64,000 nt of DNA from Lingula anatina (taxonomy: Eukaryota > Animalia > Brachiopoda). Made by a program: the position numbers and the translations under genes. The stretch spans positions 21,660,534 through 21,724,533 of the forward strand of contig CM120644.1 of NCBI GenBank assembly GCA_051362555.1. Direction: 5' to 3'. Within the stretch, counting starts at the first letter, position 1. Each line of letters opens with the position of its first letter. This document shows, in pieces, positions 1 through 64,000 of the stretch. Below the pieces are notes generated by a model, which was given only the letters and a program-made list of their open reading frames with translations, was not told the origin of the DNA and made no database searches.

Positions 1-205
1 TGATAAGCTGCGCGCCCCTCCTTGGCAATGACTTTCCAGATGGGTTAACAGCCAGGGAAGAACTCATCAGGCACAAGTTTTCATGATTTTTTTTTTTTTT
101 TTGGTATGGGCATAGGGCACCTTCCTAGTTACTAGTAAGAATGCAACATAAAAGATTGTGTCAATTTCATTGTGTTGTATATATTGCATACATTGGCAAA
201 AAAAA

Positions 206-226
206 AAAATAAATAAATAAATAAAA

Positions 227-273
<47 letters not shown>
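206..273. repeat. (AAAT)n microsatellite
   Basis: Direct AAAT tandem run; it explains the low-complexity FIYL ORFs at 67-412. Confidence 0.95.
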
Positions 274-1010
274 AAATATAAAAAATTGTGGGGCAGGTTG
301 GGACAGTTTTTCCAACAACTGACGGACCCTCCGTTTCTCTTCTCACACTGCACCCACTTTGCTTAAACTGCACCCAGGTAAAAATCAGGTCTAAGAAAGC
401 CAGGGAGAACAAGTCTCTTCACACAAATGGATTTTTAATTGCAGAGCAGGCAACATAAAAATTCAATGAAAACAACAATTGGAAAAAAGAAATCAAAGAT
501 ATGAATTAGCATTGGTTGAAGCCACTTAGCAGTAATTGAAAATGAGTAGACAGAACAACGCCAAACAAAATAATGAATATACAAGAAAAAGCTGCAATTG
601 TACATTGCCAGACAAGTGTCCTCCACCAGGGGAATGTGACCCTGAATGTGAAGGCCATATATAAATACACTGTCGGTCATCACTAATGGCACTTTAATCC
701 CTGCGAATTTTTGATCAATGGCGATGAACAGCATACCGTCAGGCAATGCATCAATTTTGGCCTTTGAAAGAGAGAAATCTTCAAAATTTGTGATTCTTCA
801 TAAGAGCAAATAATTTGGAGAAGGTATCTTTATTTTCTATTTGTTTTTTGCATGGACAAGTTGCGCAAGTTGTGTAAAGAATTGTGTTTAGAACATGTGT
901 CCACATAGGGTTTGTAAATATGAATCCAAATGTTCATTGACATATATAAAGAAGTGTTAAATGAGAAATGTCACTTTATTGTTTAGACTGGATTGACATT
1001 CTGTGTCAAG

Positions 1011-1073
1011 TGTCAGTGAAACTACAAGCATAACCATTCAATATTAACATTATTCAAATGTATGCACCTACTG
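1011..1073 (+). mobile_element. RTE-clade LINE AP-endonuclease fragment (decayed)
   Basis: Translates VSVKLQA*PFNINIIQMYAPT, matching the IQxYAPT motif of RTE-type endonucleases; contains an in-frame stop. Confidence 0.7.
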
Positions 1074-1184
1074 TACTGGTAGTGCGCAGTTATATGTTTT
1101 ATGCAGAGAGCAATGCCTCCAATGACCTTGACACTGACTGAACTCCATATGACCTAATGGATAAGACGGCTTGATGGCTGTGCC

Positions 1185-1330
1185 TTTAAAGAGGCGCAAA
1201 TTGGAATGCTGTATGTTGTATTCAACAACAACTTTATGTTCTCATTACTAGTAAAAGGAAAGTCAAGTACCTTGTTACAATTCACTGTCAAGCTCACCGT
1301 TTGTAATTAGGGATGGTTGTCTCATTAAAG
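1185..1330 (+). mobile_element. hAT (ZNF862-like) transposase fragment
   Basis: Translates RGANWNAV...KYLVTIHCQAHRL*LG, containing the hAT CxxH motif (IHCxAHRLEL type). Confidence 0.7.
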
Positions 1331-2164
1331 ACCACTATTACAGAATTAGTGCTTCTCTATGGACACTACCACCAGAGTCCTAAAGCTTGGAACTGAAAGC
1401 AATGAGAAAAATATTGGAGGAAAACCCCACCAAACTGACCTAGGACAGTTGAAGACATTTTAGCAAGAGGTGGCACACCAGAAGTGCCTTCAACAGGTTG
1501 TTCAGAAGACAGTTTACTGACCATGTTGACGCTTGCTATGAAAATATTTGATTCTCCGCCTACTGACTGAATAGTTTTGATTATCATTGTTTTGCACAAA
1601 TGTGTGTTGATAACAAAAATATAAATATATTTGTGTTTTCAAACTATGTATACAAGAGATAATTATTAGCAAGGGGAATTTCCAGTCAGAACAACATGCA
1701 CCTCTATATCAGATGCATCAAACTAAAATTACATCTTAAATTTATACACTGAACTCTTTGTCACATGAAAGGGAGATGGGGGCAACTTCCTTCCAAAAGG
1801 GCCAAGCCAGCTTTGCTGCACAAAGACAATCACTGGATTCCAAACATGATGGACGAGGCCAGATAGAGGTATGCCAAAACTTGGAGAATTGAGGTATATA
1901 AATCATTAAAAGCACTTAATAATAAAATGTATAAAGCTAATTTTAAAATATGGAATATTACATACCTTACAGCTTAACCATTTACTTAGGCAATTTTGAA
2001 AATTTTGAACCTGTAACAATAAATTATCTGATTCCGATAAATATAATTAAGAATGGTAGACAAGTTGAAAAAATAACATGTAAGACATATTACAGTAGTC
2101 CTATTTTTTTTTTTAAATCTGAAAAATTGATCACATATTTCAAGAAATATTGAAATATCTTTCA

Positions 2165-3260
2165 GATTAGATATCTGGCAGCGTATACGATTGACAACAT
2201 CGGTGCCAAAGTCAGAAGAGTAATAAAAGAAACTGTAGCCCACGATATGCAGTTGTTATACCATGTGTTACAATATCGAAAACCAGTTGTACCATTACTA
2301 TGGTACAATACACCAAATTAAATATGACTTTCTGACCGATATTTCAGAATGTGATTCAGCATGTTTTTACAGTGAGAGATAAAATGTTATTTTCTGAATA
2401 TTTTATCTTTATTTCTATTTACAGAGGCAGTTAGGTTGCATCATTCAAACAATGTCTCTGAAGACATTTTTAGATCTTATGTTAAAAATTTTCTGAACAG
2501 ATCACAAGACAGGAATGGCGGAAGAAGGAAAAGAGCTGTGAAAGATCTAATTTAAATTATTTGGCTAATTATTAAAGGAGTTCTTACCAATATAGATCAG
2601 GCTAATATACCTGTTGGAATTTTAATTATTTAATTTATTTAATTATATGTTTGTAAACATTGTAACAGGATAAGGAAGATTCTTAATTTATTACCTCATG
2701 TTAGGGGGTTAGTGCTCTCAGAGCAATGTCTGCATGTACTTGCAGAGAGTTTGGCATGTGTCAGGGATATTGTTATTTACAAGGTGCCTTTTTCATGGGT
2801 ATTTTTTATGATGTTTTGCTTTGCTGCATTGTTAAACTTTGCATTCTATTTGTACTTGTATTATGAACATTATATGTTGCTGTTACTTTCTATTTTAATC
2901 TATTATTCATCAGCTGGTAACATTTGAAGCTGCATTCAGCATGTTTTATGCAGGTGTTGCTTTTATCTTTTTAATGTTTTTATATGTTTTTAAAACTTTG
3001 CATTTTTTTCTTGTACATTAGAGGTATTATTCTTATATTCTATTTTATGTATTAATTGGCAAGTTATTTTTGAAACTGCATTCTATATGGATATTGCATT
3101 TGAGGAGTGGCCCTTAATTTGTTACATGTATGTTGCCAGCAAGGTTATATAATGTGTAATAATTTTGTTTAGTTTTGTAGCACAGAATAAATACTTGAAT
3201 CTTGTATGTCTTTTTTTATAGTAATCTTATTGAATAATTAAAATGTATTATTATTTAACA

Positions 3261-3302
<42 letters not shown>

Positions 3303-3377
3303 CCATATGTGGTCCACATCCAGCCCTAATCTGGCCTCTTTGATATTGATCTGGCCCACATCTGGCATGCCATAGTG
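2165..3377 (+). mobile_element. 3' part of a CACTA/EnSpm-like element with DUF4806-like accessory ORF exons
   Basis: Exon-like piece after TACAG at ~2425 reads EAVRLHHSNNVSEDIFRSYVKNFLNRSQDRNGGRRKRA (DRxGGR C-terminal motif). AATAAA at ~3186, ATCTGGC-type subterminal repeats at 3296-3367, and terminus ...CCATAGTG (CACTA on the - strand) at 3377. Confidence 0.5.
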
Positions 3378-4123
3378 ATAATGAACTTAGAAAATGAGTT
3401 CTTATTGCAGAGAAAAGGAGCGGCCAAGGGCAAAAAAATGGCCCCTCAGTATGTTAACTAATTTATGATCAACTTACAAAAGTCTGTCCTTAACAAAGCC
3501 CTGAAAAAGCCTCTATTCTATTGATGACATCTTCTTACTATGAACACAGGGAGAATCAGACCTTAAAGAATTTGCAGAACTTTGAAGAAAACCCTTGATT
3601 CGCTTTACTCTCAACTTCTCTAACCAAAAACAAAACCATTTGGCTACCACGGTCTCCATAAATACCAATAGACTGGCAACATGCATATATATATAGAAAA
3701 TCCACAGATCACTGACCTTACCCACATAACAATAGTTTCCATCCTTTGCATATAAAAAAATCTATTGTATATCATCATACTTCAAGATATTATCATCATG
3801 CAGGTGAATTTATATGCATGATAATATCACAGAATCAACTTGGAACCCAAAGCATCAGTTCACTCATAGAGTGCTGATCTAAGAGCAGATCACAATTCCC
3901 AAATGGTGCCACAATAGGAATGTGTGGAAAGGATTCTGGTGTGGTTTCTCTCTGACTTCAAGAAAGTGCACATGCAGTGCAACAACATGACAATAGAAAG
4001 TGTTCCAAACATGCCTAGCACCCAGGAATAGTCATGGACTGGGACCTAGAATTGCCTTATGATATTTTTTGTAGTGTCATTCCGATTGCTTTACAGAGTA
4101 ACACATGGTGTACCTCCTAAACA

Positions 4124-4951
4124 TCACCTCTGCACCCTGTATTCCATATCAACATCAGCACTGACAGTGTCACCTCTGCACCCTGTATTCAATATCAACA
4201 TCAGCACTGACAGTGTCACGTCTGCACCCTGTATTCAATATCAACATCAGCACTGACAGTGTCACGTCTGCACCCTGTATTCAATATCAACATCAGCACT
4301 GACAGTGTCACGTCTGCACCCTGTATTCAATATCAACATCAGCACTGACAGTGTCACGTTTGCACCCTGTATTCCATATCAACATCAGCACTGACAGTGT
4401 CACGTCTGCACCCTGTATTCCATATCAACATCAGCACTGACAGTGTCACGTCTGCACCCTGTATTCAATATCAACATCAGCACTGACAGTGTCACGTCTG
4501 CACCCTGTATTCAATATCAACATCAGCACTGACAGTGTCACGTTTGCACCCTGTATTCCATATCAACATCAGCACTGACAGTGTCACGTTTGCACCCTGT
4601 ATTCCATATCAACATCAGCACTGACAGTGTCACGTCTGCACCCTGTATTCAATATCAACATCAGCACTGACAGTGTCACGTCTGCACCCTGTATTCCATA
4701 TCAACATCAGCACTGACAGTGTCACGTCTGCACCCTGTATTCCATATCAACATCAGCACTGACAGTGTCACGTTTGCACCCTGTATTCAATATCAACATC
4801 AGCACTGACAGTGTCACGTTTGCACCCTGTATTCCATATCAACATCAGCACTGACAGTGTCACGTTTGCACCCTGTATTCCATATCAACATCAGCACTGA
4901 CAGTGTCACGTTTGCACCCTGTATTCCATATCAACATCAGCACTGATAGTG
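4124..4951. repeat. 46-bp minisatellite, ~18 copies
   Basis: Unit T(C/T)TGCACCCTGTATTC(A/C)ATATCAACATCAGCACTGACAGTGTCACG starts at 4129, 4175, 4221 ... 4911. Confidence 0.97.
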
Positions 4952-5188
4952 TATCTTCTTAAAATTATCAACAGAAAATGACCCCACTATTTCATGGCCA
5001 TTTTCTTACCATGTTATACACATTCACTGCACAAAATATTATTGATATTTGTTATACATTTGTGTTAATTCAACTTGTTGCAGAATTTACAGTTGCGTGT
5101 TACATTAATAAAGAGAAAAGTGTCCTTCCAAGTGAGTTGTCTCAGATTCCTTCGTACCTCAGCTGGTACCTTGGGAAACAATAAGCAT

Positions 5189-6596
5189 TGTAACGTCCCG
5201 TCCCCCTACTGTAATTGTTTCTGTCATTGTAAGAAACTTTAATCTTAAGATGACAAAACTACCGCTACAATGCATTGATGATGCATGGAAGCTGCCATAT
5301 TTGCCACTTCATGCTGACCTATGCCGCACGCGTAACTCGTGCTCCGCACGACTGCTGACGTTGCCGCGTCAGAGTATAAATAGAGGAGCGCTCTGACGGG
5401 AGCGCTCTGTCTGGCTGTCTATTCCAAGGTACCGGTAGAAGACAGAGAAGAACCCAAAACAGATTTCAAAGAAGAATCATCAGTGAGTGTTAGGGCAGCC
5501 CTTAGGGGCTAGCCCGCTTCTTTTTTTTTTTTTTTTAGGGGGGATCCTGATAAGGGATTTAAATGTTTAGTAGATTTAACGGTATATTATAACTGCATTT
5601 ATTCCTTTGCTAGATTAACTAGAAGCTTTAATAAAATTTTATTCCCAGGTAGCCCCAGTATTCATTACTAACTGTAATAGTTTATACAGAGTCCGATTAT
5701 GGACACAGACTAGTTAAGTTTGTTATTGTTACTGCAGTTGTTTTATTGACAGAAGTAAGTATTTAAGTTCGTTACACAGCCGTCAATTCTTTGACAGCAG
5801 TGAGCAGTTAAAGCTAAGCATAGGGTAGTTTTTATTATTTTTATTATCTTATTTTCGCTTATTTTCCTTTCTAACCATTCCATGTGGTCATTTAAGGACC
5901 ATGTCATTTCAGTCATAGTTAAAAGTCATGTTGTTTTCCGAGAAAATGTCAGTCATTCCATGTTGTCATCTAATGACCGCGTCAATTCAATCATTGTTAG
6001 GTCAGGTTGTCTTTTAGGGACATCATGTTGTCTTCAGGGACAACGTTCGTCAGTCATTCCGTGTTGTCATCTAATGACCACATCATTTCAGTCATAGTTA
6101 AGTTAGGTTGTCTTTTAGGGACAACGTCATGGGGGGGGGGGGGGATTACCAGTGTTTAGCACAGTGCATATTGGAAGAGTTACTCTCTGTGTGCACACCG
6201 ACAGCTGACTTGAATTTCCCTAGTGACTGCGGCCTTGCGATGTGGTATGAACTCCCTACCATGAGGACATCTTGAAGAGAGAATTACAGAACGGACAGCA
6301 CCACAGAGATGATGTCGTCGCGCGCAACATTTGAAATTTATGAACTTTAATGACCATAAGTCTTGTCAAAGGATACTTGGAAATGCATGAACTATTGTGG
6401 CCATAAGTCACGTTTATATTGCATGAATTTTCATATTCAATGTTTGAAGATTTCATAATCATATTGGAAATGTAATACATGTCTTTTTATTTCTGAAGGT
6501 TGGGGATAAACTTTCCCCAAGGTACAGGTAACATCAATCCCACACCGCGTCGGGGTGTCGTCGCCAACTCGAGGTGGACGGCCGCGTCGCATTGCA
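5189..6596 (+). mobile_element. TGT..ACA-bounded LTR-like element, copy A (internally deleted)
   Basis: Starts TGTAACG; TATAAATAG at ~5375; AATAAA at ~5630; CGTTACA at 5770-5776; ends CATTGCA (degenerate CGTTACA). Flanks GCAT/GTAT are a possible 4-bp TSD. Collinear with 16636-18867. Confidence 0.7.
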
Positions 6597-6711
6597 GTAT
6601 AATAAAACACATTTCCTCTTGTGCTGTGTCAATATTCATATAGTACACTTGGGACTGGGTTCTACATAGAAAGTGTAATACAAAACCCTGTTAAATTAAA
6701 CAAACTTCTTA

Positions 6712-6915
6712 ATCTAAAAAATATGAAAGAAACTAGCGAGGAATTTCCAAGCTACATGTTTTGTTCATGACATTTTGTTTTGTAATATCTGTCACACTGG
6801 AGAAAATGAGAGGATCTAAAAAATATGAAAGAAACTAGCGAGGAATTTCCAAGCTACATGTTTTGTTCATGACATTTTGTTTTGTAATATCTGTCACACT
6901 GGAGAAAATGAGAGG
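6712..6915. repeat. Perfect 102-bp tandem duplication
   Basis: ATCTAAAAAATATGAAAG...GAAAATGAGAGG occurs at 6712-6813 and again at 6814-6915. Confidence 0.95.
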
Positions 6916-7398
6916 ATGTCGGTTGGTGCCTAGAGAGAACATTTTTTATAATATCTAACATATTTTATCACAAGAAAACTGAACTGCATATTAAAAACCG
7001 GGCCTATCTGAAATAATAAACAAACAATAACCAGTTAGATCTGGTCACTCCCATGGAACTAGTTCAAGGTTATGAAAGTCATTTCTTATCGAAAATAAAA
7101 AATTAAAGTCTTGAAAAATTGACATTTTTTGCTGCTGCAACATTTTGTATTGCTATATGTTGCTTTCGGAAAAAGGCACCACTATCTCCCTTGCATCTGG
7201 TGTTGAGGTCATCATACAAAAGATTTTAATTTTGGTGTCATAAGGTAATTAAACCTGACAACATACACATAATTTAGTTTTGAATTTTGGTGAATTATCA
7301 GTGATGTGACATATTGTTATAATTAAAGGCTTGCTTTAGGAGACAATTTTTCAAGAGTAAAACAGCTTTTTGGACTTTGGGTCAAAAAAATATTACGA

Positions 7399-7645
7399 TC
7401 TGTGAAGGGAGAATAGTCTTTTGAGCTCTGAATGGCAGCATTCGCCTTGTGATAACCCTTCTGTGAAGGGAGAATAGTCTTTTGAGCTCTAAATGGCCAT
7501 ATTTGCCATGTATTACCCTTTCTGTGAAGGGAGAATAGTCTTTTGAGCTCTTAATGGTCACGTTTGCCATATTTTACCCTTTCTGTGAAGGGAGAATAGT
7601 ATTTTGAGCTCTGAATTGCCATATTTGCCATGTGTTATCCTTTCT
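7399..7645. repeat. ~61-bp imperfect tandem repeat, 4 copies
   Basis: TCTGTGAAGGGAGAATAGTCTTTTGAGCTCT recurs at ~7399, 7460, 7522 and 7583. Confidence 0.9.
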
Positions 7646-8406
7646 GATGCAATAGAAAATCACACATTTTTCAGCTCTTAATGCACAATTTTGATAATAA
7701 ATATAATCAATTTAAAAAATAAATAAATTATTTCATAGTATGTTGATGGGAATTACATGTAAAAATAATGTAAATTTTGATTTCAATCTAATACATCAAA
7801 ACTAAAATCTAATGTACATATGTAACTCAAAGTCACATGCAAATTAAAGATAGCAGCAACGTTTTCCAGAGGCAACCAAATGTGACAGCAACAAATAAAT
7901 TTAATCTTCTCAGAGACTATAAAGGTAAAAAGTGTACTTTTAATAAGCCTGGAAAGAGTTTCACTAGTTTCAGATCTGTTTATTGTTTGTTAATTATCAC
8001 AAACAAGATGCTAAATGATATATAATGACAATCAAGCTAGATGGGCCTTCTATCAGGGACTCAATCCAGACCTTGCCACTGACAGATGAATGGTAATATA
8101 TGGCTGTTGGATAGAGATAATTAGAATTAATGTTGACTCCTTCTCGCATTATGGAATGACCAAAACCCAAACTGGAAGTTGCCGTTTTTACCCAGCATGC
8201 AGAGCATAAGCAATTCCTGTTACCACGTACGTTTCAAAATAACTGGACAAGCCCTATCAAAACTATAATTGACTGAAAGAGAATGCCCCACGTTGCTGTT
8301 ATGCAATGCACATGTTATAGCCAAACACAACAGGTGAAATTGTTTTCTAACTAACGCTAATTGCATAGGAAATGAAAGTAGAAATCACTGTTGCATTGTT
8401 TTTCAG

Positions 8407-8722
8407 GTCCATTAATCTTGTGTGCCATCTGTGGCCTGTATTAGAGTCTGGGGACATGCCCTCTGGAAACATCTTAGGTGATTCGGCCTATGTTCTGAGG
8501 TCTTGGCTCATGACACCCAAAATACAGTCGGGTAGAAGAGAAAAGGAAGAAAAGATGTGGGGAGAAGAGGAAAAGGCATGCTGAAGAAAACGGGAGAGCA
8601 GAAATGTGAGTAATTACACTGTTCAATACAGCCCATAAGAAGACACGAATTCTCACCAAGTGCCCTTTTAGGGGTCCTAAAGAACTGTTTCAGTTGAATG
8701 GTTAATTTTAATTTGTTAGTTA

Positions 8723-8773
<51 letters not shown>

Positions 8774-9180
8774 AATTTAGTATTACACATTTCTTTCCTT
8801 GTGTGAAATTTATTTCAAGTAAAGTAATAACAATTACACTGTCATTCCTAGTATTATTACTCTTACGCACAGTTGCTATTATCATAATTAATGTCATTTT
8901 TCATAAAAAGGAAAAAAAAAAAAAAAAAAAAACAATCTGCCCTCAACAAAACTTTATTTTTTAATGCTTTCAGGTGCCTTCACAAGTCAGGAGGGTGCCT
9001 GATATATTCCCCAGAGGCCAGTGCCAACATCATTCTGGCATGTTGCAAGCTACACAATTTTTGGATCAGGGAAGGGATGCCTGATGTTGAGGTGGAGGCT
9101 TGTGTTCAAGAGTGTCAAGATGTGCATCTGGGAGAGTACCCAGCTGATGGGGTACAGTGTAGAGAGTGTCTCATTGCTAT
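8407..9180 (+). mobile_element. PIF/Harbinger (HARBI1-like) DDE nuclease, C-terminal half, decayed and intron-containing
   Basis: Motifs LGDSAYVLRSWLMTP, FNTAHKKTR and RCLHKSGGCLIYSPEASANIILACCKLHNF. Confidence 0.88.
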
Positions 9181-9182
9181 AG

Positions 9183-9442
9183 TACAATACACCAAATTAA
9201 ATGACTTTCTGACCAATATTTCAGAATGTGATTCAGCATATTTTTACAGTGAGAGATAAAATGTTATTTTCTGAATATTTTTTCTTTATTTCTATTTACA
9301 GAGGCAGTTAGGTCGCATCATTCAAACAATGTCTCTGAAGACATTTTTAGATCTTATGTAAAAAATTTTCTGAATGGATCACAAGACAGGAGGAAGGAAA
9401 AGAGCCGTGAAAGATCTAATTTAAATTATTTGGCTAATTATT
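9183..9442 (+). repeat. Second copy of segment 2303-2573 (DUF4806-like exon and flanks)
   Basis: Near-identical TACAATACACCAAATTAAAT...GGCTAATTATT at both positions. Confidence 0.92.
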
Positions 9443-9454
9443 CTATCTTCATTA

Positions 9455-9575
9455 TTGGATTAACATCAGATGGCACTAGCAACATGACTGGAAATGGAAA
9501 GGGGTAATGTTGCCCTATTCAAAAAGGACCACTCTCAAAAGTTACCATGGCATTGTCCTGCCCAACATCTCAAGC
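9455..9575 (+). mobile_element. hAT transposase fragment (catalytic DG motif)
   Basis: Reads ITSDGTSNMTG, then WHCPAQHLKLG in a shifted frame. Confidence 0.6.
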
Positions 9576-9577
9576 TG

Positions 9578-10474
9578 GGCTGGCTTTCACAAAATGTTAC
9601 GCAATTTGCATACTCACTATAGTTTGCGCACTTGCGTTAATTTTTTTTTTTGAATAACTTTCACGAAACCATTTGCAATTTTCTTCGCTAAGAGCGCACA
9701 ATGTCGTGACAGGAAGAAACATTGTAATCTCGAAACCCAACTCCTTCGGCAGCAAAGGCAAGAAATATAACAACAAATGCTTGTCCTCCATTGCGCTCCG
9801 TGTCCATGTGTACAGTTATCGCAATGAAGGAGCTGACAGGGTTTCCAAAGAAGAGGAGTCATTTTTTCCGACAAAGAAATAGATATTTTCACAAATATGT
9901 AATGTTTTATTCCTAAAAACTGGGGAAAGTTTACATAAAAAATTAAATAAATTACTGTGATTTATATAGATATATATTGTTATATTCTTTTTTATCAGGA
10001 TCAACAGTGTCTCCCTAAATATATGGAAATTTTCAGAGGTGAGAAAGAAATGGTACGACTATTCCAGTTGTACAAAAAGGAAGGAGGCAGAGAGAAGAAG
10101 AAAGGAGATGAGGAGGACTGGGGGAGGTCCAAAACCTCCACAGCTCACAGCTAGGGAGCAAAAAGTAAGTTTATAAAAATATAGTTCAAATTATTATTTT
10201 AAAAAAATTGTGTCCTGTGTCTATTATTATTATAAAAAATTATTTACGAAACTAATATATTTAATATATTTTGTCCAGGTCATAGAGATCATTGGTGATG
10301 TGGCCGTAGAGGGTGTAAGAAGGCTGGAGCAGAATGACTCTTTCTGCTTTGAATGTGGTACTTCTGGTTATGATTTACTTGATTTATATTCATTCATTGA
10401 ACTATTATTTTGAAAAAAAAAGGGGGGGGAGGGGACTTTGCACAATTTGCAAAATGTTTCGTGAAAGCGGGGCC
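9578..10474 (+). mobile_element. Non-autonomous Harbinger element carrying a Myb/SANT-like ORF2 remnant
   Basis: Imperfect TIRs GGCTGGCTTTCACAAAA / TTTCGTGAAAGCGGGGCC and a CTG TSD. The spliced fragment VRKKWYDYSSCTKRKEAERRRKEMRRTGGGPKPPQLTAREQK|VIEIIGDVAVEGV (GT-AG intron ~10165-10278) is typical of Harbinger Myb_DNA-bind_5 proteins. Confidence 0.8.
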
Positions 10475-11029
10475 CTGGCCCTGAAGGATGCTATATGAAA
10501 AACTGCATAATTGATAAGATAACCTCCAGTTGGAAGAGCTCAATGAAGTTTTATCTACAGGGCTTTCAAAGGTGTGGCCCTAATGGGAGCCATTCCAAAG
10601 ATGAAACACAGGGCCAAAATGGTCGCACACTTACGCCAAGTAATCACAGACAGTTTTGTTACTTTTCCAGATAAAGTGTTTATGTCTATGAAAGTGTTAG
10701 GTGGAGGTAAAGACGAGGAGGATATAGGAAAACCACCAGCTAAAATACCTTGGAGCATAGGTGTTGTTTGTCTGAAGTCAGTTGTGAAAATCCTTCAATT
10801 TTCTCTAAAATAGACTGTGCAAAAGAACAGGTGACCCAGTGCTTCACTACTCTCTATTCACAGTGGGGCCATTCTGATTATAAGACAGTGAGTCAAAAAA
10901 TTGTATCAGCTGTTGACGTTTTTGATGACATATGGTCTTTTATCATTTTCACTTTAAAAAAGGTTTTGTTGAAAGAATTAAGAGAGGATTTTAATGGACG
11001 ATCTCACTAAAATGCTTAATGTTATAATA

Positions 11030-13975
11030 ATGACATGCACTGGACTTAGAAATGGATGAAATTCTGCCCTTGAATTATAAAAAAGTTATTATTCGTAGAC
11101 TTAATGGTGTTTGGAGCTAGATTAGTAAATATGAAACTTGGGAATTCTGGCACAATTTTATACATGGGACTATTTTGCTTATGTGTCATACTATCTAGCT
11201 ATTCGTACTGGGAACTGGTCACTAAGAAGGGTTTGTTGTCAACATAAACTGGGCACCCTTACAGTAGTATTGCACACGAAATCTGCATTAATAGGGATAT
11301 AAAATAAGAAAATAATAAACTCTCCCTCAGAGAGTTTGTTCAATAGGATGATTTACTACCTTCCCTTTAGAGCTAAGGTCTTAAAAATCATTGAAAACAT
11401 TATTCCACATGGTAAAAAAACAAGAATTACCATACAAACAAACTGCTGTTAAGTTACAGTTTGAAAAAAAAAAAAAAAAAAACATTATCTAAAGTACATA
11501 AGTGCAAGCCAGTGTTCACTGTTTAGTGTCAACATTGATTTAATAAACGATGCCAATAAAATCCCACTTATACACATTTTTACAAAAGGAGTGGCAAACA
11601 AAAACCAGCGTCAGGATTTGTTGAACTTTCTTTATGTAGGTAATAAAAAATATGGAAAGTTTCTCAAATATAAGATATTAAAACAAGATGAATTACAAGA
11701 AAGAGACATTTTGCATACTTTTAGTACAAAATTGGAGAACAGTTCAATTAAAAAACGACAAATGGATTATCAAAAACTTTCAACTGATAGCTTTAGGAAA
11801 AAAGGGCAAAAAAAAAGGGGGGGGGGGGGGGAGACTACCAGTAAATGTTCAACAAATTATACCAATACCTTTGGCTATATGTGGAGAAGATGGATCCCCT
11901 TATAAAGGAAATAAAGTCTTTTTCCACAGGCTTTTAACATAGCGTTCCCTAAGGAACTTACTTATTACTAGCGTAGTTCTTGATGCAATGTTTTAGGTTA
12001 GATCAACCCCCGTATCATAACATAAAACTTTCAAACAATATGCACAATCTTTTTACAATCAGATATTGTAGAAATTCACATCATTTTTGACAAACCAGTC
12101 TATAAAAATATTTTCCTAAACAAGTTGAACGTGAAAGGAGAGATAAGGGCTCCTTAGGATTAAATGTGGAAGAAATCACCAACAGTCTGGCATAAGAATT
12201 GCCTACCTTGGTGATACGGTAATTCTCCAATCTATACGAACGATTTAAATTAATTATTTTTGGAAGATAATCATTTTGTTCGTAAGTCTTGAAATTCAGT
12301 CTGCTAAAAATTGCCACGCGTTCGTATCCATTGAAATACGGATGGAATACGGCTGTACCTGAAGTTATTTCCACTTACCTACATTGCTAAGTGTAAGCAT
12401 TACTTTCAGATTAAATCACTGTGATCAGCTAAAAGCACAAACAAATTATTCTTGCGATATTGCAATGAATTAAAACAAACTAAACAAAAGTCAGGAATTC
12501 AAGTTAAAAAACAATTTCTTCATACTAAAGAGGTACATTTCTCCCAAGACAAGACAACATCGTTTTTCCCTGTTATGTTTTACCAAGACAGGACAACATC
12601 GTTTTTCCCAACTTCTGTCAAAAACAGACATGAATATTTTCGTATCCAGTTGCATATTTTATTTATTGCGTGTTTACTTTTAATATGATTTCACATATAG
12701 AAAATGTGCAATATTAATAATGTCACCCCCCCCCCCCCCCCATTAGGCCTACATAAATTTCTCCCGCCAAAACAAAATACTTGAAACTCCTCACAGTAGA
12801 TATCACTGACGTTAATAGAGATTTATACTTGATATAAAAAATAACATCAGCTCAATTCAAGTCTATTTATGAAAGTCTTATACAGCATATTAATTTGCAC
12901 GCAATCAATGTAAACTTAATTAGAAAAAATACAGAAAACTGCAGGCAAATTTGTAAAAGGTCATACGGCACCTTTATTTTTCACAATCACTAATATCAGT
13001 AAGGTTTACCTAATAGTTGTTCATGAGACAAGGTCTTTAACAAGGAAAAACAAACAAACAAACAAACAAACAAACAAAAAGTACATTAACTTTATCACAA
13101 CTCCAATTAGAAAAATAAATACAATACAAGACAGAACTCCTCTTAAAAAATTAATTTCCTGATGACTACCAAAAACAAATGAAAAACTCGATCATTGACA
13201 ATGGATTTCTCATACTCTTCTGTTGTGCGTGGGTTTCAAGTTTATAGATTTTACTAGAAACCAGTTATCGGTGAAACACTGATGGTGGATGTTGATGATC
13301 CAGTCGGCCGGCAGAAGTTAAGAAATGATAATAAACAGTAAGTAATTTATGCGTAATGATGCTGTCAATAATTTCTCAATAACAATAGGGTTTTAAAACT
13401 ACTGGCCTGTAGCTGCCGGCGGGCAGGTTGAGTCCTCCTATCGTCTCATTCAAAAACAGCACAAATACATGATAACAATCTCTCCTGTCAAGTGGCAGTT
13501 CCTTTGTTTGGAACGGTGGTCTGAAAACTCGCTTTGACGAATCATGGGGCGAGTTTCAATCGGGCACACTTTCTTGCGTTCGGAAAATTTAAATTGTGCC
13601 CAAGGTGAGTTTAGCGATCGTTCGTACAGAACGGAGACAAAAAATTCAGATTCAGAGAAAAAACGTTTCGTTCGTAATTATTGCGGCGTTCGTATAGATT
13701 AGAGAATTACCGTACCTTATTGCAGCTTCACTGTGAGCAATTACACTAAGATAGGTGAACTAGGTTGTATGTAGCTGGTAGTTTTAATGATCTATGCAGG
13801 GTAGCTGTAAATGTTCTGTTAAGGTCTTAGGAGGATGCTTTACTAAGTTCAAACCACGAAGAAGGGGACAGTTTAGTCTGGCTTCACAATCTGAATAGTT
13901 CACAAAACAATGGGATAATCTTATCACCAGATACTGATGTACTAGAAATAGGACTTGGTTTATATGATAGCAGAA
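11030..13975 (+). mobile_element. Decayed large-ORF element with PIN/FEN1-like motifs ('HEEGD' family), copy 1, interrupted by a Tc1/pogo-type element
   Basis: Frameshifted pieces YLAIRTGNW (~11192), NQRQDLLNF (~11603), PLAICGEDGSPYKGNK (~11868), VVLDAMF and SSNHEEGDSLVWLH...ILSPDTDVLEIGL (~13846-13955). Confidence 0.65.
12217..13712. mobile_element. Non-autonomous Tc1/mariner (pogo/Tigger-like) element, ~1.5 kb
   Basis: 26-bp TIR CGGTAATTCTC(C/T)AATCTATACGAACG at both ends, with TA duplicated at 12215-12216 and 13713-13714. Confidence 0.9.
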
Positions 13976-15429
13976 AGTACCGAGATAAAAGACATCTTGA
14001 TAAAAATAAGTTGTAAATTGTATGAGGAAACAATGTTAATGTTAAAAAGGTGCATGACTAAAAAGGTGAATGATCCCAGCTTGAATAGGTTAGATAGAAA
14101 GGAACAGAGGGCATTGGAGGTGAAACGTAGAAAAGAGAAGAAGGAAGAAGAGAAAAGAAAGAAAACAGAGAGGAATGTAGTAGAGGGAAATTTCTCCCTT
14201 GAAGAACCTTGAGAAGGAACCGAGGCACCAAATACACCCTTTAGACCGGCACCGATCTGCAGCATTTGCAACGGTATGGAGCCACCATGCAGTAGCACCA
14301 CTGATGTGGTGGAGGAGGTGTAAGAATTTTTATGTTACGTTGTTTGTAACGTGCAAGAACATATCACTTGCGTTAAAACCCCTACATTTTTGGACATTTT
14401 CCTGTGTTATAACTGCTGGAATTTATCTCAGTAAGGGACAAACATTGGTTGAGTTCTTTTGTTTTATTTTATTTTTTTAAAAGATTTATATTGTTTTTTT
14501 CTTATTTATACTGCAAAAGTAAACATACAAGTGATATGTTCTTGTGTGTTACAAACAACGCAACGGTTAACTTCTAGTGGGCTGGACATTGTTTTCCGTT
14601 ACAGAGCCGTAAATATACTGTTACATATATACACAAAAATATTGTGCATGACAGTCCTGGCTGCACGGCAGTGTAATGCAGCGGAATTACCCCTGGGTGG
14701 AGCCAGGTGAAGGTGCTTCTGGGGAGGAAGATTGTGAACAATCCAGCAGCGTTGCCATCAATCCAAGATCTGTATGCCCAACGACAAATGTACAGCAATG
14801 TTCTTCATCTGGTGGATATAATTTTAACACTACCACTCTTCTGCTGTTTGTGAAAGTGGCTTATCATCTATAAAGCAAATCGAGTCAAACTAGAAATTCA
14901 GTCTGAAAACTGACACAGCATCAGATCTGCTAGGTGTTTCCACTGAAGGCCCTTCTTAAGAGGATAATAATGCATACTGCTCTATTTAGCAAAAAGTGAC
15001 TTTTATCTTTGTGTGTGCAGCTACATACAATAGTTTGATGTGCATGAAATTGCTGTGAAAATTGTGAAAGTCTCAGTTAATACAGTAGATACAGTTCCAA
15101 TTTATAAACATTAAATTTCAGTCAATTAAAGGGGCAGTCAGTCTGTTAAAAGTGCAGAAAAATGCCATGAAGTAACCAGTGGCATGAAATTTAGAATTTT
15201 TTTTTAATGAAAAGAGAAAAAAATTAAATTACTGTCCTTGAATTGACTTCAAAATTTATTTGTAAAGACTGCAATGTAAAGCTGGGTGAAAGCTCTACTA
15301 AAGATCACAAACTTATCTTAAATTACTGTCTGAATTCGGACTTTTTCAGGTTTAACCTAAATTATTACTCCATATTCTAATGGATTTTATTTCCGGTGAT
15401 AAGAACAAAATGTCTAAAATTGAATGGAA

Positions 15430-15574
15430 TATCCATAATATTGCCATCAACAGAGGAGACCCACTTCCCCGTGACGATGGGCAGCAGCGTCCCCCAAGCG
15501 ACATGGGCATCATATATCAGGGTCCAAATGATGGACGGGCATTTAGGGACCATATTGCTCAAAAATACTTCTAG
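15430..15574 (+). mobile_element. Harbinger nuclease extreme C-terminus
   Basis: IHNIAINRGDPLP...DGRAFRDHIAQKYF* matches the LHNIA...G..R..I...F ending of HARBI1-like proteins. Confidence 0.7.
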
Positions 15575-15799
15575 AGCATTAAAATTGTCAAGTGTTACTC
15601 CTTTGGCATGAGGTGTATTTTGAAAAAGTTATTGTATTATATCCAAAGTAAGTCAGTAAACAAACGCATAAAGATCTATCATCAGAAACGAAAGCAATCA
15701 AACACAAATGCTGCACTACAATGGACAATCTCTTAAAAACGCATGATGTTCTTTGCCAAATTCACCAAGAAAAAGAAGAACAAAAGTTAACCACGGGAA

Positions 15800-16110
15800 A
15801 GGCTCTTAAAAACGCATGATTTCCTTTGCCAAATTCACCAAGAAAAAGAAGAACCATAGCTGTAAAACTTGCGACAAAAACTGCACTTGTATCACCAAAG
15901 TCCTCAATAACAGTTGGGAACCCTTGCACTGACCAGAGAGTGAAGAAAGAAGTGTTAGACTTTTACTGTAGGGATGAAACCTCTTGGCGGGTTCCTGGGT
16001 GTAAAGACGGATATTATTTGTAGAAGTGATAGAAATGGAGAAAAGAAGATGACAGACTTGCAAACTCGATATATGCTTACCTCGCTTTCTGAAGCATATG
16101 AAAATTATTG
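15800..16110 (+). mobile_element. DNA transposon transposase N-terminal fragment (Sola-like, tentative)
   Basis: LPNSPRKRRTIAVKLA...VLDFYCRDETSWRVPGCKD...LQTRYMLTSLSEAY resembles an FYxRDxxSxxxPGxKD motif I recall from invertebrate transposases; the superfamily is uncertain. Confidence 0.45.
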
Positions 16111-16635
16111 TAAGACAGTTGCTACTGACAAAAAAGAAAAAAAAAAACTACAGTACCCTGTTTTGCAACAAAGAATTGTTTGTCTTGTACATTTTAATGC
16201 AATGTGTTACACATCGCCGCCATGGACGACGTGCTGCATCATGTGTGGCCAATGACGTGGCTCACGCGTGGAGGCCATGATGCTCTCTGCATCTTTTGAT
16301 GCTGTAGTTTTGTTTTGTTTGATGTTCCGTGAGCTGGTTTATTCTGTTATGAAGTGTAATTCACAATATTTGACGTTCTTGTAGCTTCTTAATTCTCTAC
16401 TACTATGTTATTACTTATTAATGTTATTACTTCTCTTCATTCAATAACCCTATAAATAGAACTCTGTTTCACTCATCTTCTTTATGTAAGTGCATGATAA
16501 AAGGCTAGTCAGAGTCTGAGTGTACACAGGGAACTAACAGTAACTGTTCTTCTTTTCATTAGACCACAGCACATCCACAGGGTGCTCTGGAAGCCTTATT
16601 TCTATTCTTAATTTTATTTCCAAGAATAAATTTAG

Positions 16636-18867
16636 TGTAACGTCTCCCCCCCCTTCTGTTTTGCATTCCAATACAACATCTTCACCTTATCCCTTCAGAA
16701 ATTCACTTTGGAAGGGTATGTTAGCGGTTAAGTACCTGCCCTCCACTTTTACTTGATTCCCCCTACTACAATTATTTCCGTCAATTGTAAGAAACTTTAC
16801 TCTAAAGATGACAAAACTACAGTGCATCGACAATGCATGGAAGCCGCCATATATGCCACTTCATGTTGACCTATGCCGTACGCAAAGCTCTTGCTTTGCG
16901 CGACTGATGACATCGCCGCGTCAGAGTATAAATAGAGTGGCGCGCTGTATGAAAAAAAAAAAAAACGTTTTCACAGATTGGAGTACAGAGAGAGTGTTTT
17001 CACAGATTGGAGTACAGAGAGAGCGTTTTTCACAGATTCAAGTACAGACTAAGACCAGACTTAGAAGAGAGTTATCAGTAAGCCTTAGGGCAGCCCCTAG
17101 GGGCTAGCCCGCTCTGTTTTTCTTCTCATTTTTAGGGGGGTCTTATTAAAGAGATTTAAATGTTTGGTAGATTGAACTATAGATTATAACTGCATTTGTT
17201 CCATTGCTAGATTGACGTAGAAGTTTTACGGAAACCTTATTCCCATGTAGCCCCAGTTTTCAATACTAACTAGAACAGTTTATACTGAGTCCGATTATGG
17301 ACACAGACTAGTTAAGTTTGTTATAGCTACTGCAGTTGTTTTATTGACAGCAGTAAGTATTGAAGTTCGTTATTTTCACAGCCATCAATTCCTTGACAGC
17401 AGTGAGTAGTTAAGGTAAAACATGGGCAGTTTTAATTTATCATTTCATTTTCGCTTATTTTCTTAATTTCTAATCATTCCATGTTGTCATAAAAAAAAGC
17501 CGGCCAGGTCCGGGACGCCATAGTAGAGCGGACGTCCACTTGGGTCTGATGCCGAGTTCCAGCCCAAGAGTGTTCCTCCAGTGTGAAGGGAGTCGAGTTA
17601 CCCCGTGTGAAGGGGCAGATTTTGCTTTTGTTCTTTTAGTTCAGTATGTCCATCCGGAGGAGTAGAGTGGATGCCAGCTGACTGTGACCTTAGAAACGGA
17701 GACGTGGTGAAGATTGTCCAACCCCTGCCAAGGGACGCAAGGCCATAGCGGGCCGATCCCTTACAGTGCTTCCCTGCGAACCCCCGTCCCCACCCATGCG
17801 AGTACGGAGATTTCACACGGAACAGACGGTGCCCAGGGAGTGGAAAATGTGGGCTTCTGATATGTGAAGATTAACCTTGCTCTTTCCGTGCCAATGATCA
17901 CTGGTCCCGAGTCAAAGGGTTTCATCGCCGCCAAGATCTCCACCGATTGGTTTGAAGGCCGCGGCGATCCCCTGCGCCCTCGTCACTGGTGACCGGAAAG
18001 ATTGTCAGTATTGAGTTGGTTTCACTTGACCTGCACCCTTGCGTATTTCTGGTAGAGAGAATCGCCGTATCCACATCAGAGCTGGTGAAGCTGGAATGGG
18101 GCTGTCGGGAGAGGGTGCACACCGAGAGCTGACTTGGATTCCCCTAGCGACTGCGGCCGTGCGATGCGGTATGAACTCCCTACCATGAGGCCAACATCTT
18201 GAAGAGAGAATTACAAAACGGAGAGCACCACGGAGATGAGTGACACTAAGAAAATAATGTGTTTAAGCCCGTCGGCGGTTAGTGCTGAGATCATTTCTTG
18301 ACCAATTCACTATAAGCCGTCGGGTTTGTCGCCAGCCACGACGCTACCTTAAGATTGACTACGTACGATAATCCATATGAGAAGACACGCGATCTACCGG
18401 AAACGCTGGGCTACCCATAGGAAGACTACGCAAGCCACAACGCTACCATAAGATGACTACATACGATAATCCATATGAGAAGGTACACGATCTACCGGAA
18501 CCGCTGCACTACACATAAGAAGACTACACGAGCCACGACACTACCAGAAATGTCTTCGTTGTCTTCGTTTTACTACCCAGATGCTGTCGGCGTGCGCAAC
18601 ATTTGAAATTTCTGAACTTTAATGACCATAAGTCACGTCAAAGGATACTTGGAAATGCATGAACTATTGTGGCCATAAGTCACGTTTATATTGCATGAAT
18701 TTTTGTATTCAATATTTGGAGATTTAATAATCATATTGGAAATGTGATACATGTCTTTTTATTTCCGAAGGTTGGGGATAGACTTTCCCCAAAATACAGG
18801 TAACATCAATCCCACACCGCGTCGGGGTGTCATCGCGATTCGAGGCGAACGGACGCGTCGCGTTACA
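16636..18867 (+). mobile_element. TGT..ACA-bounded LTR-like element, copy B (longer)
   Basis: TGTAACG ... CGTTACA termini, TATAAATAG at ~16927, a GC-rich internal block at 17495-18230 and a ~99-bp imperfect tandem repeat at ~18334-18545. It interrupts a sequence that is intact at 25976-26199. Confidence 0.75.
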
Positions 18868-19659
18868 TTGCTGGCAGCTAATAGGAACACCCCTTGACAA
18901 GTACCCAAGTTCCCTGCATAGATGGAGAAGAAGACCAGCCAAGCCAAATTAAAAATTATCTTTAAAATACCAAGTGTTGTTCTATCCAGCTTACATTATT
19001 AGATGTGTAAAAGTGTATTCTGAAGACTCTAAAGGGTTATGCCAATCAAAATTTCAAAGTTTACGGAAAAAGCTGAACGCCAGGAGATTTTTAAAAAAAA
19101 AAATGCATGCAGTGACATAATGAAAAATTTTCTTTGCTTACTTCTTTAGAAATATTCCTTTCTCTTGGTATCCAATTTCCCTCATTGAATTAATAGATGG
19201 TTTTCTTATTATTAATATTATTACTATGGTTTATAGATATTAACCAATAAATATTTATTGTCATTGGCAACCATTATTGATGCTTTAAAAAGTTTGAGTA
19301 GGTTTGGTGATGATGCACTTTCTTTCTTGTAAATTGCCGTAATTTCACACTACTAATATATTCATACTGTATCGGTACCATTATTTCTTTAAATATAGCT
19401 ATAGACACATCTTTCAATTTGATTTAATTGAAAAGTCAAATCAATTTTACTTTGTTGGTTGTAAAAAAGAAAGAAAGAAAAAAAAACAGTATTGTGACAG
19501 ATACTGACACATACATTGATTGTGGCTGTTAATAAAAGAAACTTCTGTTTTGAATTTTGAACCTCCCCTTTTTTTAGAGGCATATATATATAGGTTAATT
19601 TCATTGCTCAAATACAATATATCAAAACCAGTTTAGACGGCTCACTCTCTTCCCTTTAC

Positions 19660-20993
19660 CAGTCTTCGACGTTAAGCGGTGGACCATGGACCGAGTCCAC
19701 TAAATTTTCCGTCGGTCCAGTAAATATTGAAATTTAAGTGGACCGACGGTCCAGCTAAAATATTGAGAGATGCATGGGTTGCGTTGAGCAAAATTTAGAG
19801 CACATAAAATCAAATAAAAATTGTGTTATCTTCGCGAATATATAGTCTAAAGGGTTGTGATAACGCGAGCCATAACCAAAATAAAATGAGTGTGGCAGAT
19901 GAGCCCAAACACAATGGTTGTGTGCAATGTGAGCTTTGAGAATTCTGATTGGTCAATTATATTGGGTCATCCAATCACGGTCTTGAAAGTGTGAACCACG
20001 AGGTTTTACGAAATGGCGTTCCTGAAGCATTTTGCAAAACCCAGAGTAAAAAGAAAAGTGTTAGATCTATAAAGTCAAGAGTACGAACGAAAAAGGATAG
20101 GGAAGTTTCAAAGTTCGTGGCAGCACAGTTTTTCCTGGCTTGTGTATGACACCGAGGCTAACACCATGCATTGTAAAATCTGCCGAAGTCTGAAAAATGA
20201 TTCTGGTGGGGATTCCCCCTTTATCGCGGGAACGTCAAATTTTAAGATAGATGTTGTTAGGCTACATGCAGCATGTAAACAACACCAGCGGAATTCTGAA
20301 CTTATCGCAGCAAAATCTACGCCCATTTCCCAGAGTGTAGCGGCAGACTGCCTGGGGAAACTGAAGTTTGAGTTTCAATTTGTTTAAGACATTTTGTAAA
20401 CTGGACACGGCCAAAGGCCTTGATGTTGGCACTTCTAACACCACTGACAAGTCCGCTGCACAATTTGTGTCTGCTATCGCAAATGTGGAAAGGAGAAGGG
20501 TAATTCAGAAGATTGAATCATGCAAATTTTTGAGCTTAACTATGGATGTGATATTCTGGGAGGTTTGTCACTTTATGTGTTTTTTTACTTAAATTAAATC
20601 AAGACATTGCTGTTATAATAAAATGTTATTGCTGTGTGAATACTTATGAAATGTTTTCAAATAAAATTATCAAAATTTAATAGTCACTTTTTATTAAGTA
20701 AGGTTATGTATTATTTCTTTTTTTATTCTGTATTATTATCATTTATTTAATTATTTATTTATTTATAATTAAATTATTGCCAATTTCATTTACTATAAAC
20801 ATCTCATCTTTTTTTAGAATAAATAAATAAATAAATAAATAAATTTGGTACAAAAACATCAGCCTTATTTATTATTTTCTTTTAAACCAAAAATTATTAG
20901 AATTGGTCCAGTAAAAGTTGGTTCGGTCCAGTAGGAATTGCAGTCTTGGTGGACCAAATGTCCACTAATTAAAAAATTTATTCGTGAAGACTG
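19660..20993 (+). mobile_element. hAT deletion derivative with ZNF862-like zinc finger
   Basis: TIRs CAGTCTTC(G)ACG / CGTGAAGACTG, GGTCCA subterminal repeats and a flanking CTTTAC duplication. Internal WQHSFSWLVYDTEANTMHCKICR...FIAGTSNFKIDVVRLHAACKQH and FCKLDTAKGLDVG...FLSLTMD. Confidence 0.88.
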
Positions 20994-21035
20994 CTTTACT
21001 TCCCCAGCAAGCAGTGTGCCTACACAGTTCAACAG

Positions 21036-21237
21036 TCACAATGTTTTAATTGTTGGGGATTCTATGTTAACTAATCTTAAAGAAAACTTTTCTTCATTTT
21101 TGGACCTTCACACCACAATATTATCAATTTACGGTGCCAAAACTGAGTAGGTTTATTCAGGCATACAAAAAGCAAACCTGTCTCTTGCGAATTATAAAAT
21201 TTTGGTATTGCATGTCGGCACCAATAACATCAAATTT
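21036..21237 (+). mobile_element. SGNH/GDSL esterase fragment (LINE ORF1-like)
   Basis: NVLIVGDSML...IYGAK...ILVLHVGTNNI contains the GDS and GTN blocks, with an internal stop. Confidence 0.75.
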
Positions 21238-21599
21238 GGTCAAAGTCAGATACACAAATACAAGGACAAGAGCATGGTATCACAACCCGTATTAAATTTG
21301 GAAGAATGCCAATCAAAATGCGGACTGGCAAAAAATAAAAATAAATAAATAATACATAAAAAAAAGTTGTGGTGGCACAGCAGTACCCAAGAGACTCTAC
21401 TGCTCATTTGTGGGGGCTCATTGCACAGCATTATGGACAACACTCCAAATTTAATTAAATGTTTCATTTGCTCTGGTACATCCTACATCTGATTCTCAAC
21501 CCAAAACCAAATCGTCACCCCTTTGAGAAATCGTATTAGTCCTGATCACTATGATGAAATCATGTGAGTGCAAATTATGCAAGATGATGTAAACATCAT

Positions 21600-23612
21600 T
21601 TCGTATACTTTATGCTAGAAACAGAGACTGTAATACCCTACAAACACATCTAACAGAAGTGTCACAGAAGCACCAAATTATTTGACACCAAAGCTTTTCC
21701 ACTTGGTCATTCAATCTGGAACTGTAGCTTTAGCTGAGGCCCATGAGACTTACATAAATAGGGATATTAAAAAGACTATTAATTGTCCTTCAGAATATGT
21801 TTTTTTCTAAGTTAGTTTACTATTTACCATATTAGGCTAGGGCACTGAAAAACTTGTATTTACTTCCAAAGAGTAAAAAAATATGAACTGCCATATAAGC
21901 AAAATACAGTTAAGTTACAGTGTGAAGAAAACACTAGGCATTATATAAGGTTCATTGAATCCAATCAGTGTTCTCTCTTTAATGTAGATGTAGATAGGTT
22001 AGGTGTAGAGGAGTGTTGATGAACACACTTGCACACAGGAAAAGGTCAATGAAAACCAAAGGCAGGATTTACTTAATTTCTTGGACTTCAACATTGATGA
22101 ATTTAACAAGTTTGTAAAATACACAAGAATCCTCAGCAGTATAATCCACCTAGACAGAGAAGAGGAATTTTCGAAGAGAAGTATTTGACTTTGACAGCTA
22201 TAGTGACTCTGAACTGCGTGCAAGGTTTTGTTTTGGCAAAGAAGGTATTAATTTGATAGAGAGAATGTTGGAAGAGGATCTGCAGCCTGCGACTGGCAGG
22301 AGCTGTTCTCTCTCATTGAGGGAACAAGTTCTCATTTTTTAGTGTTTTTAATGCCTGTGGCTCATATCTTCAAGTGGTTGGTGATACTATTGGTGTCGAC
22401 AAGAGCACAGTGTGCAGGGTTGTAAGAAAAGTGTCATTGGCCCTGTGCAGAAGAAAAGATCAATTCATTCAGTTCCCGATAGATCCTTGGGAGAAGGCCA
22501 CGATCCGGGGTGGCTTTTTTAGGACTGCCAGATTCCCTTGGGTCATCGGCTGTATGGACGGTACTCACATTAACTTGGGCCTGCATTCGTCAACAGAAAG
22601 AATTAGATCTACCACAGTATGAACGTTCAAGCTATATGTGACCACAAAGGTATTGATCTTTATTACATAATCAAAGCTTAAATATTATGAGCTCACCGTA
22701 AATAACACGTCCAACAAGTAGGCCCCTATTGACTGCAAAGTAAATAAAGACTAACATGATGGAATTAAGTGCTTTTAAGTAAATTTTATTTTCAACACCT
22801 TATCATATTCTATCTCATAAATATCCCCTGTTAAGCAAAAAAGAAATCAAAGAAGTGCATGTGGTATTTGATAAGCCAGGTGATGTAAATAATTTTTATC
22901 CTGAACATGGAGAGAGAGACAGATAGGGGTTCAGTAGTGTTAAACATAGATGAAATTACACATACAACTTCTCTTCATTATGTCTGGCATGATTTTCTAA
23001 AGAATAGGTCCAATAAAAGTAAATAATTAAATTATTTAGGCACAAATTTACTGCAGACTCACAGTGAACAGGAATACTTAGATAAAAATGCCAGACTAAG
23101 GCTGCTTAGATGGCATGTGTAAGATAGCTGTTCATGGAGGTATTATAGACAATCCTTCATTTAGTTCCAATCACAAAAGAGGGAGACAGTTTAGTATGGT
23201 TACAAAGTTTTGAAGATAATGTTATTATCCTTTCACCAGATATTGATGTCTTAGCAATAGGACTAATTACGTTTGTTTGATAGAAGAGAGTACAGAAATA
23301 AGCACATTTTGATTTAAGTAGGGCTGAAACCTTATGAGGGGATATTTATGTCGATGTAAAAAGTTGCATTATTGTATATGTACTGACCCTAATTTAGGCA
23401 GTTTAGATATGGAAAAGGTTGGTAAAATCATGCAGGTTTTATTTATTTCCTCAGGTTGTGATTTTGTTTCATTCTTCAGAGGATTTGGTAAGAAAAGGTT
23501 CTATACCACTTCCTATAGGTATGCAGACTTCATATCAGGAATGAGTGCCAAGAGATCTCTTAACCAAGTAGGCATAGGAGATTTTAAAAGTGGGCTTCAA
23601 ACATTTCTCTAA
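21600..23612 (+). mobile_element. Decayed 'HEEGD'-family large-ORF element, copy 2 (split by a Harbinger fragment)
   Basis: Pieces VALAEAHETYINRDIK, NQRQDLLNF (~22054), EVHVVFDKPG, SSNHK..DSLVWLQ, IILSPDIDVLAIGL and LFISSGCDFVSFFRGFGKK; paralogous to 11030-13975. Confidence 0.7.
22200..22650 (+). mobile_element. Harbinger (HARBI1-like) nuclease N-terminal half
   Basis: GSYLQVVGDTIGVDKSTVCRVVRKVSLAL...FPWVIGCMDGTHI...MNVQAICDHK, followed by a GT donor. Confidence 0.9.
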
Positions 23613-24584
23613 TATTTGTCTCAACAAGTGAAATAAGAGAATTAAAACAGGCTGTTTGGAAAAATACTAGAAAGATGTGAACCCAGTCCCAAACACACAC
23701 AAGACATACTTTGTGAAGGCTAATGTCCCACACAGCGTAATAGTAGGTGATGTTTCCGAAGGTGAGGTATTTAATGAGGTAGTCATCAGGTGTGACTCTG
23801 ACTCTTATACCTGTAGTTCCTCAGATACTGAAACAAGTGATAGCTCCTCAGAGAGTGAAGCAAATGCTAGTTCCTCAGAGAGTGAAGCCATGCAGTGATG
23901 ATGTTAATGATGGCCTTACATGTGGTACAGAAAATGTAGTACTAGGTAGTATCAAAGTCATTAAGCAGCATCATGCCTGTCATGAAGCAGCCATGGAAAA
24001 GTTCAGATCATACATTTCCAAACGTCACTATAGAATTGTGGGCGTTATGTTAAAATGCAATTTCTGCAAAGAAATCTAATTTCTAACACTTTTAAATGAC
24101 CACGCTTTCTAGCCAGTGAGCGCATTGCTACAAGGTTTGTTTTCTGTGGCCCTCTTACATTGATAGGAACAGAGCCTATTACTATTGAAGATTTTTCTGC
24201 TGTGGAAAAGGCCATCTCTGTTGTTAAGAAATATGTGAACAAGAAGTAATTTAACCTTTATTAGGTATTATTTGTTCAAGTTTTCCACCATATACTTTGC
24301 AGAAAGGAAAAATTTACCTCTTTATGAAAAAATGATTGTTTGTATACTAATTAGTTAGTTGATCATTCTGTTCAACTAAATAAAGTTGTTTTAAAATCTC
24401 CTTTTTTTGGTGAATCTTGAAATTCCAATACATATGTGAAAATAAGTTCTAAATTATATTTAATACAAAGCCTAAAGTTTTGAACATAACCAACTTTTTA
24501 CATCATTTTTCGATAATTTACATCATTACTTTCACAGATTATGTCCGTTACTTATGTCCGTTACCATCACCCAGCAATCAACAT

Positions 24585-24720
24585 CACTTAAAGCTGGTAA
24601 AAACGGAAAGGAAATACAGATTGCATCCCCAAACACTGAATGATCTTCTGACCATTAAACTGGAAGGACCAACTGTTGCTAAATTTGACCCAATGAGAGC
24701 AATGAAAATGTGGTGGGTAA
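24585..24720 (+). mobile_element. hAT C-terminal dimerisation region fragment
   Basis: LKLVKTERKYRLHPQTLNDLLTIKLEGPTVAKFDPMRAMKMWW (ZNF862-like ending). Confidence 0.75.
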
Positions 24721-25559
24721 GTAAACAAGCAGTTTAAACTAGAAGATGAGAGAGGCGATACCACCTCCGGGTATCGTACCACCAGCTGGAGGAAGCGCAT
24801 TCGTATGTAAAGGCAAAAAAAGGACACCACCTCTAGTGTTGTGCTTGACAAAATCTACAAAATATTTTTAATTGAAAATTAAAATTTAAAACAAAATCAT
24901 GGGGAAGAGTAAAAGTTTAAATTCAAATTTGTGAAGTGCCATTCATGGCGAAAAGAAGGTCAAAGGTCAATTTTAATACCACAGATTGTCAGTATATGAC
25001 TTCTTATTCAAGTTCAGTAGTAACTATGGGCATATCTATGCCAGTTTTAAAGGTATAAGCATCAAAAAAGTTGCAAAATTCAGTTCTTAGTGAAAAGTAG
25101 GTCTATGATGGGGTGTAGAAATGCCATGGGGGTTCAGCTGAAAAAAAATTAACCCCTACTTACTACAATTTCAAGCTTGCACTGTGTACAGAAAAAGCTG
25201 CTTCTAAGTTAGTAATGCAAAAATATTTGAGTTTAGACTTATTTTATATTTAATTTCATTGCATTATTTCATTTCTAAAAGTATTCTTTTTACTATTTTT
25301 GATGTATAAATTGTAAAGTGATTGGTTGCAATTTGCCCAGTGCCCTGCCACATTTTTTTTTTTATCAAAATCAAAACAAAACTGATTTAAACTAAACAAA
25401 ACAGATTTAAGATCTTATAAGTCATTATTAATATATTAAAACTGTTTGTTTGAAATTCAGAAGTAATTATTGTCCTCAGTATTATTTCCAATGTTTACCT
25501 AAGTATTAATGAATTTGTGTTGACAAAGCTTCATTTTTTTCACATTATTTTAATTGAAG

Positions 25560-26320
25560 GTGACATTCATACCCAGTTACAAAGACACATTGACTTTCAT
25601 CTATTATTACTTCAAGATGTCATTGGTGCGTTGTGACAAGCTGCAGGAAATCCAAACAATACGAGATGCCCCACAATTAAAAGTCAAAGAGAACCACCAA
25701 GTGAGACGGTTTGCCTTTTATAAAAGCTATGACTCAGTACTCATTTATTGGACTGACATTATTTTGATGTCTATTATTCCTTTAAGTAACTGACCTTAGT
25801 TTAAAGTTCCAGAAGGAGGATTTGAATGTTGCAATGATTGGACCAAGTGTCAGAAATGCGATTCACCAACTTGCTGTGACATATGAATGTACAGACGTAT
25901 TGGAAAACCTGGACAGTAAAATTACAAAAGATGACGATGGGCATTTCACTTTGAAAGACATAGCAATTTACAACAAAAGGCTAGTCAGAGTCTGAGTGTA
26001 CACGGGGAACTAACAGTAACTGTTCTCCTTTTCATTAGAGCACAGCACATCCACATGGTGCTCTGGAAGCCTTATTTCTATTCTTATTTTTATTTCCAAG
26101 AATAAATTTATCTTAAAAATACCACCTGTTGTTCTATCCCGCTTACATTATTAGATGTGTAAATGTCTATTCTGAAGACTCTAAAGGGTTATGCCAATCT
26201 CCTTCAAAAAATTGTACCTTGATCAACAGGTAAAACAGTTCAAGTAGGGAGCAAAACATTTGTTGACGAACTTAAAGCTTTAGAGGAACGCTTCCCAATA
26301 GAAACACAATCAGAATCAAA
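25560..26320 (+). mobile_element. hAT (ZNF862-like) transposase mid-region fragments
   Basis: YKDTLTFIYYYFKMSLVRCDKLQEIQ...KVKENHQVRR, DLSLKFQKEDLNV and FVDELKALEERFP; split by the 25976-26199 segment. Confidence 0.7.
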
Positions 26321-28111
26321 GAAACTGAAACTGAAATGGATGTCATAATAAACAATACAGCTGTATATTATTTAGCTGACCAGTTTACCCATTAAGTTGT
26401 TCCAGTGACCAGACTGATGAATTAATGCAATATTTCACAAAAATTTTCAGTCACTACAAACACTCATAAAAATCTAATACACTGGGGTTTCCCCCCTTTC
26501 TTTAAAAACCAGAGCCAAGCTGCTATTAGTACAGGTGTTTGATATTTCAAAATAAATGAATCAGTGAATGACATAAACCATGTAAGTTCTTTCTAGAAAT
26601 TTCGCATGTCTTTGGAAACTTACAACCCTTTTCTTTAAAATTGTTCCTGCAGTTTTAGTAGCATAGTTAAAGAATTTTTTGTTAAGACCTAGTCATTGTA
26701 TAATGCACCTGTATCTAATCAATCATTAATAATAAAAATTACAATGGTCCTAGTGTAAGATTAAAAACAATCGTAAAGGGGTTCGATACATTATGAACAC
26801 ATTTGGCTAAATAGATTTCTCCCATGGTTCATCCATATAAAATGACTTGATATAAAGACAATAAAAAAAACCTATAAAAGTAAAAACTACTTTGTTGTTT
26901 TCTTCAAAACCTCACATGTTCTGCACATTGAGTGGCCAAGCTTATGTAGTCAGTTTAACTGCTCTGTAAATAAGTGACTGGTCTACTATGTAATTCTGTA
27001 TCTAAGTAAGATATCACCATAAAGATTAGCATGGCAGGCAATGGAGGTGTCAACTACAACTCAGTGCCATCTCTTTTAGTTTGTTTGTTTCAGAGATATG
27101 AACCCAAAATTATGAAGTTCCATTAAAAAGACAATTAATACATTTTTGATGATAAGTTCAGAAGCCTTTCAAGAAAATTTTCTGGCAATTGTAGTATCTA
27201 CTGTAGTTATTGAATAGTTACTGAATAGGCATTAAACCAATGCTGATAGCTCTTCAAGTTCAAGTGAGGAAAATGCAGGCAAAATCAATATATAATTGTT
27301 CACCCTAAAAACATTGCTGTTATGTCATTAGTTCTAACTGGCAAACTTACCTTGAAGTATTTAACACCTGTAGCATTTATATATCTCATAACATGACAGT
27401 GTTTATTTCTACAGATAAAAAATACAAATGTATCGACCCCCTTTAGTAACACACCTTGAACTTCTCTGAGGAAAATTTGTTAAATATCTGTTTTTTGTGC
27501 AAAATCTTACACTAGGCACCTCTAATAAATTACAGACTTTGGCTTCCTGATGCTGACTTGTAGTAACACTTGTTGTTATTATGGAGAAGACAATATACCA
27601 ATGTTCAGGGAGATCTGTGAGAAATTCGAGATCCTCAAGATATGCTGACATGAAGCAAAAGTCGATAATTTATTATATATAATTCATTACCTGAATGTCA
27701 ATGTCCTCCAAGATGGCATCAAAAGTTGCAACACTGCTGCCGAGCCAACATGACATGTCCTGACAAGTTCAAGATGTACTTCCTTTGTGGGGGGCTACTG
27801 AAACTGCTGACACTGGCACTATCAAAAGCCTGAACAAAAAATAGTAATTAACAATAATTACTACCATCCACATCTCTGATGATAGGTCTTTCAATCACCA
27901 AAGTTTCAACTTCTCACTCTTACTGTGTATGAGTTAGCAAAAATTACACTATGAAAAGAACTTAGAATCATCTACACACCCTCCCCCCCCCCCTAAAAAA
28001 AAAAAAAAAGACAACATTCTTAAATCATCTCAACAACTATGATAGTACTTTTCCTCAGTTTTTATGCCTCTTTAATATCACTTTGCTGTAATAATAAAGT
28101 ACAGATGGGAA

Positions 28112-28361
28112 ACTAGAAAAGCACTCAGAGAGTGCAGACTTCTGCCAAGGCAGCAAAGTCTCCATCCAATGCTGTTTTGCAATATTTTTATTACTGTCTG
28201 ATTGATTATTGATCACCACCAAAACTAATCATCTGTTCCTTGGCCCACTTCTGACAGTTCCTGAAAATTTCATCGAAATCCGTCCGTAACTTTCTGAGTT
28301 ATGTTGATGACAAAAAAACAAACAAACAGGGGTGAAAACATAACCTCCTTGGCGGAGGTAA
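28112..28361 (+). mobile_element. Helentron-associated non-autonomous element (HINE/DINE-1-like)
   Basis: Starts ACTAGA, has subterminal IR CTGCCAAGG / CCTTGGCGG, an (AAAC)n tract and a terminal hairpin ACCTCC-TTGGC-GGAGGT. Confidence 0.75.
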
Positions 28362-28976
28362 CTATTTTCCAGTCATCCTTCCACACAGGCAAAACAGAGG
28401 TATAAAGTTAAAACTCACTTAAAATTAAGTCACTTTGTCAACTGGAGTGAACTGCCTTTGTCATTCTTATAAATATCTATGGTGAATAACGCACTTTACA
28501 CACTTTTTTGCCTTTGCAAGTCCAATTTTTGGTTAACATGCACAGCTACTGAAGCTGGTGGTATATGTATAGACATATACAGAATGAAAATGTGTTAGTT
28601 GAGATATTCTGGTTGCGTGTGGGTGAGAACTAGTAATGCTGAGCACTGGGTGACAGTAGAGCCATATCTACCCTAGGTTCTAGATTTTCTTGTGTAAGAG
28701 GATGATTTTTGTTGAATTATCAATGATTAATGGATCATCCCCATTTTAAAAATAAAAATATTATGAATGTGTGGGAATATATCTATTCTTGTATGAAATG
28801 AGCAAAAAATTCCTGAGGATATTGATGAATGCAAAGAGCTTGATTTATTTTAGTGAAAACAAACCAAGACTTCATCCACTTTTTTCCAAGTTGATCCAAA
28901 GTACTCAAATTTTCAATTCAGCAATAACCTCAAGTAAAATGAAAACACTACTAATAGTATTGGTATAACCAGTATT

Positions 28977-28978
<2 letters not shown>

Positions 28979-29029
<51 letters not shown>

Positions 29030-29036
29030 CGCGTGT
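28979..29036. repeat. (GT)n(GC)n microsatellite
   Basis: Direct dinucleotide run. Confidence 0.95.
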
Positions 29037-29534
29037 GAATGGATACAGATGCACTACAGACAATTTAAAAGTAAGTTAACTTTCCCAGATTTGACAGGAC
29101 ACCTTGTTGAATGCTGTCTGGAACTAGATCAGATTCTATGACATGTAGCCTGCCCTTGCTATTGACTGTGGTAGATAGCCCTAGTGCTGGTAGATGAATT
29201 CATAATCACTTCATTGTATTATGATGGCAATAATGTTCCTATTATGCACTCAAACCATTCAAGTAAACCCCTTGATTATTAAACCACATCAACATTCAGA
29301 GCGGGAAAAACGACTTACCCATCAACCCCCAGTACTTGGAAGCTGCACGATCACCGTCTCGTCCATCTTGGCTTTTTTATCTTGTGTATCACTTCCCTCC
29401 ACCTCTCTATCGTTTCTTCAAAATATATCAGCCATAGTTTGAACTACCCTCCACTTCAACTGTCACTCTTTCTCTTTTTTCCGAGATGCAGATAGCATCT
29501 CGCTTCGCTTTCTCCTCCATTTGTTCTTCGTTTA

Positions 29535-29615
29535 CCGCCATACTTGTTATGCAAATGAGTAAACGTCATCCGTTTGGCGGGCTTTTGCCTTGGGGCGGAA
29601 GAGGGGGGGGGGGAG
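29535..29615 (-). promoter_or_regulatory. CpG-rich Pol II promoter
   Basis: YY1-like CCGCCATAC at ~29535, octamer ATGCAAAT at 29549-29556, half-CRE ACGTCA at 29563, E2F-like TTTGGCGG at 29573 and GC box GGGGCGG at 29593, clustered in an AT-rich background. Confidence 0.6.
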
Positions 29616-29692
29616 ACAGCGCACTGATTTATTTTAAGCGTTTATTAAGTCTAACATGAACACATTTCTTTAGTAATTTTAATGGCATCTAC

Positions 29693-29963
29693 CAGGGGCG
29701 GATCAAGGATTATTTAAAGAGGGGTCCGCGGATGCAAAGCCGACTCTCCCCCCCCCAACGCCCTTGGCGTGGGGGTGGGGCCCCGATGAAGGGTCCCGAA
29801 AAAATGATATTTTAGATGGCAAACGGTGACATTTGGCACGATTTGGAACTATGATTCAGCTTGTCAAAAAACTAATTTCAAGAGGGGACCATTGGTGTGA
29901 TTTTTTTCAGAAATAGAAGGGGGCAGTCTGGATCACCCTGACACCTCCCTTATTCCGCCGTTG
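29693..29963. mobile_element. hAT-like MITE
   Basis: Ends CAGGGGCGGATC / TATTCCGCCGTTG, flanked on both sides by ATCTAC. Confidence 0.65.
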
Positions 29964-30639
29964 ATCTACTAGTAGCAGTATATATATATATATATATATA
30001 TACGGTAAATTGTTTGAGAGGGCTACGGCTCTAATTTGATTTAGAATGTCAAAAGGTAACTACATGCCAAATTTGGTGCTTTTATCCGCCGTGTCACGAT
30101 TTTTTCCTTAAGTCACAGGACTAGTAGGCCCCTAGGCATGATGATAAGGACTTGACAACGTTAAGAAAGCGGACATTTTGTAGTTCGTTGATTGATTACA
30201 TTTGAATTTTTCTTTCTTTTTTCTTTTTCTTTTTTTTTCATCCATTTTACTTTCTTTTCTTTTTTTTTTTTTCTAGAATTAATGGTCATTACATTTTAAT
30301 TTTTCTCAGTGCATTTATTCTGTGGCCATTGAATAGATTCTGAACATTCTACAACTGGCTTTTATTCATCGTTTTATTCCATAACACAAAAAATCGTTTA
30401 CTCTCTCTTAACCTTTTTTATTTATTTTTACTCATTTCAGAAGTGATTTAAAGTTTTCTTTTGTCAAATGAAATTGTTTACAGAATGATATTGAAAAGTG
30501 TTATGAAATTCGTATATAAAATTTCATGGGTAAAAACTGACATCCACATTACTGTCACATTTCAGCAGAAATAACAAAACAATAATAACCTAAAAATCAC
30601 CAGTCGTACATTAAAACAACGCTCTTTTAATTTTGATGT

Positions 30640-30779
30640 GGTAATCGAAGCCGCCATTTCAATAAAGACCAAGATGACGCGCAGTGAGAAATCGTGACGC
30701 CATAATGAACGTGGCTTGTCTTGATATATGCATAATCACCACGTTACCAAGGTAATTTAGAATTTCCGAATGCGTGACA
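30640..30779 (+). promoter_or_regulatory. Promoter/5' UTR of the coiled-coil gene
   Basis: CpG-enriched; YY1-type GCCGCCATTT at 30650-30659 and TGACG motifs; lies directly upstream of ATGG|GTGAGT. Confidence 0.55.
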
Positions 30780-33700
30780 ATGGGTGAGTAATTTTTTTAG
30801 CTCTCTTTCACCAATATATTTTCAGTGCAAGATACGAAATTATATGAAGCATGGTGAAATTTATTACTTCTTTATCTTCTATCTATGTTTTAAATACAAT
30901 TTTATTAACTAAATCAAAATTTTCGTAGTATAAATGAATATAATTGAGGAAGGCCAAGAATATATTGCAAAATCGACAGGCCTACAATAAATTGGTTTTT
31001 TTACTCATTTGCTTGGCAAATCTCTTAAATTCCAGGGCACACCACATTGCAAAAGACGTTTTACAAAATGCAATATATACTCGTTGTGAATTATTCTGTT
31101 ACATAAAAAAATTAATGGGTCGGGTATGTCTAATGCTGTCCAATGGGACTTTTTCGGGTAAAAAAACTACCATCAAACGGGGACTGACAACAAAGATAGA
31201 ATATTATTCGAATGGTGTGCACATACGAATATCTAAATACCATGTTACATGGTTTTGATTTCGCATCGCCCTCGATATATCAGAGTAAAATACTCCAATC
31301 CATTTTTCATTACTTTCCTAAAGGCATAACTAATTCATTGTATGCCTATATACTAAATTATTTCGGAGAACTTGGAGAGAAAAAACTTTATCTTGTCGTT
31401 GAATACAGTCTTTATATTATAAACCAAGACAAGGTGGGCTCAAAAAGAAATCGACGCATTCGGGCATTTACATAAGCAATCACATGTCTAAAACTGGCGG
31501 ATTCGGGGTAGCAATGATGGGCTAGTGGGTGCATATTATCATAAATATCATATTAGATAAACAGTCAAATTAATTCTGGGGAGTTGAAATCCAATGTTAA
31601 ACTGACACAATTTGCCATTTGTGTCCTAATATTACGATTTGAAAAAAATCACGTTCTCGCGTTCTTATTTTAGGTCTATTTAAAATTCGGAAGAAAAGAG
31701 CGATCGAGGTTTCGAATGAACTAGAACGTGCGAAGATTAATCACCACCTAATGGTATTGAAATGCCAGATGGACGAAGTGTTGAATAGAGTGAACACGAA
31801 CAAAAGCGCTCTCCAGAACACCAAGGAGGCTATCAGTTTTGCAGATACACATACTGAAGAAACCACTTCAAAAATAGCAGATTTGGAGAAACGTATCGGT
31901 AGGTAATTTTAAAAAGGTTTATATTTCGCTCATTAATTATCTTATTTATGGAATAATAACAAACCGGCAATTGAACTGAAATAAGGGGAAAAACTTTTGA
32001 GGAAAGTGTTGTAAGATTAGGGAAATTGTCAATGTACCGGTATGCTACTAAGTATAGATAGCGATTTATATAATCCAAACAGTGATTTTCTATCGTCAGG
32101 ATGAACCGTTTTTGTGGATGTTCTTTTAATGAAGGCTTTTAACTTGCCGTTCTGTTTTTGTGCTGTGCAAATTGACTTTTTATCTTTTTTCTCTCAGACT
32201 TCTTGGGCAGCGAACGAGAGATTAACACTGAAAGGATGGTCACTCTTGAAAGGAGAATGGCCCAATTGGAGAGGGAGTTTCGACGCGAGAAAGAGGATAA
32301 AAAGCTGCTGAAGTGGGAGAAAGAAGCAATGGTGAATCGTGTTACTGGGCTCATGTTGACTATATCTCGTCAACATGACGAAATTGACAGGCTCAATGGA
32401 CTTCTGGAGGCTAAGGTAAGGACATTCTGTTTTTATAATATATACCTATATATTAGATTTACATTATATACCTATATATATATATATATTTTTTTATTGC
32501 AATAGAAAAAAAGCAAGTACATAAATTTTTACAAGCACACAATATTCATTACAATACCAAAGTCCACAAGGATTTAACGAATAAGAAAATTATAGTCAAT
32601 AATTTGTATACATGCAACTACACAAATCCATATATACCCCTCCATTTCTGCCATATAACATTGAATTTATCTAAGTCTTGAGATACAATGTATTTTTGCT
32701 TATAGATTTTGTATATATTTTCTAAATAAAGTTGAAGTTTTGTGAGTAACAGTGCGTCTTTCTGACATTTTGTTTTGTATATGAAAAACTTAATGTGTAT
32801 AGTCATGATTATATTGGATACATTACGTTCATTAATGTCAATTAAAATAAACTGTATATTACTGAAATTTAAATATATATTACAAGAAATTAACCATGCT
32901 TCTACTTGGCGTAAGAAGTTTTGTACAATATTACAATCCCAAAGTATATGATATATAGTTTCTACCTCCTCGTGGCAAAATGTACACATAGGTGATTGAC
33001 TTAGGCCAGTTTTATATACAAAGTTATTTGTGGTGAGGATTCTATAGAAAATTCGAAACTGGAACCACAGCATTTTTGTGTCCTTTACCGACACATTGGT
33101 TTTCTTATATATCTTTTCCCAAAAACTATGATCCCGAGGAGTAAAAATATTTGACCATTTTTCCTCAAAAATAGGCCTAACATTCGAGCTATTTAATATG
33201 TCGTACATATCTTTTGATCCCCTTGTTTGTCTTACAATAACTCGTATACCTTCTGGTTGCCACGGACCGTACATTTTGATTTTATGTGGATTGAATTTTT
33301 TTCTGTATAGATCATTTATTGTTGCGATAATACCATTGTATTGTAAAAAATTGATTTTAATATTGAAGAGTTCAGTACCTATATATTAGATTTCCATTTA
33401 ATAGACAGATACGCCAATCATTTCTTGTCCGCACTGCGTCCAGCTTTAACAATAATATTAAAAAAAACAAAAAAAAACAAACAAACAGGACCTTGGTCTA
33501 CTCCCCCAACGGACAATATTCCTTTCTTTACGATTAGATTTATTTTAAATTGCTTACATGGTTTTGCATTGTGTGGCTTGAATTTTACTTCATTATTCAG
33601 CCACCTGATGATGCTACAGGTATGACGGGACTGAGCAAGCCATATGAAGAAGTCGGGCCTATCGTGATCAAGATTACTGGAGGTTCGTATTGATAAAGAA

Positions 33701-35826
33701 GCAGATGAATTTGTGACTCGGTATTATGTTTTGTGTTTAATGATGCATCCAGTTGTTTATGTGCTGAATTGTTGATCTGTCGCTGCCATGCATTGATCTT
33801 TTTATAAGTCTTGATTAATATATATTTTTACAATCGATTATTCTACAGGTATGTTGATATTTACCCTTACAAACACTGTATTATTCTGCATATCATAATT
33901 AATTTTTCAGTTATATATCCAATTTCCCATACTAATTAACTTATAAAAATGATGTAACATTTTAGATGCGGATACTCCTGGAGGAGGGGATAAGAACGAT
34001 ACTAAAGCTGCCCAAGACGATGAAAAGGTGAAAGATTCGTTTATAATAAATGGTTCCATTTTTTGTTTGTTTTAGGTCCATTCATCAGCCATTCATTTTT
34101 GTTCATTTAAATTGTTCTGATATTTCGGCAACTTGTACACGTGTACCATATATATGTAGTCGCCAAATATCTCCGTCAGTTAAAATGGATTGTCTGTTGA
34201 CCGCATAAATCTGTTTCCTAATAAATTTTTAAAAAGTTTGGTTCTTATTCCAGGCTGAAAGCGCCCGACTGAAACGTCTGGAAGTCGAGATAGACCAGAT
34301 AGGGGAAAAACTTGGTCAAATGGAAGGTCCGTACAAATGTCACGTTTCTTTTATTTAAAAATCATCAGCTTTTCAACTGCCCTGTCCCATCTAGCACTGC
34401 ATATTTTCGGATCATTTTTGTTCTTTTTTTTCTTAAGAAATAACAGCACTCAAATAAAAAGTATCTAATTAAATAAAATATCGTTGAATGTCTTGATCGT
34501 AGTTTTTCATCTTTGTCTTTGTAATGTCCTTTGTTACCAGTTCACTCATTTTCATTGCATTATTATAGAAGAAGGGTATGCAGCTAAAGATCACAGTGTT
34601 GCCCCAAAGACAGACACTCTGGATTTCCTAATGAAGGAAGAGGTTTGTAAATAGATATTATCATTTCGCTATAAAATGAATACATATCGTTTGTTTTTAT
34701 TCTTGGTTATAGCGCAATATTGTCGGCTTTATTGTTTACATTGTTTTAAACACAACCAAAGCGTACCATGTAAATCGAAAAGTCATTGGTCTATGGCTAA
34801 ATTATGGACAGAAATACGCATAATGCACAGCCTATTTTGTGTAGACCATCAATGGATCCTACAATCAAATATTTTGTATTAAGCTGGTGTATTTTTTCAG
34901 ACACAGCTTACAGTCAAGGCATCTCCAAAAGAAGGGGGTGACGAAGGAGGTGGGGCCATGCTCAAGAGACTGGAGGACATTGCCCTCTCCATGGACGAGA
35001 AGCCCATCGCCATCCTTGACGACCCAAGCCTTCAGGCTGAGGCAGGCGTGGCAGAAGACAGCACAGTTATCCCTGAGGTAGTCATGCTGGAGGCCGAGAT
35101 GAAAGAGGTTTGTTCATGAATAATGCAGGCCCTGTACAAATGAAATTTATTTATATTTGTATTTAGTGCTCGTGATATTAAATTTAAATTAGATTATTAT
35201 TTAAAGGGGACTTATTTCAGTAAAGTATTTAATTTTTTCTGACTTAGGGAGTAATTGGACTTAAACAAATCCAACATTTGAGCGTACATACATGTAACTA
35301 CCGGAGCATGTTCTTATAGAAATAGGCCAGTAGTAAACTATACAATCAAAGGCTCTATTCCCATAGATTTTAGATCGATCTATCCCCGCGGGGAGTCTCA
35401 CTAGATTACTTTCAGATAATCCGACTTAAATGTCCGTCCCGCCTACTACAAGCTGTAAGAGGGTAATTAACTTTCGTGTCCGCCCGGCTGACAGCTATTT
35501 AGCGTGAACCCCCGGGGAGTTAGGTCGATCTAAAGTAGGTCGATCTAATCTATGGAAATGGGGTGAAAATGTACAAATTATTGAATTTTGGTCCGTTGCA
35601 GCCTTCTGTCAAAGCATGCCCAACTGAAGAGATGCCAAACACCGTTCTCGAGGACACCGCCGGGGACGACGCATCTCCCAACCTTGTCCACCTGGAGAAC
35701 CAGGAGCCAATAGCCGACGTGGTGTTGGCAGCACAGCCCCAGGCCGCAAAGGACAAGAAACGCAACAAGAAAGTCAGGAAGGGGCGCAATAAGAAGAAGG
35801 GCGTCTTCCGTTACCACTGCTTTTAA
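30780..35826 (+). CDS. Uncharacterised ~389-aa coiled-coil protein with acidic low-complexity middle and basic termini (9 coding exons)
   Basis: Exons 30780-30783, 31674-31898, 32198-32415, 33601-33682, 33966-34027, 34254-34326, 34569-34642, 34901-35107 and 35602-35826. All introns are GT-AG with compatible phases, total 1170 nt with no internal stop. Protein MGLFKIRKKRAIEVSNELERAK...KDKKRNKKVRKGRNKKKGVFRYHCF*. The exon 4 donor is the least certain boundary. Confidence 0.8.
32461..33375 (-). mobile_element. 5'-truncated L1/Tx1-type LINE (zf-RVT C-terminus) in intron 3
   Basis: Open frame NFLQYNGII...WFQFRIFYRILTTN...CTFCHEEVETIYHILWDC; AATAAA and AT-rich tail near 32490; 18-bp TSD TACCTATATATTAGATTT at 32443-32460 and 33376-33393. 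Confidence 0.92.
35358..35560 (+). mobile_element. MITE, copy 1 (intron 8)
   Basis: TIR-like ends TTCCCATAGATTTTAGATCGATC / GTCGATCTAATCTATGGAA; homologous to 36381-36593. Confidence 0.8.
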
Positions 35827-36380
35827 GTTGACATCACGAGCGGTGGACGAGGCGTGGGACATTAACAACATCACAGCTTCAAATTCTAATATTTAACAAT
35901 CATTTGTAAGCGAAATGCAAATTTAAAGATTTTTTGTCAGATTACAGGGGAAAAGAGGGTGGGAGGGGGTTAAGGGGGTTAATTGTTATCAAACTGTGTC
36001 AGCTTACTCGCGTATATCTATAATTTATATAGCACTTGATGATGGAACAAAATACTCATGCATATGCCTGTACTATAATTATATTTCACAATGTAGAATA
36101 ATCTCATAACTGAAAATTAAAATAGTTCTTTTCTTACACAACTCTTTTGTTGTCATTTTTCAAAATGATGAAAAGATTTAAAAATCTCTTTTCAAACGAA
36201 CTGCTACGTTACTGAAGTGTGAAGGGGGGCTGCCCTTTTATACAGACTGACTTGATAGAGGGGTTGAACTCCCAAGAGGACGCAGGTTGAGTAGATTGAT
36301 AATTTAGATATTTACACTCTTTTACACAAAGTTCACTTTGAAAAATATGTGCACGGGTTTACTTCATATCTTGGACTGGG

Positions 36381-36593
36381 TTCCCACCGATTTAGATCGA
36401 TCCAACTGGATCGACCTAACTCCCTGGGAGTTCACGCTAAATTGCTGTCAGCTTACGGGAGCCGAGCGCGCACAAAAGTTAATCACCCCCTTACAGCTTT
36501 TAGTAGGCAGTACAGACATTTAAGCCGGTTAACCTGACAGCAATCTAGTGAGACTCCCCAGGGGGATAGATCGATCTAAATATCTGTGGGAAT
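36381..36593 (-). mobile_element. MITE, copy 2 (inverted relative to copy 1)
   Basis: Reverse complement of 35358-35560, e.g. GTTCACGCTAAAT vs ATTTAGCGTGAAC and CTAGTGAGACTCCC vs GGGAGTCTCACTAG. Confidence 0.8.
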
Positions 36594-38728
36594 GGTCTCT
36601 TGGTTTTCTTCGTTCCAAATGTACCCATACAGTGTAGCATAGGTGCTGAGCTGACATGTGTGCTCCAATTGGAGCGTACATCAAAAGGTTCACAAAAGAC
36701 GAGAGAGGGAGAGAAAATACCAGAATTATATTAATCAACTTATAGGCCTACTGATTCTCGATATATAGGTCCAAGCAAATTAATTACTTACATACAAAGT
36801 GAACTTAATTGAATCAGCGTGGACCAAACGAATCACGTGCATACAAAATGGAAGCGCTAAGGTTGTATTTAAATAACCTTGTCGTTCGTGTAAGTTTTGA
36901 ACTCGGGTTTCTGAGTTATTTATTAACACGCCCTTCTTGTCTTCCCTCCCTCATGCCAATACTACTTGTTGCCAAAAGGGGGCAGTAGTATAGCAGTTTA
37001 GAATATACCAGGTGTTACAACATGTGTTGTATCAGTCACAGTTTTATTTTACAGTAACAATTCTTGGATACATGGACGGTACGTGTTGTAGTATGGTGCG
37101 TGTACATAAAATGTCAGTTATCTATTTTGAAACTCCTTTTCTCGGAAATGAAAAACTAGGTACAGCTGGATGCAGCTTTGTTCAAAAACAATTAGGCGCC
37201 ATTTTGACAATTCATAGCCTATCTGCTCCAATTGGGGCATTTAAATCTGGTCATTTTAACGTAAAAATCTCTACGAACCGAAAAGGGCTCGTAAAAACGT
37301 TGCTAACAAAGCGACGGTGCAAACTGAAAAAATGTTTTATTTAATATTTTAATAATAAACTCAACAGTCGATATGTAGGCCGTTCAGTAATTTATCCATA
37401 AAATGAATGAAATTATGTCGAAAGTTATACTCATTTCGTTAGAATTAATCATGATCAATTTACTCCTCGTTAACAGTTCATCACTCACCATGGAGTGACG
37501 GAGGTGCTGCCCTCTGCCACGCCACAGATGAATTATTAGCCAGATATATACCTGTGTATACCTAGTGAAAACTCAACCTGTGACCCTGGTATATAGAGGA
37601 CGGCGGTGCCTGTGAATTGACTCCATTCAAAAACAGTCATCTTCATAATAAAGTTTATTCAGCCACTGTGTAATACACATGAAACTGCTTTACCATCTCA
37701 GGCTTATAAGAAATATGAAATAAAATAAAATAAGACCGACAAAAATAAGAAAAAAAAAGAAAAGAAAATGATGTGGATAAAAGCTTTCCTCTAAAAGTTA
37801 AAAGTCAACGTACATTTGCTTGGGAGAAAATTAAACGTTCATTAGCAGGGTGATTAGTGTCGTTCATAATCTTTTCAGTTTGGACGCCATCCTTTTCACA
37901 TAAATGCTTCTAAGAGAGGGGAGATCCAACCCCAAGATTCTTGGGCACGTATCTGCAAGTACCATATGATCTATTGTTCTCCTCCTCTGTGGCTCGTTCA
38001 GATCATGTTGTTATGGCGACAGTTGTAACACTTTCAGTGCATCTGTAAAATTTTTACGTGCTACTAGTATGTAAAAGGAGGAAGAGGTGTCCCTCGAGAT
38101 CGCCTTACCAGTGACCAAAAGCATGATAAGACCCTGTGAGAAATAAATTGCACACAAAAATTGCACATTTTAAACAGCTGATACTCTCAACTGCCACATT
38201 TCACAGCATTGCAGAGAGCAGACGACACGGTCGTTTGAGGAGAGGCAGGTGCTCCAGACAGATGTTTTACTTGGTGACCATATATATAATTGTGATGGAT
38301 GAAATAAGTTGTTTGCCACTGTGAATCGCAGCTCAACTTAAACTCAATTCAACCATCTTTTTTCACTAAAATGCGTACGTATTTGCATTTTAGTTCCCTG
38401 TCTACTGACTCGCACAGAAGATGCTTAGAACTATATTATCGCAGTAGATACATCTATGGTTGACTCTCGCATCACCGCCAACAGTAAATTGTTCATAAAT
38501 ATCTAAGATGGAGTGTTTCGTGCATGTTATAACACTAACACGAGATACTGTAATTTGTATGACTAGATTGTCATACATCAAGATGTATACCTTATATCAT
38601 CAGGGCGTTGAGCGCAAAAAGATTTTCCCTTTTAACCGATGTTTAAGAAAATTAAACCACCTTCTGGGAACGTTTAATATAAATTGAACAGGTCGTTTAA
38701 GTCATTTAACCATTGGTTGGTGCAAAAC

Positions 38729-39079
38729 CAGCTGTGGATGGCCTACATATTTAGGTGGTAGACAGAGTGCAATGTTGCTAGGGTCAGCTGTGGATGGCCT
38801 ACATATCTAGGTGGTAGACAGAGTGCAATGTTGCTAGGGTCAGCTGTGGATGGCCTACATATCTAGGTGGTAGACAGAGTGCAATGTTGCTAGGGTCAGC
38901 TGTGGATGGCCTACATATCTAGGTGGTAGACAGAGTGCAATGTTGCTAGGGTCAGCTGTGGATGGCCTACATATCTAGGTGGTAGACAGAGTGCAATGTT
39001 GCTAGGGTCAGCTGTGGATGGCCTACATATCTAGGTGGTAGACAGAGTGTAATGTTGCTAGGGCCAGCTGTGGATGGCC
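38729..39079. repeat. 56-bp minisatellite, ~6.3 copies
   Basis: CAGCTGTGGATGGCCTACATATCTAGGTGGTAGACAGAGTGCAATGTTGCTAGGGT starts at 38729, 38785, 38841, 38897, 38953, 39009 and 39065 (partial). Confidence 0.97.
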
Positions 39080-42000
39080 CACAGTATCCAGGGCACGGCA
39101 GCTGGTAAGTGCTGTCTCCCGAGGCATTGATCTAGGTGTTGACTAGAAGTCTTAATTTTACAAAGACCCCCAAATTTTGTTTTTCAAAATTCCCTGTAGA
39201 GGGCCCAATCACCCCCCCCCGCCCCTGGTGCTCGGGGCTGGTGTAGTCGGCAGAAGTGGTAAGGGTAAATCTACAGTAACACTGTACTAACGAAGTAATA
39301 AAGCATCAATCCTATGATGCCGTCGGTAGAACCACTCTTAAGCAGAGAAATAAGTGTCAGTGACCCTTTCGTCTGTATTCCCATTAATATGTACTGTACT
39401 TTAGATTACTAAGGTAATTGGGACTTGGAAATCCAGGGCAAAAACAGGGAAAACGAGAAGAAATGTGCATGTTCTAGAGAACGACCCCGGACAGTCAAAT
39501 ATTCAGAAGTGAAAAAATGTCAGAATTCAAAAGATTACCGTTTGAGTTCCCCTTCGTGGTTGTTGAGGACAAAAATGACTGATTGTAAGGGAAGACAAAA
39601 TTGATAAAATAGTCAATTAGTGCTCCCTGCACCAACCCTTATTGGGGGGGAGTTCACATGTTTTCGCATCCCTCATTTTTCAAATAAAAATGTATTGCCT
39701 ATCGGTTTGGCAAGGGAAAAGAAACCTTAATACTGTGATATGCTTTAAAACTGGATTTGGCATTTTCAACCCCTAAAAAATTAAAAGGAAGAAAAATCTG
39801 GACGATTCTGAAATTTGGCCACTAGGCTCGTTAAACATCTTATGATGAATGTTAACAAAAAATCCACTCAGCTCACCGAGCTTGCCGTTGTTTACAGGGT
39901 GTCGGCGCTATCTATCAATTTTAGCCGGATTAATGCTATAAATAACTGATGATCCAATTACGCGCCACTAATAATGTTCCTGATGTAAAATTGCATTTCG
40001 CTTAATCTTGATTCGTGGATGCAGAGTTTCTCATTAGAACTACTGAATTAAAGATTGGCAATGTGGGTTTTTGTTTGGATATTTATTAACATGAGATTTA
40101 GTGAGGAGAAGAGGTTTGTATTCATTTAAAGAGTAAATTTGGCAGTGTATGTGTTATTGTATAGGTCTATCAGAGATTGGACGTAAAACGCTCGGACTGA
40201 CAATATTTTGTAAACTGTTCTTTTTTTCTCGCTGTTTTTATCAGTAGATAATGCCTGGTAGATAATGTCTGCGAAGTCTTCAACTAGTCTGTACAAAGGT
40301 TTCATGTGCATGAACAAATATGATCATGTACCTAACCTACTGAACGGCCACAAGCCCGGTCCGCGCACACTATGTGTAAGACACCTCAATTGCAAACTAT
40401 GAGATTCCTGGTAATTTCAAGTCGATGGGAATGTATTTTTTTAAATGTTCACAGTACAACGATCCATATAAAGCAGTTTTTGAGTTCTACGTTTCAAAGT
40501 TTATGAGTATCTCTCGAAATGGAGATTGAAAATGGTGAATTGCAGTCCTAACTGTAAAACTTGTGTCTAGAACGCAACAACTGTATGCTTTAATTTCTTA
40601 ACAGTTTTGGGAAGGGTAAGTTATAAAGTTAAGAAACGATTGTATAATCTGCAACCATGTTACAATTTCCCCTATTTCTCAACATTGACTTGTTTAATAT
40701 GAAAAATTCCATCTAGAATGAATACAAAATAGCTATGAACGCACAGGGCACATCAGTGCCACGCTCTGACACTGTGACTGTCTAGTGTGCGTGTTGGATT
40801 AAATATTAGGACAGGCAAAATCAAGTCTACACAAATCATGTTTACTTTTATTTGTTTTTGCTTCATTTTTTAATTGAATCAAGCGTTTTATTTATTTATT
40901 TATTTATTATTTTTATTTGGGTTCAACGAATTTTCAAAAAGTGCTCTCTGTGGAGAAGAATGGGCCAGGTCAACACTGGAGGTCTCGCACACTCCATGAA
41001 GAGAGGCCACTAGCCTGTATCAGAGCCAGGGGAGGGGACACGTTACTGAACAATATACTACCATGTATGCAACACCATTGTATGCAAAACCATATTAAAA
41101 CTATAGATATTTAAAAACTTGTTTTTCCTTCTTTGCCTACACTGTAATATATCTAGACGTAAAGGCAAGTTCGACTGCAGCATGATGCATCGTTGTAATT
41201 AATCAACCAGCATAGAGCATACATATATTTTATTCTTCTCTATAAATAAATAAATAAATCACATACAAATGTTTGGTTCTTCCTCTACTTGTTAATATCT
41301 CGACATGACCCGGTGATATGCTTAAAGCAACGTGGAACTCAGAGTTGTGAAAGATGTTCTTCCCTGGAGAGGAGGAATCTACTAGTTCAGTTATCGAAAA
41401 GAATTTGGTTTTCTATCGATTCATACATAAATGTTTGTTCACAAATATTTGTTCACGCACCTGGTAACTGAAAAAAGTAATACATTTCTTGCTCCTTCAT
41501 TTGAATATATTATACTTTGTTATACGCTCTTTCAGACTTGAACGGTAATTCTGAATTCTACGTGTCATTCCCCTTCAGTGAGAGGGATAACAATTTTTTA
41601 TTTTGGCGGGAAAAGTGCCATAAAAAGATTTTACTGAGGTAAACAACGATGTTCTCATACTAACCGATGGTAAATGACTCCGTTTTGACATTCAAAGTTA
41701 GTTGATTGTTTTTTTGAAAGTGTCTCTTAAGACGGTATTGCGGAGGGTAGCCTTGTAAGACGGTCCACATGGTCTGATGGCAAGCATAGATTTCAGAATA
41801 ATTGCAATAACCGCCGTTTTGGTGGTAAAATGGAATTTATTATATGTCTATGTGTTGTTTACAATGTATTTAGTATGGCATTTTTGAATCTCATTTGAAG
41901 TGTTGTTAGAACTTTATCCCTCTAATATTTACATTGTGCATGATGCGTCAAAATGGCATGCCCTCTGAATTCCTTTTAATATATAGATATCGGGTCACAT

Positions 42001-42224
42001 ACAGATTCAGGGGTTGACACTTCTATTGTCCATTGTGTGTATTTGTACTTTTTGTTCCATTAGTGAGCTCATTAGTGTTCCACATGGAAAGTGTACATTA
42101 GCACATCAATATATCATGAAGTGATGTTACGGTACCCGTATGATGCGGAGTGAAAAAGCGTTAGTGAATTTCGTTCTTGGGCTAGTTGATCTCGATCCAC
42201 ACATTTGAACAACGACTACCCAAG

Positions 42225-42320
42225 ATGAGGTGGTTCTTGCTTCGTCGTGCGATACTGGGTTTTCTTTGCTTTAGTTTTTGCCTTTTTGTCATCTCATTCA
42301 TCGTGAGAGGTAAGACCCTC

Positions 42321-42369
<49 letters not shown>

Positions 42370-45300
42370 GAACAGCAGCGGCAACAACAAAAATAATGTC
42401 TGTGAGAACGATTATTATTCCAGTAAACATGTTAAGACGATAATTTGAACACTTTTCAATAGCTAATGCGGAAAATATAACCATAAGACATTTACGGTCT
42501 GAAATATTAAATTTTATATTTAAAAGACACTATTAATTCTAGGGCGTGTTGCGCGTGCTACTACTCACTTTAAGTGTACAGGTGGAAAGCATAATCATCA
42601 CGCGTCTGAAATATTCAATTTTACACTTTAAGCTGCATTTAATGAATTCTAGGGCGTCTTATGCGTGATACTACTCATCTTAAGGTTGAGGAAAAGGTAG
42701 ATCAGCTCGAGGCGACTACGATACCTATACAAGATATAATGGCAATGATGGGAAATGGACAGAGTGAAAATGACCAGGTAAGAAATCAGTGTAAAAATAT
42801 CTATGCACCAAAGTGGACAATTTTGTACATTCCCTCCATCATACAATTAATAGGTTAGCGTGAAAAAGTTCTTTTATTATATCAAAACTGATGTGAATTC
42901 AAATACCTGGTGTTCGAGTGAAACAGAAAATTCCTTTTGCTAATGCTGATAAACAAAAAGAAAATATAAACACAGAAAAATAAATCAATCTTCAACAAAT
43001 AGCACGGGGCGGGGCCCGCGGCAAACATTATCTTTCAGGAGGTAAATTTGGCCATATTTCCCTAAAAAGATAAACATATCTTGTTATGGTATACCCAATG
43101 AGCTGTTAACATACCGAGGGCAGGGAGTACGTGGCACACGTCATAACTCACTGACCGTTTGACCAACATGAGGTTGTCTTTTACAAATTTCAATTAATTT
43201 TTGTAGCTCAGACCCTTCGGTAGCACACCAACGAATGTTATGCATATTGTATGTACATACATTGAAGAAAAGCATTAAAGGGATAATAACTCTTTATTTC
43301 ACAATAAGATCTTTATTTCACAATAAAAACATTGTGAGTAACTCATAGAAATATAATATATTCTGAGAGAACAGTTTCATTAGCTCTGTATGTATAAATT
43401 CAAATTACTGTTTTTCTTTTTATCAAGAGCTTGTAAAATATGTGGGTATTACCTCCAATATTTCTGTGACTGTCAGTCACCATCATCGGGGAGTAAATGA
43501 CTAGGGTCATTTCACCTGGAATGAAAATCCAGGTCAATTGCCCCTAATCACTGGCCTTGTGTTGTAACTGTTACTTGCTCCCCCCGGGGCTCCTCTGCAT
43601 CCCTCTGGAGCACCGTGAGGTAGATAGCTGGTAAATCATACCCCCCCCTGTCTGTTCAGGTCTGGTTGTTTGGTCCTGATGTGTACAGCTTCTGCTATTT
43701 TTCTTTGGAATGTCCAGTTTTCCCTCTCTATCACTTTCAGGCTGTCAAAGTCTATGTGGTGACCTGGATGTTTGCAGGTATGTTCTCCAAGGGCTGATTT
43801 CCAGTTGTTTTTGGCCACTGAGTCTTTGTGTTCTTTCATTCTTGTGGCTAATGGTCTTCCTGTCTCGCCAATGTATTCTCCTTGGCAGGTTCCACATTTG
43901 ACTGAATATATCACACCACATTGCTCTCCTTGGGTTAGAGGATCCTTGGGCTTCACTAGTGCTTGTCTCAGCGTCCAACCTGGCTTATGGTGGAGTTTGA
44001 TGTTATATTTTTTATAAACCCGGCTTAGTTTTTCTGACAGACCTTGGCAGTATGGTAACACTATACTCTGCTTTGCACCCTCAATGAGGCCCATTGCATC
44101 CTTTTCTTTGTCATGTCTGTTCTTGCCTCTTTTTTCCCCTTGTTTTAGTGCCCATTTTGGATATCCACATGCTAACAGGTCTTTTTCAATCTTCTTCCTT
44201 TCTGTTTGTTTGTCTTCTGTATCGGATATCACGGTCTCACATCGGTGGAAAAGTGAAGCTGGTACACTAAGTTTTTGCGAGGTTGGATGATGAGACGACC
44301 ACTGTAAGTAGTGATCTGTGTTCGTGGCTTTCCTGTACACTGTGGTTTTAATCCGTTCTTTGTCTTTGGTCATCTTTACATCTAGCATTGGCAGAGAACC
44401 TTCTACATTTTCTTCTTCTATTGTGAAGTGTATGCTTTGGTGTTGTGCATTAATGTGTTCAAACAGTGCCTGCACATGCGTCTTCTTGGATACGACTCCT
44501 GTGTCATCAACATATCTTCCCCAGAACTTAGGTGGGTTGGGTGTTGTTTGGAGTGCTTTCATTTCAAATTCTTCCATGAAGATATTAGCTATGACTGGTG
44601 ACAGGGGGGAACCCATTGCTGCTCCATAGGTCTGTTGGTAAAATTTTCCTTTGTACTGAAAGTAGGTGGTGTCCAAGGTCATAGCTAGTAGTTCGCCCAT
44701 GTCTTCAGGTGTTAATGCTGTTCTACTTGCCCAGGTGGTGTCTTTTTGGCATCTGTTCACACACATTCCTACTACTTCATCACACGGGACGCTGGTGAAC
44801 AAGGCGGAAACGTCAAAAGATACAAGTGTGTCATCCTTTTCAAGTGTTATACCTTTCAGCAGCTTAACGAGGTGTTGCGAGTTCTGTATATGGTATTTTG
44901 TTTTTCCGACAAGAGGCTTCAATAATTTTGCTAGGTGTTTTGCTAATTCATATGTAATAGAGTTTATCCCGGATACTATTGGTCTGACAGGATTGTCCTT
45001 TTTGTGTATTTTTGGAGTGGCGTAGAACCGGGGGGTCACTTCTGCTGTAGGGTATATCTTCTGGTATGTGGCATCATCAATCCTATTCTCTTTTCTGATG
45101 TTCTTCAACTTGTTGATAAGTCTTGTTTTCAGCTTCTGTGTTGGGTCTTTTGCTAATTGTTTGTATGTTGTTTCGTCCTTCAACAGGTTGTTACATTTTT
45201 CTTCATATTCATTCCTATCCATAGTAACCACTGCTTTCCCTTTATCTGCTGGTATTATAATGATGTCCTTATTATTCTTGAGGGACTTTATGGCGTTTCT

Positions 45301-47172
45301 TTCCCCTTTGGTCAAATTTGGTTTGGGTGGGTTACTGGATCTCAACGTTCCTACTACTTCATGTCTCAATTTAGCTGCTTGTTCTATATTCAATTTTTGA
45401 CATGCCACTTCAGTCTGTATGATGACATCTCTCACAGGTAATTTGCTTGGTGCTATAGCATAATTGAGCCCTTTAGCCATTAGCTTCATTTCATCTTCAG
45501 TAGGTTGATAATTAGATAACACCTTGACCCACTTTTTCAGCTGTGTTCCTGTTAGGTCAACTTCAGTTACAGTGTTTGATTTTTCTATATGAACAGACAG
45601 GGGGGGTATGATTTACCAGCTATCTACCTCACGGTGCTCCAGAGGGATGCAGAGGAGCCCCGGGGGGAGCAAGTAACAGTTACAACACAAGGCCAGTGAT
45701 TAGGGGCAATTGACCTGGATTTTCATTCCTGGTGAAATGACCCTAGTCATTTACTCCCCGATGATGGTGACTGACAGTCACAGAAATATTGGAGGTAATA
45801 CCCACATATTTTACAAGCTCTTGATAAAAAGAAAAACAGTAATTTGAATAATATATTCTGTTTTACGACAAAAACAGCATTTAAAGCTATTATTCTGATA
45901 TCTGAACTTGTCTTCAGATCACATGATCTCCACTGATGGCTATACTCTGTTATAATCTCTTAAGACATTTTAACAAAAAACCAAACTTTTTAGAAAAAAA
46001 AACAGGGACTAACTTTGAATGTAAAAATGGATTCATTAACCATTGGTAAGTGAGAGAAAATTGTTGTTAACTCCAGGAAAATTCATTTTTTGGCCAAAAC
46101 GAGGAGTTATTATCCCTTTAAGCATATGTAGATTCTTAACCTGTTCTCATATAGGCGGCCCACAGGTAGTGCAGTGCACTGTCCTGAGGGGACTCCCAGG
46201 CTTAGTGCCCTGTGAGAGGACATGGGACCTCGACGTCAAGCTGAGGGTACTATTTTTGGTAGAATGGATTTTATTTTTGGACGTGAGACGTTAAAAAAAT
46301 CAGTTTTATTATTATTACTATTTCATGAAGTGGCACTTTCCTTTGTCCTCCCCGATACAAGAGAGTTAGCACTATTCCTTTGATTACGCCGATGTCCACC
46401 AAAGTATAAAAGTCAGCTTTCAGTTTTGAAGTATCTATATATTATCCTTTCTGACGTCATTACAAAGCATCATGTCTACCCGTGACACTCCTGTCCCATT
46501 GTTACGTCATCTCGACGCAGGGTCGCGCTGTCCAAGGAAAGTCCGTGGTATCTGGCCAATGAGAGGGCTAGAATTATTTGGCGTGATAAAGTTAATGCAA
46601 ATTTTAGGAAAATATTTTAATTATGTAATCCTATCTTTGATTATAGATCTACATAATCGGTAGGTTATGATGGATCGAACGCTTTGTTTTTGGCTTTATG
46701 ACTTTGCTATCAGTGCGCACACCTGGGCCATTGATTGACTATAGGATTTGATATTGGTATAAATTGATCAATTCATCGGAAATATACAACGATCAACAGA
46801 GCACTGTAAAATTACAATAATTTTTTGTTCAAAATATAAGTCTCGGTTAGTGCTTTGACCATATCAGATGGTGCCTGGAATTTCGATTCCGAATGTATGT
46901 CTTTTATGTGTGCCTCAATTGAAAGGAGTCTCTGAGACTAGTTTGCTGTCAATTTTTAAAACACATGTTGTTAGTCGAAAATGTAATTTTATTGACATTT
47001 GTTCTTTGATTAATACACAAGAGTACGAATTATAAATACAGGTACAGACAGTTACATATGATTCTGCGATTGATTATTATGTATAAGATATAATTAAAGT
47101 TTCAGCAAAGATAAATTATCAACCCTTTTGAACGTGAAACCCAGTTACAAACATACATGTAGGTGTGTGCAC

Positions 47173-47215
<43 letters not shown>

Positions 47216-48349
47216 TGTGTGTGAGAGAGAGAAAGAGGGAGACTTACATTATGATTCAATGCCTTCAAAATGTACCTGTCGATCAAGCCAAGTGTATAAA
47301 CTATTATGGATCTAAACGAGGTCAAGATAAACATCTGGTTTTATGGACAGTGTGAGGAGCACCAAGATGTCAAATAATGCAGAACCTCTTATAACTTTCA
47401 GCAGAGCGAATTGGATGATGACGTAATTCCCGAAGAATGGCTTGAGGAAATACGAAGAAGAAAGAAACTTGTGTCCGAGGCATGCGAGAAGTTTAAAACT
47501 GTAAAAATACCTCTGACAAAAGAATGGATTGAAGAAAACGGCGACCATCTCATCGTAGAAGACAAGTATAAAATCATTTATTGCCGCGTACCTAAATCTG
47601 GGAACACAAGTTGGAAGCGCTTATTGCTAGCACTGTCTGGTATTATAAACGATACTTCTATGGCTCATAGCAAAAACGGATTAAACCCTCGTGATTCGGT
47701 TGAAAAATATTTGCATACGTTGGATACGCTGTCGTTTTCGGAAGCAAAACAAAAACTTAAGACCCACTTGAAAGTTATGTATCTTAGGCACCCCTTAGAA
47801 CGATTACTTTCTGCATATCGTAATAAGTTGGAAAGAGATCCTTGGACACATGATGGTGTCTCTTCGCAAGTGGTTCCATACGTTATGAAGCACTATCGCG
47901 GTGTAGAACCCATTCTTCCCGTCAGTGTTAGCCAAAGCCGTGGACGGATATCTGGTGTCCTTCCATCTGGAGAAGAGTTCAGTTTTCCAAAAGACAAACC
48001 TCCAAGTTGGGTACCAAAGATAACATTTGAAGAATTCCTTCGTTACGTTGGTGACAATCCAAACTTTCTGAATGGTCATTGGGCACCCCCAAACGATTTA
48101 TGTCACCCATGCGTCATTCAATATGACATCATAGGGTATTTTGGGACAATAAGCGAAGATGCAAACAACATTTTGAAACTAGTGCATGCATACCCAGCAT
48201 TCAAATTTCCAAATATGTACCTTAATCCAGAAACAACGTCTGATTTGTTGAACAGATATTATTCAACAGTATCAAAATCGACGTTGCAGAAAATTCGTCC
48301 AATTTACGCTCTTGATGCAGCAATGTCAGCAGCTAATTTACGTATTTAG
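42225..48349 (+). CDS. Carbohydrate sulfotransferase (CHST11/HNK-1ST-like, Sulfotransfer_2), copy 1, ~385 aa type II Golgi membrane protein
   Basis: Exons 42225-42309 (MRWFLLRR plus TM anchor), 42653-42777 and 47402-48349 with consistent phases. 5'-PSB YCRVPKSGNTSWK, 3'-PB RHPLERLLSAY, plus TFEEF and HW...LCHPC.IQYD motifs. Confidence 0.93.
43449..43496 (-). ncRNA. Minimal type I hammerhead ribozyme motif in the 3' pLTR
   Basis: Reverse complement is identical to 45751-45798. Confidence 0.65.
43636..45522 (-). CDS. Penelope-like reverse transcriptase / GIY-YIG endonuclease (N-terminally truncated)
   Basis: Motifs KGLNYA, ADKG, VSFDVSALFTSVP, GAAMGSPLSP, RYVDD, VYRKAT and GVIYSVKCGTCQGEYIGETGR; 628 aa without a stop. 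Confidence 0.95.
   Translation of the reverse strand: MLSNYQPTEDEMKLMAKGLNYAIAPSKLPVRDVIIQTEVACQKLNIEQAAKLRHEVVGTLRSSNPPKPNLTKGERNAIKSLKNNKDIIIIPADKGKAVVTMDRNEYEEKCNNLLKDETTYKQLAKDPTQKLKTRLINKLKNIRKENRIDDATYQKIYPTAEVTPRFYATPKIHKKDNPVRPIVSGINSITYELAKHLAKLLKPLVGKTKYHIQNSQHLVKLLKGITLEKDDTLVSFDVSALFTSVPCDEVVGMCVNRCQKDTTWASRTALTPEDMGELLAMTLDTTYFQYKGKFYQQTYGAAMGSPLSPVIANIFMEEFEMKALQTTPNPPKFWGRYVDDTGVVSKKTHVQALFEHINAQHQSIHFTIEEENVEGSLPMLDVKMTKDKERIKTTVYRKATNTDHYLQWSSHHPTSQKLSVPASLFHRCETVISDTEDKQTERKKIEKDLLACGYPKWALKQGEKRGKNRHDKEKDAMGLIEGAKQSIVLPYCQGLSEKLSRVYKKYNIKLHHKPGWTLRQALVKPKDPLTQGEQCGVIYSVKCGTCQGEYIGETGRPLATRMKEHKDSVAKNNWKSALGEHTCKHPGHHIDFDSLKVIERENWTFQRKIAEAVHIRTKQPDLNRQGGV
45751..45798 (+). 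ncRNA. Minimal type I hammerhead ribozyme motif in the inverted pLTR
   Basis: Stem I CTCC/GGAG, core CCGATGA (canonical CTGATGA), stem II GTGACT-GAC-AGTCAC, then GAA-ATAT-T with the palindromic ATAT typical of Penelope minimal HHRs. Confidence 0.65.
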
Positions 48350-49191
48350 TTAAAGATGTATTTGAAGTTGATTTTTCGCCACAAAAGCCATCCAAATGCC
48401 ACCAAATCCAAATAGTGTATCTTAGAGGAATATCAAAATATATCACTTAATATTAACTGAAAAATGATATTTGAAAGTATTTTTCTGCTTGCTTTCTGTG
48501 CTGTAAATCAACGGGGCAGATACCAGTAGACAGGCTAGATAAGTAGGTCAAATTTGCGACACATTTAAAGAAGGTGCAGTTTATAGCTCTTTTTGGCTCA
48601 TCGTGTCATTAGTTCATTAAATAAATTGAATAATTTTTCATCCTTTGGCATGTAAATATTATTTGAATTGTATTAAAAAGCAGTAGAAGTAAAACGCTTT
48701 ATAGGCGTTAATGAGGATTCACGTTCCACAAACGTTCGGTTCAAATGTGCCTTTAAACTGAGTTTGCTTTCTGTTAGCACGTTATTGTATTTAGATTGTC
48801 AACCATCTAGGGACAGAAGGCCAAGCATGGGGAGAACCTCACAGCAATGCCTGCACTAACTTTTCTTGGTCAACGACCAAAATACAACGCTGAGTCAATG
48901 TCACATTATGACGGCGTTTTGATGTGGCTGGATCAACATTGATTTGACGTTGAGTTTAGGTAGTTCAACGGCGATTCAACGTCCCAACCTGTTTTCAACG
49001 TTGATCCAATGTCACTATGCCTGCTGGGTCAATATCGGCATTATAGATGGATAAATAAATACGGAATTTAAATGAACATATATCTTGTTATATATTTTAA
49101 ATGAAACTGGTTTTATTATCTGAAACTAAAATGGATGTAAATATTGCTGTTTGCATAAAAAACAGAAAAGCAGCAAACACATATATAGGCC

Positions 49192-49660
49192 TACCCACAC
49201 TTTATATGTACATCTTCACACATACACACACTTTATATATATCTACACATATACCCACACTTTATATACATCTATACATATACCCACACTTTATATACAT
49301 CTATACATATACCCACACTTTATATACATCTACACATATACCCACACTTTATATACATCTACACATATACCCACACTTTATATACATCTACACATATACA
49401 CACACTTTATATACATCTATACATATACCCACACTTTATATACATCTACACATATACCCACACTTTATATACATCTATACATATACCCACACTTTATATA
49501 CATCTACACATATACCCACACTTTATATACATCTACACATATACACACACTTTATATACATCTATACATATACCCACACTTTATATACATATATACATAT
49601 ACCCACACTTTATATACATCTATACATATACCCACACTTTATATACATCTACACATATAC
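49192..49660. repeat. 29-bp minisatellite, ~16 copies
   Basis: Unit TACCCACACTTTATATACATCTA(C/T)ACATA. Confidence 0.95.
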
Positions 49661-50307
49661 TGAGTACGACAATGAATAGGAAGGCTTATAAAATAAAGGC
49701 GCCATGAATTAATAAATTTTAGTTTTCATTCCGTGTTTGATCGCCCTATTTTTTCCCCCAAGACCCGTGCATGTTGATCAAACGTTGATTTCCTATTAAT
49801 TATTAAAGGAAAGGTCATTGACGTTTTTATTCTATTTTTTTTTTTAATTATGGATATAATTTTATCACAATGCCTGAATTGATACTGAGTCATGATTATT
49901 TCCAACTTGCCAAGTTTCATCCAGATCAGATGATAATTGGCAATATTGTAGAGTTTTAAACAGTCCTTAAGATAGACTTCTGCGAAAGAGGGTTCATGAC
50001 TGAATGGAATGTTAGTCTCATTTCAATTGTTAACAGCTGTTTCCACGTCTATATAAGGGCAGGAACCACCAAATAATTTTCATTTGACGACCATACTATG
50101 AAATATTTATGAAACTGCCTGAACAAATAATTTGGTGAAATATTCCTTATCCCATAACATAACTCCTAAAGACACAAAAATACACTGTTGAAGTACTACT
50201 TTTTTCACCGTCAGTACGTGAACACGTGCAGCCTTCTTGTTTGTAAACAAACCACTCTCTGTCAGTATAGCTCCTTCCGCCAGAGGCCCCACACTGCACG
50301 ACACCTG

Positions 50308-52346
50308 CACTGTGAAAACAGTGTTCAGCTCCTTAACACATTTCTAAGCGCATGTTTTGTCTCATTTTTTCGACGCATTTAGCTCCTTAGCACATTTAGC
50401 TCCTTAACATGCTATAACATGCTACACGCTTTTAGACCAAATGTGTTTAGCAGTATGACGCGTTTGACGCCTAACAAATGTAGGGTGTAGTTGTTAACTT
50501 TTAGGCGTTAAGGGTTTCAACTGTTTTAGTCACACACACACAAAGTCACGGCCACCTTTAACTGCTATAGCTTTATCTATAACAGTGTACCGTGAACTGT
50601 CAACATCGTTGACTTTCCACCATCATATTTACAGCTGGATTGATCCATCCTTGTGTTAGCTAAACTTGCGAGGGAGTTTATTAGAGTGTATTTCTGAAAA
50701 ACAAGATAGGAAAATTCAGTAGTTCAATAAAGATACTAAACAACAGTCATTTTATTTTAAAACACCTTTTTTTCATATTTGGATAAAATGCGTTACGGTA
50801 GTGATGTCTATTTATTTTTTCCGGAAGTAATGAACAATAGAACATCAGAATGATGGTGGGGTATTCATTATAATAGTCAAATTAAACTTTCATCACATGC
50901 TGGTTATTTCAGTACCGATAGTCCGAATATTCTACAATTCGCACCGCTCTAGTCGCCGACTAACCCCAAGCCCATTTTGGAATTAACCGCTAACTGTGGT
51001 TCAAACAGCATAAGACGTGTTTTGGTTATTTATAAAAAAGGTTTTCAAAACATTATATAATGTTTTTCCAGAATGTTATAAAAACGCTGATAAAACTCCA
51101 CAAAATAACGTTATCATTAAATTTTCTACAAATTATAACGTTACTATGCATCATTTTGCATGGAGTTAAAAATACCCATAAATTAATGTTCTTCTATAAT
51201 GTTCTTCTATACCATTACCAGCATGTAACCTGATAATGTCGTAAAAACGTTATTTGTTATTTAGATTATTACTTAAAGGTACATGTGAACCGAGCATCGG
51301 CGGAGCGTGGGTTGCCAGTAACACATATAAACCACTTCTACTAGATTCTTATACGACTCAAATAAAGTCGACATGCCAAAGGACAAACTAAATAAATCAC
51401 TCGATCAGCTATAAAAGAGCTTTAGACTGTTCTTTAAATGTTTGGTCAGAAATTTAACCTACTTATGTGACCTACTTTTCTGCCCCATGTACAGGATATA
51501 TACAGGATAGTAAACTAGCAGAAAAATCCATTCAAATATCATTTTTCGGGTAATATTAAACAATACCTTCTGGCAATTTTCTTAATTATACTGTCTGAAA
51601 CTATATGCTGGCATTTGGTTGGTTTTTGTGGTAAAAAATTGACTTTGTATGCATCTTTAATAGGCCTATTTTAAATAAGCACACGGTACTGCAAGGATGG
51701 ACACAAAGCGTTCGAGCAGGCTGCTCCACGCCTTCAACAGCTCCACACGTTTACAAGGGAAAGTGTTAAGCCAAATTGTAGAGCCTTGTAATAAACTTAT
51801 GGGACCGGTGAAACTAATCACATAGCTAAAAGTGCGACACTTCTAAGCATGTCAAACATTTTTATTTCTTCTGAAAGAAGCTTGAAAAGCTAAACGTGTT
51901 GTTCAGCTACCCTCTACCAGGGCGACAGATTGATTTTTCACAGATATTCACAGATATGTCTCTAGATAAGAAGACAGTCATTTGGTCTGATGTCGCCTTA
52001 GCAAAAAATGTCCACAATAACTGCGGCCCTGGTAGAGGGTATTGTTCAGCAATTTGTTTAGTAATTCCACACCTAGCAGTTCCATATGTTTAGCAGCCTC
52101 ACGCGCTGAATAGGGGAACTGCTTAGCCAATGTCCTTATAGCTTGTGATAGACTTATTATAGATTCATATACCGGTGAAGCTAAACACATAGCTAAACGT
52201 TAACACTGCCAACGTGTCTAGCTTTTTCTTATGTGAAACGCTTGAAAAGCTATATGTGTTTAGCTTTTACACATATTTCTAAATACGTTAAGGTGCCTAA
52301 TACGTGTGTTGTATGTATTAAAATGCTAAACACTGTTTTTACAGTG
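50308..52346. mobile_element. Non-autonomous CACTA/EnSpm-like element, ~2 kb
   Basis: TIRs CACTGTGAAAACAGTGTTCAGC / GCTAAACACTGTTTTTACAGTG, 2-bp TSD TG, and many TTAGC/GCTAA subterminal motifs. Confidence 0.8.
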
Positions 52347-53085
52347 TGTGCCTGGTCCTGAAAAAGAAATAGGTAGCATATGTAGCTTACACCCTGAACT
52401 GCTAGTTGACACCAAAACTTAATTACTCTAGCAACAAACAAGAAATATCAGGAAAAAATTGGAAAAATCACTAACTTATCTCACAGCATTACACTCGTAT
52501 AACAGTCCGCGACTGGTCCATTTGGTGGATTCTGACCTTTACTAAGCTGTTGGTGCAACAAAAGAATTTTTTAATTTCCTAGTGTAATTTTTAAGTTAAA
52601 AGACGAGAATGACTACCCGCCCAAACAACGTAGATTTATAACAATGAACTGATGTCAGAGTGTATAAAAGTTCATGAACCACCAGTCAGCATCACAGCTG
52701 GTTTCATAAATAATTGTACAGGTAAAGTCTCAAATCTCCACCACTATCGCTTATTCAATGTATTGCACAATAAAGGTACAATTAAACTACAGGTGGATCA
52801 TTGATAGATCATTATATTATATTTTTGTTTCTCAAAACATCATTTTAGATACAGGTGCTAGCTAGTAAGCCACAGTTAAATTGTTAACCACTGTCATCAA
52901 ATTGTTTCCACATCTGTAAGTCATCTGTTAGTGCAACAAAAGAATGTGTTTTTATAACCTCATGTTATTTAAGCCAATGGATGACTACAAGCCCTAACAC
53001 CGTAGATTTATTTGAATTAACTGATATCAGAGTGTTTCAAAGTAGATAAGCCACCTGTAAGCATCACAACTGGACTCAGAAATAA

Positions 53086-53185
53086 CCCAGCAGGCATAGT
53101 GACGTTGGATCAACATTGAAAACGGGTTGATACGTTGAACTACCGTTGATCTACCTAAATTCATATATATAGTTATAGTTATTTT

Positions 53186-53262
<77 letters not shown>

Positions 53263-53652
53263 CCTTGGAAAACCTAACTTAAAGGCCATACATACATGTA
53301 TATACCCTTCATATTTAGCCATCAAACATGTCCTACTGCTAAACACATCCAGGCCAAAAGGGTGTACCTTGCTTAGGAGCTAAATGCGTTGAAAAAATCA
53401 GACAAAGCAGGCACTTGGATGTTTTTACAGTGTACATTGTGTACATTGTGTAATTGTGTACCTGTGTTTTGTACCAAAAATAAAAACATTTCAGGGCATT
53501 TTCATGCAAGAATGTTGTCTAACAACTGGGGTTGATACAATGTTGTTATCTGACATTGATCCAACTTTCAAAACCAACGTTTATCCAACATCTTATCAAC
53601 GTTATGGTTCAACTTTGTTTCAACGTTAAAACAACATAATTTGCCCGCTGGG
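53086..53652. mobile_element. EnSpm-like MITE (CCCAGC..GCTGGG) with internal (TA)n
   Basis: Ends CCCAGCAGGCA / TGCCCGCTGGG, AA TSD and CAACGTTG-type subterminal repeats. An inverted copy of its left end lies at ~48950-49028. Confidence 0.7.
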
Positions 53653-54169
53653 AATTGTCTACATAAAGGCTCAATTATACAGCACTGTCTCTTATTCCTT
53701 TGACTTAATGTAAATAGTACATTTAAACTACTGGTGGTTTAGTTAATATTTGACAGATCATTTATATTTTAAGCATCAGTTACGCAAAACATCTAATTAG
53801 ACCCATAGATTTTGTTGCAAGCATCATTATTTCATAAATTCAAGCTGTATCATTGCAGATTAAAAATTCATCCCTACATGTGCAAAAGAATGATCACACG
53901 CCATTACATTACATTACATTGCATACTTCCTGTGGATTTTAATGGGTTTATAATTATGGTCCCTGTAAATGAATGGGTTCTTTTCATTACAGATTGTGTT
54001 TAATACAAAAACGTACATAATTTTTCACGTTACACTCAATTTCGAATTTTTACACAAATTTCTTTACTGCGCCTAGTATTCAGTTATTCATATCAATAGA
54101 GGGAGTGCTCCTCACGTGCACGATAACGGACAGGCAGCAGGACACTCTGGCTTATAGTGCCACCAGTCT

Positions 54170-54290
54170 TTGCTTTGGGATTCATAGCAGGGCTTTTGGT
54201 GGGTTGGATTATGAGTAGAATGTTGTTGTCGTTTATAAAATCTCTTACCAAGCGATTTGGGGTAGCATTATCATGCTGCAAGCGAAAGTT
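54170..54290 (-). mobile_element. Tc1-like DD34E transposase fragment
   Basis: QHDNATPNRLVRDFINDNNILLIIQPTKSPAMNP resembles QHDNARPH...WPAKSPDLNP. Confidence 0.75.
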
Positions 54291-55529
54291 ACCCTAGAAT
54301 ATTGCACGTGCATCTAATGATTTTGTGAGATATTTCTGTACGCCACAGCTTTAAAGTTTTCTTCCAGAAGAACCGATTGGCTGGCCCCAATGGAACAAAA
54401 ACACCACAAACATGGACAGAACCGCCCCCTGCAGCCTTATTTCTTGTACATTTTGTAAGCTATTTTGTCAGCACACCGTTTTTGTAATGTTTCGTTTATC
54501 TTTTTCACTGCTAAACGTTGAGGAAAACAAACATTTTTGACCATAATCGGCCCATATTATTTCGCCAGCTTTGGTCTAGATCAGTGATTCATTGTTATCC
54601 TTTCACATAACGGATTGATGAAATGGACAGATTCGCTTTGAATTCGAACCCGATCGAGATACTCAGATAGGTTGACTTGTTTAATGTAGTTGTTCTTTTT
54701 TAAATAATTCATTTAAAGTCTAAAATCCATCTTTGTTCAATTGATTTTTCAATTGGAAGATAAAATATACGATTTAAGTTAAAGTAAAACAATTAAACAA
54801 AAATTAAGTGAAAACACCGCCAATTCCACAGGTATATATCAGGGGTTTAGTCACATGGCATTTTAAGGTCACGCATTGAAAATCGCAAAAGAAACCAAAA
54901 CAAAACTGCATTACTTCAAATACAATAATCTAAAATGCTGTTATTCACACTTGCCCTGCGTTTAAAAGGATGTCAGTTTTTCACTCTGGTGGGAAAAGTG
55001 CCATAAAACGGATTTTCCTGGTGTTATCGGCAATTTCATCATATTTTACAATTGTCAACGGATATTCAGAATTAGTGGATTGGTCTTTTCAAGTGTTGTG
55101 TCATAAGAGGTTATTACGGAAGGTAGCCTTCTATGAAGGTCCACGCAGTCATTGACTGAGTTTCGTTCAATGATTATCTTTATTTCTTTGCAAAACATTT
55201 TAAGATGTGTTCACTAATCATTTAACAGGATTCTCACTGGTTTGAAAAGCTTAATTTATCTAATTCAATGAAGAAGATTCAAAGTAAAACAATGAGAAAG
55301 TTAATATTGATGGCATGGAATGTATTGTAGATTCCATTTAATATATAGATATCAGGCCACAAATATGTAATTTTGTATAACACAAATGAACCATTTACTG
55401 TCCCGCATGGAAAGTAAAAATAGTAATCATGAAATAATTTAATAATCGTATGATGAAATGGCTGTGGTGCATTTCCTTCATCAGGTAGTTGGCTTTTCGA
55501 TCAAAACATTAGGAAGACGACTTCCCAAG

Positions 55530-57866
55530 ATGAGGTGGAGTTTGCGCCGTCGTGTGGTCCTGGGTTTCCTTTGCTTTGGTTTTTGTCTTTTTGTCGTCTC
55601 ATTCAATGTGAGAGGTAAGACCCCCTTTCGCGGCGGCTCTCTCTCTCTCCTACTTGTACAAAAAATCAAATATTGTCTTGTCCATACTAATAATTAACAT
55701 TCCGAGGAATATGTTAAGGCAACAATTTGATCACTTTTCATTAGCTAGGGCGGAAAATGTAACAATCAGCCCTGTACGGTCTGAAACATAAAATTTTATA
55801 TTTTAAGCGACACTTAATGAATTCTAGGGCGTCTTCCACGCAATACTTATCACCGTAAGGTTGAGAAAAGGGTAGACCAGCTCGAGGCGACGACGATACC
55901 TATAGAAGACATAATGGCAATGATGGGAAATGGACAGAGTGAAAATGACCAGGTAAGAAATCAGTGTAAAAATACCTATGCACCAAAGTTGACAATTTTT
56001 GTACATTGTGAACATTATACAATTAGTAGATTAGTGGGAAAAAGTCTTTTATATGTATTAAAACTGTGAAATCAAATATTTCAAGTTCAACTATAACTGA
56101 AAATCTCTCTTGCAAATATTGATAAACAAAAATAAAAGATAAACATGTAAAATAATTTTCAATATTAATACAATGTACAAGCGATATCTATAGTAACGAT
56201 AACTAAGGCAGCATTAGGGCAAGTGCAGGCTCGAGAAGAAAATGTTTTGCTAGGGGCGGGGCCCGCGGGAAACATTTTCTTTAAGGAGCTTAATTTGGCC
56301 ACATTTCCCAAAAAAATAAACACATCTTGTTATAGCATTGACAATTAGCTGTTATCATACCAAGGGTATGGGGTATGTGGCACACATACTTATTCACCAA
56401 CCGTTTTGACCAACGTAACGTGATGTTGTCCTTTACAAATTTCAATTAATTCCCATTCCCATTTTCCTGGAGTGGAATTTTTAGTACAATATTTTTTTTT
56501 GTTAAAAGTATAAAAGAAATGACACAAATCTCTGTGAGTGATTTCACTTTCCTTCACCCACCCATCAGAGGGTGCATGGAATTTCGATTCCAAGTCAACG
56601 TCATTTATGGAAACTAGTACGTGAAACCCAGTAACAATCATACATGTAGGTGTCCGCGCACACACGTGTGTGTGATTGTGAGTGTGTGTGCGTGTGCGTG
56701 TGTGTGTGTGTGTATGTGTGAGAGAGAGATAGACGGAGAGAAAGAACATTACTGCATTAAGATTCAGTGTCTCCAAAATATACCTGTGGTCAAACCAAGT
56801 TTAAAAACTACGGTTGATCTAAATTATGTCAAGATAAACATCTCGTATTATGGACAAAGTGTGCCAGCGTAAGGAGCACCAAGATGTCAAATAATGCAGA
56901 GCCTCTTATTACTTTCAGCAGAGCGGATTGGATGATGACGTAATTCCCGAAGAATGGCGCGAGGAAATACGAAGGAGAAAGAAACTTGTGTCCGAGGCAT
57001 GCGAGAAGTATAAATCTGTAAAAATACCTTTGACAAAAGAGTGGATTAAAGAAAACGGCGACCATCTCATCGTAGAAGACCAGTATAAAATCATATATTG
57101 CCGCGTACCTAAATCTGGGAACACAAGTTGGAAGCGCTTATTGCTAGCACTGTCTGGCATTATAAACGATACTTCTGTAGCTCATGGCAAAAACGGATTT
57201 AATCCACGTGATTCGGTTGAAAAATATTTGCATACGTTGGATATGCTGTCGTTTTCGGAAGCAAAACAAAAACTTGAGACCCACTTGAAAGTTATGTATC
57301 TTAGGCACCCCTTAGAACGATTACTTTCTGCATATCGTAATAAGTTGGAAAGAAATCCTTTAATGCATGCCGATGTCTCTTCGCAAGTGGTTCCCTATGT
57401 TATGAAACACTATCGCGGTGTAGAACCCATTCTTCCTGTCAGTGTGAGCCAACGCCGTGGACGGATATCTGGTGTCTTTCCATCTGGAAAAGAGTTCAGT
57501 TTTCCAAAAGACGAACCACCAAGTTGGGTACCAAAAATAACATTTGAAGAATTCCTTCGTTATGTTGGTGACAATCAAAACTTTCTTAATGGTCATTGGG
57601 CGCCTCCAAACGATTTATGTCACCCATGCGTCATTCAATATGACGTCATAGGGTATTTTGGGACAATAAGCGAGGATGCTAACAATATCTTGAAACTAGT
57701 GCATGCATACCCAGCATTCAAATTTCCAAATATGTTCCTTAATCCAGAAACAACGTCTAATTTGGTGAATAGATATTATTCAACAGTATCAAAATCGACG
57801 TTGCAGAAAATTCGTCCAATTTACGCACTTGATGCAGCAATGTCAGCAGCTAATTTACGTATTTAG
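55530..57866 (+). CDS. Carbohydrate sulfotransferase (CHST11/HNK-1ST-like), copy 2, ~385 aa
   Basis: Exons 55530-55614, 55828-55952 and 56919-57866, with the same lengths, phases and PAPS-binding motifs as copy 1. Confidence 0.93.
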
Positions 57867-60800
57867 TTAAAGATGAATAAGACGTTTTTTGCCACAAAAG
57901 CCAACCAAATGCCACTACATCCAAATAGTGTAATTGGGAGGATTTTTTTGCTTGCTTTCTGCGCTGTATATAAATGGGGCAGATAAATAGGCTAGATAAG
58001 TAGGTCAAATTTACGAAAAATTTATTGAAGATGCAGTTAATAGGTCTTTTGTGGCTAGTCGTTTCATTACCTTTGTAGATCATAGTCGCTTGCCGCGCCC
58101 TTTTTCACTCCCTCTTTTGTATCTGACCTTTAAACTGAGTTTGCGTTCTGTTAGCACTTTATTGAAATTAGATTAGCAACCATCCAGGGACAAAGGGCCA
58201 AGCATAGGTAGAACTTCAGAGCTATGCCTGCACTAACGACTGCTATGCCCATATTGATGGCGATGACAATTTTCCGGTAATTTGGCGTCCTTAATAAGGT
58301 GGGAGCAACAAAGTGGCGGGACTTATGAGGCTTCGGGAGTTGGGTACGACTTTGGCCTCAATATCGGCATTATTAATGGATAAATACATGTAAATACGGA
58401 ATTCAACTGGAAATAATTGTCCAGATAAAGGCTCAAATTTCCAGTACTGTCTCTTATTCCTTTGATTTCATGCAAAAGGTAGACTAAAACTAATGGTGGT
58501 TAAGTTAATTATTTGATAGATCATTTATATTTTTAACACCTGTTACTCAAAACATATAATTAAATCCATAGATTTTGTTCCTAGCATCATATTTTCTTAA
58601 ATGCACAGTAGCTGTATCATTGCAGATCGAAAATGTTTAATCCATTCGCTGTTATATTTAGAAAAAATAATCATTGACCATTACCATCTCATATTGGTCT
58701 TCACTCTTGGGTCTAGAACGTCAACATTTGCTCATCGTGTTTGTTGAGGTTCATTGTTATCCTCTCACATAACGGATTGATGAAATGGACAGATTCGCTC
58801 TGAATACGAACCCGATCGAGATACTTATATAGGTTGCCTTGTCTGATGTAGTTCTTCTTTTCTTCTTTATTTAAAGCCTTATGTTCAACTTTTCAATATG
58901 AAGATAAAATATACGATTAAAGCTAAAGTAAAGGAAAATGATTAAACAAAAAGATCTTAATTAAGTGTAAACACCGCTAATTATATACAGTATATCAGGT
59001 AACGTGGAGAGTAAGAAAATGTAACTAGTACAGGGCTTTAGTCACATAGCATTTCAAGGTAACTCTTTGAAAATACCAATATGAAAAATATGAAAATTTC
59101 ACTAAGAAACCAAAACAAATCTGCATTACTTCAAGAATAATAATCCACTAAAACTGTTATATATATACAACTGATATGCTAATATTATGCACCGGCATTG
59201 CATGCAAAAGTATATCAAGACCATAAATATTTAAAGCTTGCGTTTCTTTCTTTGGCTTGTATACCTAGACGTAATGGCAAGATCGTCTGCAGCGTGATGC
59301 ATCCCTCCAATTGGTCAACCAGCATACACTATCTATATTTTATTCTGCTCTAGAAAAATAGAAATCACTTGCAATTGTTTGACTCCTCCTCTGCTTGTTA
59401 AAATCTAAACGCCACCTGGCTGTCACTTTAAGTTTATTATATTTTGTTATACGCCCTTTGAGACTGAGAGGAAACTCTGAATTCTACATGTCGTCCCCCC
59501 TTAGTATGAGGAAGAACAACTCTTCATTTTGGCGGGAAAAGTGACATAAAAAGATTTTCCTGGGGTAACCAACGATGTTCTCATATTAACCGATGGTAAA
59601 TGAATCCGTTTTGACATTCAAAGTTAGTTGATTGTTTTTGAAAATGTCCTTTTTGTAGAAGTCTCTTAAGACGTCATTATCGAGGGTAGCCTTGTATGTC
59701 GGTCCACGTGGTCTGATGGCTAGCATAGATTTCAGAATAAATGCGATAGCCGACGTTTTTAATGGAAAAATGGAATTTGTTATATTTCTATGTGTTGTTT
59801 GCAATGTATTTCATGTGTAATTTTGAATCTCACGTGAATTATCTCTTTAAGTGCCATAAATCTACTGTTTTCCATATATTGCGTTATCGGTGAAAAGTGC
59901 ACAGCGACGACGACGCAGCTGCCGACAGATGCATGTGATGAGTATAAACAGACACACTGTTTCTGCACATACAAAGCAACATGGGCATAAACTAAAAGGT
60001 TTAAGATAATTCGTCCTTTTGTGGGTAACCAGTGATGTTTCAAATAGGTACGATGTGACTGTCACCACGTGCGCGGGTTAGGATCAGCACGAGCAGAGAT
60101 ATCTGGAATGCGCTGTAGACGTTGGAAGTTTTACTTGCAGACATCAGTACAGAAGAGAATTACAGTGATCAAATTGAGGTTATTTTATATCTAGACGTAA
60201 AGGCAAGTCCGTCTGCAGCATGATGCATCGTTCTAATTAACCAGCGAGCATACATACAGGTACATACATTTTATTCTGCTCTATAAATGAATAGACGTCA
60301 CCTAGCGGTCACTTTAAAGCAACATGGAACTCAGAGTAGTGAAAGAACCGCAGATGTTCTTACCTGTACAGGAAAAATCTACCAGTTCAGTTTTTGAAAA
60401 AAATTGGTTTCTAGCGATTCGTACACAAATGCTTGTTTATGCACCTGGTATCTGGAAATAGTGCTACATTTCCTGCTACCTAATTTGAGTATATTGTACT
60501 TGGTTATACGCCCCCTCAGACTGAGCGGAGATTCTGCATGAATTTTACATGTCATCCCCCCCTTAGTATGAGGGAGAACGACTCTTATTTGGGCGGTAAT
60601 CTCTTAAGAGGTTCTATGAAGGTCCACATCGTCCGATGGCAAGCACATATTTCAGAATAATTGCGATAACCGCCGATTTGATGGTAAAATGGAATTTATT
60701 ATATTTCTGTGTGTTGTTTACAATGTATTTAGTATGGAATTTTGAATCTCATTTGAAGTGCTGTACGAACTTTATCCCTCTAATATCTACGATGTGTATG

Positions 60801-61047
60801 ATGCGTCAGAATGGAATGCCCTCTGAATTCCATTTAATATACAGATATCGGGTCACATAGTTGTACTTTCTGTTCCATTAATGAGCTCATTAGTGTTCCA
60901 CATGGAAAGTGTACATTTGTACATCAATATATCATGAAGTGATGTTACGGTACCTGTATCGTGTGGACTGAAATGACCATAGTTAATTTCGTTCTTGGGT
61001 GAGTTGAGTTCGATCCACACATTAGAACACAACAACAACTTCCCAAG

Positions 61048-62452
61048 ATGAGGTGGTTCTTGCTTCGTCGTGCGATACTGGGTTTTCTTTGCTTTAGTTT
61101 TTGCCTTTTTGTCATCTCATTCAGCGTGAGAGGTAAGACCCTCGTCTCTCTTTCCCTCTTTCTCTCAAATATTATCTATAGGGACGATTATTCGAGTAAA
61201 AATGTCAAGGGGGTAATCTAAACTCTTTTCAATAGCTAAGGCGGAAAATATAACCATAAGACATTTATGGTCTGAAATATTCAATTTTATATTTTAATCG
61301 ACATTTAATAAATTCTAGGGCGTGTTACGCTTGATACTAGACACCTTAAGTTTGAGGAAAAGGTAGATCAGCTCGAGGCGACTACGATACCTATACAAGA
61401 TATAATGGCAATGATGGGAAATGGACATAGTGAAAATGACCAGGTAAGAAATCAGTGTAAAAAATACCTATGCACCAAAGTGGACAATTTTGTACATTGT
61501 GACCATTACACAATTAGTAGATTACTGTGAAAAAGGTCTATTGTATGTATTAAAGCTGTAAAATCAAATATCTCAAGTTCAACTGTAATTGAAAATCTCT
61601 CTTGCAAATATTGATAAACAAAAATAAAAGATAAACATGTAAAATGAATTTCGATATTAATACAATGTACAAGCAATATCAGTAGAAACGATAACTAAGA
61701 CAGCAATAAGGGCAATTGGACACTTAGAATAAAATCGGAGTCTAAGTAACTCCAAACTTGGAGTCCACCAGTGGTGCCTAAAATAACTCCCAATTGGGGT
61801 CAAGTTGACTCTGATGGAGTAACGCCATTCCAGACCCCACAGGAGGGTCACAATTGACTGCATTCACACATCCCTTCATCCCTTGATTTATCTCTACAAA
61901 AGAGTCACCATGACCCCATACTAAGGAATTTTTGACTCCTTGGCCCATTGTAAAACGAAACAGAAACAACAATGCCAAGCGGGGAGACAGCAGGTACCGG
62001 TTTTCAAAGACCGACGTGTCCCGGCGGAGATTTGAACCCACGTCCTCCTGATTCGGAGGTGGGGACTCTAACCACTAGACCATCCGATTGCATATGACAT
62101 AGGAAAAGCAATAACGAACAGTTTGTAAATCTGGTAATAAACAGCATGACACACACACACACACACACATATTCCCAGCCCGAGAGCAACTGAGCTGCCG
62201 CTAGGGGGAATTTAGACACACCGGAAGTTATAATATTTTGAATCGAGTAAAATTCTGAAGATTTACAAGGTGTCAGAAACGGTGGAATATCTGGACTATT
62301 AAGCCAATGAAAGTACTATTATGCATTTTCTCATTTAAAAAAAATAAATTTCAATTTCGATGGGATGCATTTTGAGTTGATCTAGGTCCGATTTTGTGTA
62401 AAAAAATGAGTTTGAAATCGAAATTCTGTGAAAGCAATTACATTATATATAC

Positions 62453-62488
<36 letters not shown>

Positions 62489-63009
62489 CTGTACAGATCT
62501 ACTGGAACCATTTTCAGTGGTTAAACTACATTGTGATGATACAATAACAATTGGCATAAGCAACAGCATAGGTCAAAAATATCCTTAATTAATTGCATAT
62601 GCCAGAGGTTGTGTCATGGTGCTCTACATGAATGTTGCAAAGCATTTGGAATTGATGGGTGCTACTGTCATCAGGGTTGCAGGTTCCATTCATGTGGTCT
62701 TCATTTAAGCCTAGTAGAAATAAAAAAATCAATAGCATATAATATTCCAACTATGAAAATATTCTTTATCTAATGATAAAAATAACATACCGGGAAAATT
62801 TACACACACATGCACACAAGAACTGAAATAAATACAATAATAGTAATTTCTGACAATTTAGTCTTTAAGCCACTGTATTGAACATTCTCAATCAACGACA
62901 GTATAAAAAATGGAAGGGTAAAAAAATCTTATATGTACCCCCGTATTTAGGTTATTATAGACTACCCCCACCCCCCGCACACACTCGAGAGCGCATACAC
63001 ACCCGGTAC

Positions 63010-63058
<49 letters not shown>

Positions 63059-64000
63059 GTAGAGAGAGAACTTACATTACAACATTAAGATTCAGTGTCT
63101 TCAGAATGTACCTGTGGTCAAACCAAGTTTAAAAACTACGGTCGATCTAAATTATGTCAAGATAAACATCTCATATTATGGACAAAGTGTGCCAGCGTAA
63201 GGAGCACCAAGATGTCAAATAATGCAAAGCCTCTTATTACTTTCAGCAGAACGGATTGGATGATGACGTCATTCCAGAAAAATGGCTTGAGGAAATACGA
63301 AGAAGAAAAAAACTTGTGTCCGAGGCATGCGAGAAGTACAAATCTGTAAAAATACCTCTGACAAAAGAGTGGATTAAAGAAAACGGCGACCATCTCATCG
63401 TAGAAGACCAGTATAAAATCATATATTGCCGCGTACCTAAATCTGGGAACACAAGTTGGAAGCGCCTTTTGCTAGCACTGTCTGGCATTATAAACGATAC
63501 TTCTATGGCTCATGGCAAAAACGGATTTAACCCACGTGATTTGGTTAAAAAATATTTGCATACGTTGGATACACTGACGTTTTCGGAAGCAAAACAAAAA
63601 CTTGAGACTCACTTGAAAGTAATGTATTTGAGACATCCTTTGGAAAGATTACTTTCTGCATACCGTAATAAGTTGGAAAACAATCCTTGGACACATGAGG
63701 GTGTCTCATCGCAAGTGGTTCCATACGTTATGAGACACTATCGCGGTGTAGAACCCATTCTTCCCGTCAGTGTGAGCCAACGTCGTGGACGGATATCTGG
63801 CGTCCTTCCATCTGGAGAAGAGTTTAGTTTTCCAAAAGATGAACCGCCAAGTTGGGTACCAAAGATAACATTTGAAGAATTCCTTCGTTACGTTGGTGAC
63901 AACCCAAACTTTCTTAATGGTCATTGGGCGCCCCCAAACGATTTATGTCACCCATGTGTCATTCAATATGACGTCATAGGGTATTTTGGGACAATAAGCG
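61048..64000 (+). CDS. Carbohydrate sulfotransferase (CHST11/HNK-1ST-like), copy 3 (3' end beyond window)
   Basis: Exons 61048-61132, 61319-61443 and 63247->64000; open to the window end with RVPKSGNTSWK and RHPLERLLSAY intact. Confidence 0.92.
61972..62088 (-). mobile_element. tRNA-derived SINE (V-SINE-like core), truncated, in intron 2 of copy 3
   Basis: A box TGGTCTAGTGG and B box GGTTCAAATCT, followed by AAAACCGGTACCTGCTGTCTCCCCGCTTGGCA resembling the V-domain. Confidence 0.75.

What the first reader, a model, noticed from the sequence alone, without database searches (positions are those of the whole stretch)
1000..29615. Candidate uni-strand (flamenco-like) piRNA cluster: ~25 kb of TE fragments all antisense to one promoter
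Seen: every TE coding remnant I could assign between 1 and 26.4 kb is on the + strand. These are the RTE endonuclease, five hAT pieces, two DUF4806-like pieces, three Harbinger nuclease pieces, Harbinger Myb, two PIN-like elements, a Sola-like piece and an SGNH esterase. They come from unrelated superfamilies, including DNA transposons that normally insert in either orientation, and no host gene was recognised in the region. A CpG-rich promoter at ~29.55 kb has a strong minus-strand donor (29319) and stop-filled exons, pointing into the region. Established: uni-strand piRNA clusters such as Drosophila flamenco are single-promoter, spliced Pol II transcripts packed with antisense TE fragments. 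Inference: this is a TE-trap/immune-memory locus. Caveats: the fragments are not all independent insertions; the unassigned minus-strand ORFs at 17761-18122 may be an exception; and antisense bias also arises in long introns of ordinary genes.
Basis: partly seen in the sequence, partly recalled or inferred. Interest (0 to 1): 0.88.

Follow-up and report, generated by a model that had tools for sequence, protein, structure and literature searches.

The report
One-way transposon archive in a brachiopod
A 26-kb stretch of a lamp-shell (brachiopod) genome is packed with broken pieces of many unrelated jumping genes that all face one way, and one RNA sample shows faint reads likely from the opposite strand, so it is likely a source of transposon-silencing small RNAs (piRNAs) of the kind known from slugs, although those small RNAs were not tested.

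Summary
Observation confirmed; interpretation likely but unproven, and of a known kind. The window is likely Lingula anatina (98% protein match). In 1-26.4 kb all 18 orientable transposon insertions I could assign lie on + (11 with tool support, 7 by motif only): hAT, XPG-bearing Academ-like, Harbinger, SGNH, Penelope-like, RTE, DUF4806-like, Sola-like, two LTR-like ends. None was found on minus; two minus ORFs stay unassigned. The pile lies in a CpG-depleted domain starting at the 29.3-kb donor, behind stop-filled minus-strand exons. One of four RNA runs gave about 42 single-orientation reads over 23.2-28.9 kb (minus if dUTP), unspliced; the promoter, 1-21 kb and small RNAs were not tested. 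Best reading: uni-strand piRNA cluster as in slugs (0.62), possibly read through from a decayed gene. Main rival: long intron or lncRNA with antisense bias (0.28); the three transposon remnants right of 30 kb are also opposite to their neighbouring genes. Not flamenco-like in the strict sense: DNA-transposon-dominated, not Gypsy. This scan noted the same layout in other genomes (8 notes). No brachiopod piRNA cluster turned up in three paper searches.

The parts
29319..29600 (-). Putative promoter and first exon: GC-box-like and ATGCAAAT motifs at 29.55-29.6 kb, three short ATG-started frames that all stop before the donor at 29319
   Evidence: Sequence; donor score 9.5; coding-like 15.7 bits at 29328-29591; start site not tested
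27351..27829 (-). Decayed exon-like pieces 27691-27829 (139 nt, stops in both readings) and 27351-27408 (58 nt, best minus donor of the window); gene unidentified
   Evidence: no Pfam hit for 27691-27792; reads in run X1 cover them and the introns alike, no joints
23151..28950 (-). Stretch with low-level single-orientation RNA in run X1 (minus if the library is dUTP-type)
   Evidence: depth in 15 of 26 non-repeat bins, all first mate on +
25557..26400 (+). hAT (C17orf113-like) transposase middle part; 25975-26199 is duplicated at 16499-16634 and 18952-19047
   Evidence: 73 and 35 bits; duplicate 96% and 93%
24538..24730 (+). hAT C-terminal dimerisation region, with its splice sites
   Evidence: 52 bits; exon 24538-24716
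21770..23900 (+). XPG/PIN-bearing DNA transposon remnant B (Academ-like, label recalled), interrupted by a Harbinger piece
   Evidence: 30 and 111 bits; relatives carry DUF6589, CXC/TCR, OTU; profile vs EXO1 E 0.11
22154..22650 (+). Harbinger (HARBI1-like) nuclease N-terminal half
   Evidence: Motif by eye (GCMDGTHI; NVQAICDH); searches blank
   Evidence: 19.5 and 18.8 bits
21001..21255 (+). SGNH esterase remnant (LINE ORF1 type, inferred)
   Evidence: PDB 1fxw E 0.07, 4c1b ORF1 protein E 1.8; Lipase_GDSL_2 E 0.23
19660..20993 (+). Young internally deleted hAT element, TIR CAGTCTTC..GAAGACTG, 6-bp target duplication
   Evidence: zf-C17orf113 E 6e-10; P0001 96-97% over 192 aa, 21 aa missing here; ends and CpG o/e 0.84
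16636..18867 (+). LTR-like unit TGTAACG..CGTTACA with TATA box on + and a PBS-like motif after it (motif recalled); holds the unassigned minus ORFs 17764-18143
   Evidence: ORFs without family
15800..16120 (+). Sola-like transposase piece (motif and label recalled)
   Evidence: Translation; coding scan 17.8 bits; no Pfam hit
15300..15571 (+). Harbinger nuclease C-terminal end
   Evidence: Motif by eye; no family hit
14700..14965 (+). hAT C-terminal piece
   Evidence: 15.3 bits
11060..14100 (+). XPG/PIN-bearing remnant A, split by a 1.5-kb non-coding TIR element with TA ends (12215-13714, orientation not assignable)
   Evidence: 42 and 51 bits; 28-nt TIR; CpG o/e 1.01 in the insert
8369..10350 (+). 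Harbinger nuclease pieces (8369-9200) and Myb/SANT exons (9999-10164 on), counted as one element
   Evidence: DDE_Tnp_4 E 0.017 and 0.14 at collinear profile positions; open exon; Myb label by motif
9172..9442 (+). Second copy of the DUF4806-like 3' exons
   Evidence: 92.5% to 2293-2573
5189..6595 (+). Solo-LTR-like copy of the 16.6-kb unit, flanked by gcat/gtat
3387..3850 (+). Penelope-like reverse transcriptase remnant
   Evidence: Best non-self hit of the window's own Penelope ORF, 4.9 bits vs decoy 2.1; 53 vs 46 frameshift-aware; weak
1450..3296 (+). DUF4806-like transposon gene remnant with introns, AT-rich tail, AATAAA and an A35 run
   Evidence: Motif by eye (translations printed; label recalled); no Pfam hit
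1190..1400 (+). hAT piece (IHCQAHRL)
   Evidence: 8.9 bits vs decoy 3.6
1000..1140 (+). RTE-type endonuclease piece (motif recalled)
   Evidence: Translation; no PDB hit
438..797 (-). Unassigned minus-strand ORF, possible exception or host exon
   Evidence: 14.2 bits, within null range; no homologue, no relevant family

Best explanation
Window 1-26.4 kb is a dense pile of transposon pieces all facing +, and it is likely a uni-strand piRNA cluster, read as a long minus-strand RNA that likely starts near 29.55 kb. Shown: strand polarity over at least eight unrelated families, nesting of young elements into old ones, a CpG-depleted domain from 29.25 kb to the left edge, stop-filled exons behind the donor, single-orientation reads in one run. 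Inferred: the RNA is minus-strand (library type assumed), is made in gonad or stem-like cells (long-term germline methylation would explain the CpG loss), runs past the decayed exons into the pile, and is cut by PIWI/Zucchini into 1U phased piRNAs antisense to hAT, Harbinger, Academ-like, LINE, Penelope and LTR transcripts. Insertions land at random; antisense ones would be kept or tolerated and sense ones lost, and later deletions would whittle them to coding scraps.
For: 252 of 252 tblastn HSPs and 14 of 14 profile domains on +; family-blind scan 11 vs 4 segments; three separate copies of the hAT C-terminus and two of the XPG region show independent insertions. About 18 insertions in 26 kb against 3 coding remnants in the 34 kb to the right. 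CpG o/e 0.23-0.45 in the old matrix, 0.81-1.01 in four end-intact inserts, so insertion continued after the domain formed. Run X1: depth in 15 of 26 non-repeat bins, all one orientation, about 42 reads, several start points. Brachiopods are among the phyla with PIWI1 and PIWI2 (PMC11114477, passages). Slug clusters: minus-strand piRNAs over densely packed plus-strand transposon fragments (PMC11615739); snail clusters enriched for Gypsy, Kolobok, hAT5, hATw (PMC6128900).
Against: No small-RNA data. RNA is faint (roughly 0.5 FPKM by my arithmetic), seen in 1 of 4 runs, absent in X1 at 21.38-23.15 kb, with no splice joints at the candidate exons; strand convention of X1 was not calibrated on a known gene. 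AATAAA is not depleted on minus (47 vs 42 on + in 1-29.3 kb), so premature ends are available to a long transcript. All 3 transposon coding remnants right of 30 kb are also opposite to the neighbouring + genes, so antisense bias is not special to this stretch. The intact Penelope ORF on the right also has CpG o/e 0.29, so low CpG can be a property of transposon coding DNA. Protein libraries were seeded from + pieces; minus-strand remnants of other families could be missed. The left end of the domain is outside the window.
Confidence: 0.62

Rival explanations
1. Long intron (or lncRNA/pseudogene body) of a minus-strand Pol II unit: sense insertions are purged because their splice and poly(A) signals disturb the transcript; no piRNAs of note are made.
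For: Gene-body-type CpG depletion reaches the left edge (background PMC8330077, passages). Faint unspliced reads in poly(A) libraries are what an intron gives. Intronic antisense bias is known for LINEs and LTRs in mammals (PMC3088655, passages). 3 of 3 remnants right of 30 kb are opposite to host genes. An unassigned minus ORF sits at 438-797.
Against: Density and diversity far exceed the window's real introns; no exception among 18; the mammalian study excluded DNA transposons, which dominate here. Exon 1 has three ATG frames that stop before the donor, and the next exons are broken. No chain of strong open minus exons in 1-26 kb (2 short ones). AATAAA is not avoided on minus, unlike the + host gene region (20 vs 35, p=0.058), which argues against poly(A)-signal purging as the cause of the bias. 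Candidate exons had no reads in 3 of 4 runs.
Confidence: 0.28
2. Untranscribed transposon graveyard whose polarity comes from local duplication, nested insertion preference or my ascertainment.
For: Two local direct duplications (2293/9172; 16499+18952/25975) and two copies of one LTR-like unit reduce independence. Libraries seeded from + pieces. No RNA data for 1-21 kb.
Against: At least eight unrelated families; 10 of 10 gives p=0.001; single-orientation RNA over 23-29 kb including transposon pieces; sharp CpG boundary at the donor.
Confidence: 0.1

Closest known systems
Uni-stranded piRNA clusters of slugs (Arion vulgaris, PMC11615739, 12 of 26 passages; Deroceras laeve, PMC12506671, 6 of 6 passages)
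   Same: Lophotrochozoan; densely packed transposon fragments on one strand, opposite to the inferred transcript.
   Different: Those were defined by small-RNA mapping; here no small RNA. Different phylum.
piC-DoG clusters downstream of genes, e.g. non-coding Zim2 (PMC11615739)
   Same: A gene promoter with spliced 5' exons followed by a TE-antisense pile.
   Different: Described in mammals with intact or annotated host genes and mostly retroelements; here the exons are broken, the gene unidentified, and read-through past 23 kb not shown.
Lymnaea and Crassostrea piRNA clusters (PMC6128900, 4 of 4 passages)
   Same: Enrichment for DNA transposons such as hAT subgroups and for young elements.
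   Different: The passages read say nothing on strand polarity of the insertions.
Drosophila flamenco and flam-like clusters (PMC10643416, 12 of 27 passages)
   Same: Single-strand arrangement of transposon fragments opposite to an inferred Pol II transcript.
   Different: Bias there is driven by Gypsy LTR elements, flam-syntenic loci are 227-1,085 kb and follicle-cell expressed; here mostly cut-and-paste transposase scraps, 26 kb seen, tissue unknown.

Membership tests
Uni-strand TE-silencing piRNA cluster | Dense transposon fragments with strong one-strand orientation | tested here: met
   18 of 18 assigned insertions on +, 7 of them by motif only
Uni-strand TE-silencing piRNA cluster | Long precursor transcribed from the opposite strand only | tested here: inconclusive
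Uni-strand TE-silencing piRNA cluster | 24-32 nt 1U, phased, 2'-O-methylated small RNAs mapping uniquely to one strand | not testable with these tools
   The 9 runs listed are all RNA-Seq of long RNA
Uni-strand TE-silencing piRNA cluster | Defined Pol II start site and spliced 5' end | tested here: inconclusive
   Donors at 29319 and 27350 by score; no joints in 21.4-28.95 kb at depth 1-10; start site outside the laid stretch
Uni-strand TE-silencing piRNA cluster | Organism has PIWI pathway | not tested
   No genome held; PMC11114477 passages report PIWI1 and PIWI2 in each lophotrochozoan phylum examined
flamenco / flam-like cluster (strict) | Strand bias driven by Gypsy LTR elements | tested here: not met
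   2 LTR-like units among 18 insertions; no gag/pol remnant recognised; hAT, Harbinger and Academ-like dominate
flamenco / flam-like cluster (strict) | Expression in ovarian somatic follicle cells | not testable with these tools
   Tissue of the runs is not given
piC-DoG (cluster downstream of a gene) | Upstream gene promoter and exons in the same orientation as the precursor | tested here: inconclusive
   Exon-like pieces at 29319-29600, 27691-27829, 27351-27408; gene not identified
piC-DoG (cluster downstream of a gene) | Read-through from the exons into the pile | tested here: inconclusive
   Same-orientation reads at 26.2-28.95, 25.4-25.9 and 23.2-24.2 kb with gaps
Intron of a protein-coding gene | Open coding exons spliced across the region | tested here: inconclusive
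   None found inside the window; sequence left of position 1 not available
Academ DNA transposons (for the 'PIN-like' pieces) | Large protein with transposase, XPG-type nuclease and Cys-rich finger (definition recalled) | tested here: inconclusive
   Relatives of 1,256-1,740 aa carry DUF6589, shorter ones CXC/TCR; EXO1 match E 0.11; no passage defining Academ found

The most novel reading that the evidence does not exclude
A brachiopod piRNA cluster born behind a gene that has since died: the promoter and first exons survive only to drive a read-through RNA across an antisense archive aimed mainly at cut-and-paste DNA transposons, and still capturing new elements. It would be the first piRNA cluster located in Brachiopoda and a non-mammalian, end-stage case of the 'cluster downstream of gene' route.
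Probability: 0.3. Interest if true: 0.62.

Novelty: new member of a known kind. Interest (0 to 1): 0.46.

Why it matters
If true it gives a ready target for the first small-RNA test in a brachiopod, extends uni-strand TE-antisense clusters from molluscs to another lophotrochozoan phylum (the annelid Capitella showed no large cluster, PMC8915122, passages), and offers one locus where the birth of a cluster promoter from a decayed gene can be examined. It would not be a new kind of system.

Tried and rejected
Pfam on 300 stop-free ORFs of 42 aa or more in 1-30 kb (tandem array 4124-4952 left out) found one transposon domain above cut-off and one weak one; six frames of 19.5-27.2 kb with X at stops found one: too insensitive to prove absence on minus. 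Homologue searches for the minus ORF 573-797 and the Harbinger ORF 22320-22619 were blank, weak evidence by the tool's own note. PDB gave nothing relevant for the RTE and Harbinger pieces; NCBIfam nothing relevant for 12 ORFs; Rfam 0 matches. The protein Atlas gave no result. Run search: no RNA holder listed by index, nine raw-read runs by species label; four were laid, on 21,380-28,950 only. Reads at 24.7-25.1 and 28.1-28.36 kb run on into unlike sequence and were set aside as interspersed repeats (4 of 30 bins dropped before the count). Poly(A)-signal and splice-motif strand counts showed no significant skew in 1-29.3 kb. CpG-loss rates in duplicate pairs were too sparse on the left to compare. 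P0001 may be another copy or this locus in another individual; I do not count it as proof of an active family elsewhere. Paper searches for a brachiopod cluster: Lingula+piRNA (13 papers, 12 listed), six-term search (15 of 916 listed), brachiopod+piRNA clusters (6 of 6): listings only, none is about one. No supplements were read; cluster tables there could bear on the slug and snail comparisons.
Full report
Organism and setting. No genome is held. The ORF at 20073-20384 matches a Lingula anatina protein at 98% (LOC112042031), so the window is likely from this brachiopod. Right of 30 kb lie ordinary + genes: a multi-exon coiled-coil gene (about 30.7-36.1 kb, by sequence) and three tandem sulfotransferase copies (Sulfotransfer_2 E 6e-46 for the first; 86-91% DNA identity among them).

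Is the strand bias real? Pfam alone is too blunt: 300 stop-free ORFs gave zf-C17orf113 (20073-20384, +, E 6e-10) and a weak DDE_Tnp_4 (8369-8581, +, E 0.017). I therefore fetched relatives with one + reading frame of 23301-26900 (313 hits at E 0.001 or better, best 150 listed). They fall into hAT transposases (zf-C17orf113, DUF4371, Dimer_Tnp_hAT) and an XPG/PIN-bearing group whose long members carry DUF6589, with OTU in one and a CXC finger in shorter ones (24 of 150 scanned); its profile matches the helix-turn-helix motif of EXO1 weakly (E 0.11). I call this group Academ-like from memory; four look-ups found no passage to confirm it. Against the whole window, 252 of 252 tblastn HSPs are on +. 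Profiles over six frames gave 14 domains at 7 bits or more, all +, all left of 26 kb, against decoy maxima of 3.6 and 4.1 bits. Three separate pieces cover the same hAT C-terminal positions and two cover the same XPG region, so they are separate insertions. The library was seeded from + pieces, so I added tests that were not: the window's own minus-strand Penelope ORF finds its best non-self match on + at 3387-3530 (4.9 bits vs 2.1; weak), and a family-blind coding scan gives 11 segments on + and 4 on minus, three of which shadow + coding, with nulls at 0-6; the same scan recovers the right-half genes and the Penelope ORF on their true strands but misses the L1 piece. Two copies of an LTR-like unit (5189-6595, 16636-18867; TG..CA ends, TATA box on +, PBS-like motif after the second) also face +. 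Total: 18 insertions, 11 with some tool support, none on minus. Conservative binomials: 10 of 10, p=0.001 at 50:50 and 0.017 at a 2:1 prior; 16 of 16, 1.5e-5, 0.0015, and 0.028 at 4:1. Unassigned on minus: 17764-18143 (inside the + facing LTR-like unit) and 438-797 (no homologue).

Anatomy. The pile is nested: an Academ-like remnant is split by a 1.5-kb TIR element with TA ends, another by a Harbinger piece, a duplicated hAT piece by the LTR-like unit. Pieces keep their introns and splice sites (exons 9999-10164 and 24538-24716), so they are genomic insertions, not cDNAs. CpG o/e is 0.23-0.45 in the old matrix from position 1 to 29.25 kb, but 0.81-1.01 in the four inserts with intact ends, 0.80 at the promoter and 0.7-0.9 to the right. 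In invertebrates low CpG o/e reflects germline methylation, mostly of gene bodies (PMC8330077, 12 of 14 passages). Inference: one long-methylated, likely transcribed domain that kept taking insertions. Caveat: the intact Penelope ORF on the right is also at 0.29; the cleaner signal is 26.4-29.25 kb (0.23), where no transposon coding was recognised.

The 5' end. On minus, 29319-29600 holds GC-box-like motifs, three short ATG frames that stop before the donor, and scores as coding-like (15.7 bits). Further exon-like pieces lie at 27691-27829 and 27351-27408, the latter with the best minus donor of the window (12.2; 29319 scores 9.5, rank ten; recalled generic weights). They read like a decayed gene; I could not identify it, and it could itself be a transposon gene, which would be a sense-strand exception. 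No chain of strong open minus exons crosses 1-26 kb (two short ones).

RNA. Four of nine listed runs were laid on 21,380-28,950 (6-25% of each run read). Four of 30 bins overlap two interspersed repeats whose reads run on into other loci and were dropped. Of the other 26, run X1 (poly(A), stranded by its pattern) has depth in 15, all with first mate on +, which means minus-strand RNA in the usual dUTP protocol; 42 of its 169 reads lie fully on the stretch, with 3-6 start points at sampled sites, roughly 0.5 FPKM by my arithmetic. Coverage includes transposon pieces at 23.2-24.2 and 25.4-25.9 kb and the presumed introns, is zero at 21.38-23.15 kb, and shows no splice joints. X4 and X5 have 0 of 26, X7 2 of 26. 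So: faint, sample-restricted, single-orientation, unspliced RNA that fits a precursor and equally an intron. The start site and 1-21 kb remain untested, and no small-RNA run was listed.

Against the cluster reading. AATAAA is not avoided on minus (47 vs 42). The three transposon coding remnants right of 30 kb (L1-like 32621-33385, Penelope 43639-45612, Tc1-like 54096-54293 by eye) are all on minus, opposite to + genes, so ordinary antisense bias operates here; I read the right half less closely (ORFs of 57 aa or more only). Intronic antisense bias is documented for LINEs and LTRs in mammals, DNA transposons excluded (PMC3088655, 9 passages). What the intron reading does not explain well is the density, the absence of exceptions among DNA transposons, the broken 5' exons, and the lack of poly(A)-signal avoidance that the real + gene region tends to show (20 vs 35, p=0.058).

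Comparison. Slug clusters are predominantly uni-stranded and capture densely packed opposite-strand transposon fragments (PMC11615739; PMC12506671); snail clusters are enriched for Kolobok, hAT5 and hATw (PMC6128900). Mammalian piC-DoGs use promoters of coding or non-coding genes and read on into antisense piles. Flam-like loci differ by their Gypsy specificity and size (PMC10643416). PIWI1 and PIWI2 were found in each lophotrochozoan phylum examined (PMC11114477); Capitella showed no large cluster (PMC8915122); PMC12479628 (12 of 13 passages) added nothing on strand. Three searches listed no paper on a brachiopod cluster (listings only). The slug and piC-DoG papers were leads from earlier notes of this scan, which record the same layout in other genomes; none covers this genome.

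Verdict. Observation confirmed; likely a uni-strand piRNA cluster (0.62), rival long intron or lncRNA (0.28), passive pile (0.10). New member of a known kind; interest 0.46, resting on the phylum and on the decayed-gene promoter.

Noticed in passing
window 47378-48346, 56895-57863, 63223-64000 (+): Three tandem carbohydrate-sulfotransferase copies, each with duplicated upstream exons (41.0-43.2, 55.3-56.5, 59.2-61.7 kb); a tandem gene expansion.
   Followed up: partly
window 43398-45849 (-): Penelope-like element with a 658-aa open RT/GIY-YIG-type frame and 261-nt inverted end repeats at 99%, between exons of the first sulfotransferase copy; young, yet CpG o/e 0.29.
   Followed up: partly
window 32621-33385 (-): L1/Tx1-like RT C-terminal piece (zf-RVT E 2e-7) in an intron of the + coiled-coil gene.
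   Followed up: partly
window 30700-36100 (+): Multi-exon coiled-coil gene without a Pfam hit in the ORFs scanned, divergent from the 29.55-kb promoter; a shared bidirectional promoter region is possible.
   Followed up: no
window 54096-54293 (-): Tc1/mariner-like DDE motif remnant (LQHDNA..SPAMNP), label recalled.
   Followed up: no
window 24735-25090 and 28110-28361: Two short interspersed repeats, both starting AACTAGA on +, present in many other transcripts (loose ends); likely Helentron-type non-autonomous elements (recalled).
   Followed up: partly
window 17490-18115: GC-rich (about 55%) segment inside the LTR-like unit, replaced by unrelated repeats in the 5.2-kb copy; carries two protein-like minus ORFs of 73 aa with no family.
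   Followed up: partly
window 4124-4952, 38729-39092, 49192-49660: Minisatellites of 46 bp x 18, 56 bp x 6.5 and 29 bp x 16, at 95-98% matches.
   Followed up: no
window 35357-35548 / 36392-36593: Inverted 200-nt pair (81%) flanking the last exon of the coiled-coil gene.
   Followed up: no
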